In this document: positions 1 to 64,000 of the stretch, in pieces
Position numbering within the stretch: the stretch's first letter is position 1
Layout: each line of letters begins with the position of its first letter
The notes under the pieces: generated by a model
The model's input: the letters and a program-made list of their open reading frames with translations, nothing else
What the model was told of the DNA's origin: nothing
Databases searched by the model: none
Program-made: the position numbers and the translations under genes
NCBI RefSeq assembly: GCF_902652985.1
Contig: NC_047023.1
Span: 43,648,001-43,712,000 of the forward strand
From: Pecten maximus
Taxonomy: Eukaryota
Reading direction: 5' to 3'
Length of the DNA stretch: 64,000 nucleotides

Positions 1-3000
1 TGTATAATAACCTACAGTGTTATACTGTATCGTGTATAATACACCAACTGTGTTATACTGTATCGTGTATAATACACCTACTGTGTTATACTGTATCGTG
101 TATAATACACCTACTGTGTTATACTGTATCGTGTTTAATAACCTACTGTGTTATACTGTATCGTGTATAATACACCTACTGTGTTATACTGTATCGTGTA
201 TAATACACCTACTGTGTTATACTGTATCGTGTATAATACACCTACTGTTTTATACTGTATCATGTATAATACACCTACTGTGTTATACTGTATCGTGTAT
301 AATACACCTACTGTGTTATACTGTATCGTGTATAATACACCTACTGTGTTATACTGTATCGTGTATAATACACCTACTGTGTTATACTGTATCGTGTATA
401 ATACACCTACTGTGTTATACTGTATCGTGTATAATACACCTACTGTGTTATACTGTATCGTGTATAATACACCTACTGTGTTATACTGTATCGTGTATAA
501 TACACCTACTGTGTTATACTGTATCGTGTATAATACACCTACTGTGTTATACTGTATCGTGTATAATACACCTACTGTGTTATACTGTATCGTGTATAAT
601 ACACCTACTGTGTTATACTGTATCGTGTATAATACACCTACTGTGTTATACTGTATCGTGTATAATACACCTACTGTGTTATACTGTATCGTGTATAATA
701 CACCTACTGTGTTATACTGTATCGTGTATAATACACCTACTGTGTTATACTGTATCGTGTATAATACACCTACTGTGTTATACTGTATCGTGTATAATAC
801 ACCTACTGTGTTATACTGTATCGTGTATAATACACCTACTGTGTTATACTGTATCGTGTATAATACACCTACTGTGTTATACTGTATCGTGTATAATACA
901 CCTACTGTGTTATACTGTATCGTGTATAATACACCTACTGTGTTATACTGTATCGTGTATAATACACCTACTGTGTTATACTGTATCGTGTATAATACAC
1001 CTACTGTGTTATACTGTATCGTGTATAATACACCTACTGTGTTATACTGTATCGTGTATAATACACCTACTGTGTTATACTGTATCGTGTATAATACACC
1101 TACTGTGTTATACTGTATCGTGTATAATACACCTACTGTGTTATACTGTATCGTGTATAATACACCTACTGTGTTATACTGTATCGTGTATAATACACCT
1201 ACTGTGTTATACTGTATCGTGTATAATACACCTACTGTGTTATACTGTATCGTGTATAATACACCTACTGTGTTATACTGTATCGTGTATAATACACCTA
1301 CTGTGTTATACTGTATCGTGTATAATACACCTACTGTGTTATACTGTATCGTGTATAATACACCTACTGTGTTATACTGTATCGTGTATAATACACCTAC
1401 TGTGTTATACTGTATCGTGTATAATACACCTACTGTGTTATACTGTATCGTGTATAATACACCTACTGTGTTATACTGTATCGTGTATAATACACCTACT
1501 GTGTTATACTGTATCGTGTATAATACACCTACTGTGTTATACTGTATCGTGTATAATACACCTACTGTGTTATACTGTATCGTGTATAATACACCTACTG
1601 TGTTATACTGTATCGTGTATAATACACCTACTGTGTTATACTGTATCGTGTATAATACACCTACTGTGTTATACTGTATCGTGTATAATACACCTACTGT
1701 GTTATACTGTATCGTGTATAATACACCTACTGTGTTATACTGTATCGTGTATAATACACCTACTGTGTTATACTGTATCGTGTATAATACACCTACTGTG
1801 TTATACTGTATCGTGTATAATACACCTACTGTGTTATACTGTATCGTGTATAATACACCTACTGTGTTATACTGTATCGTGTATAATACACCTACTGTGT
1901 TATACTGTATCGTGTATAATACACCTACTGTGTTATACTGTATCGTGTATAATACACCTACTGTGTTATACTGTATCGTGTATAATACACCTACTGTGTT
2001 ATACTGTATCGTGTATAATACACCTACTGTGTTATACTGTATCGTGTATAATACACCTACTGTGTTATACTGTATCGTGTATAATACACCTACTGTGTTA
2101 TACTGTATCGTGTATAATACACCTACTGTGTTATACTGTATCGTGTATAATACACCTACTGTGTTATACTGTATCGTGTATAATACACCTACTGTGTTAT
2201 ACTGTATCGTGTATAATACACCTACTGTGTTATACTGTATCGTGTATAATACACCTACTGTGTTATACTGTATCGTGTATAATACACCTACTGTGTTATA
2301 CTGTATCGTGTATAATACACCTACTGTGTTATACTGTATCGTGTATAATACACCTACTGTGTTATACTGTATCGTGTATAATACACCTACTGTGTTATAC
2401 TGTATCGTGTATAATACACCTACTGTGTTATACTGTATCGTGTATAATACACCTACTGTGTTATACTGTATCGTGTATAATACACCTACTGTGTTATACT
2501 GTATCGTGTATAATACACCTACTGTGTTATACTGTATCGTGTATAATACACCTACTGTGTTATACTGTATCGTGTATAATACACCTACTGTGTTATACTG
2601 TATCGTGTATAATACACCTACTGTGTTATACTGTATCGTGTATAATACACCTACTGTGTTATACTGTATCGTGTATAATACACCTACTGTGTTATACTGT
2701 ATCGTGTATAATACACCTACTGTGTTATACTGTATCGTGTATAATACACCTACTGTGTTATACTGTATCGTGTATAATACACCTACTGTGTTATACTGTA
2801 TCGTGTATAATACACCTACTGTGTTATACTGTATCGTGTATAATACACCTACTGTGTTATACTGTATCGTGTATAATACACCTACTGTGTTATACTGTAT
2901 CGTGTATAATACACCTACTGTGTTATACTGTATCGTGTATAATAACCTACAGTGTTATACTGTATCATGTATAATACACCTACTGTGTTATACTGTATTG

Positions 3001-3095
3001 TGTATAATACACCTACTGTGTTATACTGTATCATGTATAGTACACCTACTGTGTTATACTGTATCATGTATAATACACCTACAGTGTTATACTAT
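1..3095. repeat. 33-bp tandem repeat (TGTATAATACACCTACTGTGTTATACTGTATCG), ~94 copies, nearly invariant interior
   Basis: Direct periodicity; variant units only at the two ends; produces the spurious 985/989-aa ORFs. Confidence 0.98.
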
Positions 3096-3356
3096 ATGGT
3101 GTGAGATATATGACTGATCATCGTAATCACAATACCTTACGTATACAGTATCATTTGCCTATAAACTGGCCAATTTATTATTCTTTTGTTTGTCCATTAA
3201 TTAATAAAACTAAATATTTTACGGTGTTTCTCAACCGAGCTCTCACATAGTCTGATTGTACTACTGACTTGGGTTATCATTTACATGCAGAACTACGATT
3301 AATGAACATAAATGGGACCTATGAAATTCAGATTGACAAGTACCATCACATAACAT

Positions 3357-3709
3357 AGTTTGGTTTGGTTTGGTTTATTTTGTTTAACGTCCTATTAACA
3401 GCTAAGGTCATTTAAGGACGGTCTCCCGTGCGTGCGACATGCATGCGTGTGGTGAGTGCGTATGTGTGTTTTGGGAGACTGCGGTATGTTCGTGTTAAGT
3501 CTCCTTGTGATAGGCCGGAACTTTTGCCGATTTATAGTGCTACCTCACTGAAGCATACTGCCGAAGACACCCAGCAGCACACCCCACCCGGTCACATTAT
3601 ACTGACAACGGGCGAACCAGTCGTCCCACTCCAAATATGCTGAGCGCTAAGCAGGATCAGCAACTACCATTTTTAAAGACTCTGGTATGTCTCGGCTAGG
3701 GGACAGAAC
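3357..3709 (-). mobile_element. SINE, 5'-truncated copy with (AAACC)n tail
   Basis: Reverse complement of about 54205-54551; both give the same 71-aa pseudo-ORF MRATCMRVVSAY...; (GGTTT)n tail at 3357-3376. Confidence 0.88.
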
Positions 3710-3744
3710 TCATATCATGTACGTTCCTTGTTTAATCCTCTTTT

Positions 3745-4996
3745 TTACGCACAAATTATCTAGGAGGTTGATTTTTGGTATATAAGTACGTAACTCAATG
3801 ACAAATTGTCTAGGGGTTGATCTTTGGTATATAATTATGTAACTCATTAATACATTATCCAGGGGTTGCTTTTTGGTAAATACATGTTAGTACCTAACTC
3901 AATGACAAATTATCCGCGAGTTCATTTTTGGTATATAAGTACGTAACTCAATGACAAATTATCTAGGGGTTGATCTTTGGTATATAGGAACGTAATTCAA
4001 TTACAAATTATCTAGGAGGTTGATTTTTGGTATATAAGAACGTAACTCAATGACAAATTATCTAGGGGTTGATCTTTGGTATATAAGTACGTAACTCAAT
4101 TACAATTGTCTAGGGGTTGATCTTTGGTATATAAGTACGTAACTCAATGACAAATTGTCTAGGGGTTGATCTTTGGTATATAAGAACGTAACTCAATGAC
4201 AAATTGTCTAGGGGTTGATCTTTGGTATATAAGAACGTAACTCAATGACACATTGTCTAGGGGTTGATCTTTGGTATATAAGAACGTAACTCAATGACAA
4301 ATTATCTAGGGGTTGATCTTTGGTATATAAGTACGTAACTCAATGACAAATTGTCTAGGGGTTGATCTTTGGTATATAAGAACGTAACCCAATGACAAAT
4401 TGTCTAGGGGTTGATCTTTGGTATATAAGAACGTAACTCAATGACAAATTATCTAGGGGTTGATCTTTGGTATATAAGTACGTAACTCAATTACAAATTA
4501 TCTAGGGGTTGATCTTTGGTATATAAGAACGTATCTCAATGACAATTGTCTAGGGGTTGATCTTTGGTATATAAGAACGTAACTCAATGACACATTGTCT
4601 AGGGGTTGATCTTTGGTATATAAGAACGTAACTCAATGACAAATTGTCTAGGGGTTGATCTTTGGTATATAAGAACGTAACTCAATGACAAATTGTCTAG
4701 GGGTTGATCTTTGGTATATAAGAACGTAACTCAATGACACATTGTCTAGGGGTTGATCTTTGGTATATAAGAACGTAACTCAATGACAAATTGTCTAGGG
4801 GTTGATCTTTGGTATATAAATACGTAACTCAATGACAATTGTCTAGGGGTTGATCTTTGGTATATAAATACGTAACTCAATGACAATTGTCTAGGGGTTG
4901 ATCTTTGGTATATAAGTACGTAACTCAATGACAAATTGTCTAGGGGTGGATCTTTGGTATATAAGTACGTAACTCAATGACACATTGTCTAGGGGA
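3745..4996. repeat. 49-bp minisatellite (AAATTGTCTAGGGGTTGATCTTTGGTATATAAGAACGTAACTCAATGAC), ~25 copies
   Basis: Direct periodicity; degenerate at the left edge. Confidence 0.95.
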
Positions 4997-5577
4997 TTGT
5001 ATTATGTATGGTTAATTACGGCAAATCTGTCGTATTTGTTTCGTTTGATATTATGTTCGTGCTAATATAAACTGTAACATAAAATGACCATTTATTGGTC
5101 ACTTCACTTTTTCCTCAAATCATTTCATTTCTCCATAAGTCACCCTCGATATAACGCCTCATTTATTGATGAACATTTCCCAGGCAGTATACCGAGGTTT
5201 TATCTTAAGTGATACGACCAATAGATGTATTCAATATTTCCACAATTAGTACTCGACTCCGTGGAGACATTGTGTGCAATCTGATGGGTATATCACCAAT
5301 TTTACTAGGCAGGGTATCTGTGTAAATGATTAAAGAGATCTACCTGTAAAGGCTCAGATCGATAATCTCCCCTGACAACGCTCTCTATTGATCTCATATT
5401 TAATAACGAGGCGATCATCATGTAATGTCACCTCTGTTATATATAATAACGGATTCCTCCATACATATATAATTGATGATATAAAGATAAGTTTATTAGT
5501 CAATAATATCCAGTACATTTTACAGATACGCTGGCGTGATATTCCGTAACGCATCAATTCACCAGATCACAAACGTT

Positions 5578-6490
5578 TGTATTGGTTAGGGTGTTCAACG
5601 TCCTCGCAACAGCCAAAGTCATGTGAGGATTGGTGTCAAGGTCACACAAACAGCCAGGGTCATATGAGGACGGTTGTCAAGGTCACACCAACAGCCAGGG
5701 TTATATGAGGACGGTTGTCAAGGTCACACCAACAGACAGGGTCATATGAGGACGGTTGTCAGGGTCACACCAACAGCAGGGTTATATGAGGACGGTTGTC
5801 AAGGTCACACCAACAGCCAGGGTTATATGAGGACGGTTGTCAAGGTCACACCAACAGCCAGGGTTATATGAGGACGGTTGTCAAGGTCACACCAACAGCC
5901 AGGGCTATATGAGGACGGATGTCAGGGTCTCACCAACAGCCAGGGTTTTTTGAGGACGGATGTCAAGGTCACACCAACAGCCTGGTCATATGAGGACGGG
6001 TGTCGAGGTCGCACCATCAGCCAGGGTCATGTGAGAACGGATGTCAGGGTCACGCAAACAGCAGGGTCATATGAGAACGGATGTCAGGGTCACACCAACA
6101 GCAGGGTCATATGAGGACGGTTGTCAGGGTCACACCAACAGCAGGGTCATATGAGGACGGTTGTCAAGAAGACACATATGGAAGAAAACAAAGGACTGAA
6201 AGACAGAACAGTGAAGAAATAAGGGACAAAACAAAGATACGAAGTGCAATGAGGGCAGATCTATTTTGGTGATTTCAATGTTCCATAAATAGAGGCAGCG
6301 GAAGGAAATCACCGATTCAGCTTGTAGTGGGATACTGCGAGCTTTATTCTTAGGCTCTCTCTCCAATGTCCACTGAGCAGAACACAAAGTAGAAAGCAGC
6401 CCTGACGCTGGGGAGGACCCCACAATTAGTAGCCTCTTACGAAATGCAGTGAGATACAAAAGACAAATTCTAACCCGTCCCTTCAGGGGT
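5578..6490 (-). mobile_element. Old SINE-related element containing an amplified 40-41-bp minisatellite
   Basis: 5595-5630 (AACGTCCTCGCAACAGCCAAAGTCATGTGAGG) resembles the SINE tail at 3386-3421; 6420-6490 (TTAGTAGCCTCTTACGAAATGCA...CAAATTCTAACCC) resembles the reverse complement of the SINE head at 54030-54090. Confidence 0.55.
5630..6168. repeat. 40-41-bp minisatellite (GGACGGTTGTCAAGGTCACACCAACAGCCAGGGTTATATGA), ~13 copies
   Basis: Direct periodicity. Confidence 0.92.
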
Positions 6491-7026
6491 TTATTAACAT
6501 GTATCAGACAGTGGCTGGATTATACTAAAGACTCAACAAATAATATCATTAGCCATTTCAATACAAATTAAGAGTTAGATACAGCAGAGCCAACAATTAT
6601 TTGAACTGCACCATACAGCTGTGTGATCCGTCTAAGTGTTGGTACCTAAGGGGACGACCGAGGACATTCAAAATAGATCAAAGGAATTCTCAAAGACTTA
6701 CATCAAAATTAATATATTGATATATTTTAAGATAAAATTGCTAAATGTATTCCATTCTTTATGAGTAAATCACAAACAACACGACTTTACACACAGTACC
6801 TGGTGGCTATTGCGTAACCTTATTAAATTCATCGTGCTTTTGGCTGTGACAACAAAAAGAACAATGTTTGTATAACTGGGTTCATATGGAATCAGTAGCA
6901 TAATTCATGACGTCGTCTCTGTATGACGTTACACCACGTCAACTCGACAGTACCATTTTGAAAGGACTTATCAGCGCAATTTAAGCGTCCCTATGTTGAC
7001 GGAGAATCTGTGCATGAAAAGCTAAC

Positions 7027-9005
7027 GTCTTTGTTGATGTTCCTTGTCTTTGTTGATGTTGCCTGTCTTTGTTGATGTTCTCTGTCTTTGTTGATGTTTC
7101 TTGTCTTTGTTGATGTTTCCTATCTTTGTTGATGTTCCTTGTCTTTGTAGATGTTACCTGTTTTTGTTGATGTTCCCTGTTTTTGTTGATATTTCCTGTC
7201 TTTTTTTATGTTTCCTATCTTTGTTGATGTTCCTTGTCTTTGTTGATGTGCCTTGTCTTTGTTGGTGTTCCTTGTCCTTGTTGATGTTCCTTGTCTTTGT
7301 TGATGTGCCTTGTCTTTGTTGATGTTGCCTGTCTTTGTTGATATTCCCTGTCTTTGTTGATGTTCCTTGTCTGTGTTGATGTTCCTTGTCTTTGTTGATA
7401 TTCCTTGTCTTTGTTGATGTTCCTTGTCTGTGTTGATGTTCTCTGTCTTTGTTGATGTCCCCTGTCTGTGTTGATGTTTCCTGTCTTTGTTGATGTCCCC
7501 TGTCTGTGTTGATGTTCCTTGTCTGTGTTGATGTTCCTTGTCTGTGTTGATGTTCCTTGTCTGTGTTGATGTTCCTTGTCTGTGTTGATGTCTCCTGTCT
7601 GTGTTGATGTTCTCTGTCTTTGTTGATGTCCCCTGTCTGTGTTGATGTTCCTTGTCTGTGTTGATGTTCCTTGTCTTTGTTGATGTCCCCTGTCTGTGTT
7701 GATGTTCCTTGTCTGTGTTGATGTTCCTTGTCTTTGTTGATGTCCCCTGTCTGTGTTGATGTTCCTTGTTTTTGTTGATGTTCCTTGTCTTTGTTGATGT
7801 TCCTTGTCTTTGTTGATGTCCCCTGTCTGTGTTGATGTTCCTTGTCTGTGTTGATGTTTCCTGTCTTTGTTGATGTCCCCTGTCTGTGTTGATGTTCTCT
7901 GTCTTTGTTGATGTCCCCTGTCTGTGTTGATGTTCCTTGTCTTTGTTGATGTTCCTTGTCTTTGTTGATGTTCCTTGTTTTTGTTGATGTTCCTTGTCTT
8001 TGTTGATGTTCCTTGTCTTTGTTGATGTCCCCTGTCTGTGTTGATGTTTCCTGTCTTTGTTGAGGTTCCTTGTCTTTGTTGATGTTCCCTGTCTGTGTTG
8101 ATGTTCCTTGTCTGTGTTGATGTTCCTTGTCTTTGTTGATGTCCCTTGTCTTTGTTGATGTCCCCTGTCTGTGTTGATGTTCTCTGTCTTTGTTGATGTC
8201 CCCTGTCTGTGTTGATGTTCCTTGTCTGTGTTGATGTTCCTTGTCTTTGTTGATGTCCCCTGTCTGTGTTGATGTTCCTTGTCTGTGTTGATGTTCCTTG
8301 TCTTTGTTGATGTCCCCTGTCTGTGTTGATGTTCCTTGTCTGTGTTGATGTTCCTTGTCTTTGTTGATGTTTCCTGTCTTTGTTGATATTCCTTGTCTTT
8401 GTTGATGTTCCTTGTCTTTGTTGACGTTCCTTGTCTTTGTTGATGTCCCCTGTCTGTGTTGATGTTCCTTGTCTGTGTTGATGTTCCTTGTCTTTGTTGA
8501 TATTCCTTGTCTTTGTTGATGTTCGATGTCTTTGTTGATGTCCCCTGTCTTTGTTGATGTTCCTTGTCTTTGTTGATGTTCCTTGTCGTTGTTGATGTTA
8601 TTTGTCTTTGTTGATGTTCCTTGTCGTTGTTGATGTTCCTTGTCTTTGTTGATATTCCTTGTCCTTGTTGATATTCCTTGTCTTTGTTGATGTTCCCTGT
8701 CTTTGTTGATGTTCCTTGTCTTTGTTGATATTCCTTGTCTTTGTTGATGTTCCTTGTCTTTGTTGATGTTCCCTGTCTTTGTTGATGTTCCCTGTCTTTG
8801 TTGATGTCCCCTGTCTGTGTTGATGTTCCTTGTCTTTGTTGATATTCCTTGTCTTTGTTGATGTTCCTTGTCTTTGTTGATGTTCCCTGTCTTTGTTGAT
8901 GTTCCTTGTCTTTGTAGATTTTCCTTGTCTTTGTTGACGGTCCTTGTCCTTGTTGATATTCCTTTTCGTTGTTGATGTTCCTTATCGTTGTTGATATTCT
9001 TTGTC
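7027..9005. repeat. 19-bp minisatellite (TGATGTTCCTTGTCTTTGT), ~104 copies
   Basis: Period 19; the 19-aa protein repeat equals three DNA units and appears in more than one frame. Confidence 0.95.
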
Positions 9006-10819
9006 TCCATTGGTCATTCATCCCTGTTGTTGTGCCTCCCCTGTCCTTTGTCTGTCCACCTAGATATGCTGTAACAATTAGTGACTTCACCATATAACAA
9101 CGGAGTAGAAAGAAGGACATCCATGATATTAATATAATATAGATATCTAACACACTACCGATAGTACAATACTAACCTAATCGATTAAAAGTTGATCGAT
9201 CTTTAACAACATCACATGTCCCGTTTTATCCTAGCAATACCTTTATTACAATGTCATGTCAATATCCCAAGAAACAATGCATTTATTCATGAGTATTAAT
9301 ATCAGTACCCTATTGTTTGTAACATGACCGCGTTCATTACTAAATTCATCCCTGAAACATCAGATATAATGTTGTATGAGATAAATCTATATTCAATAGC
9401 CTTGTAAACATGATCATTTTTATATAACATATCCATATCAATGTACGTACTGTTATCCGGATCAAAGTCCGTTACTAGAAAACATTGGCTGTTCATTACC
9501 ATCACAGAATGTCGGGTCCTACGTAAACATCAAAGAACCGAATACCCCTGTGATGAGGCAACACAAGCTGTGAGTATTGAACCCAGACCAGGACCTACAA
9601 ATCGAATTCTCCAGTTTAATCATCTTCGCCATATGAACCTCTGATCAAATATTGCTGTATAGGTTTACCGGCTTTTTATCCCGACAGTAAATCTTTTGTT
9701 TCCTTTGTAATGAATGAGACAATGCATCTCTCCATGTTGTCTTTAGTTGTCGGTGTCTACCCTGACTTAATGTCTGCACGGTTTGTTACCGACTTTGTCA
9801 AGTCTTGGAATCGATATATCCACTTCCGTTAATGGCCCGTCAAAACTGTATTTCATATTTTTTCTATTGATCAAATAAAACTTGACATATATATTGTTAT
9901 TTCCCGATCTGATCCGCAGGTTGTACATTTTAAATAACAATCACAGTCTCTGCTTATAAATCAAGTGTTGAAATAAGAGCTGCTTTTTCCTTCTATATAA
10001 CTAAATGAAGTGGTCGTACAAAAGACGCTCCAGATCCTACAATAAGAAGAGTTAGATAAATAGAACCAAAAATAATTCAACTGCATAATATAGCTGTTAC
10101 CGCTGGTTCGTCGCTCTTTCGGTATCACTACCCTAGCTCTCTTTTTGAGAACGTTACTAGCATTTGGCCTAGGTTTCTATGTAAATCTAATTTTTTGTTC
10201 ATAGTTTGCTCCCGTTTAATCGATTTATATTGGATTTTTTATATTAAATATGTCAGAATGTTTTGTTTGTTTGGAATTTTTTTTCCAGAACTCGTCATTG
10301 GTGTTCATGGCCTGAGGGTTACCATAAAGGAGGCGACCAAAAACCTCGAAATAGGTGAAAAGAAATGTGTTTTTAGACAGAGTATTCTTATACATAATTT
10401 TATAATGTCAATATAGAGAGGCAATAAAACATAAATACAGATGCTATTGAAGACAATTTACATTGCACATATGTTTTTTAAAAAATGAGATATTTTGAAT
10501 CTTCATCTATCAAATGTTAGATGTTTCATTGTACATTAATCCTAATCTACCAACAGAGAAAGAGATGTTTCTAATTAATACTTTGACACTTACATTACAC
10601 AATATTGACAAGCGAAACTGGATAACATTTACCATACTGCCAATAGAGTTAGTACAGACAGACATTCGCTTTACCGCCAGGGCTTCGTTCACAATGTACT
10701 TAGCTGGTACATTCTTTTTGGAGTTCACGGAGGAGCGACAAACAAGCTCAAAGCCAGTCAATAAAACCACATTATAAATTTTATTAATGACGGTAAATTA
10801 ATTTAGTTAAAAAAATGTT

Positions 10820-11980
10820 TATTAACTTTAGTAAACTGATGGTTAGTTACTATAGTTAACTGGTGGTTAGTTAATTAAAATAACTGGTGGTTAGTTATTT
10901 TTGTTAAGTTATGGTTAGTTACTTTAGTAAACTTGTAGTTAGTTACATCAGTTAACTGATGGTTAGTTACTTTAGTAAACTTGTAGTTAGTTACATCAGT
11001 TAACTGGTGGTTAGTTACTTTAGTAAACTTGTAGTTAGTTACATCAGTTAACTGGTGGTTAGTTACTTTAGTAAACTTGTAGTTAGTTACATCAGTTAAC
11101 TGGTGGTTAGTTACTTTAGTAAACTTGTAGTTAGTTACATCAGTTAACTGGTGGTTAGTTACTTTAGTTGAGTAATGGTTAGTTACTGAAGTTAACTGTT
11201 GGTAAATTACTCTAGTTGACTGGTGGTTTATTATTTCAGTTAACTGGTGATTAATCTATTATTAACTTTAGTTAATGTTGGTTAGTCACGTTAGTTGAAA
11301 ATGTCTAGTTGCTTTAGTTGACTGATGGTTCGTTACTGAAATAAACTGATGATTAGTTATTTTTGTGAACTGATGATTTTGATTACATAAGTTAATCGGT
11401 GGTTAGTTACTTTAGCAAACTGATGGTTAGTTAATTTTGGTAACTGGTGGTCTATTATTTTAATTAGCTAATGGTTAGTAACTTCTATTAACAAGTGGTT
11501 AATTACTTAAATTAACTGGTAATTAATAGCTCTAGTTATTTCAGTTAACTGCTGGTTAGTTACTTTAATTAACGTACGGTTGGTTACTTTAGTTAAATGG
11601 TTGTTGATCGCATTACTAGTGTTTAATGACTTTATTTAACTCTTGGGAAATTACTTCAGTTTACTGGTGTTAATTATTTCATTTAAGTGGTGGCTGGTTA
11701 CTTTAGTAAACTAATGGTAGGTAACTTTAGTTAACTTGTGATCAATCACTTAATCTAAATGTAAATGGAAGTTAACTACTTCAGTTAATTGGTGTTTAGT
11801 GAACTTTAGTAAACCAACTGATTGAAGTTAATTGAGTTAACTGGCGGTAAATTACTTCAGTTTACTGGTAGTTAATTGCTTCAGTTAACTGATGATTAGT
11901 TACTTTAATTAAGTGAATGCTAGTTTCTTAAGTTAACTGATGGTAACCTACTTGATTTTGCTGATGGTTGATTACTGAAT
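10820..11980. repeat. Degenerate ~24-bp satellite with a homogenised 48-bp dimer core (about 10920-11165)
   Basis: ACTTTAGTAAAC recurs every 48 bp; two alternating 24-bp subunits; diverged monomers on both sides. Confidence 0.85.
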
Positions 11981-12815
11981 CATTCACATTTCTGCTATTT
12001 TATTTGAAAATGTTTTGTTTAGATATCTTGGTTTATCGCTTAAAGGGAATGATGTTCAAATTGTAATTATACGAAATCTCTACTACATCTAAATAAAAAT
12101 GTCCAGGATTCGTATGTGTTAATACATATCCCTGTCGTTCTTTAATTGATAGATTTGTAAATGACCGTTCAAATCGCTTGAAAGAAGCTTTCAATGGGTT
12201 TTACAGGGTCAAGAAAGATAACTCTACGAGCTATCAGATTCCAACACTCCCGACAATATCAATAAAATATGTACTGATTGTTAATCAAGACAAAAAGGTT
12301 TTAAGTTTGGAAGAGGAATTAATACAAGTGTATTGACATATTTTTATTGATATAATATTAAATACAGCGGTGTATTAGTCCCAGTATCAATTTATTTATC
12401 CTGTACAAGATACTAAGTTTTACATACAAGATAATTATTTTTATAGTGACCTCACATCGCCGTAGTTAAGAGTGTATATTGTATATCAACCTTTTTGTTT
12501 GGTTTTCTATAAATCGACTACTAACATTAAATAATTGATACTACAGTTGTAATACCATAATGTTTACTAATGAAGGGGAATCAAAATGGCATTGGGGACA
12601 AGTCAATCTTATCAATCTTGGATAACAGTGTCACAAAAATCATGAATAAAAACTGACGACTTCTGTGAAACATTGAAAGCAGTATACACACAGAAATGGA
12701 CGCCATCGTTTCAACTGAAGATTTGTTTTCAAGGAAATCAAATGGAAATACCATCACACTATGTGGCTTATAAACTTTTACGGAAACAACATAATTAAGT
12801 GGGCCAAAGAGTTAT

Positions 12816-14346
12816 TCTGAGGCTAAATTCCTGGAATTTCTGGTCAGCAAACACTTATGAGTTAGACAAGATATTCCAAACTGAAAAGTGACATCACCAC
12901 GGAAACAAACCATTCCCCCTGTTAATTTAGTTTTGCTCTTATATGAGAGTTATCAGGACATGTGTAAACAATCATATCCTATGTCCTATTTCCTATCCTA
13001 TGTCCTATTTCCTACCCTATGTCCTATTTCCTATCCTATGTCCTAGTTCTTATCCTATGTCCTATTTCCTATCCTATGTCCTATTTCCCTCCCTATGTCC
13101 TATTTCTCCTATCTTATGTCCTATTTCATATCCTATGTCATATTTCCTATCTTATATCCTATTTCCTATCCTATGTCCTATTTCCTATCCTATGTCCTCT
13201 TTCCTATCCTATGTCCTATTTCCTATCCTATGTCCTAGTTCTTATCCTATGTCCTATTTCCTATCCTATATCCTATTTCCTATCCTATATCCTATTTCCT
13301 ATCCTATGTCCTATTTCTCCTATCCTATGTCCTATTTCCTATCCTATGTCCTATTCCCTATCCTATGTCCTATTCCCTATCCTATGTCCTATTTCCCATC
13401 CTATGTCCTATTTCCCTCCCTATGTCCTATTTCTCCTATCTTATGTCCTATTTCATATCATATGTCTGAGGCTAAATTTCTGGAATTTCTGGTCAACAAA
13501 CACTTATGAGTTAGACAAGATATTCCAAACTGAAAAGTGACATCACCACGGAAACAAACCATTCCCCCTGTTAATTTAGTTTTGCTCTTATATGAGAGTT
13601 ATCAGGACATGTGTAAACAATCATATCCTATGTCCTATTTCCTATCCTATGTCCTATTTCCTATCCTATGTCCTATTTCCTATCCTATGTCCTATTTCCT
13701 ATCCTATGTCCTATTCTCTATCCTATGTCTTATTCCCTATCCTATGTCCTATTTCTCCTATCTTATGTCCTATTTCATATCCTATGTCCTATTTCTCCTA
13801 TCCTATGTCCTATTTCCTGTCCTATGTCCTATTTCCTATCATATGTCCTATTTCCTATCCTTTGTCCTATTTCTCCTATCCTATGTCCTATTTCCTATCC
13901 TATGTCCTATTTCCTATCATATGTCCTATTTCTCCTATCCTATGTCCTATTTCCTATCCTATTTCCTATTTCCTATCCTATGTCCTATTTCCTATCCTAT
14001 ATCCTATTTCCTATCCTATGTCCTATTTCTCCTATCCTATGTCCTATTTCCTATCCTATATCCTATTTCCCTCCCTATGTCCTATTTCTCCTATCTTATG
14101 TCCTATTTCATATCCTATGTCCTATTTCTCCTGTCCTATTTCCTGTCCTATGTCCTATTTCCTATCCTTTATCCTATTTCCTATCCTATATCCTATTTCC
14201 TATCCTATGTCCTATCTCCTATCCTATGTCCTATTTCCTATCCTATGTCCTATTTCTCCTATCCTATGTCCTATTTCCTATCCTATGTCCTATTTCTCCT
14301 ATCCTATGTCCTATTTCCTATCCTATGTCCTATTTCCTATCCTATG
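12816..14346. repeat. Tandem duplication (offset 649 bp) of a ~160-bp unique segment plus a (TCCTA)-based ~19-bp minisatellite
   Basis: TCTGAGGCTAAATT...GTAAACAATCATATCC at 12816 and again at 13465, each followed by TCCTATGTCCTATTTCCTA arrays. Confidence 0.93.
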
Positions 14347-14529
14347 CCAGATCTATTGTCGGTATCTTTTTTATCAAAATCATATTTGCCGTGTTTACAG
14401 AACGTCATTATAAAATAGCGTTTAAACATTCACAGTGTTAACATCACGTTTATACTGTAAAATTGACCAATATTTTAACTCTGAAAGTGAAACTGACCCT
14501 TGAAATATTTATCCCTCAAAAGATTATCA

Positions 14530-16330
14530 CATTAAAGTTTATCCTAAAGGAGGTTATTACCCGTGTTTATCTTAAATTATTTATCACACGTGTTTATCCT
14601 AAATAAGGTTATCACACGTGTTTATCCTAAATAAGGTTATCACACGTGTTTATCTTAAATAAGGTTATCACACGTGTTTATCGTAAATAAGGTTATCACA
14701 CGTGTTTATCGTAAATAAGGTTATCACACGTGTTTATCTTAAATAAGGTTGTCACACCTGTTTATCTTAAATAAGGTTATCACACGTGTTTATCTTCAAT
14801 AAGGTTATCACACGTGTTTATCCTAAATAAGGTTATCACACGTGTTTATCTTAAATAAGGTTATCACACGTGTTTATCACAAATAAGGTTACCACACGTG
14901 TGTATCCTAAATAAGGTAATCACACGTGTTTATCCTAAATAAGGTTATCACACGTGTTTATCTTAAATAAGGTTATCACATGTGTTTATAGTAAATGAGG
15001 TTATCACACGTGTTTATCTTAAATAAGGTTATCACACGTGTTTATCGTAAATAAGGTTATCACACGTGTTTATCTTAAATAAGGTTATAACATGTGTTTA
15101 TCTTAAATAAGGTTATCACACGTGTGTATCGTAAATAAGGATATCACACGTGTTTATCTTAAATAAGCTTATCACACGTGTTTATCGTAAATAAGGTTAT
15201 CACACGTGTTTATCTTAAATAAGGTTATCACATGTGTTTATAGTAAATGAGGTTATCACACGTGTTTATCTTAAATAAGGTTATCACACGTGTTTATCCT
15301 AAATAAGGTTATCACACGTGTTTATCGTAAATAAGGTTATCACACGTGTTTATCTTAAATAAGGTTATCACACGTGTTTATCTTAAATAAGGTTGTCACA
15401 CGTGTTTATCTTAAATAAGGTTATCACACGTGTTTATCTTCAATAAGGTTATCACACGTGTTTATCGTAAATAAGGTTATCACACGTGTTTATCTTAAAT
15501 AAGGTTGTCACACCTGTTTATCTTAAATAAGGTTATCACACGTGTGTATCGTAAATAAGGTTATCACACGTGTTTATCTTAAATAAGGTTGTCACACGTG
15601 TTTATCTTAAATAAGGTTATCACACGTGTTTATCTTCAATAAGGTTATCACACGTGTGTATCGTAAATAAGGATATCACACGTGTTTATCTTAAATAAGC
15701 TTATCACACGTGTTTATCGTAAATAAGGTTATCACACGTGTTTATCTTAAATAAGGTTATCACATGTGTTTATAGTAAATGAGGTTATCACACGTGTTTA
15801 TCTTAAATAAGGTTATCACACGTGTTTATCCTAAAAAAGGTTATCACACGTGTTTATCGTAAATAAGGTTATCACACGTGTTTATCTTAAATAAGGTTAT
15901 CAGACGTGTTTATCTTAAATAAGGTTGTCACACCTGTTTATCTTAAATAAGGTTATCACACGTGTTTATCCTAAATAAGGTTATCACACGTGTTTATCAC
16001 AAATAAGGTTATCACACGTGTTTATCCTAATAAGGTTATCACACGTGTTTATCTTACATAAGGTTATCACACGTGTTTATCTTAAATAAGGTTATCACAT
16101 GTGTTTATCGTAAATGATGTTATCACACGTGTTTATCTTAAATAAGGTTATCACACGTGTTTATTATAATAAGGTTAGCATACGTGTTTATCCCAAATAA
16201 GGTTAGCACACGTGTTTATCTTAAATAAGGTTATCACACGTGTTTATAGTAAATAAGGTTATCACACGTGTTTATCTTAAATAAGGCTACCACACGTGTT
16301 TATCCTAAATACGGGTATCACATGTGTGTA
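14530..16330. repeat. 28-bp minisatellite (TTATCACACGTGTTTATCTTAAATAAGG), ~64 copies
   Basis: Direct periodicity; most units carry CACGTG. Confidence 0.96.
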
Positions 16331-16382
16331 TCCAAAAGAAAAACTAGAGAACTGTCGTAAGAAAAATGACATTTCTATAAAA

Positions 16383-16388
16383 TTTATT
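16383..16388 (-). terminator. Putative polyadenylation signal AATAAA of gene A
   Basis: TTTATT on the plus strand about 100 nt downstream of the stop at 16486. Confidence 0.55.
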
Positions 16389-16485
16389 TTTCAAAATGGT
16401 ATATGAAGGATTCACACAATAATGTAAACGAATGTCCATCATCATCTGGCGTCTTCTCAAAGTCGATAACTTGTTTTTGTCTTGT

Positions 16486-18626
16486 TTAATAGGAGCCTAT
16501 GATACAAACAGTGAAAAGGTGTACACATCAAGTTGAACAATTTACAATTATCTTATACATAGAAATGCAATTGGTTGAGAAGAAATTTTACTTTTGTTTG
16601 AATGACATATATGAAATATAATTTTAACAATCCTGGAAGGAAAATGAAGGACGGAAGAATGTACAACATTTATCAGTTATCAATTGTTATTACCTAGCTT
16701 TCCTTTACGTCTGGTACTGACGAACGACATTCCACCGCCTCCCATTCCGCCCATGGCCCCACCTCCCATTCCGCCCATTGAACCTCCTCCCATTCCGCCT
16801 ATGGCTCCACCTCCCATTCCGCCCATAGCCCCACCTGCCATTCCTCCCATAGATCCACCTCCCATTCCGCCCATCGCCCCACCTCCCATTCCGCCCATGG
16901 CCCCTCCTCCCATTCCGCCCATCGCTCCACCTCCCATTCCGCCCATGGCCCCTCCTCCCATTCCGCCCATCGCTCCACCTCCCATTCCGCCCATGGCTCC
17001 GCGTCCCATTCCGCCCATAGCTCCACCTGCCATTCCGCCCATAGCTCCACCTGCCATTCCTCCCATAGCCCCACTTGCCATTCCGCCCATGGCTCCGCCT
17101 GCCATTCCGCCCATAGCTCCACCTGCCATTCCGCCCATGGCTCCGCCTGCCATTCCGCCCATAGCTCCACCTGCCATTCCGCCCATAGCTCCACCTGCCA
17201 TTCCGCCCATGGCTCCGCCTGCCATTCCTCCCATGGCTCCACCTCCCATAGCACCACCTCCCATGGCCCCACCTCCCATAGCACCACCTCCCATGGCCCC
17301 ACCTCCAATAGCCCCGCCTCCCATTCCGCCCATGGCTCCGCCGCCCATAGCCCCACCTCCTATCATTCCACCACCCATACCCCCGCTTCCTATCATCCCT
17401 CCACCCATACCCCCGCTTCCTATCATCCCTCCACCCATAGCCCCACCTCCTATCATCCCACCACCCATACCCCCGCTTCCTATCATCCCACCACCCATAC
17501 CACCACCTCCCATCATGCCACCACCGATTCCATAAGTCGGTATGCCCCCTGTGGAGCGATAAAATGTCCAGCTATTTCCTGGTATCATTGCACACATCCC
17601 GCTAGATATCCCCCCACCGATTCCATAAAAAGGAATGGCGGTGCTGCTTATCATGCCGAAATCGCTGCCACCACCAGCCATTCCACTTCCGCCGGCCATC
17701 ATTCCACCACCAGCCATGCCACTTCCGCCGGCCATCATTCCGGCACCAGCCATGCCACTTCCGCCGGCCATCATTCCGGCACCAGCCATTCCACCGCTGC
17801 TAGACATTCCTCCACCACTGGACATCATCCCTGAACCGGCAGTGGCGGGGAATATTATACCTCCAGAGCCTCCCCCAGCCGCCCCAGCAGAACCTGACAC
17901 AATTTTGGTAATTGCCGATGGACCCTTACCTAAATAGCAAACCCGTCAACGTTTGTAATATTGTGATATACTGCACTCCTTTTCTACTAATTAATACAGT
18001 AGAGATAATAATGCAGCCAATATCAATTATGCGATTTTCGATATAAAAAGATAAGCAGATATCTATTGTCTATATATTTCCATAATGATAGAAACTTAAT
18101 GTGATCCTTCAGCACGATTGAAGCCCTCTGACAAGAGTGAATAATCCATTATGTCTTAGAAAGGTCTATCACGTATCAACCCGACAAACAACTTTTACTT
18201 AGCAGAGATAGTGTTAAAGGAATCATAATATATCGGATAATAAAATAAACATGGAGAATTATCTAAATGACCTGGTAAAAGAGTTCGTTTATATTCTACA
18301 TGAATGACATTTTAACGATGAGACGTAATTAGTTCTTGGTTAATATATTATTAGATGTTGATGAGGTCTGAGTTGTCGTTTATGTTTGAATGTTTTAAAG
18401 TAGTATGATCTGTCCTGAGTATATCCAGGTTATTGAGAGACTATGGTCTAAGCAGATATATTCGTATGCAACTTTTAATAGAGATAATTCCATCTCCGCC
18501 ACTGGGATTATTTATATAAATAAAGACGTTTGTATCCCTGAGTAATCTTTATCTGTACTTACCTCTGACAGTGCCAGTACATACCGCATAACAGAAGAGA
18601 AACGTTAACGCTAGATGGCGCCCCAT
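16486..18626 (-). CDS. Gene A: secreted Gly/Met/Ala-rich repetitive structural protein (abductin/ligament-like), 436 aa; coding exons 18626-18563, 17929-16694, 16496-16486
   Basis: Signal-peptide exon MGRHLALTFLFCYAVCTGTVRG (ag|AAAATG; donor G|gtaagt); phase-1 acceptor tttag|GT at 17929; repeats GGMAGGAM, GGMGGGAM and GGGAM with synonymous codon variation; donor G|gtaata at 16694 joins the terminal exon GSY* (atag|GC TCC TAT TAA). Total 1311 nt, in frame. Confidence 0.9.
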
Positions 18627-19455
18627 TTTCTAAAAATAAATTTCTGGCATTATTATAAACTAAGAGACTATCATGAAATAGAAATGTACAATAAATGCTT
18701 TGGATAACTTAGTGATGATGAGTCTTAAGGTGAATCTGTAATGTATCTATATCTATGTAAATACGCATTATAAAAAGACGTGGGCTTTATTACAGATAGT
18801 ATGGCAGATTGTTGATAAAAATGGGTTGTATGATTTATTAAAGTATGTCCTCACAAAGAAAAATAAAGCAAATATTTTATTTTGGTTAAGCATTTAAAGT
18901 ATTGTAATTTCAGAATACACGAGGTGTTAATGACTAAAGATTAGGGAAATCGAGGATTACTCTTGTACTGCTATTATTGATAATCAAGTAAATTAAGGGT
19001 TGGAGTTAGCGCATACAACCTATTTACTTTGTGTAATCATACCCGCATCAACAAAATGATCCATCAAATGTCAGCATTAATCACTCCAGCTCGAGTAATT
19101 GGTTTGTTTTAATTATATATAATAGTACACAATTTAATAGATCATTAACATCATTTCAGTTTGGACAATAAGAAAGCGTGAATGGATTATCCTGTTACTC
19201 CACAAAATAAAGGTATGCGAATGCATGCGATTATTGCACAGATACATATACGTAGAAATTGCAAGCACTTGTTTTAAGATTATGTGTTGTATGTTATAAA
19301 CTGAAGACTTTTCAAGAGCATGGTGAATACAATAACTTAGGAACACATTAAATTAATTTAGAAGCATTCAGTAAACATAAAGACAGTATAATTTGGTAAT
19401 TTATTTGTATTTAATGATATTATAAATGTATATTATAAACGTTCCTTTTCCTTAC

Positions 19456-19520
19456 CTGTTAATCGGACAGACGCTCCGACATGGATGTGGACGCGTTGTA
19501 TCTGATAAAGGATATTTATA
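19456..19520 (-). promoter_or_regulatory. Gene A TATA box (TATAAATA, 19520-19513) and short non-coding exon 1 (about 19490-19456)
   Basis: Strong donor CAG|gtaagg at 19456, 64 nt downstream of the TATA start; same geometry as gene B. Confidence 0.72.
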
Positions 19521-20090
19521 TGAACCAACAAGGAAGATATTTTACTATCTTAATTAAATGCTGTATCGAATGCATAAAAACTGTTTAAACATGCATGGGG
19601 ACCGTTGTCCCCTAACCTGTCGGCCCGCTAGACATGTCGAACAAGACAACATGACTACAGCCCATACTGATTATAATCAATGCAGTGGTCTGTGACAGCC
19701 GAATGATTTACTAAACCAGGCTTTTCTTCAAATTGAAATAATTGATCCTTGTGTATTTGGTATGATTCATTTCAAGTTTCTCTTTTTTTGTTTTAACAAC
19801 ATGCAGCAAACATGGTATAGTGGTGAGCTATAAAAACTACATTCGGCCCAACATGTCTCGATACATAAGTAAACAGTGACATTTTTACAGCATTAAACAT
19901 CCCCACAACAGTCGGGGTCACATGAGGACGGTAATGGCTACTATGGTTGTTTGTGACAGACAGAGACGTCTGGTAGATATTTTAAATCTGATTTCCTAGA
20001 AAGATATTTATAGAATGTTTGACTTCCTTCATCCATAACAGAAAGTACTGATCGATGTGCTCTAACAATGAATACCATTAGAGTACATCT

Positions 20091-21035
20091 TTATAGCTTC
20101 TGGGTAATTACTGTGAATGTCTCAGGGATATTTATAACTTCTGGGTAATTACTGTGAATGTCTCAGGGATATTTATAGCTTCTGGGTAATTACTGTGGAT
20201 GTCTCGGGGATATTTATAGCTTCTGGGTAATTACTGTGGATGTCTCGGGGATATTTATAGCTTCTGGGTAATTACTGTGGATGTCTCGGGGATATTTATA
20301 ACTTCTGGGTAATTACTGTGAATGTCTCAGGGATATTTATAGCTTCTGGGTAATTACTGTGGATGTCTCGGGGATATTTATAGCTTCTGGGTAATTACTG
20401 TGAATGTCTCGGGGATATTTATAACTTCTGGGTAATTACTGTAAATGTCTCAGCGATATTTATAGCTTCTGGGTAATTACTGTGAATGTCTCGGGGATAT
20501 TTATAGCTTCTGGGTAATTACTGTGTATGTCTCAGGGATATTTATAGCTTCTGTGTAATTACTGTGGATGTCTCGGGGATATTTATAGCTTCTGGGTAAT
20601 TACTGTGAATGTCTCGGGGATATTTATAGCTTCTGGGTAATTACTGTGGATGTCTCAGGGATATGTATAGCTTCTGTGTAATTACTGTGGATGTCTCGGG
20701 GATATTTATAGCTTCTGGGTAATTACTGTGGATGTCTCGGGGATATTTATAGCTTCTGTGTAATTACTGTGGATGTCTCGGGGATATTTATAGCTTCTGG
20801 GTAATTACTGTGAATGTCTCGGGGATATTTATAGCTTCTGGGTAATTACTGTGAATGTCTCGGAGATATTTATAGCTTCTGGGTAATTACTGTGTATGTC
20901 TCAGGGATATTTATAGCTTCTGTGTAATTACTGTGGATGTCTCGGGGATATTTATAGCTTCTGGGTAATTACTGTGAATGTCTCGGGGATATTTATAGCT
21001 TCTGGGTAATTACTGTGAATGTCTCGGGGATATTT
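20091..21035. repeat. 41-bp minisatellite (TTTATAGCTTCTGGGTAATTACTGTGGATGTCTCGGGGATA), ~23 copies
   Basis: Direct periodicity. Confidence 0.96.
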
Positions 21036-22124
21036 TACAGTTGCACCTCGTGTTGCTAGTTTGCGGGGACAAACCCTCACGAAAAATTGCTTTAAAACGT
21101 TTCGTAGTAGACCTGCACACTTTTAAAATAACGCATTCGTCTTTAAAATATACACCTAAGTGTAATGGTAAACACTTAACACATAAATATAATGATTCAC
21201 ATTAACCACATATATCTACAATAAAATCTGTACTAGGGTAAAAGAACGTCCGCTCAGTCTAATCATTTTCCTGTACCAGATAAATTATGAAAATATATAT
21301 CTACAGAAAACTTCGGGAAATTGATTGATTCCAAGAATACCCTTAGAGTTCTGTGTTTAAGCATATATTTTGAATTATTCTTAAATTAGATTAAGTCTTC
21401 ACTTAAGGAAATCACATTTAGCTATAACTTATTGCAGCTGATATGATTATAACTGTTCGCTAATCTGGCCACCATGTTTCTTTCTCAAACATAATATTCT
21501 GTTCAGATTCTAGGAAATGAACAATCTGAAGAAGTGTTTAAAGATTAATTTGTATCTATGCACATCAGGCGCCATTTTATGGAGAGAGATCTTAGTTACG
21601 AAGTGTTGATTAACTGGGGGCAGACAAGTTGATCCAGGAGTATAACATAAACCTTACTTCCTCGTATACTCCACGGTACAGGATGTCTCCTCAGAGATCA
21701 AACAGCCTTACCATATAGACACTACTTTCATTTTCACCACATCTATCAGATAGTTATCTGTGTGTGATGGTTTTATATTCCGTGTGGTAGCACTTTTCGA
21801 TATTCCATTTGTGGTTTTCTAACAAATTCACGGAACAAGCTTGAGGCTGGCAGTATCATCGATGGCCAGACAAAACGGCACTTAAAGTATTTTTAATTTC
21901 ATTGACATTTCACAAAACCAAACACAAATATGCATGTTTAGCCGATTGCAGAGTAACAATAAATTGCGAGAAATAATGACACATCGTCACAATTGAGGAC
22001 ATTACTGTGATATCAATGTTTGTACGTGGTGCTTTATATATTGTAAATATTGTACATTGAAGTCGACCACTTGAAAGAATAGACTTGCGACTCAAAGTGT
22101 CATCAACCCTAAGTAAAGTCTTTA

Positions 22125-22385
22125 ATTATTGTTATTCATTATTAGTATAAATTATTGTTATTCATTATTAGTATAAATTATTGTTATTCATTATTAGTAT
22201 AAATTATTGTTATTCATTATTAGCATACATTATTGTTATTTATCATTAGTATAGATTATTGTTATTTATTATTAGTATAAGTTATTGATATTTATTATCA
22301 GTATAAATTATTGATATTTATTATTAGTATAGATAATAGTTATTTATTATAAGTATTTTTTTTGTTATTTATTGTTAGTATAGGC
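22125..22385. repeat. 26-bp AT-rich minisatellite, ~10 copies
   Basis: AATTATTGTTATTCATTATTAGTATA periodicity. Confidence 0.88.
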
Positions 22386-22732
22386 AAATAAAAGATTGAG
22401 AGATGATAAACTATGAAGTGTTATACTGTAGAACGCCATCACAAGTACATGTGATGTGTTATACATGTAACATGTTATATGATGAAAAATGGCGGAATTA
22501 TTTTATTTGCTGTCAATCTTAGTAAATGAACACTACATACTATAGTTGATATTTAATTTATCCATGCTTGTTTATTCTTTTGAAACTCAATATTTAACGT
22601 TTTTAAATGTTTTGAGTTATGGTGTTCAGGCATCTCCTCATCCGTATTTACATTTCTCTCGATCTTGTTTGGTTTTCATCAGTCGCGCCTAGGTATCAAT
22701 AGAAGGATGGAACAGTTGTATTGTGTCCCTAG

Positions 22733-22774
22733 CATCACTGAGGAGTCCTAGAAGGACGAAACAGCTGTAGGATG
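22733..22774 (+). ncRNA. Minimal type I hammerhead ribozyme motif (Penelope/retrozyme type)
   Basis: CATCA-CTGAGGA-GTCC(tagaa)GGAC-GAAA-CAGCTG-TA-GGATG: CUGANGA and GAAA cores, 4-bp stem II, palindromic stem III, GUA triplet, CATC/GATG stem I; degenerate copies on each side. Confidence 0.72.
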
Positions 22775-23298
22775 TCTCTTACATCACTGACGAGGCTTAG
22801 AAGGACAATCTGTTATACTGGTTTATTTTTTTGTTTTTTTTTGTTTTTGTTTTCTAAATATGTCACTTTGATAAATATGAACAAGTTTGACTTCTGTTAT
22901 TTCAGGAAATTGACATATGACGGAGATAGCCGAAACAGGGACACTAACAATGGCCATTAATAAGAAACCCGTACCAAGCACAATTATATTCAGATCTAAT
23001 TAATTTACTTTTATTGTCTAATCATGGTTGCTTTTGTTAACTGTATTGTGTACTCAATAGTACATAACTTGTTTAAGTGACATTTTATCCGGGAACAAAA
23101 ACCCGCTTTGGAAGGATTAGTGAAATGTATGTGTAGAGGAGGTGATCTTATATAGAGAGGATTCCCCGTTGTCTTAGCATTTGGCATGTAGGAAGATGTA
23201 TATATTTCGTGAAACATACAACACCAACGATGATCTCGTGAGAATAATTAAATTTCTGATCGACGATATCTCTTGACTTTGGGTACCAAATTTTCCAC

Positions 23299-23437
23299 AG
23301 CGGGCTGAAGCTAGCAACAGATTCGATATTCGTTCTTAGGAATTCGAATAACAAATCTCCAGTCAGTTGCTGGCAGCGGATTTGTTATTCGAATCCCCAA
23401 TAACGAATAATGAATCCGCTGCTAACGTCAGCCCGCT
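23299..23437. mobile_element. Foldback/MITE-like palindrome (~139 bp)
   Basis: AGCGGGCTGA...ATTCGAATAACAAATC is complementary to GATTTGTTATTCGAAT...TCAGCCCGCT. Confidence 0.75.
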
Positions 23438-23595
23438 ATTTTCAACAGATTACTTGCATAGCCAAAGGAACAAAAATAGCCCCTCTGTTGGCCGATGTTT
23501 TACCGATGTTGAGTTAAGGGCCTGTTATAATGTCGGATATATATAAGAAAAAGAAATCTGTTCTTGCGAAGGTGAATGCATAAAAAATAACAAAA

Positions 23596-23750
23596 CAAAA
23601 CAAGACTTTGCCGCAAGGCCTTTTAGCTCTCTCAGGCTTCTCCAGGCGGACCAATAATAATTCAAAATAAGAATGGGTGAAAGTTTGTAGGGTCCCCCTG
23701 AAGAACCATGAGAGGGCAGAAAGGCCTAGTGACGAAGTCTTTTGTTCTTT
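23596..23750. mobile_element. Second foldback/MITE-like element
   Basis: AAGACTTTGCCGCAAGGCCTTT...GGACC is imperfectly complementary to GGTCC...AAAGGCCTAGTGACGAAGTCTT. Confidence 0.65.
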
Positions 23751-24677
23751 TGTTATCTTTTATATATATATACAAACATCTAGGTCTATGGGTATGACAT
23801 TCTTGTTTAGAGATGGCCAATTCTAAACTTTTCGAGGCCTACTGAGTTGTGAGTTTTCATTAGATGATAATATTAGTTAATGATTAGGTATTTTTTTAAA
23901 CAATACATGTGTACATGCAATGTGCAGACTAACATTTTTTGAGGTCCAAATGTACTTAGAAAGCTTCTCTTTACAAACCACCTTGTCCGGTTCTTCTGTG
24001 CTTGCTTGCGTTGCTTTTATAGACAGATTTCACTGCATTTTCTTCCAGCAAATGGTGCACACTCAATTTCTTTTTTTCTAAATGTGTGTAGTGAGCGTTC
24101 AGGTACCATAAAATCTCGGTATTCCTAGTTAGCGAGGTCATATTCGAGTATTCAAAGTAACCGAACATATTGTTATACAGAGTTTAAGCATCACTGCAAT
24201 ATAGACTTTGTGAAAGAAACTCGGGGTGAACTGAAAGTTTGTAGGGGCAGAACAGCATTCCGAATTAAATAGACAAAATCGCATTATTGTGTAGAGACAA
24301 AATTCGATACACACTAGCATCAATTTTCTTCAACATAAATGACACAACTTTAAAAAATTGAAATATTATAGCAGTAATGTCTTTGGTGATATGATGAATA
24401 AACAAATTGATAAAAATTCTTATCAATCAATTAGAGTGTCTAATTAACAACACAGTATATTCATTCACCGAAGTTAATGATGATGGTACCTTTTTTAAAG
24501 GTCTTGACGTTTTAAGAAGTTAATCATTTCCAATATTCCACATGTCGCTTTGACAGAGACGTCATAACCAATAGACGCCATATTGACAGCACAGAAGGTC
24601 TATATAACAAATAACTATAATATAATTTTAGATGCGCTGTGGCTGACTACTAAAGTATATAATTCGTAAAAGACATT

Positions 24678-25468
24678 CTTTAGGTTCAGTTAATGTGTCT
24701 TTAGAATCCGTTGACGTGTCTTTAGATTCCGTTGGTGTGTCTTTAGAATCCGTTGACGTGTCTTTAGATTCAGTTAATGTGTCTTTAGATTCAGTTAATG
24801 TGTCTTTAGATTCCGTTGATGTGTCTTTGGATTCAGTTAATGTGTCTTTAGATTCAGTTAATGTGTCTTTAGATTCCGTTGATGTGTCTTTAGATTCCGT
24901 TGATGTGTCTTTAGATTATGTTGATGTGTCTTTAGATTCCGTTGATGTGTCTTTAGATTCCGTTGATGTGTCTTTAGATTCCGTTGACGTGTCTTTAGAT
25001 TCCGTTGACGTGTCTTTAGATTCCGTTGATGTATCTTTAGATTCCGTTGATGTGTCTTTAGATTTCGTTGACGTGTCTTTAGATTCCGTTGACGTGTCTT
25101 TAGATTCCATGGACGTGTCTTTAGATTCCGTTGACGTGTCTTTAGATTCCGTTGATGTGTCTTCAGATTCCGTGGACGTGTCTTTAGATTCCGTTGATGT
25201 GTTTTCAGATTCCGTTGATGTGTCTTTAGATTTCGTTGACGTGTCTTTAGATTCCGTTGACGTGTCCTCAGATTCCGTTGACGTGTCTTTAGATTCAGTT
25301 GATGTGTCTTTAAATTCCGTTGATGTGTCTTTAGATTCCGTTGACGTGTCTTTAGATTCCGTTGACGTGTCTTTAGATTCCGTTGATGTGTCTTCAGATT
25401 CCGTTGACGTGTCTTTAGATTCCGTTGATGTGTCTTTAGATTCCGTTGACGTGTCTTTAGATTCCGTT
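24678..25468. repeat. 21-bp minisatellite (TCTTTAGATTCCGTTGATGTG), ~38 copies
   Basis: Direct periodicity; source of the VSLDSVD and STESKDT pseudo-ORFs. Confidence 0.93.
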
Positions 25469-26828
25469 GTTATCATAAACAGGTCATCGCCTTTATCTGA
25501 TCTAGTGTATCGGTTGTTGTTGTTGATTCACTCTTCTGGAGCACCTGGTCATATTCTCTATATAGTTTAGGGGTCCCTTAATTTATCTATGTTTTGTTTC
25601 AATGCTTTTAGTTAAGATATTGTTCTCGTTTTTGCCATCGGTATTCCATGTGTTTTAGCGTTCGTTTTGTCGATTCTGAGTCACGGTTCACTTATCACTC
25701 GGTATTCTTAATCCAGCATTTCCTAACAGGTATCGCTATTATAAATACTCGGGACATGTTGTATGCCTTATACAGGGGTATACATATAATGTGAGCAACA
25801 TGTATATTTCTCATTGTGGATCAATCCCCTTCTCATCTAAAACTATTATAATACATTACAAGTGAACTATAATATTAGTGATAGCTATTAGTCATCATGC
25901 ATTTTGTCAGTTATGATTCTCCGAAGGAAATAGAAAAGAAACCAATCTGAGTATGATTGTGGTGGTTAAGTAAATTTTAGACAACATGGCTTTCAGATGA
26001 GTTGCAAAAGTTACTGGTGGGATATATAATATGTTCCTGAGCATTTTGGAGCATCCAAATACAGATTGAGACTCGTTTCAGAGTATCTACATTATATCTA
26101 CAGCTCTATTGTAATTAAGGTATTTAAATCTGGTTATATATTTAACCTTAACATTACATCTACAGCTCTAGTGTAATAAAGGTATTTAAATATGGTTATA
26201 CATTTAACCTTAACAAACTTCACTGAAAGGAACGACATTCTCATCGATATCAGCTGGTTTTCTAGTTATCTGTGATTTCTTTGCAATCAATTAAAAAAGT
26301 GTTATTTATTTGACAAATTAAAATATATACAGTATATATGTAATCCTTTGAGATCGCTATCTTATAAACTTGTATTGTATTCACGTCGTTTAATTTTTAA
26401 ACTTTCAAACAAATTTTGTTCGATTTTGTGCAAAACGTTATACAATATAGTTTAACACCTAGAGCCGAGTCATTGTTCTCCTCGTTCTAAGTGTGACGAA
26501 GTACATTGTTTGTATATATCCAAGTTCGTATTCATACTCATGTCTGTCCATAGTGTTATAACCCGAATAGGAACTTTATATAGTGACACTTCAGCGCTAA
26601 TGTAAGTATATATTGATGTTCGTCTTGTGTTATATGTTTTAAAGAAATGGTTCGATACACAAAATCAATAAGAAAATCGATATTTTTTCTGGCAATGACG
26701 TTTGTTTTTAATAATTTAACTGGTATATATAACACATATAGGTCTTGTTACAAAGGATTATATCTGAGGCATTGTTTGTCCTGTTCATCCGTGCGTCTTC
26801 TTTACTTCCGGTCCAGAGAGATCCATAT

Positions 26829-28630
26829 TTAATAGGAACCTAAAATGTAGACGGAGGAAAGTTTTATTAACATTGAAGACTTGGCCAGAAGGGTGAATCT
26901 TAAAATTGTCGTTCATTTTAAATTGTTGTCGACGTTAAGATTTAAAAAAAAATCATAGATGTTGTCGTAGATATGTCAGATATTCTTTATCTTAAAGAAA
27001 TTGAACAAAATATCAATTATAGAATTATCATGGCTATATAACGATTAGATTAAATTAAACAATATCATTAAAAAGAGTGTTCCATTACCTTTCTTTTTTC
27101 CACTGATGCTGATGGCGGGTCCAGCTGAGCCCATGCCTCCCATGGAACCCATGCCGCCCATGGAACCCATACCTCCCATACCACCCATACCTCCCATACC
27201 ACCCATACCTCCCATACCGCCCATACCTCCCATACCGCCCATACCACCCATGGAGGAACTGCCTCCCATTGATCCCATACCTCCCATTGATCCCATTGAT
27301 CCCATACCTCCCATTGATCCCATACCTCCCATAGAACTCATACCTCCCATAGAACTCATCCCTCCCATAGAACTCATTCCTCCGCTCATACCTCCCATGG
27401 CACTGCTGCCCATTGATCCCATGCCTCCCATACCTCCCATACCTCCCATTCCGCCCATTCCGCCCATTCCTCCCATACCGCCCATTCCTCCGGTAGCACC
27501 CATGGAGCCCATACCTCCCATGGAACCCATACCTCCCATGGAACCCATACCTCCCATAGAACTCATACCTCCCATAGAACTCATACCTCCCATAGAGGTC
27601 ATACCGCCAGTAGATCCCATACCTCCCATAGAGCTCATACCGCCCATTCCTCCCATACCTCCCATAGAGCTCATACCGCCCATACCACCCATACCTCCCA
27701 TAGAACTCATACCTCCCATAGAGCTCATACCGCCTGTAGATCCCATACCTCCCATAGAACTCATACCTCCCATTGAGCCCATGCCTCCCATACCGCTCAT
27801 ACCTCCCATAGAGCTCATACCACCACCAAAGGGATATGACGAGTAGACTGTAGAGTATATGGGAGTTCCTATGGACATTGAGTGGCGTTTGTAATAAATT
27901 GATCCACTGCTTGATGGCATTTGCCAGGGTGACATGCTAGAGCTTCGTCTGTTGTACCAGTTATACCATGGTGACGTCATTGCTGACATTCCACTTCCGC
28001 TCCCTGACCAACCGGATCCTGAGCCTGTATAAGATAAAGTAGTCTTAACACATAGTCTCTACATCTGATCCTGGCAATAAGGTATTATATCTATAACAGA
28101 CAAATATGTAAGTAGAGGAGGAAATCTACAAGTATCCTTATCAAATATCCGAAAGTTATACTACCTCACAAATTAAAAGATATATACTTTGCTAATAGTT
28201 TAGCCTTGTTTTATCAAATTTAGAATTTCGGTAACATGTCTGTATCCTCCACCTATGTGTATGTATGTTTGGTTATGGCTCTTGAGATACTTAACCTATG
28301 TTGCTACCCTAGAAATACGCCAAGCTTATACTTCTACTTGAGCCAAGTATCATTGCCATTATGGCTATCCCTACATACGCCTTCGCATGAGTTTTGAGAT
28401 AGTCCACATGTATCTATATAATGTCAATAACACATCTTCTATAATCAGTCTTCTATAACTGTTTATAATAAACATAGAATGTTATAATAATGTATACAAT
28501 ATATTATGATATTTTAAGAGTTTTAAGTGGAAAAGGGGGTATGTCTGTCCAAACAGTTCTCACCCCAGAACGTGCCCATTCCTGGCTGGGCGACATAGCA
28601 GGCAAGTATCGCGGCGATCAACAGCATCAT
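26829..28630 (-). CDS. Gene B: secreted Gly/Met/Ser-rich repetitive structural protein (paralogue of gene A), 337 aa; coding exons 28630-28564, 28024-27089, 26839-26829
   Basis: Signal-peptide exon MMLLIAAILACYVAQPGMGTFWG (cag|AAAATG; donor G|gtgaga); phase-1 acceptor acag|GC at 28024; GGM, MGGMSS and MGGMGS repeats; donor AAAG|gtaatg at 27089 joins the terminal exon GSY* (tttag|GT TCC TAT TAA). Total 1014 nt, in frame. Confidence 0.9.
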
Positions 28631-30247
28631 TTTCTGGAAAAAAAATACGAAATAATTTGTACGTGAAGCTGATATACCGATGATTTTTTTTTAAACAATC
28701 ACGAGTAAATGTCAATCCGTTTGTACCTCTTCAATGGTCTCCGTATAAATCTATACTTTTTGTTCGTTTTTGCTCTCATCTGATCAATTGTGAGTTACAA
28801 TTACAGATTCATTTTAATATAGGTCTGATGTTTCCGTAAAAGACCAACGATTTATTTGGAAAATTAATTTACATGTATTTTGGGGGAAGTTTGATGCCTT
28901 GAATTTTTATTTAAACGTTTACATCATATTGCACTGTCTTGAGCATTGAATGTCAGGAAATACAGCAAAGTTAAATGATAGTGAAACAAGCCTGACAGTT
29001 GACGGCAACACATAAATGTCAACTGAGTAATGATCTAAAAGTCAGTTTTTAGACTACGATAAATATTACAGCTCGCCGTTAGCTGATGAAGTATTTGTAA
29101 CTGATTATTTCTACACAACAGAAGCTTTCTGACAATAGAAAATAAATCGTAACTACAGATTGTATCTACTCGATGGTATTTGTTTTTGGGAATCTGCGTT
29201 TACTAGAATATTTACTGATTAACGCATATTTATTTTTGTTTTGACATCAAAATGTATTACTTGATAAAGATAAAATATGTTTTTCCAAAGAACAGGCTTA
29301 ATAAGAATTTTACTTATGACGAAGCCAGTTAATATACCCTAATTTGTCTCGACGTTGTGTCTTAATATACCTTAACCAGTTAAATCAGATTGTATGTTAT
29401 GAATAACAAATATGTATACATATATACTCCTTCTGGGAATAATGAAGATGGCTTGATCAGTTTCTAATTGGAAATCATTTCCTCGTGTTCAGTTTTTACC
29501 TACAGAGAATTATAATTTCTTGAAGACAGGTAAATATTAGAATACACCACGGTCCTACACGAACTGAATCCTGATTAAGTTTTACCATTATGGTTTTGTT
29601 TTACTTTGATATGAACTGGTTTTCCCGATGTTGAACACTATAGTGATAAACCTTACAAATTCTGGTTTTAATTCATAATAAAAACCAATATGTAACATCC
29701 TCTATTCTGACATTGATTAATATGTCTAGATGTACAGTTCATTTCACGTGAGTAACATTAAGTGTTTTATGTCCAAAACGTTTACGAATACCAATACTAA
29801 GAGATAAAGTGGGTTCATACCTCAAATACAAAGTATACGTGTTTAGTTTGATCATGCTAATCATTTATACAAAATGAGTGGTTTAGTAATAATTAAATAA
29901 ATGATACAATCTTGTTCTGAAGTCAGCTGTCAAGTATCATTTACGAACGGAAAGTAAATATGGCGAAAATATTGTCATATCATTTTTAATGACACATAGC
30001 TTCACTTCAAGATTTGGTATTAATCTTGTTATCTCAATCCCAGGTGAAATATATGTATCACTTATTGTTCTAAGATATAACAATAATCATATATGTTTCA
30101 CCTGATAGCGAAAGTATTTACATACCATATAGGTATTACTTAAAAACTAAATATATTAATTTACAATGTTAATTATACGTAGATTATTTATATACCTAAT
30201 TACCTAAGAACTATATACTAATGATTTAGTATAACAGTTTGTCTTAC

Positions 30248-30313
30248 CTTTGTCTTGAGGGATTCGGACTTGCTGGAACTGTGAAGTCAACCTCAGAGAG
30301 GGGTCCCTTTATA
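30248..30313 (-). promoter_or_regulatory. Gene B TATA box (TATAAAG, 30313-30307) and short non-coding exon 1 (about 30282-30248)
   Basis: Donor AAG|gtaaga at 30248, 65 nt downstream of the TATA start; Inr-like CACAGTT about 30 nt after the TATA. Confidence 0.72.
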
Positions 30314-31184
30314 GGCCCTGACACGGAAGAACCTTTACAGTCATGCTAATTACCGGCTGTGAGTTATCTGTCAGTAAACTTGTAAAGCAGTTGCATCGAT
30401 GTAGCTTTTTGACCTCTGAGGTATGTCGAACATGGTCATCTGACAACGTAACAGCTTAGTTTCATTGTTGATTCATAGGTTAAATGTCAGGTAGATAATA
30501 TGTATACAAAGATGACGTTAATATGCAAACTTTAAAAACTGGTCATGTTTTTAGGTTCGCATTGATTGTTGCATTAAACGATTAACATGCATGATTTATT
30601 AAGAAAGAAAATGTCTTCATTGTTTGTTTTTGCTCTAAGAGTTCAGGAGGTTGCTTCAAAGGTAGTCTGATCAAATTTTAAATGAATGATGATTCATTTA
30701 ACAGGACCCATTCTGATGTGAGTGACGTCACTTGTTCACTTTTATCTCGTGTAGAATTCTGTAAAACTGCATTCTATTAGATCGAGCTGAGATATCACCA
30801 CACATGAAGTGGACCTAAAGTAATTCGTTCCAGAACATTCCACGGCGGATTTATCTTGAATCAACGACTCTTACATCATATCAAAGAATGCATAACTATT
30901 TATCTGAGTTAAAAAGCTACTTTATTGATACAATAATAGGATAATTATATTTTGGAATCGCTGTTCTATTTTTAATGAATCAATAGCACCTGTATCTGTG
31001 TTTGTTGTCTCTTCTGGAGTTTCACACTTTTGGTGCCTAGTTCAAATGTATCATTGACAAGTCCTAGAATAGGAGCTGTAAATCACATTTGACCAATATT
31101 TATACTAGCGAGTGTCAATGCACATAAATTTATATTTTGTTCATAGGTTGTCCTCGTTTTACCGAATTTTACTTATGACTGATA

Positions 31185-31540
31185 TTTCTACAATTACAGG
31201 TTTCTATAACTACTAGTTGCTATATTTACGAGTGTCTATAATTACGGGTTTTATTATTTACATTTTTTCATAACTATGTTTTTACGGATTATGAATTTGT
31301 ATAATTTCGATTCTCTATAATTACGGGTTTATATGATTACGTAATGATATAATTACGTGTTAATATAATTACGTGTTAATATAATTACGTGTTAATATAA
31401 TTACGTGTTTATATAATTACGTAATGATATAATTACGTGTTTATATAATTACGTGTTAATATAATTGCGTGTTTATTTAATCACGTGTTTATTTAATTAC
31501 GGGTTTATATAATTACGAGTTTCTATGATTATGGGTTGAT
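31185..31540. repeat. Degenerate 16-bp minisatellite (TAATATAATTACGTGT)
   Basis: Period 16 in the core 31345-31500. Confidence 0.8.
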
Positions 31541-33626
31541 ATGATTGATGGTTTCGTTTTAATGTCATTGTTCTCTTGTGTGTATTACTAAATTCATGTT
31601 TAAATGAAGGGTTCCCTTTTTACATTCCTTCATAGGTAATTATATCAAAAACATTTATCTTGTTATCAATATAACGTCAGAGAACACACAAATACCGTAC
31701 ATAACTTTTCATACATACCCAATATCATTCTTTCTCAAAGCAAATAGCACGCACATAGGATTTAACCCCAGAGTGATTATTAAAACATTGGTGAGTCTAT
31801 TTTGAATCCCCTGTTTATGATGTAACGATGAAAAATGGCTTTGATATGACTGTTTTTGAAAACATCCGCATATATGTGGGTTCATATAAAATTGATGAAG
31901 ATGGCACCAAAGAGAAGAGGTGTTTTATTATTTTAAGTGTGTATGTAAGGTTCAATATAAGAATAAAAATGATAAATTGACTTTGTATGACTATAGTGAA
32001 AGAATGTTTAACATTTCACCGGTAAACATGGAATATTAGCCGTATCTATATTTATTTTATAAGTCTCCATACAATGATCGGTTAACAGATGAGACAGGAT
32101 CTTTATTTTTCTACTCCAACGTTATGATCCTATGATTACATAGTAAGCTACGTTGCCATGGTTTTCTACACGAAAACGTCCCATCAACGCCCCATCACTA
32201 TCATGACAGCTGCCTTTTGTCCTACGAGTTACATGTTTAAAGTATATTGTGGCTTATATTATTAAGGTTCCTGGAAGCCACCTGTTGGACACAGTGAGTA
32301 ATCACCACTGCGCAGTCCTCTTCCCAAGTTAGGGGTTAATTCGTTCGGTGAAGGACTCGGCTGACAGATCGGCTACAAACTAACAACAAAATGTGTACTG
32401 TGTAAGTTTAAGTGAGATCTTACAACCTATTTCCAAGATTGTCCCATTGACAAAATGCTACGAGGCAGTTGCCACCATAAGTATATAACAGCCAGTGCCT
32501 CAGGCTATAACACCCAGTGGGTATGTGACATTAAAAAAGGCAGATTTTTTTTGTTGGTTCAGTTTTTTTCAAAGCTGACGAAAATGGTAAGACGATGTTA
32601 ATATCAGTATTGAACAGTAATTTTAATATTGTTATCGTCGATATTACAGCAAGATGTATCTGGGCAAATGCCACAGGAACCCTTTACATCTTGCTGTCAT
32701 ATCGACATAACAACATTAAAACCACTGTTTATTGCTTAAATATTATACTCAATAGTATATATTTAAGGCCAAAACTTTAGAATGATAAGGTTTCTTGCAG
32801 TGAAACTTCTATATAAGCGATACTGATTTAAATGTATAGTGACTGATAAAATAAACCTCTGCTAACATTTTTTTTATAATAAAGAATCAAAATTCAAATG
32901 TACTATCCGTCGTGAAGTTGACGTCATTTTCGGTTGAGATTAATAATTGTATGCTAGTAAAAGATGTAATGATGACATGTCAGTGATGTTGGCTGAGGTG
33001 ACACCGCAATAGTGTGACCGGAAGTGATTCACAAAGGTGTGGACTACCAACAGAAGAAAGAAACAATATTGTTAAGGTTTAGGTTGTTAGTTGCTATTGT
33101 CTCGAGTTTTCTATTCTGTTGTCTCCAAGAGTGCAATAGAAATTGCGAAAAACCTAGATATAAAACAAAAAATAAATCCCGAATATAGTTTCAACTGAAA
33201 TAGATTTATTTTACTTTCTTTGAAACCGAGAAAAACAGTATCTATTCCAGAAAATCTTTATACATACCATTGATAGAAAATACCCCATAGATGTTTATTT
33301 CATTGTTTTTCGATTCACCATTTCCGTTTTTGTTTAAAAGGGATTGCTTTAGAGAGTTTTAAGTTTCAGAAACGAACCTGTTATTGTTAATTGATGTTAA
33401 ATTAATTCGCTCTCAATCACTCATTATTGATTTCAAGTGGTTAATAAACGGCGCTTTGATAAGACCAAAAAATGTTTTTAATGCTCAGATAAAGGCTCTT
33501 AGTGTTAAATACTGTTACTTTACCTCATTTACACATTTACAGAACAAGATGCCTCAAACACTACTAGTGCTCATTTTAGCATCAAATATCAGTACATACA
33601 TACGTATACAATTCTAGAATAATCTG

Positions 33627-33653
33627 CACATACACACACACACACACACACAC

Positions 33654-33684
<31 letters not shown>
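33627..33684. repeat. (CA)n microsatellite
   Basis: Directly visible. Confidence 0.95.
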
Positions 33685-33688
<4 letters not shown>

Positions 33689-33779
33689 GTATGGACATAT
33701 TCTCATACTAAAGGCAGCAGGCGTAGATATCTATGTGTGAGTACGTACATATATATGTACATGAAAGGAAAAGAAAGCG

Positions 33780-34860
33780 TACATCTTCACTCTTAAATGA
33801 ATATATACCCACTACTACCACACATGCCATGCAGCTTTTATAGGATCTACATATCCTTTTTAATTTACACATCTTTACACATAAAATACTTTTGTACATT
33901 TTTTAACCAGGCCCATTGTACATTTTCTATTAATTCTTTAAATCATTTTTATTCGTTTTATACATTATCATTTATGTAACAATTTTTTTTAACAATATCA
34001 TTTTCATTCATTCATTCGATTTATTCATTCGTTCTTTTAATTGTAATCTATCAAACCGTATCTAAGATATCCTAAACATAATATGTTGATACTATTTCCC
34101 TTTTCTTTGAGTTTACGTTCATTGCATAATCATTTACTAATAATGTTTTAACCTTTTCCCAAATACTATTGGATTCGCTTCTTCTCCTCTTATATTAAGA
34201 TTTGCATATATTATAGGATACACAAATTCACTTACACTTTCAGAATATTCAACCATTTTACCGGGAACGCAAATTTAAATCTTGACAGTTGAGCGATACA
34301 GTTTCTTTTACCTTTTAACATGTTATATATTTCACGACCTTCTTTAAAATCATTTCTGTGTTCATCCCATAATCTTTAATTGCAAAAAAGTTACTTTTCA
34401 GAAAGGAAGTAAAAAATAAAGCCAATCTGTTGTACTTGATAAATTGATTTCTTAAAAATGGATTCTTCTTGTATTTTATTACTGCTTATATTGCTGTGGC
34501 TAGATTGTTGTAAATGTGTCCATGCTTCAAAATAATGTTTCTATAGAAAGAGGGAATTTGGGAGAAGTCTAGAGTTTGTATGTCTGATAGCTTGCATAAA
34601 ATAATTTGTTCTGTATTTTTCATTCATTCTTATCCAGTGTTTGCTAATAACATTCCAGTTGTTTTCAATTAGTTTTTTTTTACTCTGCGTTGACTAAATC
34701 TCTCTTTTCATTCCACACAAAATCCATATTAATGAGTCAGTTTCTTTGATACCATGAGTTTCTACCTTAAATCCTATCAGAGATATCATCAAAGATTTAA
34801 TCACTAAGCTCTTACCGTATAATGTCAAGTTTCTACTTTTCCATACCTGCGCAAATGCCT
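33780..34860 (-). mobile_element. Decayed L1/Tx1-clade LINE ORF2 3' fragment
   Basis: Minus-strand translation gives AQVWKSRNLTLYGKSLVIKSLMIS (34856-34785) and DFVWNEK, typical of the post-RT region of Tx1-like ORF2; interrupted by stops and frameshifts. Confidence 0.62.
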
Positions 34861-35499
34861 TAGTTTTTTTTCTTTTTTTTTTTATTAATTCATTTATTTC
34901 ATTTATTCTTATATTTTATTTTCATATTTTTCCAATATTCTGTTATCATCGATTATTTACCATGATACACCCCGAGACAACGAAAATTGATACTAAAACA
35001 GAAGTAAATATCTAGATTGAATAGCGGGTAACTTTATTGTTTTGTATTTAATTACGACAGAACGTTTTACACTTCCGGTACCCATTGGCCATGATAGTAA
35101 TGACTACTCTTCATTAATCCGGACGGTTTACACTCGGATAGCGATATAATGTCTATATAATGATATTCCCTTTTGTAAATACGTGTGCCCACCATTCAGT
35201 CAAAACATTATGTTGATTACGTTAATTTTAACATGACAAACCAGAAATTTGCTATTTTGAAGGGATTAAATCTTTCGCAACTCCCAAGGAAAAATTATAT
35301 TTTCGAAAAATATTTACTTCGAGAGTAATACTATTGGAACGTTTTGGTCTGATTTATCAAACCAGTTGAAATGCTTATTTTTTGTTCAAACCATTTCATA
35401 AAATCTAACATGTAATTTGACATTAACAACATTTCTTCCATTAATTACGCTGTTTGGTGATATCTTTGTTTATGTTTTAGGAAGCAAAGAGGACTATAC

Positions 35500-37119
35500 A
35501 TACTACATAACTTAACAGGCTGTAGGAGACAATAGATAGTTCTGGTGTCGTGTCTACATAACTTAACAGGCTGTAGGAGACAATAGATAGTTCTGGTGTC
35601 GTGTCTACATAACTTAACAGGTTGTAGGTGACAATAGATAGTTCTGGTGTTGTGTCTACATAGACTACAGGGAGACAATAGATAGTTCTGATGTTGTGTC
35701 TACATAGACTACAGGGAGACAATAGATAGATCTGGTGCCGTGTCTACATAGACTACAGGGAGACAATAGATAGTTATGGTGTCGTGTCTACATAGACTAC
35801 AGGGAGACAATATATAGTTCTGGTGTCGTGTCTACATAGACTACAGGGAGACAATAGGTAGTTCTGGTGTCGTGTCTACATAGACTACAGGGAGACAATA
35901 GATAGTTCTGGTGTCGTGTCTACATAGACTACAGGGAGACAATAGATAGTTCTGGTGTCGTGTCTACATAGACTACAGGGAGACAATAGATAGTTCTGGT
36001 GTCGTGTCTACATAGACTACAGGGAGACAATAGATAGTTCTGGTGTCGTGTCTACATAGACTACAGGGAGACAATAGATAGTTCTGGTGTCGTGTCTACA
36101 TAGACTACAGGGAGACAATAGATAGTTCTGGTGTCGTGTCTACATAGACTACAGGGAGACAATAGATAGTTCTGGTGTCGTGTCTACATAGACTACAGGG
36201 AAGACAATAGATAGTTCTGGTGTCGTGTCTACATAGACTACAGGGAGACAATAGATAGTTCTGGTGTCGTGTCTACATAGACTACAGGGAGACAATAGAT
36301 AGTTCTGGTGTCGTGTCTACATAGACTACAGGGAGACAATAGATAGTTCTGATGTCGTGTCTACATAGACTACAGGGAGACAATATATAATTCTGGTGTC
36401 GTGTCTACATAGACTACAGGGAGACAATAGATAGTTCTGATGTTGTGTCTACATAGACTACAGGGAGACAATATATAATTCTGGTGTCGTGTCTACATAG
36501 ACTACAGGGAGACAATAGATACAATGTAGTTCTGGTGGCGTGTCTACATAGACTACAGGGAGACAATAGATAGTTCTGGTGTCGTGTCTACATAGACTAC
36601 AGGGAGACAATAGATAGTTATGGTGTCGCGTCTACATAGACTACAGGGAGACAATAGATGGATCTGGTGTCGTGTCTACATAGACTACAGGGAGACAATA
36701 GATAGATCTGGTGTCGTGTCTACATAGACTTCAGGGAGACAATCGATAGTTCTGGTGTCGTGTCTACATAGACTACAGGGAGACAATAGATAGTTATGGT
36801 GTCGTGTCTACATAGACTACAGGGAGACAATAGATAGATCTGGTGTCGTGTCTACATAGACTACAGGGAGACAATAGATAGTTCTGGTGTCGTGTCTACA
36901 TAGACTACAGGGAGACAATAGATAGATCTGGTGTCGTGTCTACATAGACTACAGGGAGACAATAGATAGTTCTGGTGTCGTGTCTACATAGACTACAGGG
37001 AGACAATAGATAGTTCTGGTGTCGTGTCTACATAGACTACAGGGAGACAATATATAGTTCTGGTGTCGTGTCTACATAGACTACAGGGAGACAATAGATA
37101 GTTCTGGTGTCGTGTCTAC
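35500..37119. repeat. 44-bp minisatellite (GGAGACAATAGATAGTTCTGGTGTCGTGTCTACATAGACTACAG), ~36 copies
   Basis: Direct periodicity; the first three units are a longer variant. Confidence 0.96.
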
Positions 37120-38454
37120 TGACCACGCCCTGTTTACAAATACAAATCTAGGAAACCGTGCTGCAATAACTGTTCAGTATTCATCATAACGGGAGATTGG
37201 GAAAGTAATCCAAACATTGGACAGAACGTAAAGCATAAATTGGCGGGTGGGTAGAATCCGTTGGGCGATCGTAATTATCAACAATTAATGAGCGCGTTTG
37301 AATGTAACTTTTGGCTGTAATAAAGTGCGCACTATTTCAAACACACACCATCCAGCAGAGATTATTATCACACGTGTTACCAGAGAAACGTGATATAAAG
37401 TATTTCGTTACAATGCCGATTATATTACTGAGAACCTAATTACAATATACCGGGTATGATAAATATTTATGGTTGATATTCTCTGATATAGATAGAAGAT
37501 CAATACAGTATACAGCTTCAGGATGAAATAAAATGATACCATATTATTTTCTATTTTAACTGAAGTAATATATCCTACCATTTCACTTCAGTACATTAAT
37601 GTTTTCTACTCTCATTTATATATCTCTGGTCGAAAGAGACCGTCGTCTTGGAATTATCGACATCAGGTTCAACACAGGCTGTAACTTTACTTTAGTGTGG
37701 TGGGTAATATCTACATGTAATAAAAACAGCCTGGGTTCGAATGTCAGTAGACTTCCTCCATATTAGCCTCTTTGTTATGTAAAGTAGGGAAATATTTCAT
37801 ATTAGAAAAAAACCTAATATATAGGGTTATACAGCTGTGACAATGTATTAGCCTGTACCAAAATTATAGTGATAGAGTACCCTGACTGAAGTATTGACCA
37901 CTGGTCAGTCATTATTGGTGGTATCATAAGTCTGTCCATTCCGACGTTACCACATCGGCTCTCATTTTTAAAATATGGCGTTAACCTGGATTCGATGTCG
38001 ATGTACAAGGCTGGTGTCGTCGATGAAGGAGAAGATGACTGTCCTTTCATATTTCATCAATTCTAAGTTTACGATTTCATAATAGATCCATGTATTGTCC
38101 GTTTGATTTTGCATATGTGAAACTTATCTGATATATATTTCTATGGTTACAGCATACATTAGGCTATTTCAGGCAAACCAATGTAGATACTTGTTTCTCA
38201 AGTACAATGATAAATGAAAACAATGTGTGATTTAGGTTTGATTTATTATATATCGTGGGGGTATGATCTAAAACATACGATTTGCCAGTCAGGATATCCA
38301 ATGACGTTATATTAATAATCCACCGGTAATGAACATTTCTTCGTTGTTGTTGTTTGCTTTGAATTTTCGAAATGTAGAGAACGGTCTTAATATCACCCTT
38401 TTCAAATTTTCTGAATGACATACCTGGATTAAAAGAATTTGACAAAAGTTATGA

Positions 38455-39425
38455 GTGTTTTTCAGTTTTGAAACGTGGAACATAATTGCGTTCATTGATG
38501 TTCTCAGTTTTAAAGCGTGAAATATAAATATGTTCCTTGTAGTTCTCAGTTACAGAACGTGAAATATAAATATGTTCCTTGTAGTTCTCAGTTACAGAAC
38601 GTGAAATATAAATATGTTCCTTGTAGTTCTCAGTTATAGAACGTGAAATATAAATATGTTCCTTGTAGTTCTCAGTTACAGAACGTGAAATATAAATATG
38701 TTCCTTGTAGTTCTCAGTTACAGAACGTGAAATATAAATATGTTCCTTGTAGTTCTCAGTTACAGAACGTGAAATATAAATATGTTCCTTGTAGTTCTCA
38801 GTTACAGAACGTGAAATATAAATATGTTCCTTGTAGTTCTCAGTTACAGAACGTGAAATATAAATATGTTCCTTGTAGTTCTCAGTTACAGAACGTGGAA
38901 TATAAATATGTCCCTTGTAGTTCTCAGTTATAGAACGTGAAATATAAATATGTTCCTTGTAGTTCTCAGTTACAGAACGTGAAATATGGATATGTTCCTT
39001 GTAGTTACATGTATCAGTTACAGAACGTGAAATATAATGTTCCTTGTAGTTCTCAGTTACAGAACGTGAAATATAAATATGTTCCTTGTAGTTACATGTA
39101 TCAGTTACAGAACGTGAAATATAATGTTCCTTGTAGTTCTCAGTTACAGAACGTGAAATATAAATATGTTCCTTGTAGTTACATGTATCAGTTAAAGAAC
39201 GTGGAATATATATGTAAATATGTTTATTGCGGTTCTCTGTCATTAAAGTTTTCAGTTTTAGAACGTGGAATATAAAGGTGTTCATTGTAGTTTTCAGTTT
39301 TAGAACGTGGAATATAAAGGTGTTCATTGTAGTTTTCAGTTTTAGAACGTGGGATATAAAGGTGTTCATTGTAGTTTTCAGTTTTAGAACATGGAATATT
39401 AAGGTGTTCGTTGTGGATCTCAGTT
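38455..39425. repeat. 42-bp minisatellite (AGAACGTGAAATATAAATATGTTCCTTGTAGTTCTCAGTTAC), ~22 copies
   Basis: Direct periodicity. Confidence 0.94.
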
Positions 39426-39439
39426 TGAGGATTTGATAT

Positions 39440-40757
39440 AGATGTACATGAGACAAAGACAAGATGTACATGAGACAAAGACAAGATGTACATGACACAA
39501 AGACAAGATGTACATGAGGCAAAGACAAGATGTACATGACACAAAGACAAGATGTACATGACACAAAGACAAGATGTACATGAGACAAAGACAAGATGTA
39601 CATGAGACAAAGACAAGATGTACATGAGACAAAGACAAGATGTACATGAGACAAAGACAAGAATACATGAGGCAAAGACAAGATGTACATGAGACAAAGA
39701 CAAGATGTACATGAGACAAAGACAAGAATACATGAGGCAAAGACAAGATGTACATGAGACAAAGACAAGATGTACATGACACAAAGACAAGATGTACATG
39801 ACATAAAGACAAGATGTATATGAGACAAAGACAAGATGTACATGACACAAAGACAAGATGTACATGAGGCAAAGACAAGATGTACATGAGACAAAGACAA
39901 GATGTACATGACACAAAGACAAGATGTACATGAGACAAAGACAAGATGTACATGAGACAAAGACAAGATGTACATGACACAAAGACAAGATGTACATGAG
40001 ACAAAGACAAGATGTACATGAGACAAAGACAAGATGTACATGAGACAAAGACAAGATGTACATGAGACAAAGACAAGATGTACATGAGACAAAGACAAGA
40101 TGTACATGAGACAAAGACAAGATGTACATGAGACAAAGACAAGATGTACATGAGACAAAGACAAGATGTACATGACACAAAGACAAGATGTACATGACAC
40201 AAAGACAAGATGTACATGACACAAAGACAAGATGTACATGAGACAAAGACAAGATGTACATGAGACAAAGACAAGATGTACATGAGACAAAGACAAGATG
40301 TACATGAGACAAAGACAAGATGTACATGAGACAAAGACAAGATGTACATGACACAAAGACAAGATGTACATGAGACAAAGACAAGATGTACATGAGACAA
40401 TGACAAGATGTACATGACACAAAGACAAGATGTACATGAGACAAAGACAAGATGTACATGAGACAAAGACAAGATGTACGTGAGACAAAGACAAGATGTA
40501 CACGAGACAAAGACAAGATGTACATGAGACAAAGACAAGATGTACACGGGACAAAGACAAGATGTACATGAGACAAAGACAAGATGTACATGAGACAAAG
40601 ACAAGATGTACGTGAGACAAAGACAAGATGTACGTGAGACAAAGACAAGATGTACATGAGACAAAGACAAGATGTACATGAGACAAAGACAAGATGTACA
40701 TGAGACAAAGACAAGATGTACATGAGACAAAGACAAGATGTACATGAGACAAAGACA
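39440..40757. repeat. 22-bp minisatellite (AGATGTACATGAGACAAAGACA), ~60 copies
   Basis: Direct periodicity; all three minus-strand frames give the same peptide. Confidence 0.97.
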
Positions 40758-41059
40758 CTTACCTTCCTAGATGAACAGGTCCCGGTTATATCGACGTCTC
40801 TTTACATGAGAAAATCCTTAAATTCAAATATTTCAAAAGTATCATTTGATTGAATATAGGCTCAAGAATATAAGTGAGACTGTGGCCTGGTTTATTCCCG
40901 TCATGTTTTCGAAGGGTCGCCGCCGTGTAAATCAATATCATGTTCATATTATACTGGCGTTTTATCGGTTTAGATATAGAAATACGATTTCGTTCAATTA
41001 TCGATATTCTCTGCTAATAATGGAATTGTCATTGATTGACATGGTAGATATCATCAATA

Positions 41060-42140
41060 ATGGAATACCTGGAATTGTCCTAGATTTATACGCAGGATAT
41101 CGTCAATAAACCGGGTACCCGTACAGATTACTTAGAATTGTCCTAGATGTACATTGTATATGGTGGATGTCGTCAATAAACCGGGTACCCGTACAGATTA
41201 CTTAGAATTGTCCTAGATGTATACGGTGGATGTCGTCAATAAACCGGGTACCCGTACAGATTACCTAGAATTGTCCTATATGTATACGGTGGATGTCGTC
41301 AATAAACCTGGTACCCGTACAGATTACCTAGAATTGTCCTAGATGTATATGGTGGATGTCGTCAATAAACCGGGTACCCGTACAGATTACCTAGAATTGT
41401 CCTAGATGTATATGGTGGATGTCGTCAATAAACCTGGTACCCGTACAGATTACCTAGAATTGTCCTAGATGTATATGGTGGATGTCGTCAATAAACCGGG
41501 TACCCGTACAGATTACCTAGAATTGTCCTAGATGTATATGGTGGATGTCGTCAATAAACCGGGTACCCGTACAGATTACCTAGAATTGTCCTAGATGTAT
41601 ATGGTGGATGTCGTCAATAAACCGGGTACCCGTACAGATTACCTAGAATTGTCCTAGATGTATATGGTGGATGTCGTCAATAAACCGGGTACCCGTACAG
41701 ATTACTTAGAATTGTCCTAGATGTATACGGTGGATGTCGTCAATAAACCGGGTACCCGTACAGATTACTTAGAATTGTCCTAGATGTATATGGTGGATGT
41801 CGTCAATAAACCGGGTACCCGTACAGATTACCTAGAATTGTCCTAGATTTATACGGTGGATGTCGTCAATAAACCGGGTACCCGTACAGATTACTTAGAA
41901 TTGTCCTAGATGTATATGGTGGATGTCGTCAATAAACCGGGTACCCGTACAGATTACCTAGAATTGTCCTAGATGTATATGGTGGATGTCGTCAATAAAC
42001 CGGGTACCCGTACAGATTACCTAGAATTGTCCTAGATGTATATGGTGGATGTCGTCAATAAACCGGGTACCCGTACAGATTACCTAGAATTGTCCTAGAT
42101 GTATATGGTGGATGTCGTCAATAAAGCGAGTGTCCGTACA
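41060..42140. repeat. 63-bp minisatellite containing the palindrome CGGGTACCCG, ~17 copies
   Basis: Direct periodicity. Confidence 0.96.
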
Positions 42141-42675
42141 GAACACCTGTAATAATTTTACCAGTATGTTTTTCGTGTTTTCCCTCGTTTAATATGTTTT
42201 ACACCATTGGTGTTATCTAAGCCATAATTTGCAGTGTGGAGGATAAATTAAACCGTTTATTTCCTCTCTGAAAATGTCCTGATTTGAGAACTTTTTGATG
42301 ATACGTAGGCATTGGAATATTTTTATTTTATATCAACGACAAATTCTTGATAAGAGGACTATTACAGAACCAGATGATAATGACAGGTGTCACGGGTGAT
42401 GATAACTGGTTGTTAATGATAGTTGATAATACTCTTAGGTAGATTGGGTCATTTGACAGAATACAGGTGTTGTTTTGATTGCACAGGCTCCGTAGACCTT
42501 TTGTACTTTATCATACTTCATTGTTCCTCTATTAGGTTACTATAAATAATACCCAGCTACGAGCAAATTGGCTCGTTTTTCCTGTAACATGTCCCTTGAT
42601 TTATAACTAACAGACATTAAAGAAGAACAAACAAATTGTACGTTTTTAATTCATGTTTATAACTATAATTAATAA

Positions 42676-45600
42676 TCATTTTCGATCGTCGTCATCATTA
42701 TCACCTGAATACGCGGATGCATTCCATCCTCCAGAAGAAAACGATCCTCCACCACCACCAGATGTACCATGCTTTCTTCCGAATGACCAACCACTTGATC
42801 CAAAGGCGGAACTTCCACTTCCGCTCATACCGGAACTCCAAGAACCGGATGAACCGGAACCCCCACTACCACCACTTGAGCCCCAGGAACCGCCACCTCC
42901 CATCCCAGATGATCCAAAGCCACTACCTCGTGAACCACCCAGAAGGGCTTTAAGTATTAGGGTGTTGCCCCCGGACCCACCTTCCGCCTTTTCGGCTCCC
43001 GAATCTAACATCTGTGACAGAGCTTTGTATGTAAGTAGATTAGTTAAGATATTGTTTGAGTTGAATATACCAGTATTGCTTTGTTTGCCTCCCGTCGTTT
43101 GCCTTCCACCAGAGCCGCCTTGGAATCCTGTTGTAGATCCCCTATTAAATGCAGTAGAAGTACTAGAAGACCAATTAGGAAAACCGCCATTCATTCCCCT
43201 TCCTGTAAACTGACGGTTTCCACGGAAACCGTTATTTATTCCAAACCCAGTATGTTGCATGTTGGTGTTAAATGGACCTCGATTAATTCCGAAGCCACCT
43301 CCTGTGAATCTATCATGTCCTCCAGTTCCAAATCTACCGCTGTAGCTTTGCCATCCGTCGTAACCTATGTCTCGTCCATAGCCTGTGTACATACCATTAT
43401 TGAGGTAATAAACACCCCTATCCGACATTCCACGACCCCTGCCACCGCCGATGTTCCATTGATTTGTGCCTCCATGCGCACCACCACCAAACATAAATCC
43501 TTTTGGAGTATAACCGTTCATGTGGAAGCTAAGTTTACCACCTCTCATTAATCCAGTGTTTCCGCCATTTCTTCCCCATCGTTTACCACCGGAAAACCCT
43601 ATAGGAAACGTTACACCTCCTCCACCTCCACCGCCTCCGCCACCACCTCCGCCTCCGCCTCCACCTCCACCACCACCTCCACCACCACCACCTACAGCAA
43701 CACTGACACCAGTACCGAAACCTCGACGGAATCCTGTGAAACCATTGCTACCACCGCCGCCGCCTCCACCACCACCTCCACCGCCACCACCACCAGCAAA
43801 AAGGATCCCGTTTCCAGGTACAACTCCGGGAAATTTTCCGCCAAATCCTCCTATGGGGAAGCTTCCAGAAACTCCGCCTCCAGCTCCACCACCACCGCCG
43901 CCACCGCCACCGATACCAACACCAATTCCGCCACCCTGCATTCCAGTAGCGGGCACACCTGTAAATCCACTCCCCGTTGATTCCAACAAAGCTCGCAGAC
44001 CTCCTTGCTTCTGAACTGGTGAACTTTGGGAACTACTTCTCGCGTCAGAACTTCCGGTTGCGCCAGCTTTTTGTACTCCACTCATATCACTACTACTTTT
44101 GATGAAAAAGTTGTTATGAACTTGAGTCGGACTGCGTTGAGACTGTGGAATCGGCGGCGGCATATGTGGAATCGGTGGCGGCATTTGTGGAAACGGTGGT
44201 GGCATCTGTGGAATTGGCAGTGGCATCTGTGGAATTGGCAGTGGCATTTGTGGAATTGGCGGCGGCATTGGATTTGAGGGTAAAATGATTTTTGTATTCT
44301 GTTTGCTCGTTTGCATTATTTTTTGAAAGTTAGGGACCTGTTGAAATATTTCCTGTTGCCCCGGGAGAGTTTGAGGTAGTTCATATACCTGCTGGTAGAC
44401 GGTCTCTTGCATATTTGGTAGCGTCGCGTGAACCGGTATATGGGAACTGAATCTATTGTTTAATAGAAATTTTCTGTCTTCAGGAATAGACGTCATTGCT
44501 ATGGGTCGGATGTTTTTGTCGACTAAGTCTACAAAAGAGAAAAGTGTGAATATCATAATTTACTTTCAATAACGACAGATTCAAAACTAACTATAAGATG
44601 CACACAAGAGTAAAACATTTGAGTGATTTCCATTTCACACATGATCTAGGAACATCGTCGGCCAAGTATTGTCCGAGTAATGCATGAAGGCATGGCGTTA
44701 ATCGTGACGTAAAAATGTAGTTGTTTCGACTTCATCTTTTTAATTTTCATTATTTTAACTGTTTTTGTTTCGCTATACCGTAATACACATGTACGACCTT
44801 TAGTATCCATGATTAAGTGTGAACGATATCACGTCGATTGGTGTAAAAGGTATATTACTCATTGTGATACAGTATATTAATTACTTAAATGTAACAATAT
44901 ATAACGTCTTATATTTATTATAGTTTAACACTAATACACAATCCAAGTCTATGATATATTTTGCTATGTAGTTATAGAGTTTAACAGGTTTTTGTAATCT
45001 TGGACATAGATTGCCGTATCTCAAATTGCCAGCTTTGCTAGCCGAGTGTGTTGAGTACGATACTCTTCTTCTCCTCCCTTTTTATAGGGAGTATCGTATT
45101 GGACACCTTAGCTAGCGAGGATGCCCAATTGTACGTTTTAAGACAGTCTATATTTATCTTTCTTCTATACTATTAACAAATATACATATACATATTGGTC
45201 ATTTAAGGAAGGAATGGAGTCAATGGCCATTTAAGAATGACATTTCAGAATGACATTTCGCTTGTCCTATCGCAAGCAGGTTCATAGCTTCTGGTCGTTT
45301 TACCTGACATCAGAATAATCCAGATTCTTGTTGCCCAGTCTGAGGGTCAGACAGGGAACAAAAATTACCATTTAACAACGTGGGTACGTTACAGTCTCGG
45401 AGACCTCCTCACAAACGTTCGAATCAAACGCCAAAATGAGGCAGTGTGAAGGGAGACATTAAGTCAGTTGCCTCAAGCAATCATGTAATGGGAACAGCAG
45501 GTACAATTCTTACTTCTGGGATTATTTGAATAATGGAATAACCCTACTTACCCGACAGTGCCACCTTGGAATCTACCATTATCACGTGATACCCCAGGCA

Positions 45601-46688
45601 TAACATTAGTAGCAATGATGGCGATATTCTCCTAAAAAAAGACGAAAATGGCATTTATTAGTTTATATATGTTTTAGCGTACTACTGAAGTAAATGGGTT
45701 CAGCAAGCAATTAAGTGGCGCAAACAAATATCTAATCTAGAAAACAATATATAGGAACCTTTAGCGAAGACATAGTCTAAGACACTATTGCCATAATATC
45801 CGGTAAAATATTCCCGAGTAAAGAAATTAATTAAAACGAACGATAACTTTTTATGTTCATTCAAAAAGATTATTCTCAGTATACGCGAAGTTTCTTGGAA
45901 AAAAGTGAACCCACTCTTTTTACAACTTTTACAATACCAATGATGGTCAATCTCAGTTCATTCTATTTTGTCGATTCAATGATGCAATCTTTTTTTTCTA
46001 TTATGTTGGAAATTGAAATATCAACTTATAACTAGTTAATATAATAATCACTATGCCGTTAGTATAACCATGAATGTAATCGTTTATTTATCTAAAATGC
46101 TAATATTAAAGATGTTGAACGTATTTGCTCGACTCGTCGCTCTGTTCATTAGTACGTAATCAATAATAACAAATAATTTCAGCTTAATGGGGAGCATTGT
46201 GAAGGGAGCAACTGTTTAGAAAACCGTCTGGTTTACAAAAAATGTAGAAGATGATGGTAAAAATTGTATTTTGCCGGATGAAATATCCACCTTTTGATAT
46301 CATTAATTTTGAAAGCATAGTTTTGAACATTTTAAATCTACTTATATAATAAACAAAATAGTCGGTAAAAGCTCAGTCGTTTTAAGATTACTAAATCTAA
46401 TTTTAATACTACGTTTAACTAAAAAAATGTTATTTCAAAGAAAACTATTGATATCACTTTGTCGATAAAAACCTATCTAAATGCATTTATAATTATTATT
46501 ATTTATTTGAAAAAGTCATCCGGAACAAGAGCGAAATAAATTAAATTTATAAATACGATATTTATACAATATGTCTAGATTTTAGAATTAACATAATTTT
46601 ATACACGTTTTATTATTAATGAAATACTATATTTTGATAAAAGCTCAGGATTTTCACGGAATAATAAACCCCCATTGTCTTACCTCAT
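42676..46688 (-). CDS. Gene C: secreted modular glycine-rich structural (matrix-type) protein, 645 aa; coding exons 46688-46684, 45631-45552, 44528-42676
   Basis: ATG AG|gtaag at 46684; 80-nt exon completing the signal peptide MRRISPSLLLMLCLGYHVIMVDS-KVALS (ag|G ... G|gtaagt); phase-1 acceptor tttgtag|AC at 44528; 1853-nt open exon with PQMPPPI repeats, G8/G15/G26 runs, a G/F/Y/R domain and a G/S tail ending DDDDRK*. Total 1938 nt, in frame. Confidence 0.9.
45036..45120. mobile_element. Short foldback/MITE in gene C intron 2
   Basis: TGCTAGCCGAGTGTG...TACGATACTC is complementary to GAGTATCGTA...CACCTTAGCTAGC. Confidence 0.6.
45197..45514 (-). mobile_element. Old degenerate SINE copy in gene C intron 2
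   Basis: GGTCATTTAAGGA (tail) and AGCAGGTACAATTCTTAC (head) match the reverse complement of 54020-54551. Confidence 0.65.
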
Positions 46689-46770
46689 ATTGTCGCCTAG
46701 CTGCCACGACTAGCCGCACGAACGCACTGTCAAACTAGTGAAGAAGTTTTTTCTTTAATGCCATATTATA
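46684..46770 (-). promoter_or_regulatory. Gene C exon 1 and candidate core promoter
   Basis: Inr-like GACAGTG near 46730; TATA-like TTAAAGA (46758) or TATAATA (46770) upstream. Confidence 0.5.
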
Positions 46771-47589
46771 TTGGTACAACAAAAACACTCTAGTGCCCTG
46801 TCCGTTATTTTCCTCGTGCTGTAGAAACATGATGTGATCTTTTGTCGTACACAGCGCGAGGTGATTCTAATCAACCGTAGACATCCTTGACAGTTGAAAC
46901 AACCACGTTTTATCCCGTTGCATACCTGTACTCAGATTTTAAAGCATAGTTAACTTGTAAACACTGTAAATCACACTTAAATATTTGATCTTTTATGTAA
47001 AATCTACCATTTTTTATTAGGGGAGGACCTCTGAATACAAAAAAAATGTGTATGTACAGTTTACACTGTAACATTTATTACAAGATCATTTTTCTACTTT
47101 TAATTTAGAGTATATATTTCAAAAAACGTAAGCTAACAATGCGTGATATAACAATGAAGTTTTGTGTTCTATATGTGATTATATACTATTATATGTCTAT
47201 AAGGGAAATGTGTCCATGTATTTATCTTACCCGGAACACACAAAACAATTAATGCCTTATTTATATATATCAACCATAAGTTTATTATGACAAAGATGTC
47301 ATTACGGAAATGTTTAAAAAGATTTCTTAATATTTGTGGTTTACATTCATTTCATTACATTAAACGTAAAATATTAATTGTAACATAGAGCATATCTATT
47401 GACGAAATAGAGGTGATTTAAGTAATCAGTTGATTACTTCAAAATAAGACCAATCATGGTCACTTATTTTCTTTTCCAATGATGTCATCATGTGTTGACA
47501 TTACTCTTAGCCCTTTTGTATATTTCTTAATGTATGCAGATGTTTGTTTTACGTTCGATATAAAGTCAATATGACACAATTTGTCTGAT

Positions 47590-48500
47590 AAGACATTAAT
47601 TTGGAATTGTCATTGTAACCATCAGTATGAGCTTACAACTAAGATGTATAATATGCGTGTTGATTTCAATTTTTTTTCAATCGTTAATTTTCCATTTCTT
47701 GATAGTAACATCTCTGCTTCCCCGCTTGCAGTGTTAACAAGTCCTTGGCGATTTGATATGAAAGAGCCTACTCCCATTATCACAAATCCTGTGAAATATG
47801 TCGACTTCTCACTGTGAAATTAACGACACAAAGTTCCGAGAGATGCAGGTCAGTGAAAACCGTGGTAATATTTTATGGTCGCCATCATAATCTCGTATGG
47901 AAATATTCCGCGATATGACGTCAGACATGTTCGATGATTGTCGATATGTCTGGTGGTTCTCACCACCCTAGTTCTCATTTTGAGAAGTAATGCGACTTAA
48001 CCCGGATTTGACATGGATTTGTATGGCGGGTGTCCTCGATTTGACCTAGATTTGTATGACGGGTGTCGTCGATTTGATCTAGATTCGTATGGCGGGTGTC
48101 GTCGTGACCTAGATTTGTATGGCGGGTGTAGTCGATTTGACCTGGATTTGTATGTCGAGTGTCGTCGATTTGACCTAGATTTGTACATTTGTACGGTGGG
48201 TGTCGTCGATTTGACGTGGATTTGTATGACGGGTGTCCTCGATTTGACCTAGATTTGTATGACGAGTGTCGTAGTGATCTAGATTTGTATGACGGGTGTC
48301 GTCGATTTGGCCTAGATTTGTATGGCGGGTGTCGTCGTGACCTAGATTTGTATGGCGGGTGTCGTCGTGACCAAGATTTGTATGGCGGGTGTCGTCGTGA
48401 CCTAGAGTTGTATGGCGGGTGTCGTCGTGACCTAGATTTGTACAGTATGTCGTTGATTAAGTAGAAGACGCTTAATTCTTCCGAAACACCTGGTCTGATT
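47590..48500 (+). mobile_element. Penelope-like element remnant (RT C-terminal region and 3' end) with an internal minisatellite
   Basis: TTKMYNMRVDFNF.SIVNFPFLDSNI resembles the PLE RT motif LYDKRDDFNFxIVNFPFLxSNIP; also FYGRHHNLV; the terminal GACGCTTA...CACCTGGTC motif recurs near 25530 and 55050. Confidence 0.7.
48010..48445. repeat. 30-33-bp minisatellite (GACCTAGATTTGTATGGCGGGTGTCGTCGT)
   Basis: Direct periodicity. Confidence 0.88.
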
Positions 48501-49872
48501 CTCCTTGCTCTATTATCAGTGTTTTTCGTGCAAATCTGTTGTACATATTTTGCCCTCGGTTTTATCTCGGTATTCTCTGTTCTTTCTGTCCTCGGTTTTA
48601 TCGATTTCGAGTTATGGTTTCGTTATTTTGTCTGCACTCTTTGTTGTTTTTCTATCAATCAATCAATATTATTTCAAAATTAAAACAAAAGTAACAAAAC
48701 AATTCGAAGCTGATACATTTAGATTACGTCAATAAAAACCAGATGCATTCTGCATTCTATTAAAAATGGTATTTAACATGACTGTGAGTAATGTGAATGA
48801 AGCTCTCGTCTTAGTCAAACTTTTAAAACTAATAGATGACTCGGGGAAAATAGAATTCCAAGTTTATTGATGTAACAATTACAAATGTAAGCTGGAGGAG
48901 TAATTTTCGCAACGAACAATAGTATAATGTGCATTAGTTGTATCGTAACTATACAATATAAACCATGCACATTCTACTTGTTATAATTAGTAAGAATAAA
49001 CTGTCAGTTTTTGTGACATGTACCTGTCATTTAATCAATGACGTATAATTTATCACTGTGCTCACTCTTCTCCACTCGCTATAACCGTTACACTATGACA
49101 CTTCAACAAACCGCTTGTATTTAATGGACTTTTCGTGTATTTCAAACCAGACCTTCAACAGGTATTCATTGCTAATAAATAAGTAAGTTGATATGTAAGA
49201 GTCTTGATATTTCCTGATGAACATGTTAATTATGATATTTACAAATAAGACATTTCATATGACAAACAGTTTTTATAAAGGTTATTCTTTTTGGGTGACT
49301 AAATCTCAACAGAATATCCGAAATCCTGTACTGGCCGTACAGGTCTGTTATCAACGATCCTACCTATTAACGAAACACCTTAACATGTACTTGTTAGCAA
49401 GCATAACTGGAATTCAGGTGGGAAATCATGCTTAGAGAACATTCCTTACATTATCATACCAGCCTATGGAAGTTTTTCCGTTAGGGAATTTCTTTTGTGA
49501 ATATAGATACATTGTATAACGGGGCCTATTGGTTAATTTTCGTGTATCAACCAAATACACCGAGTGGCAAAGTGTCATATCCAATATCAAAAAAATATAT
49601 ATTGTTAAGTACCAACTTAGGTAATATACACGAAATTCCTTTACTTGTTTGTTTATGATTCATTTATTTGTATTCTGTTCATTCATTTCTATATCCATTT
49701 TAATTTGTGGTGTCATTATCATTATAACGTCAACCAAAATATAGCAACCAATCAAATCACGCGGAACAAAAACAAAAAAGCCTGGTATGAGTATAAAAAT
49801 CATTATATATAGTTAATGTCATGTGCTGTTATTGTAAGAGTAACTCTTCCTTTCCTCTGAACACCCACTGTT

Positions 49873-50044
49873 CACACCGTTACCTTTCTACGGTAACTAG
49901 TCACACCGTAACCTTTCTACGGTAACTAGTCACACCGTAACCTTTCTACGGTAACTAGTCACACCGTAACCTTTCTACGGTAACTAGTCACACCGTAACC
50001 TTTCTACGGTAACTAGTCACACCGTAACCTTTCTACGGTAACTA
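49873..50044. repeat. 29-bp minisatellite, ~6 copies
   Basis: TCACACCGTAACCTTTCTACGGTAACTAG repeated. Confidence 0.92.
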
Positions 50045-51292
50045 AAACCACTCGTGACATAGAAGATGTTTTTAAACCTCTCTTTCAGATGATGTACTTA
50101 ATTTAAAAAAAAAGACTCTAGCAAGCTTATGAGTCATATTCTAGTCACTGGCCCTTGGACTATAAGTATTACTTATGATTAACTTATGTCAGAAGGGAGG
50201 AAAGCTTCATTAGTGTATCAAATGTAGATTTCGACATCAATTAGATACGCATGCGTGATCGTTCGATAATACATTCCGGGTTTCTTAAAACAATGACAGA
50301 AAATGCTCGTTCTCATTGGTGTTATTGATGTTACAATGATGGTTCGTATGTCTGCCAGTGAGTCATATTGAAGCCGTGTTGTTTTTATTCCTTTAATATA
50401 CTAATACTCTATTGTCCCTGGATCTATATAGGTTTATTGTTCTGTCATCATTAATATACTTATCGGTCTCGTTGACACTCTCCCTGTTATAATTTAGAGA
50501 ACATCTAGAACTAGATGACTCTTTTCCTCGGGAATACTTGGTCTGACTCTCCTTACTTTACTTTTTCGAAGTTTTCACGTATTATTTCGTTTGATCACAT
50601 CCTATCTCGTTTTATCGATATAATGTTGGTATTGTGGTTTGTTCACACCATGTCGGCATTCTGTCTTTTTGTTGTTGTTTTGGGGGTTTTTTTCCCCTAC
50701 GGACGAATCACTATCATAACAATATATAATAATGAATCGTTGATATAAGGACACAATTCCACATATGTCACTCAGCATTATTATAAAACTTCCGGTCGAG
50801 ATAGAAAAAATACAATAAATACTTAACTATTTGCGTTGTCCGCATAAACGACAATGAAATCATATCTAATTGTGACTAATGTTGGTGTGTATTGAGTCGA
50901 AGTTGTTGTAGTTTATGTCCGTTAAAGTCATTCCAGAACCTACCTTGTACTTGAATGTGACTACCTTCACTGAGATTTCCATCTCTCTATCATACTGAAA
51001 CCGCAAAGAACCGGTTCTCTTTTTCTTTCAGGAAGGAGTCTCAAGCACCATTTTGAAGGTATTGGGCAAAACAAAGAGTCTTACTCACACGGAAGAACAC
51101 TCAACTCAAAGGCGAAAACTCGTGATTTGAACGGTACAGATAAAGATAGAATCCAAATGGTAAAGCGAATCTACATTTGGTATTTATTAATTTTTCCTTA
51201 ATAGAAGTACATATATCATTATTGGATAATCTGGCACACTTATAACAGTTTTCAGAACAGCGTGTCGCTGATACACTTTATTAATATTAGAA

Positions 51293-51945
51293 GTAAGAAA
51301 CAACTAAACGACGGAGTTCCATCTATTACCGGAAGGAAGAAACAACTAAACGACGGACTTCCATCTATTACCGGAAGGAAGAAACAAATAAACGACGGAA
51401 TTCTTTCTATTACCGGAAGGAAGAAACAACTAAACGAAGAAGTTCTATCTATGACCGGAAGGAAGAAACAACTAAACGACGGAGTTCCATCTACAAGTAT
51501 TACCGGAAGGAAGGAAGAAACAACTGAACGACGGAACTAATCTATTACCGAGGGCAGAAACAACTAAACGACGGTATTCCATCTATTACCAGAAGGAAGA
51601 AACAACTAAACGACGGAGTCCCATCTATTACCGGAAGGAAGAAACAACTAAACGACGGAGCTCCATCTATTACCGGAGGGAAGAAACAACTTAAACGACG
51701 GAGCTCCATCTATTACCGGAAAGAAAAAACAACTAAACGACGGAGTTCCATCTATTACCGGAAGGAAGAAACAACTAAACAACGGAGTTCCATCTATTAC
51801 CGGAAGGACGAAACAACTAAACGACGGTGTTCTATCTATTACCGGAAGGACGAAACAACTAAACGACGGAGTTCGATATTTTGCCGGAAGGAAGAAACAA
51901 CTAAACGACGGAACTCCATCTATTACCGGAAGTAAGAAACAAACT
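51293..51945. repeat. 42-bp minisatellite (GGAAGGAAGAAACAACTAAACGACGGAGTTCCATCTATTACC), ~15 copies
   Basis: Direct periodicity. Confidence 0.93.
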
Positions 51946-53122
51946 AGAGCGGTATCTACAGCAATATTCATTCAGACTATATATAGAACTGTTCTGCTTT
52001 ATGTAACAATGTCGAGACTATGTACTGTGTTCTGTCATCGTATCAGGCCCCGCCGGTTCAACAGTGTTCCTTACCAAAGTTTTCCATAGGAAAGCATTAC
52101 ATAATTTAACGGAGACCGCTTAACTATATTCTCCTTAAATCCTGTAATATGTTTCCATATAGAAAGAAATTACCTTAATTTAAGAAATATTTCTAAAACT
52201 AACACCATTTTGTCTCGCATTAAATACACATTATACACGTTACCTAGAAACAGAGGTCCCTTAACCTTCCGGACCGCCTGGTCGTCCTCCCCTTGTACTT
52301 TGTCTTAGTCTCCATACAATTGTATATGTTTGTTTATGTTTAAACCTCGTTAAATCGACTTTGAGTTAGAAGTGTGGTTTCGTTATTACGATATTGTCAG
52401 TTGTATTTGTTTGTATTTAATGTGAAATCATAGCATGGATACTTAAGAGGGAAATCTTACCGAGATACTACCGGAATAACGTTAATAAATCATTAAAAAA
52501 AGTGTTCTCCACGACGCCAGGTAAAATTATTTTAGTGAAACCCACACGATTAATAAGATAAACACACAATGTTTAATAATCGTGTACATCTTCGAGCTAT
52601 ATTTGGCGTTCACCTGGAGAGATCTGCGGGGACAATCGATGTACGAGTTGTCTTACTTCGCTCAGAGACCAACCAAACGTTTATTTGGTGTAGACGATGT
52701 CCAACGTTCTGACTAATTGAGTTTTTAAATGAGTGTTTCCGTCTATGTGTTTCGCTCTCCCACGCGGAGTTTGTCAGACAATATTTACACAGGTTTTCAG
52801 TAGCCACAGACAGACGTGTGCAAGTCTAGGCGAGGTGTGTTTGTTTTATATCACATTACATACGATATCTGTCGGAGGTGGACAGAGCGGAGACGGGTGA
52901 TTTAGATACTGTATCTGTACTGTAATATACTATACATTAATATATGTGACAAGTGAATGATATAACATGCAAATAGACAAGAACCGCAGTATGCTTATTA
53001 CTTATCAATACACAATCATATATATTTCCCTTATTCGGCCTGACTTTGTTCGGATATAGAAATCAAACTCCGGTTTGTCAGCTTGATATATATATATAAT
53101 ATATGTGATAACATAGATAACA

Positions 53123-53256
53123 TCACACATTGACCGGACTCCTACAACAAATAGCCTGGTGTTTTAGATACACATTGACCAGACTCCTACAACAAATAGC
53201 CTGGTGTTTTAGATACACATTGACCAGACTCCTACAACAAATAGCCTGGTGTTTTA
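53123..53256. repeat. 45-bp unit x3
   Basis: ACACATTGACCAGACTCCTACAACAAATAGCCTGGTGTTTTAGAT repeated. Confidence 0.9.
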
Positions 53257-53382
53257 CAGGTATATATATTATGATTCTTATCAAGCAAAAATGTAACTAT
53301 AAACAAGTGTATTCCGTGAAACATGCTCACCGAGTCTTGTCAAGTCCTGATGATGAAACTCAATTTGAAATGATTGTACATG

Positions 53383-54715
53383 TACGAGGGCTGATTGATA
53401 TGTTGTGAGCCTCGTATTGAAGAAGGTACTCAAGGATGGTCTTTTTTACTCCTACTATCTCTGACTCTATAGGGCCATGTACCCAAGGACTGGTCTCATT
53501 TGGTTAGTTTATATCAACAAAGTAGCACACTAAAGTAAACAAGTAAAGCGGCTTTTGCTAAATGGACCAAATCGGTGAACGAGCAGTGAGCCAATATTTG
53601 CATAAAAAAGTTTTAACACCAAAGGATATCCATAATGATATGGTAGCAACACTAGGGAAAGATGTCCCAAAATGTGGGTGGCGGAATTTAAGCGCGGCCG
53701 TCAGAGCCTTGAGGATGACCCCTTCCTGGAAGGCCTGTCAATGTTGCCACCCCAGAAATGGTCAATAAAGTTCATGATATTGTAACGACTGACAAACGAG
53801 TCACAGAAAGATATATAGTCAGTAGTTGACATTTCACAGGAAAGAGTACATTCTATTCTGACCGAAGATCTTGTAGTGAGAAAGCTTTCGGCCCGATGGG
53901 TACCAAGACTTCTGACAGTTGATCCGACCAGGCACACATTATCGCGTGTTAATCTGAACATTTTTGAGGAAGATTCTGCCAACGTTCTTCAGAGATTTAT
54001 CACTATGGATAAACCATGGCTGCCCTGCAGGTAGGGCGTAAGAATTGTACCTGCTACCCCCATTGCATGATCATAGGAGGCGACTAAGTTTAGGATCTTA
54101 TCTTTTCTCTTCTTTCTGAACAACTTTCTTCTTTCTAATGTCTCCCTTGACAATGCCTCACTTTTGGTCTTCAGTTGAGCGTTCGCCCCTGTGAGGAAAG
54201 CTTTGGGTTCTGTCCCCTGGTCGAGACATACCAGAGTCTTAAAAAAATGGTAGTTGCTACTTCTGCTTAGCGCTCAGCATATTAAGAGTGGGACGACTGG
54301 TTCGCCCGTTGAAAGTATAATGTGACCGGATGGGGTGTCCTGCTGGGTGTCTTCTGCAGTATGCTTCAATAAGGTAGCACTATAAATCGGCAAAAGTTCC
54401 GGCCTATCACAGGGAGACTTAACACGAACATACCGTAGCCTCCCAAAACACACATACGCACTCACCACACGCATGCATGTCGCACGCACGGGAGGCCGTC
54501 CTTAAATGACCTTAGCTGTTAATAGGACGTAAAACAAAATAAACCAAACCAATGAACCACGGTACAATCATTTTACCCCAGAGGCGAAGCAACAATCGAA
54601 ACAATGGAAGCACCCTGGCTCTCTCCGGTCGAAGAAGGTAAAGACAGGTCCATCAGCTGGGAAGGTTATGGCCTCGGTTTTCTGGGATGCAGATGGTATT
54701 CTGCTGATAAATTAT
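53383..54715 (+). pseudogene. Decayed mariner transposon (transposase pseudogene, 3'-truncated, interrupted by a SINE)
   Basis: TA-CGAGGG TIR start; peptides MDQIGERAVSQYLHKK.LTPKDIHNDMVATLG, RKLSARWVPRLLT, RFITMD, HFTPEAKQQSKQWKHPGS and SAGKVMASVFWDADGILLI, with frameshifts. Confidence 0.92.
54020..54551 (+). mobile_element. Apparently full-length SINE (~530 bp; Meta-domain-like centre, LINE-type tail, (AAACC)n) inserted in the mariner
   Basis: Matches the copies at 3357 and 62897; imperfect TSD ATAAACCATGG / ATGAACCACGG; central CATACCAGAGTC..AAAATGGTAGTTGCT..GCTTAGCGCTCAGCAT resembles the MetaSINE domain (from memory). Confidence 0.88.
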
Positions 54716-54719
54716 TTTG

Positions 54720-55085
54720 GACCTAGCTATATGGATGATCTGTCGACTTAACAAAACAAGTTTATAACCAGATATTAATCGGATATACCCTCGAATTACT
54801 GAAAAAAAGGATTAAATGTTTCCTCACCTACGTTCATGCACGCTATTGTTTCTGGCATGTTAGCGGAAAACAATTGAACAGTTTTATGGTCGACGTCATG
54901 ATTTCATTCTACAAGATCATTTAGTTTATTGTGTTAATTAGTCACGTGCATTCTATGTTAAAATTCCTGGTGATTCCGTGGTCACTACCCCGGTTTCCAT
55001 GTTTAGAACGCGATATTTTCTGGTCTTGACATGTGTCTTGGGAAAACAGGACACGCTTACCACTTAAAAACACCTGGTCTTATCT
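54720..55085 (+). mobile_element. Highly decayed Penelope-like fragment
   Basis: YMDD codons followed by ...RIYP at 54728-54792; terminal ACGCTTAC...CACCTGGTCT motif shared with 48467-48496. Confidence 0.5.
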
Positions 55086-55201
55086 TTGAATGAGATCCCA
55101 GACGGTGCACGTTGCTTACTGTAGTATGTGGCAGCTACATTTTGTACGTACAATACCATATTAAAACAAAAGCATTTTCATTCTATGTTTTTCCATTTGC
55201 A

Positions 55202-58200
55202 AGTTACACCAGAGTCCTACACGGCGATACCCGGTCCCTGTGTATAACGTTACACTAGAGTCCTACACGGCGATACCCGGTCCCTGTGTATAACGTTACA
55301 CCTGAGTCCTACACCCCGATACCCGGTCCCTGTGTATAACGTTACACTAGAGTCCTACACGGCGATACCCGGTCCCTGTGTATAACGTTACACCAGAGTC
55401 CTACACGGCGATACCCGGTCCCTGTGTATAACGTTACACCAGAGTCCTACACGCCGATACCCGGTCCCTGTGTATAACGTTACACCTGAGTCATACACGG
55501 CGATACCCGGTCCCTGTGTATAACGTTACACCAGAGTCCTACACCCCGATACCCGGTCCCTGTGTATAACGTTACACCAGAGTCCTACACGGCGATACCC
55601 GGTCCCTGTGTATAACGTTACACCAGAGTCCTACACGGCGATACCCGGTCCCTGTGTATAACGTTACACTAGAGTCCTACACGGCGATACCCGGTCCCTG
55701 TGTATAACGTTACACTAGAGTCCTACACCCCGATACCCGGTCCCTGTGTATAACGTTACACCAGAGTCCTACACCCCGATACCCGGTCCCTGTGTATAAC
55801 GTTACATCAGAGTCCTACACCCCGATACCCGGTCCCTGTGTATAACGTTACACCAGAGTCCTACACGGCGATACCCGGTCCCTGTGTATAACGTTACACC
55901 AGAGTCCTACACCCCGATACCCGGTCCCTGTGTATAACGTTACACCAGAGTCCTACACGGCGATACCCGGTCACTGTGTATAACGTTACACCAGAGTCCT
56001 ACACCCCGATACCCGGTCCCTGTGTATAACGTTACACTAGAGTCCTACACGGCGATACCCGGTCCCTGTGTATAACGTTACACTAGAGTCCTACACGCCG
56101 ATACCCGGTCCCTGTGTATAACGTTACACCAGAGTCCTACACGCCGATACCCGGTCCCTGTGTATAACGTTACATCAGAGTCCTACACGCCGATACCCGG
56201 TCCCTGTGTATAACGTTACACCTGAGTCCTACACGGCGATACCCGGTCCCTGTGTATAACGTTACACCAGAGTCCTACACCCCGATACCCGGTCCCTGTG
56301 TATAACGTTACACCAGAGTCCTACACGGCGATACCCGGTCCCTGTGTATAACGTTACACCAGAGTCCTACACGCCGATACCCGGTCCCTGTGTATAACGT
56401 TACACTAGAGTCCTACACGGCGATACCCGGTCCCTGTGTATAACGTTACACTAGAGTCCTACACCCCGATACCCGGTCCCTGTGTATAACGTTACACCAG
56501 AGTCCTACACCCTGATACCCGGTCCCTGTGTATAACGTTACATCAGAGTCCTACACCCCGATACCCGGTCCCTGTGTATAATGTTACACCAGAGTCCTAC
56601 ACGGCGATACCCGGTCCCTGTGTATAACGTTACACCAGAGTCCTACACGGCGATACCCGGTCCCTGTGTATAACGTTACACCAGAGTCCTACACGGCGAT
56701 ACCCGGTCCCTGTGTATAACGTTACACCAGAGTCCTACACCCCGATACCCGGTCCCTGTGTATAACGTTACACCAGAGTCCTACACGGCGATACCCGGTC
56801 CCTGTGTATAATGTTACACCAGAGTCCTACACCCCGATACCCGGTCCCTGTGTATAACGTTACACCAGAGTCCTACACCCCGATACCCGGTCCCTGGTAT
56901 AACGTTACACCAGAGTCCTACACGGCGATACCCGGTCCCTGTGTATAACGTTACACCAGAGTCCTACACGGCGATACCCGGTCCCTGTGTATAATGTTAC
57001 ACCAGAGTCCTACACGCCGATACCCGGTCCCTGTGTATAACGTTACACTAGAGTCCTTCACCCTGATACCCGTCTCTGTGTATAACGTTACACCAGAGTC
57101 CTACACCCCGATACCCGGTCCCTGTGTATAACGTTACACCAGAGTCCTACCATGGCGATACCCGGTCCCTGTGTATAACGTTACACTAGAGTCTACACGG
57201 CGATACCCGGTCCCTGTGTATAATGTTACACCTAGAGTCCTACACGCCGATACCCGGTCCCTGTGTATAACGTTACACCGAGAGTCCTACACGGCGATAC
57301 CCGGTCCCTGTGTATAACGTTACTACCAGAGTCCTACACGCCCGATACCCGGTCCCTGTGTATAAACGTTACACCAGAGTCCTACACGGCGATACCCGGT
57401 CCCTGTGTATAACGTTACACCAGAGTCCTACACGCGATACCCGGTCCCTGTGTATAACGTTCCACCAGAGTCCTACACGGCGATACCCGGTCCCTGTGTA
57501 TAACGTTACACCAGAGTCCTACACGGCGATACCCGGTCCCTGTGTATAACGTTACACCAGAGTCCTACACGCCGATACCCGGTCCCTGTGTATAACGTTA
57601 CACCAGAGTCCTACACGGCGATACCCGGTCCCTGTGTATAACGTTACACCAGAGTCCTACACGCCGATACCCGGTCCCTGTGTATAACGTTACACCAGAG
57701 TCCTACACGGCGATACCCGGTCCCTGTGTATAACGTTACACCAGAGTCCTACACCCCGATACCCGGTCCCTGTGTATAACGTTACACCAGAGTCCTACAC
57801 CCCGATACCCGGTCCCTGTGTATAACGTTACACAGAGTCCTACACGCCGATACCCGGTCCCTGTGTATAACGTTACACAGAGTCCTACACGCCGATACCC
57901 GGTCCCTGTGTATAACGTTACACCAGAGTCCTACACGCCGATACCCGGTCCCTGTGTATAACGTTACACCAGAGTCCTACACGCCGATACCCGGTCCCTG
58001 TGTATAACGTTACACTAGAGTCCTACACCCCGATACCCGGTCCCTGTGTATAACGTTACACCAGAGTCCTACACGGCGATACCCGGTCCCTGTGTATAAC
58101 GTTACACCAGAGTCCTACACCCCGATACCCGGTCCCTGTGTATAACGTTACACTAGAGTCCTACACCCCGATACCCGGTCCCTGTGTATAACGTTACACC

Positions 58201-58652
58201 AGAGTCCTACACGGCGATACCCGGTCCCTGTGTATAACGTTACACCAGAGTCCTACACGGCGATACCCGGTCCCTGTGTATAACGTTACACCAGAGTCCT
58301 ACACGGCGATACCCGGTCCCTGTGTATAACGTTACACCAGAGTCCTACACGGCGATACCCGGTCCCTGTGTATAACGTTACACCAGAGTCCTACACGGCG
58401 ATACCCGGTCCCTGTGTATAACGTTACACCAGAGTCCTACACGGCGATACCCGGTCCCTGTGTATAACGTTACACCAGAGTCCTACACCGCGATACCCGG
58501 TCCCTGTGTATAACGTTACACCAGAGTCCTACACGCCGATACCCGGTCCCTGTGTATAACGTTACACCAGAGTCCTTAACCCCGATACCCGGTCCCTGTG
58601 TATAACGTACGTTACACCAGAGTCCTACACGGCGATACCCGGTCCGTGTGTA
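55202..58652. repeat. 46-bp minisatellite (GTTACACCAGAGTCCTACACGGCGATACCCGGTCCCTGTGTATAAC), ~75 copies
   Basis: Direct periodicity. Confidence 0.98.
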
Positions 58653-58853
58653 CGAAGTCCTAGATTATGACCCTTTGAACGTTAACGTATAACCTGTCAT
58701 ATAAAACGATACCCTTAATGGTATGATTCATATTTACTTACTGTGTGAAATAAAATACAGGATGTTTTGCAATATACAATATCCTGAACAAATATGTACT
58801 GTGTATGTACCTATACTTACTTGTATGGTATTCCTCGTGTTATACGGCGAGAA

Positions 58854-59382
58854 AGGCAGGCCGTCTGGGTTTTTACTTTATTGACGACATACAGATACCT
58901 GTATTTAAATTAGAGATATCTGTTTTTAAAATAAGGGTATAATTGAAATAAAGATGTTTTTATTTTGGATAGATATATCTGTATTGAAATAAGAGATACA
59001 TGTATATAAATTAGAGATACCTGTATTGAAAATAGATATATCTGTCTCCAAATTCTAGATATTTGTATTTTATAAACGATATAGCTGTCTATATGTATGA
59101 AAGTAGATAGTAATGTATTTAAAAATAAGATGTTAGAATAAAATAGAGATGTCTCTATTATCTGTATTTTGAATAGAGATAGATCTATATTTTCTATTGA
59201 ATATAGATATCTGATATCTTTATTAAATTCGATATATTTCTATCAGAAATACAGACATGTACAGTGTATCTCTTTTTATTAAATAAATACGGGTATTTGA
59301 ATTAAAAATAAAGATATGTATGTATCAAAAAAGAAATATCTTTATTTAGATAAAGATAGTTATAAACCTAAAAGGCTTTTAT
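58854..59382. repeat. Degenerate AT-rich array of AGAGATATCTGTATT-like subunits, possibly a TIR-bounded non-autonomous element
   Basis: Recurring GATATCT dyads; weak terminal complementarity. Confidence 0.5.
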
Positions 59383-60752
59383 AGTCTGGAGCTGTTAAAA
59401 TTCATGATTTAAAATGAAAATAGAATTAATAAAACGAAAGAATTAATAAATACTGCCGCCAAATTGTTGTAACAACGGACTTGTTTAATGTAACGTAAAC
59501 TGCTTAAGTTACATTGTTTAATATACAATATACTGTGACGGTGCCTTTCATTTGTGTTGTTTTTGAAATATAAGGCCTCTGTCATCCTATTTTCAGATTG
59601 TGCAATGCTTCTTTTAACCAAGTCACGACCAGTGCTAAATATATTGTGACAAGACCTTGGCTGATTAATACATCACAGTACAAACCTAAATCTAGATCTA
59701 GTTTTGTTTGTTGTGGCGACTGCAGTGCGCGTTGATAGAATTACCCCTATTGGACCCCACGAATACCTTATTTACATGTTTTCCAAGATGGCTTCTAGTT
59801 TTGGATTATAGAGACTGGGCAAGCGTGACAAGGATGTTATCTGTGGATATTAATCGATCAAAGTGAGTATAACACATTGTTTGTGAAAATTCGTATGTAA
59901 TATCATGTTATATTTGGTTTGATATGGTAAAACGAGTCGGAGAATCGTAGAACTCGCTCCCTAGGCCGAGTGACACGTCTCTATCCGCCGTGTCTGATGT
60001 TGAGGAAAGGATGACGGAAACAATTATCGTTGAATTTTAGTGTTTATTGTTGGCATATAACTGTTTAACTCAGCATGGATGTTAGGTAACAGTGACACCC
60101 TTTTACATTAAATATCCTTTCAAAGACAGATTTCTTCAGGGAAAGGTGGGTGGGACTTGGTTTTAGAAACACGCGTTTCGTCCACATCGAGCGTTCCGTT
60201 GCTATCGCTGGATGCATCACTCTCGCTATCCAACATTAGCTTTCGTTTATAAGTTCTGTTATAATTGTCTGAACTCTTTAAACAAATACTAACTTTTAAG
60301 ATATAGAGTAGGTTGATGATCTGTAATTAAGTATATAATGAGATATCGGGGTGTTTTTATTTTAAAGAAATATAACTTACCTGTGTAAACATTTAACATG
60401 AGAGGCACCCCATGGGATACCCTACATTATTGGTATGAATGAGACATATCCAAGAAATGAAATTGAAAACTAGTCTATGCCATTTTGAAAAGGATATAGT
60501 AGATCTACCACCCAAGTAGAATTTTGCCATTGTCTGAATTATAGAAAAAAAAATTCTTCTGAATTTATCAAATAATCTGCATTGCACAATAACTTAGGTG
60601 TGTAATATGGAATGTCCCTGAATAAATCTATTGCATTGTAACTTGTTTCAGGAATTCCTATTGGCACAATTGTAAGATCCCCACTTTCATTCACACTGTA
60701 TATATAGTAACATATAAGCGTAGCAGAACTGGATAAGGTCGATCATATTGGT

Positions 60753-60824
60753 GACCAGGTAGCTCAATTGGTAGATCATCCGGCTAGTGTTCAGAGGTCC
60801 CAGGTTCGAACCCTGGTCTGGCCG
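60753..60824 (+). mobile_element. tRNA-derived element or tRNA pseudogene (Thr-AGT-like) flanked by inverted repeats
   Basis: A box TAGCTCAATTGG, B box GGTTCGAACCC, T stem CCAGG/CCTGG, acceptor GACCAGG/TCTGGCC, oligo-T after; anticodon stem pairs poorly. Confidence 0.7.
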
Positions 60825-62896
60825 TGCTTTTTTCCACTCCTACTATATATACTGTATATGTTATGGCCCCTTATTAGCTATTCATTTGTTATATTTTCAA
60901 AAACTTTATATAAAAATAAACTGTGTATCTGATCATCACTTGTACGATATGACATGCACATGTTGATACCAAATGTTTCTTTTTAGTTTACGCTCTGCAA
61001 GATTTTATAAAACTTGAAAAAATTGTTATTTGAGGGCCTATATCAACCCCAAACAAATAAAACTCTAATTGTGCTTGAATCATACATGTATTTTTAACCC
61101 TTGGTTTGCCAGATATTGCCATGTGATAGCCATTAGCCAACCCTATAATGTTTAGGTAACCATATTCAGCTTGCCAGATTATCAGATATTGTTGTGTGAT
61201 GGCCAGCGCTGAATTTTTATGCATGTATATATATATATATATATATCGGCCTTTCAGAACATGATCTGCATATGAATCCTTGTATCGATAGGGTGGGGTG
61301 ATGGATAGGGTGGGGTGATGTCGGGTGCAAGCTAAAACTGTTTTGAAACCTGAGGCATTTGTCTTGGATACAGAACAGATGACCCAGTAATTGTTATTGT
61401 ACATCAAGATGTCAACTCTCCCATTTTCAAGGCATTTTGTTGTTTTGCTCCAGTAACTTGATCAAGCTGAACCATCAGCTTTGATGCGTAACAACATTTT
61501 AGCCCTGGAGTCATGTAGTTCTATTATACATAGTAGTTATATTATACTGTAGTGAAGGCTTAGAATGTACATGTGAATTTTCGAAACTGACTGAATGGTG
61601 AGATATACAGAAATGACTTATTCAGTATATTGGATTTACATAGAAGTTATAAACTTTGATCTGAAGTAGAGAGTCTTTGATCTTCTGGGTTTGCCATACA
61701 ATTTTGTGAATAATGTCATATGGAGAATTGATGAAAAAGCCTTTAATAATGTAGATATTTTAAATGTTATTGATGTATAATTACAACATTGTAATGTTTT
61801 GATAATTTTACTGATAAATTATAAAATCATAGACATAGATCCAGAATCTCAGGAAGCTCTTCATTATATATAATTAATGGATGACAAGTTCACGAGTCAG
61901 TTCTCTATTTCTCAGAAATCTGAAAGGAGGCGACAAAACGTTTTCAAATAGACAAGTCCCTTCCATCCCAAGAGTCAAATCTTATTTTGGGGATACCATG
62001 ATGTGTTCGATTCATAATTATGATTACCTGTCATCTGGTTACCCAAACATCATCCTTGTAATTTTGTGGGCGTCACAATTCGTGAACACACTCCAAATCC
62101 ATAGACCAATATTCTGACAAAACTGAAGGCTCCCGATGTCTGCCAACTTACTCTTGGTGTGAGTTAACGTTGTGTCATTTGGCATGACGTTTTTTTGGTT
62201 CAAATCATGTTGTTCAGTGTCATTTAAATCAACAGCTGTAGTCATTTAAAAATGACTGGCATTTATACATACACTGACAATTCAATCAGTATGTTATTTT
62301 TTATAACTGAAACAGCTGAAAAAGCAAAACCATCGATGCTTGCATTGTAGCCTCTTATAAATTTCTGACTTCGGACAATTTGCGAAACATTCTGTTTACA
62401 GAAGTTCCAAACTTACATTGAAACACCTGAAATTGGCAATCCAGGCATTTAATTAGAAAACTAAGCATGCATTCATCTGAACCTACAATGTATAGTGAAA
62501 AGTTACTTGGTTGAAGATTTTTGTCTTCTTTTGGAGCAGTACATCTTGGCAGAACCTTATGGTATACATACTCTAGTGTGCTCAACTGTTATCTTGAGCA
62601 ATTAGTTGCTAGACAGCATGCATATACAACTTGTAGGCTTCACAACAACAGAATCCTACAGGGATGTTATGACCTGAAAATGAGCCTACCCATATCTATA
62701 TATAATTACAATCCTTTAAATCACCAATAAAAAGTTTTCATTTTCCTGTAATAAGCCACGTCTCCTTTAATGTGTTGGCCTCTGGGCTTTGGAGTTCCTA
62801 CATTTATCTGACATCTTAATGATGTCACTTCCTCTCTAACCATTTATTAAACAAGAGATGAGGACAAATTATTCCTCATCCTGTTTATCATGACCC

Positions 62897-63017
62897 CCTC
62901 CCAAAACACACATACGCACTCACCACACGCATGCATGTCGCACGCACGGGATGCCGTCCTTAAATGACCTTAGCTGTTAATAGGACGTTAAACTAAATAA
63001 ACCAAACCAAACCAAAA
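62897..63017 (+). mobile_element. 5'-truncated SINE copy (3' ~120 bp)
   Basis: Nearly identical to 54439-54551; TSD ATCATGACCCC / ATCATAACCCC. Confidence 0.9.
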
Positions 63018-64000
63018 ATCATAACCCCTTAAGTTGATTGAAGTGTCTCAGATTTTACTAATATTCCTTTTCAAATTAAGTTTCAATGTTACAGGATACT
63101 TGTATATCAAAAAGTTTAAACATCTTCTTTGTTACAAAATATTCTTTGTTTGGTTGACGATCTAAAAGGTCTCTCCTTTATTACTGATTCTGTGTTGGAA
63201 CATTTCTTTGACCTCTGTATTCATGGTCACAGAGGTTTAAACATTTAACTTAAAGTGATCTATTTTATATCTAGCTGAGTTCAGCCTCAGTTTTCCCAAA
63301 GAATAATTAGATTTATTACAAATTAAGTATTCATTATTTGTTAATTTTGTTTACACAAATAAAATAAAATTTTATATTTGTTTCTTTTTATAAATTTCAT
63401 TAGATTTTGTTTTCAAATTGACGTCAATGTTCTTGTTTTGATTTGATTTGATACACATTCTGTAATTGTTCGACATCTTCTATACTGATGTTGTCTGTGT
63501 ATACGCCCAGGCTGATAGTGAACTGTTCAGCCTATAGCTACAATGGCTTGAGTCACAGATGTATTATCGTGTATCCATAATTGAATGTAGATTGTTTAGT
63601 CGACTATAAACGTAACATATGGTCTTCAGAACTGTCATGTTTGGAGACTGTTTTGCTCTGATCAATTTCTTCTCCAAATTCAATTATTTGTATGTATGAT
63701 TCACACAAAAGAAATCAAGCCTTGTAGTATAAACACTATATAACACATTACATGATGTATGTTAAACTCACGTAAAAGTCACGGAAGAGGAGGAAGAGGT
63801 GTTTAGTTTCTCTTACTAACAAGGAAATGAGGTGGCCGTCAGAGGCTAGGAGTAATTAAGTAAGACATGACACCTTTACACTGTATGGATGTTACTTGTA
63901 CTTGTACCTGAACTTAAAGTCCGCTACTAATGTCATCAAATAAAGCCTGATTATATCATTGATGAGCATTGTGAAAATCTTTTTTATTGAAACTGATCAC

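Follow-up and report, generated by a model that had tools for sequence, protein, structure and literature searches.

A 64,000-nucleotide stretch of the Pecten maximus genome (NC_047023.1, positions 43,648,001 to 43,712,000; hereafter the window) carries three co-oriented minus-strand genes, called A, B and C here. They raise the question of whether scallops possess further relatives of the ligament protein abductin, and whether such neighbouring genes contribute to one material. Abductin is, to our knowledge, the sole natural protein rubber that works in compression. Two reviews trace it to an Argopecten irradians cDNA (Cao, Wang and Bayley 1997; described in PMC9999432 and PMC13052691). Its precursor has 136 aa and the mature protein about 116 aa. 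Abductin is defined by the repeating decapeptide GGFGGMGGGX (PMC9999432). According to the reviews, high Met is a hallmark of the ligament type, essentially one short abductin cDNA type is known, and its cross-links are unidentified (PMC9999432, PMC13052691); dityrosine, quinone or Lys-Met sulfilimine links have been proposed in the literature, none of them proven.

Structure of the three genes

The ORF list of the window contains large low-complexity minus-strand ORFs at 16680-17900, 27045-27989 and 42676-44556, all three where the first-pass annotation had placed them. For each gene, that annotation also described a brief opening exon, a separate exon for the signal peptide followed by a phase-1 intron, and a single large exon of low complexity. 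Flanking sequence, splice sites and translations bear out this plan, as does RNA for B. A and B have in addition a terminal micro-exon that encodes Gly-Ser-Tyr-stop. Comparison of the models with the ORFs agrees with the earlier claim that the list misses every signal peptide as well as the true C-termini of A and B (Gly-Ser-Tyr-stop). All three models are complete and stop-free, with canonical GT..AG introns, as read from flank sequence and translation. Splicing is RNA-confirmed for B and predicted for A and C, and signal peptides were judged by hydrophobicity alone. The features are as follows (a slash in a sequence marks the exon border).

19513-19520, minus strand: A, predicted TATA-like box TATAAATA, read directly, about 30 nt upstream of predicted exon 1
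19456-19490, minus strand: A exon 1, 5′UTR, by analogy with the RNA-confirmed exon 1 of B; donor CAG/GTAAGG; 5′ end approximate
18563-18629, minus strand: A exon 2, predicted; ag/AAAATG start, signal peptide MGRHLALTFLFCYAVCTGTVR, phase-1 end G/GTAAGT
16694-17929, minus strand: A exon 3, predicted; 412 codons, phase-1 end CTAG/GTAATA
16365-16496, minus strand: A terminal exon, predicted; B (RNA-confirmed) and three canonical abductin genes have theirs at the same position and in the same phase
30307-30313, minus strand: B, TATA box TATAAAG; contigs extend as far as 30273, some 35-40 nt downstream
30248-30273, minus strand: B exon 1, 5′UTR, the part covered by contigs; joint 28633/30248 in all four runs
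28564-28633, minus strand: B exon 2; ag/AAAATG start, signal peptide MMLLIAAILACYVAQPGMGTFW, phase-1 end; both borders RNA-confirmed
27089-28024, minus strand: B exon 3; 312 codons, phase-1 end; contig coverage exon-only
26689-26839, minus strand: B terminal exon; joint 26839/27089 in runs X1, X2 and X7; contigs end near 26689
46764-46770, minus strand: C, predicted TATA-like box TATAATA
46684-46740, minus strand: C exon 1, predicted; 5′UTR and ATGAG, start codon 46686-46688, donor GAG/GTAAGA; 5′ end approximate
45552-45631, minus strand: C exon 2, predicted; remaining signal peptide MRRISPSLLLMLCLGYHVIMVDSKVALS, phase-1 end CGG/GTAAGT
42676-44528, minus strand: C exon 3, predicted; modular low-complexity protein

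RNA shows that B is transcribed, and its splicing agrees exactly with the model. Its transcript contigs, found in four runs and stemming from two or three studies, are confined to the exons, with joints at 26839/27089, 28024/28564 and 28633/30248 and GT..AG on the minus strand. The junction check against RNA that had been suggested for this locus, run on B, thus matched all three introns to the base. Of the 13 differences between transcript and genome, ten affect the third position of Gly codons and are synonymous. Transcript and genome also differ twice in length, by 3 nt and by 135 nt, with the frame preserved each time. B occurs in runs from one study of 2014 and in two samples of a single study of 2020; from these dates alone, we infer that they may correspond to two published P. 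maximus mantle RNA-seq sets (PMC7191990).

The B protein, which starts at the ATG at 28630, has 337 aa with about 37.1-39 % Gly, 23.7-24 % Met, 19.9-21 % Ser, 1.9 % Pro, 2.5 % Tyr and 0.6 % Phe. A signal peptide (Kyte-Doolittle mean 3.0) is followed in exon 3 by a Trp/Tyr-rich N-terminal knob (SPWYNWYNRR ... IYYKRH ... TPIYSTVYSSYPF), then by a repeat core of about 245 residues built from MGGMSS (8 copies), MGGMGS (13 copies) and MGGMGG, and finally by AGPAISISGKKK. The coding part of the terminal exon (26829-26839) completes Gly-Ser-Tyr-stop, with the stop at 26829-26831, so that the protein ends in GKKKGSY; ATTAAA lies in the 3′UTR at 26707-26712.

A is longer (436 aa; start codon at 18626) and contains about 46.6-48 % Gly, 17.9-19 % Met, 12.8-13 % Ala, 1.2 % Pro, 1.2 % Phe and 1.0 % Tyr. 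Its exon 1 holds a 7-codon uORF, provided that the transcript start lies upstream of 19482. The hydrophobic core of the signal peptide has a Kyte-Doolittle mean of 2.2. Exon 3 encodes, in order, a Lys-bearing N-terminal stretch, an aromatic knob (IPFYGIGGG ... IPTYGIGGG), a repeat core and STRRKGKL. The core comprises about 275 residues of GGMGGGMIG, GGGAM, GGMAGGAM (9 copies) and GGMGGGAM (6 copies), with a 24-nt unit present 21 times. Eleven nucleotides of the terminal exon (16486-16496, stop at 16486-16488) complete Gly-Ser-Tyr-stop, which gives the C-terminus RRKGKLGSY; AATAAA lies in the 3′UTR at 16383-16388, and the 3′ end is approximate.

The repeats exceed chance, because their TRF scores are high (716 for the 24-nt unit of A, 505 for the 18-nt unit of B) and reversed control patterns of the back-translated motifs had 0 matches genome-wide. 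Tandem repeat analysis also showed that unstable minisatellites abound in this region.

A and B beside the abductin genes of the same genome

The back-translated GGFGGMGGG pattern had 8 matches genome-wide (reversed control 0), all of them at C8:22.777-22.835 Mb, and no match within the window. They mark three canonical abductin genes at C8:22.777, 22.786 and 22.834 Mb, on another chromosome than A and B. One of these, abd1, has 175 aa and carries Tyr4, Cys6, Cys10 and Tyr20, the residues conserved in the Ala-rich N-terminus of Argopecten abductin (PMC13052691). A and B are not abductin proper or its orthologues: they lack the decapeptide, lie on a different chromosome and, with 337-436 aa against 136-175 aa, are two to three times longer.

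The similarities are nevertheless of several kinds. Like abductin, A and B are predicted to be secreted and to form random coil, are dominated by Gly and Met, have almost no Pro in their repeats and are practically free of acidic residues (0-1 in the mature proteins, pI about 10), and end in a Tyr preceded by Lys. In abductin, Gly makes up about 58-60 % of residues, Met is abundant, Pro contributes about 1 %, and polar or charged residues are few; A and B are of the same type in other proportions. Gly accounts for 39-48 % of A and B compared with 60-63 % of the canonical C8 proteins, Met 18-24 % compared with 12-14 % and Phe 0.6-1.2 % compared with 5-7 %, with Ala (in A) or Ser (in B) in place of Phe and Asn. 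The earlier description of A and B as abductin-like, Phe-poor variants with Ala or Ser substituted therefore fits, both in Phe content (1.2 and 0.6 %) and in the exon plan described below.

A and B further differ in their aromatic non-repetitive knob, which abductin lacks, in a repeat core devoid of Lys where abductin repeats contain GGK, and in a micro-exon that reads G-S-Y instead of G-Y. Lys and Tyr are confined in both proteins to the N-terminal knob and the last seven residues; the Gly/Met core that separates these ends, 245-275 residues long, is uncharged. The N-terminal cysteines and tyrosines (Cys12, Tyr13 and Cys16 in A; Cys11 and Tyr12 in B) depart from the conserved abductin pattern and resemble it loosely, as does C-Y-A-V-C in the signal peptide of A beside C-L-A-V-C in abd1.

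The likeness extends to gene structure. A, B and the three canonical abductin genes have a common four-exon plan, consisting of a UTR exon, a phase-1 signal exon, a Gly/Met exon and a Tyr-stop micro-exon. The hydrophobic N-termini of A and B, from which secretion is predicted, sit on a separate exon (RNA-confirmed in B). A phase-1 intron after the signal peptide is common among secreted proteins. In all five genes, the Gly/Met exon ends in Lys codons plus one base, AAR (NNN) G/GTAxxx, the last intron measures 167-409 nt, and a phase-1 intron precedes the terminal micro-exon G-(S)-Y-stop, a junction confirmed by RNA in B. Between A and B themselves, ag/AAAATG opens exon 2 in both genes, and the terminal exons agree at 11 of their first 13 nt.

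Could this agreement have arisen by convergence? A and B would then be an independent young low-complexity family, made Gly/Met-rich by replication slippage, and the exon plan a general trait of secreted Gly-rich genes in scallops instead of a sign of common descent. Beyond compositionally driven repeats, sequence comparison found nothing alignable, whether A and B were set against the abductins or against each other, and the abundance of unstable minisatellites also suits such an origin. Protein searches and the Atlas gave no homologue of A or B; these blanks say little, however, because the protein searches were blind to P. maximus's own proteins and returned not even self matches. Against convergence stands the joint agreement of all five genes in Lys codons, phase-1 donor, short last intron and Tyr-stop micro-exon. 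Additionally, a genome-wide pattern census located extended secreted Gly/Met repeat genes at three places only: within the window, in the abductin cluster on C8 and, as a single B-like gene, on C12. We consider convergence improbable, and A and B are probably divergent paralogues of the abductin genes.

Hinge ligament or shell framework

In our best explanation, A and B are tandem paralogues within an extended abductin family and encode secreted, intrinsically disordered structural proteins rich in Gly and Met, whose likeliest site is the hinge-ligament complex; we hold it with about even confidence. The proteins would be secreted by mantle epithelium. Their Gly/Met core would behave as a random coil, acting as an entropic spring or as an insoluble compliant matrix, and the Lys- and Tyr-bearing ends may be covalently cross-linked. 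Replacement of Phe by Ala in A or by Ser in B would alter hydration and stiffness. The resilium has a published composition of 58 % Gly (PMC9999432), which the canonical genes, at 60-63 % Gly, suffice to explain; A and B cannot therefore be among its main components. Within the hinge-ligament complex, they could occupy a layer outside the rubbery core or form a minor component of the core.

That canonical abductins alone explain the composition of the resilium also favours a site elsewhere. A role in the shell or periostracal framework is nearly as likely as one in the hinge-ligament complex. In the corresponding reading, which we regard as possible but tentative, A and B are not ligament proteins but Gly-rich, basic, insoluble scaffold proteins of shematrin/KRMP type from the general mantle, tanned via C-terminal basic residues followed by Tyr, with Met replacing the usual Tyr or hydrophobic residue. 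Shematrins and KRMPs, known from Pinctada and with relatives reported in Mytilus, are likewise secreted, basic, Gly-rich and repetitive, and their C-terminal RnKmY signature (RKKKY, RRKKY, RRKY; PMC3896809) recalls the ends RRKGKLGSY of A and GKKKGSY of B. In A and B, however, Gly-Ser (plus Leu in A) separates the basic run from the terminal Tyr. Shematrins and KRMPs belong to the prismatic shell layer, and their repeats combine GnY with a hydrophobic residue and contain little Met, whereas A and B have no GnY domain: their repeats carry Met, and their Tyr (1.0 and 2.5 %) lies outside the repeats.

Met-rich insoluble proteins occur in nacre, prisms and ligament alike in Pinctada (PMC7591529), and A and B as framework proteins would parallel those found throughout the three shell microstructures of Pinctada. 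The Pinctada fucata proteins LMP, NU-5 and MRNP34 resemble A and B as Met-rich, low-complexity, insoluble matrix proteins of ligament or shell. LMP, from the ligament, differs in its MMMKPD repeats of Met, Lys, Pro and Asp with little Gly, and NU-5, with (D/N)MGGMGPGP repeats, in its length of >1,800 aa and its acidic regions (PMC7591529); both lack the repeat units and the terminal Gly-Ser-Tyr of A and B.

The dates of the runs containing B fit bulk-mantle RNA-seq, and such samples need not contain the hinge isthmus, which is also consistent with a framework role. On the other side, a Met content of 18-24 % is the ligament-type hallmark of the reviews, and the comparison of gene plans covered A, B and the P. 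maximus abductin genes. Scallop shell is foliated calcite, a material for which no matrix protein rich in Gly and Met turned up in the literature searched.

Gene C and a possible wider family

The third gene encodes 645 aa with 26.7 % Gly, 11 % Ser and 6.5 % Pro, and its coding sequence is split by an intron directly after ATGAG (ATG at 46688). In order, exon 3 encodes a segment rich in Gln, then MP(P/L)P(I/F)P(Q/H) repeated six times and poly-Gly runs of 9, 15 and 26. A region of Gly, Asn, Arg, Phe and Tyr comes next, followed by one of Ser and Gly, and the protein closes with the acidic sequence DNDDDDRK-stop. C is single-copy in the P. maximus genome, had no homologue among 1.84 billion proteins and matched no Pfam family.

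The first-pass annotation proposed that the three genes may form one co-regulated material kit. C would then be a mineral-facing or adhesive partner of an elastic A/B network: DNDDDDRK is a possible Ca-binding tail, and the Pro-rich and poly-Gly modules can be invoked as well. The genes share orientation, sit inside 30 kb of sequence where no further gene was recognised among them, and have the same succession of UTR/ATG exon, phase-1 signal exon and single large low-complexity exon. C, however, has no terminal micro-exon, and sequence comparison found nothing shared with A or B. Adjacent genes are frequently unrelated. The promoters of A, B and C have no common 7- to 10-mers (sharing is at or below shuffled expectation), so adjacency and orientation are the whole basis for co-regulation. 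We consider such a kit unlikely. To judge from its sequence, C is an unrelated, lineage-restricted, secreted Gly/Pro/Ser-rich orphan that adjoins A and B, position being the sole link.

A and B look like undescribed relatives of the natural rubber protein abductin. They offer ready-made sequence variants for probing which residues set resilience and hydration, and their layout points to the Lys/Tyr ends as cross-linking sites. Variants of this type could explain differing mechanics among ligament or shell layers. The terminal Tyr micro-exon provides a gene-structure marker for tracing homology where biomaterial genes are of low complexity and resist alignment.

More speculatively, scallops may have an abductin superfamily instead of a single rubber protein, descended from one ancestral gene with a putative cross-linking cassette of Lys and a terminal Tyr on its own phase-1 micro-exon, and diversified by repeat turnover. 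If so, its chemically distinct elastomers would comprise the Phe/Asn-type canonical abductins, the Ala-type A, the Ser-type B and the B-like gene on C12, and their use in different layers of hinge or shell would adjust hydration and stiffness. Shematrins and KRMPs may then owe their RnKmY ends to this cassette as well, and the Gly-rich structural proteins of pteriomorphs would be one lineage.

Gene models in the window

The window, at C9:43,648,001-43,712,000 of the Pecten maximus genome, has a GC content of about 35% and is dense in minisatellites. Each of its three GC-richer islands coincides with a long minus-strand ORF whose composition is extreme. We read the flanks of these ORFs, and the exon sets proposed in the first-pass annotation were joined and translated by script. 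Each set yielded a complete, stop-free coding sequence with canonical GT..AG introns, which confirmed the observation of three genes, here called A, B and C.

Low-complexity genes of the window
Gene A, minus strand: 436 aa; G 46.6%, M 17.9%, A 12.8%; GGMAGGAM x9, GGMGGGAM x6
Gene B, minus strand: 337 aa; G 37.1%, M 23.7%, S 19.9%; MGGMGS x13, MGGMSS x8, MGGMGG x18
Gene C, minus strand: 645 aa; G 26.7%, S 11%, P 6.5%; six MPxPxPQ repeats; poly-Gly runs of 9, 15 and 26; acidic end DNDDDDRK

A, B and C each encode their hydrophobic N-terminus on a separate small exon that ends in phase 1, one base into a codon. The big exon of A and B also ends in phase 1, right after Lys codons (...RRKGKL in A, ...GKKK in B), and an 11-nt coding micro-exon located 197-249 nt downstream completes Gly-Ser-Tyr-stop. 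Gene C has no terminal micro-exon. As had been claimed, the ORF list lacks the signal-peptide exons of A, B and C and the micro-exon ends of A and B, as can be seen from the flanks and the translations. The splice models of A and C are predicted from strong splice consensus and frame continuity, and that of A is further backed by its complete parallelism with B. The predicted junctions are 18563/17929 and 16694/16496 for A, and 46684/45631 and 45552/44528 for C.

The predicted 5′UTR exon of gene A (window 19462-19485, minus strand) contains a short uORF (ATG TCG GAG CGT CTG TCC GAT TAA), which the transcript would include only with a start site further upstream. Some 35% of the 64-kb window, about 22.7 kb, consists of non-coding minisatellite arrays. 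Their units measure 16-63 bp and are repeated as many as 94 times, with identity reaching 99%. Most long spurious ORFs come from these arrays, which also occupy the stretches separating A, B and C.

Minisatellite arrays (window positions; others are present)
1-3102
3751-4995
7027-9006
12975-16332
20090-21035
24677-25469
35630-37119
38472-40757
41155-42142
55203-58652

Gene C is plausibly a secreted modular matrix protein, as predicted from its model. It belongs to no Pfam family and has no paralogue in the genome; a search of 1.84 billion representative proteins gave no credible homologue, only one spurious Logan ORF (E = 2.8e-4). Sequence similarity to A or B was not found by blastn, and the promoters of the three genes have no common k-mer above shuffled expectation. 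What links C to A and B is position and orientation only, and the three-gene "kit" suggested in the first-pass annotation is an unproven candidate.

Transcripts of gene B

In seven sequencing runs of the same organism we found 9-20% of the sampled words of the gene B stretch, which is approximately its exonic share. Contigs from four of the seven runs were placed on window 26700-30400. They cover exons only, and depth is zero in all intron bins except one. In that bin, 30048-30171 in intron 1, the depth comes from run X2 alone, whose contig carries a loose end of 255 nt and may represent an alternative first exon, a fragment that escaped splicing or a dispersed repeat.

Splice joints of gene B in RNA (window positions, minus strand)
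26839/27089
28024/28564
28633/30248

Each joint reads CT..AC on the plus strand, that is, GT..AG on the minus strand, and all three lie exactly at the predicted sites, so the proposed splicing of B holds. Runs X1 and X7 evidently represent a single data set deposited twice, which leaves two studies and three samples as independent support for the joints. The contigs stop near 26689, about 20 nt beyond an ATTAAA.

Single-base differences between transcripts and genome are mostly synonymous (10 of 13, at the third position of Gly codons), and both length differences, of 3 nt and 135 nt, preserve the frame. These two were seen in X2, one of the 2014 runs, where the repeat array is 135 nt shorter in frame (27428-27564) and the N-terminal knob has an in-frame 3-nt deletion (27912). 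They reflect either polymorphism in repeat length between alleles or collapse of the repeats during assembly.

Exon-only coverage, the joints, the synonymous bias and the frame-keeping indels together establish that gene B is a real, spliced, protein-coding gene. The alternative, that the stretch is not a gene or is a pseudogene, was rejected; for B it is ruled out by the spliced transcripts and the synonymous-biased variation.

Relation to the abductins

Scallops are the source of abductin, and the first-pass annotation had described A and B as abductin-like. The defining abductin repeat is GGFGGMGGGX (PMC9999432; PMC13052691). Back-translated and searched genome-wide, this pattern has 8 matches, all on chromosome C8 (22.777-22.835 Mb). 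The window has none, and a reversed control pattern also gave zero. Since the repeat occurs only on C8, A and B are not abductin orthologues. In the proteins encoded at the three C8 loci, Gly accounts for 60-63%, Met for 12-14% and Phe for 5-7%. The first of them, abd1, is 175 aa long; its N-terminus starts MNTYICLAVCLVAAVSAAGY and has the same Tyr4, Cys6, Cys10 and Tyr20 as Argopecten abductin (PMC13052691).

Canonical abductin genes
G000:C8:22,776,075-22,836,026 (L021, L027, L028): three genes within 58 kb; first, minus strand; second and third, plus strand

Additional Gly/Asn-rich exons (GYGSGSGNGFGNGGGNGF...) lie upstream in L027 and may be of the same gene or of a neighbour.

The plan of the C8 genes closely resembles that of A and B. 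Exon 2 of abd1, the gene for which upstream exons were read, starts a few bases before the ATG, encodes the signal peptide and ends in phase 1; exon 2 of both A and B opens ag/AAAATG. The signal peptide of abd1 contains C-L-A-V-C, that of A C-Y-A-V-C. In 3/3 C8 genes the whole Gly/Met domain is on one exon, which ends ...GGA AAA G/GTA, with a Lys codon ahead of the phase-1 donor. Gly-Tyr-stop is then completed by a micro-exon (GA TAC TAA, GA TAT TAG or GT TAC TAG) that lies 167-409 nt downstream, whereas A and B, otherwise of the same plan, end in Gly-Ser-Tyr-stop. The terminal exons of A and B (GCTCCTATTAAAC vs GTTCCTATTAAAT) are identical at 11 of 13 nt.

The five Gly/Met genes all agree in the position and phase of the micro-exon, in the Lys before it and in the Tyr that closes the protein. 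It is rare in general for a terminal exon to contain just two or three codons, and together with this agreement that rarity argues for common descent of A, B and the abductins. The gene plan is the best evidence available here for such descent. It is not proof, since blastn found no similarity outside the GGN/ATG repeats among the genes compared and phase-1 signal exons are common. "Abductin-like" is appropriate for gene architecture and chemistry but not for strict membership, there being no GGFGGMGGGX in the window.

Protein databases were queried with single exons rather than joined spliced proteins. The whole exon of B gave compositional matches only (phage lysozyme, algal and bacterial hypotheticals), and neither the N-terminal 150 residues of A nor the first 100 residues of B had a match. 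The ESM Atlas returned nothing usable for A and C, and Pfam had no match to A, B or C. The queries' own proteins were also absent from the results, so the blanks are weak evidence on whether other scallops have orthologues. Own-genome matches to the A exon are minisatellite artefacts, not paralogues.

Genome-wide searches with MGGMGGMGG and with the A-repeat pattern recovered the window genes, and a further B-like gene was found on chromosome C12.

B-like gene outside the window
C12:17,347,009-17,347,500 (L049:4009-4500), plus strand: signal peptide, MGGMSG/MGGMGG repeats in one exon, GSYYYRTYR knob

Its frame is broken at a GGGG run near L049:4437, by an assembly homopolymer error or because it is a pseudogene; read in the shifted frame, the exon reaches a GTAAGA donor in phase 1, and a terminal micro-exon was not identified. 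The MGGMGGMGG loci on C16 and C17 (Met-rich ORFs with short GGM runs only and no signal peptide) and on C15 (a short GGM run inside a Cys-rich ORF) were left out of the family, and the remaining such loci have no Gly/Met-rich ORF. By this census, the family members are A, B, the C12 gene and the three abductin genes on C8. No other secreted Gly-rich gene was seen in six 10-kb pieces sampled from the flanks of the window. The closest upstream gene that could be recognised, at C9:43.608-43.638 Mb on the minus strand (L060:1-945, L061:9699-9998), is voltage-gated K+ channel-like, with T1/BTB-like and transmembrane exons, and is unrelated to the cluster.

Composition, candidate roles and novelty of A and B

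Compared with abductin, A and B are 2-3 times as long and Phe-poor (A 1.2%, B 0.6%); Phe and Asn of abductin are replaced by Ala and Ile in A and by Ser in B. A has a single acidic residue, an Asp, and B has none; the pI of both is about 10. Lys and Tyr occur exclusively in an N-terminal region and within the seven C-terminal residues. Part of the former is an aromatic "knob" (A: IPFYGIGGG ... IPTYGIGGG; B: SPWYNWYNRR ... IYYKRH ... TPIYSTVYSSYPF), and between the ends lies an uncharged Gly/Met core of 245-275 residues, which offers trypsin hardly any cleavage sites. Judged from the sequence, this layout is as would be expected for a network chain tied at its ends only. In canonical abductin, in contrast, Lys recurs within the repeats, while the cores of A and B have none.

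By analogy with abductin (PMC9999432; PMC13052691), A and B would be secreted by the mantle epithelium and their Tyr- and Lys-bearing ends would be cross-linked oxidatively. The same analogy suggests that the Gly/Met core may be a hydrated random coil, which would provide entropic elasticity or a compliant insoluble matrix.

Words of gene B occur in four runs of one 2014 study and in two samples of one 2020 study, and are nearly absent from runs of 2015, 2017, 2018 and 2022. These dates agree with those of the published mantle sets, namely Artigaud 2014 and two mantle samples of the genome specimen (PMC7191990). The run dates make mantle expression of B a reasonable but tentative inference.

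The published resilium composition is 58% Gly (PMC9999432). The canonical C8 genes already meet this value. With 48% and 39% Gly respectively, A and B cannot be among the main constituents of the rubbery core. Candidate sites are another ligament layer, a minor role in the ligament, or a shell or periostracal framework; ligament use is an unproven candidate. The candidate outside the ligament, the framework, gains strength from the C-terminal RnKmY signature of shematrin/KRMP (PMC3896809) and from the presence of Met-rich insoluble proteins in all three Pinctada microstructures (PMC7591529). The Pinctada ligament protein LMP was rejected as a relative of A and B, as its sequence consists of MMMKPD repeats (PMC7591529).

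In the literature searched, no paper prints the repeat units of A or B, and the repeat strings match GroEL tails and abductin reviews only. These reviews know one sequence type (PMC9999432; PMC13052691). A and B are thus undescribed in the literature and databases that could be searched, the latter having returned no self matches.

What the first reader, a model, noticed from the sequence alone, without database searches (positions are those of the whole stretch)
16486..27089. Conserved terminal coding micro-segment adding G-S-Y-stop after a basic patch in genes A and B
Seen: both genes have a phase-1 donor straight after a basic run (RRKGKL|G, SGKKK|G). Some 200-250 nt downstream each has AG followed by G[CT] TCC TAT TAA (16496-16486; 26839-26829). 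The 11 nt are nearly identical although the repeat domains have diverged completely. Known: shematrins end in RKKKY-type motifs, and abductin ends, as I recall, in KGY. Inference: a Lys/Arg patch with a terminal Tyr is a selected cross-linking (DOPA/dityrosine) or assembly tag. Intron retention would give Tyr-less isoforms (GNNN*, GNGTLF...*).
Basis: partly seen in the sequence, partly recalled or inferred. Interest (0 to 1): 0.8.

Follow-up and report, generated by a model that had tools for sequence, protein, structure and literature searches.

The report
Shared Gly-Ser-Tyr end exon, scallop genes
Two neighbouring scallop genes for secreted, rubber-like glycine/methionine-rich proteins each finish with a separate last exon that adds just Gly-Ser-Tyr after a basic patch; public RNA data confirm the splice in one gene, and the tag probably serves as a chain-end cross-linking or anchoring site, which is untested.

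Summary
Both minus-strand genes end their large repeat exon with a phase-1 GT donor right after a basic run (RRKGKL|G, SGKKK|G). AG|G(C/T)TCCTATTAA follows 197 nt and 249 nt downstream, at 16496-16486 and 26839-26829.

For gene A the splice is shown. Contigs from two public runs of two studies join 16694 to 16496 (GT..AG). Coverage stops 16 nt after an AATAAA, and nothing lies beyond it. Unspliced RNA contigs are also present.

Gene B could not be tested with reads. Its site is the best acceptor available, and an exact copy of the gene A template there has a chance expectation of about 1e-5.

All 43 genomic copies of the 13-mer were inspected. Only these two follow Gly/Met-rich exons. The non-repeat heads and the terminal exons have no other copies in the genome.

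Tyr, Trp, Lys and Arg sit almost only in the head and the tail of each protein. This matches the abductin layout (Tyr at both ends) and the shematrin/KRMP "basic run then Tyr" C-terminal signature. The cross-linking role is inference.

No orthologues could be retrieved. The scan noted a comparable C-terminal mini-exon in another scallop Gly/Tyr-rich family elsewhere in this genome.

The parts
18563..18629 (-). Gene A signal-peptide exon. It starts AG|AAAATG, has the ATG at 18626-18624, encodes MGRHLALTFLFCYAVCTGTVR, and ends in a phase-1 donor (G|GTAAGT).
   Evidence: Read from the sequence. Its splicing was not tested with reads.
16694..17929 (-). Gene A large phase 1-1 exon of 411 full codons (17927-16695). 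It has a Tyr/Phe/Trp-bearing head, then about 270 residues of Gly/Met/Ala repeats, and ends SFVSTRRKGKL followed by G|GT.
   Evidence: G 48%, M 19%, A 13%. The exon end is covered by RNA contigs.
16497..16693 (-). Gene A last intron, 197 nt, GT..AG, phase 1. If retained, the protein ends GNNN*.
   Evidence: Spliced out in X1 record 5 and X3 record 7. Also present as unspliced contigs in X1 records 2 and 3 and X2 record 6.
16367..16496 (-). Gene A terminal exon. It holds GC TCC TAT (completing Gly, then Ser, Tyr), stop TAA at 16488-16486, a 3' UTR, and AATAAA at 16388-16383. The transcript ends near 16367.
   Evidence: X1 record 1 covers 16367-16499. No run has coverage at 16000-16366. Sequence.
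28564..28633 (-). Gene B signal-peptide exon. It starts AG|AAAATG, has the ATG at 28630-28628, encodes MMLLIAAILACYVAQPGMGTFW, and ends in a phase-1 donor (G|GTGAGA).
   Evidence: Read from the sequence. Not tested with reads.
27089..28024 (-). Gene B large phase 1-1 exon of 311 full codons (28022-27090). It has a Trp/Tyr/Arg head, then Gly/Met/Ser repeats, and ends AISISGKKK followed by G|GT.
   Evidence: G 39%, M 25%, S 21%.
26840..27088 (-). Gene B predicted last intron, 249 nt, GT..AG, phase 1. If retained, the protein ends GNGTLFLMILFNLI*.
   Evidence: Sequence. Among all candidate acceptors this one has the richest polypyrimidine tract (0.85). No read evidence was obtainable.
26690..26839 (-). 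Gene B predicted terminal exon. It holds GT TCC TAT (Gly, Ser, Tyr), stop TAA at 26831-26829, a 3' UTR, and ATTAAA at 26712-26707. The 3' end near 26690 is a guess.
   Evidence: Sequence. It is an exact copy of the gene A template AGGNTCCTATTAA.

Best explanation
Genes A and B are tandem, same-strand genes about 10 kb apart with one shared architecture. A signal-peptide exon begins AG|AAAATG and ends in phase 1. One large phase 1-1 exon encodes an aromatic/basic head and a long uncharged Gly/Met-rich repeat. A last exon has only 8 coding nucleotides plus TAA. Splicing of the last intron completes a Gly codon and appends Ser-Tyr-COOH directly after a Lys/Arg patch. This last exon is homologous in the two genes and has been kept, while the heads, the repeats, the intron and the UTR have diverged beyond recognition. 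That is the pattern expected for a selected C-terminal tag.

Shown: the sequence features, the gene A splice and poly(A) end, and the coexistence of unspliced gene A RNA.

Inferred: the gene B splice. Also inferred is the function. Tyr and basic residues are almost confined to the two chain ends, so the proteins look like end-functionalised elastomer or matrix chains. The terminal Tyr, by oxidative Tyr/DOPA chemistry, and the neighbouring Lys, possibly with Met, would tie the chain ends into an insoluble network or onto a scaffold. This is what has been proposed for abductin and fits the shematrin/KRMP basic-run-plus-Tyr signature.
For: The coordinates and reading frames were verified. The 13-mer is exact in both genes, with 0 expected in the window. 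Only these 2 of 43 genomic copies follow Gly/Met-rich frames. The junction 16694|16496 appears in contigs of two runs from two studies, coverage ends 16 nt after AATAAA, and there is no coverage in the 367 nt beyond. The chance expectation of the template downstream of gene B is about 9e-6, and the GSY acceptors have the strongest polypyrimidine tracts. Every Tyr and Trp, and every Lys and Arg but one (R309 in gene A), lies in the head (residues up to 132 in A, up to 65 in B) or in the last 6 residues of the large exon. There is only one acidic residue in total. The flanking intron and UTR are not alignable, so the identity is not a recent duplication or gene conversion tract. Literature: the RnKmY C-termini of shematrins and KRMPs (PMC3896809, PMC11358866); abductin with Tyr at its extremities and proposed dityrosine or Lys-Met links (PMC9999432, PMC13052691); Met-rich insoluble cross-linked ligament and shell proteins (PMC7591529).
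Against: The gene B splice is untested. There are only two sequences and three codons, so selection cannot be measured. An unbiased similarity test of the two downstream regions is not significant by itself (P about 0.15). No orthologue or abductin sequence could be retrieved to test conservation across species. The tissue of expression is unknown because the runs are coded. No chemical evidence exists for any modification of the terminal Tyr. Gly-Ser separates the Tyr from the basic patch, unlike shematrin and KRMP.
Confidence: 0.7

Rival explanations
1. The tail is a processing signal rather than a cross-link tag. The basic patch is a convertase-type cleavage site, and in gene B the S-G-KKK motif resembles a cleavage-and-amidation signal. 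GSY would then be removed from the mature protein. Alternatively, the basic patch alone is the functional part (binding to acidic matrix, chitin or mineral) and the Tyr is incidental.
For: Both tails contain runs of 2-3 basic residues immediately upstream of GSY. In gene B a Gly precedes KKK. Nothing in the data distinguishes a retained tail from a removed one.
Against: If the tripeptide were discarded, there would be little reason for all three residues and the dedicated exon to persist while everything around them diverged. Shematrin and KRMP families keep a terminal Tyr after basic runs (PMC3896809). The gene A motif RRKGKL is not a canonical amidation site.
Confidence: 0.15
2. The conservation is at the nucleotide level. 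The acceptor-proximal 13-15 nt would be kept for splicing and terminal-exon definition, or as a 3'-end regulatory element, and the encoded G-S-Y is a by-product.
For: The identity includes the synonymous positions of Ser and Tyr, the choice of TAA, and the base after the stop (TAGG.TCCTATTAAA, 14 of 15 matches). The island straddles the acceptor.
Against: The one difference is at the synonymous Gly position, as expected under protein-level constraint. Terminal exons are normally defined by the acceptor plus the poly(A) signal, not by a specific 11-mer. The other 41 genomic copies of the motif show no such context.
Confidence: 0.08
3. Only gene A uses the exon. In gene B the match is a decaying relic or chance, and the protein ends at the unspliced stop (27045) with a hydrophobic tail GNGTLFLMILFNLI.
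For: There are no read data for gene B. Unspliced RNA is present for gene A, so retention does occur in this gene pair.
Against: The match is an exact 12 of 12 specified bases, with a canonical AAG|GTAATG donor, an 85% pyrimidine tract, the correct phase, and ATTAAA about 115 nt after the stop. The chance expectation is about 1e-5.
Confidence: 0.07

Closest known systems
Abductin (scallop hinge-ligament elastomer; Cao, Wang & Bayley 1997, as described in PMC9999432 and PMC13052691)
   Same: It is a secreted scallop protein, extremely Gly-rich with unusually high Met and almost no charge or Pro in the repeat. Tyr and Lys are restricted to the chain ends. Cross-linking through terminal Tyr, or through Lys and Met, has been proposed.
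   Different: Abductin is 136 aa with the decapeptide GGFGGMGGGX. Genes A and B encode about 436 and 336 residues, have no Phe in the repeats, and use other repeat units (GGMGGGAM-type; GGM/SSM triplets). Their long aromatic heads are absent from abductin. Sequence homology and the abductin gene structure could not be tested here. An unchecked scan note places a six-gene abductin cluster elsewhere in this genome.
Shematrins and KRMPs (pearl-oyster Gly-rich shell matrix proteins)
   Same: They are secreted, tandemly duplicated, rapidly diverging low-complexity Gly-rich proteins. Each keeps a conserved signal peptide and a short C-terminal signature of basic residues ending in Tyr (RKKKY, RRKKY, RRRKY; RKYKY, RPKKY, RRKY).
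   Different: Their repeats are Gly/Tyr (GnY) with no Met richness, and the Tyr follows the basic run directly. Here the repeats have no Tyr at all, Gly-Ser (or Leu-Gly-Ser) intervenes, and the signature is split by a phase-1 intron. Whether shematrin genes are split in the same way could not be checked because the paper is not held.
Met-rich insoluble ligament and shell proteins of Pinctada (LMP, NU-5, MRNP34; PMC7591529)
   Same: They are Met-rich, low-complexity, strongly cross-linked insoluble matrix components. The ligament members lack acidic regions, as do genes A and B.
   Different: No sequence comparison was possible. Those proteins are described with Met/Pro/Gln-rich regions and other domains, and no GSY tail has been reported.
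Scallop Gly/Tyr-rich family with a C-terminal mini-exon (scan note s1-787178, same genome)
   Same: It is a secreted Gly-rich biomaterial-type gene family in the same genome whose C-terminus is completed by a separate small terminal exon that is spliced in real transcripts.
   Different: That exon completes a hydrophobic tail, a putative anchor, not a basic-patch-plus-Tyr tag.

Membership tests
Abductin | Very high Gly with unusually high Met, and few charged or Pro residues | tested here: met
   Gene A has G 48%, M 19%, P 1%. Gene B has G 39%, M 25%, P 2%. There is one acidic residue in total. Abductin is reported at 58 mol% Gly and 1 mol% Pro (PMC9999432), so Gly is lower here.
Abductin | Decapeptide repeat GGFGGMGGGX in a short (136 aa) protein | tested here: not met
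   There is no Phe in either repeat domain: the F positions in gene A are 26, 90, 100, 122 and 402, and in gene B only 65. The repeat periods are 24 nt and 18 nt. The large exons alone are 411 and 311 codons.
Abductin | Tyr residues at the extremities of the mature chain | tested here: met
   Tyr occurs only at residues 101-132 (A) or 20-63 (B) of the large exon, plus the spliced-on terminal Tyr. The abductin layout is taken from PMC9999432 and PMC13052691.
Abductin | Detectable sequence homology to Argopecten abductin, and expression in ligament-secreting mantle | not testable with these tools
   No abductin sequence was returned by any protein search. The run metadata are coded.
Shematrin / KRMP | C-terminal signature of a basic run ending in Tyr (RnKmY) | tested here: inconclusive
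   The tails are RRKGKL-GSY and GKKK-GSY. A basic run and a terminal Tyr are present, but they are separated by 2-3 residues. The signature is as listed in PMC3896809.
Shematrin / KRMP | Gly/Tyr-rich GnY repeat domain (with a Lys/Trp N-terminal domain in KRMPs) | tested here: not met
   There is no Tyr in either repeat domain. The repeats are Gly/Met/Ala or Gly/Met/Ser.
Any Pfam family | A match above threshold | tested here: not met
   There were 0 families for gene A, gene B and gene C at E up to 1.

The most novel reading that the evidence does not exclude
Splicing or retention of the last intron is a regulated switch. It decides whether each Gly/Met-rich chain carries a cross-linkable C-terminal Tyr (spliced: ...GSY) or not (retained: ...GNNN, or a hydrophobic 14-residue tail in gene B). 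The mantle could thereby tune cross-link density, and so stiffness and resilience, of a secreted elastomeric material at the RNA level.
Probability: 0.1. Interest if true: 0.7.

Novelty: new variant of a known kind. Interest (0 to 1): 0.45.

Why it matters
How abductin-type Gly/Met elastomers are cross-linked is still unknown (PMC9999432). These two larger relatives-by-design have diverged in head, repeats, intron and UTR, yet they share a short C-terminal tag: the basic patch at the end of the large exon plus the Gly-Ser-Tyr added by a dedicated last exon. That tag marks a short, testable candidate site for chain-end chemistry. It also links the Met-rich elastomer class to the basic-run-plus-Tyr signature of pearl-oyster shell proteins. 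The three-exon layout (signal peptide, variable repeat, tag plus UTR, all in phase 1) would allow the repeat to change quickly while secretion and tagging are kept. For recombinant elastomer design, it suggests including the native end groups.

Tried and rejected
There are 43 copies of AGGNTCCTATTAA, and all were inspected. The one other candidate (L015) is a GA-rich simple repeat. No further family member was found.
- **Own-genome protein searches with both large exons.** These gave many hits. The 30 loci retrieved for gene B were minisatellites or unrelated Gly-rich frames.
- **Own-genome searches with the two terminal exons and the two non-repeat heads.** Only self matches were returned.
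- **Word-index protein searches.** Three were run: whole gene A, the gene B head, and the C-terminal 150 residues of gene A. They returned only metagenomic GGM-repeat proteins.
- **Full HMMER search of 1.84 billion representatives with gene A.** It gave 365 compositional hits. None of the best 150 was a Gly/Met-rich relative, and none had a basic-plus-Tyr end.
- **Pfam.** No family matched.
- **Literature.** The abductin paper and the shematrin/KRMP evolution paper are not held.
- **Reads for gene B.** These were not possible, because the single read-laying run went to gene A.
- **Steps deliberately left out.** Exons were searched separately by reference. A retrocopy check for the joined form in genomic DNA was therefore also left out.
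Full report
**Source.** The window is C9:43648001-43712000 of a 918.3-Mb assembly with 3,983 contigs. Earlier follow-up notes of this scan call the organism the king scallop. That fits the assembly size and the gene content. I did not verify the species independently.

**Observation.** On the minus strand, gene A's large exon ends ...TRRKGKL followed by G|GTAATA, with the last exon base at 16694. Downstream...CTTTTCACTGTTTGTATCATAG|GC TCC TAT TAA starts at 16496 and the stop ends at 16486. Gene B ends ...ISISGKKK followed by G|GTAATG, with the last exon base at 27089. Downstream...CTTTCCTCCGTCTACATTTTAG|GT TCC TAT TAA lies at 26839-26829. The introns are 197 and 249 nt.

**Is it more than chance?**
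- AGGNTCCTATTAA occurs exactly twice in the window, with none in 100 shuffles.
- Across the genome it occurs 43 times. The reversed control pattern occurs 84 times, so the word itself is not over-represented.
- I inspected all 43 sites. Only the two in the window follow a Gly/Met-rich open frame. One apparent extra, L015, is a GA-rich simple repeat.
- A hypothesis-free comparison of the two downstream regions gives a best window of 14 of 16 matches, with P about 0.15 under a first-order Markov null. Similarity alone would therefore not carry the claim.
- Once the gene A exon is established independently by RNA, the right question is how often its 13-mer template would fall within 400 nt downstream of gene B on the same strand. 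From the genomic frequency, the expectation is about 9e-6.
- Among all AG sites downstream of each donor that would give a short phase-compatible ending, the GSY acceptors have the highest pyrimidine content (0.75 and 0.85).
- Outside a roughly 15-nt island around the acceptor and the coding segment, the introns and 3' UTRs do not align meaningfully.

**RNA evidence for gene A.** One run search was allowed. It found six holders in four studies, all kept as Logan contigs and labelled 'RNA?'. I laid X1-X4 on 16000-16800.
- X3 record 7 (166 nt) joins 16407-16494 to 16692-16769, skipping 197 nt. Its single 'other letter' is what aligner placement of the canonical 16496|16694 junction would produce.
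- X1 record 5 gives the joint as CT..AC on the plus strand with 'cut +1'. That is GT..AG on the minus strand at 16694|16496.
- X1 record 1 covers 16367-16499 and stops 16 nt past AATAAA (16388-16383).
- No run has any contig on 16000-16366.
- The spliced joints, a poly(A)-consistent end and silence beyond it show that these runs behave as RNA, despite the label being a guess.
- Unspliced contigs also occur: X1 records 2 and 3, and X2 record 6, which runs continuously over 16470-16800. There is no coverage past the poly(A) site, so these are more likely unspliced or intron-retaining RNA than genomic contamination. Contigs cannot give ratios.
- The unspliced contigs carry T>A at 16688. This would change the retained-intron tail from GNNN* to GNYN*.

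**Gene B.** I also did not search the joined junction in genomic DNA, so no retrocopy check was done.

**Architecture.** Both genes have a short exon that begins AG|AAAATG and encodes a hydrophobic signal-like peptide ending in a phase-1 donor. These are MGRHLALTFLFCYAVCTGTVR|G at 18629-18563 and MMLLIAAILACYVAQPGMGTFW|G at 28633-28564. One large phase 1-1 exon follows (17929-16694 and 28024-27089), then the terminal exon. Gene B has ATTAAA at 26712-26707. The acceptor directly before AAAATG suggests an untranslated first exon upstream in both genes, which I did not locate. The shared layout, strand, adjacency and terminal exon argue for common descent. However, the heads and repeats no longer match each other or anything else in the genome.

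**Protein features.** Gene A's large exon is G 48%, M 19%, A 13%. Gene B's is G 39%, M 25%, S 21%. Every Tyr and Trp, and every Lys and Arg except R309 in gene A, lies in the head (up to residue 132 in A and 65 in B) or in the last six residues of the large exon. The two proteins have one acidic residue between them. With the spliced-on Tyr, each chain is an uncharged flexible Gly/Met block with aromatic and basic groups at both ends. Pfam finds nothing.

**Comparison with known proteins.**
- Reviews describe abductin as a 136-residue scallop hinge protein with GGFGGMGGGX repeats, 58 mol% Gly, high Met, and Tyr at the extremities. Its cross-links are unknown. Dityrosine through the terminal Tyr, or Lys-Met sulfilimine bonds, have been proposed (PMC9999432, PMC13052691).
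- Shematrins and KRMPs of pearl oysters end in RKKKY/RRKKY/RRRKY and RKYKY/RPKKY/RRKY (PMC3896809, PMC11358866).
- Met-rich, strongly cross-linked insoluble proteins dominate the Pinctada ligament and shell matrix (PMC7591529).
- Genes A and B share the composition and the end-group logic of abductin, and a loosened form of the basic-run-plus-Tyr signature.
- They fail the defining repeats of both families: there is no Phe-containing decapeptide and no GnY repeat. I therefore file them as a new variant of the Gly/Met elastomer or matrix class, not as abductins or shematrins.

**Relatives.**
- All three word searches and the exhaustive HMMER search returned only compositional look-alikes.
- Among these are signal-peptide-bearing metagenomic proteins with GGMGG repeats.
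- No mollusc orthologue or abductin sequence was recovered, so cross-species conservation of the tag remains untested.
- Scan notes, unchecked by me, report a six-gene abductin cluster elsewhere in this genome (s1-792043). They also report another Gly/Tyr-rich family whose C-terminus is completed by a spliced mini-exon (s1-787178).
- Those notes suggest that separately encoded C-terminal ends are a recurring design in scallop biomaterial genes.

**Mechanism and confidence.**
- I hold with high confidence (about 0.9) that the terminal exon is real and homologous in both genes.
- I hold with about 0.85 that gene B uses it.
- I hold with moderate confidence (about 0.45) that its purpose is chain-end cross-linking or anchoring through Tyr and the adjacent Lys/Arg.
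- The main rival is that the basic patch is a processing or binding site and GSY is dispensable or removed.
- The most novel reading still open is that intron retention is used to set the fraction of chains with a cross-linkable end.

Noticed in passing
window 16688: All unspliced RNA contigs (X1, X2) read A instead of T on the plus strand. This is intron position +6 on the coding strand (GTAATA to GTAATT). In a retained-intron transcript it would change the tail from GNNN* to GNYN*. It is probably a polymorphism between the reference animal and the sequenced animals.
   Followed up: partly
window 14537-16332: A 28-nt minisatellite of 64 copies at 91% identity begins about 35 nt beyond the gene A poly(A) end. 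The window is unusually dense in minisatellites: 1-3102 (33 nt x 94), 7027-9006 (19 nt), 12975-14346, 20090-21035, 24677-25469 (between genes A and B), 35630-37119, 38472-40757, 41155-42142 and 55203-58652 (46 nt x 75). Many of them give long spurious ORFs.
   Followed up: partly
window 42676-44556 (-): Gene C is a 626-codon open frame with poly-Gly tracts and a PPIPQMP-type repeat. It ends ...GDNDDDDRK* within the frame and has no GSY exon, so it does not share the tag. It has no Pfam match.
   Followed up: partly
window 18629-18624 and 28633-28628: Both signal-peptide exons start with the same AG|AAAATG junction after a strong pyrimidine tract. This implies an untranslated first exon upstream in each gene, and it is a second small conserved junction between the two genes.
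   Followed up: no
P0151, P0152, P0153, P0155 (metagenome proteins): These are small signal-peptide-bearing proteins from metagenomes with (G)GGMGGM(A/G)GG repeats much like the gene A repeat. They probably reflect compositional convergence rather than homology.
   Followed up: no
G000 C13:36329591-36330244 and 36359427-36360893 (L036, L038, L041, L043, L047, L049): These are long arrays reading GGMSS(H/Q) in one frame, with in-register TGA stops in L036-L041 and L049. They are 67-72% identical to the gene B repeat at the protein level. They look like a minisatellite rather than a gene.
   Followed up: partly
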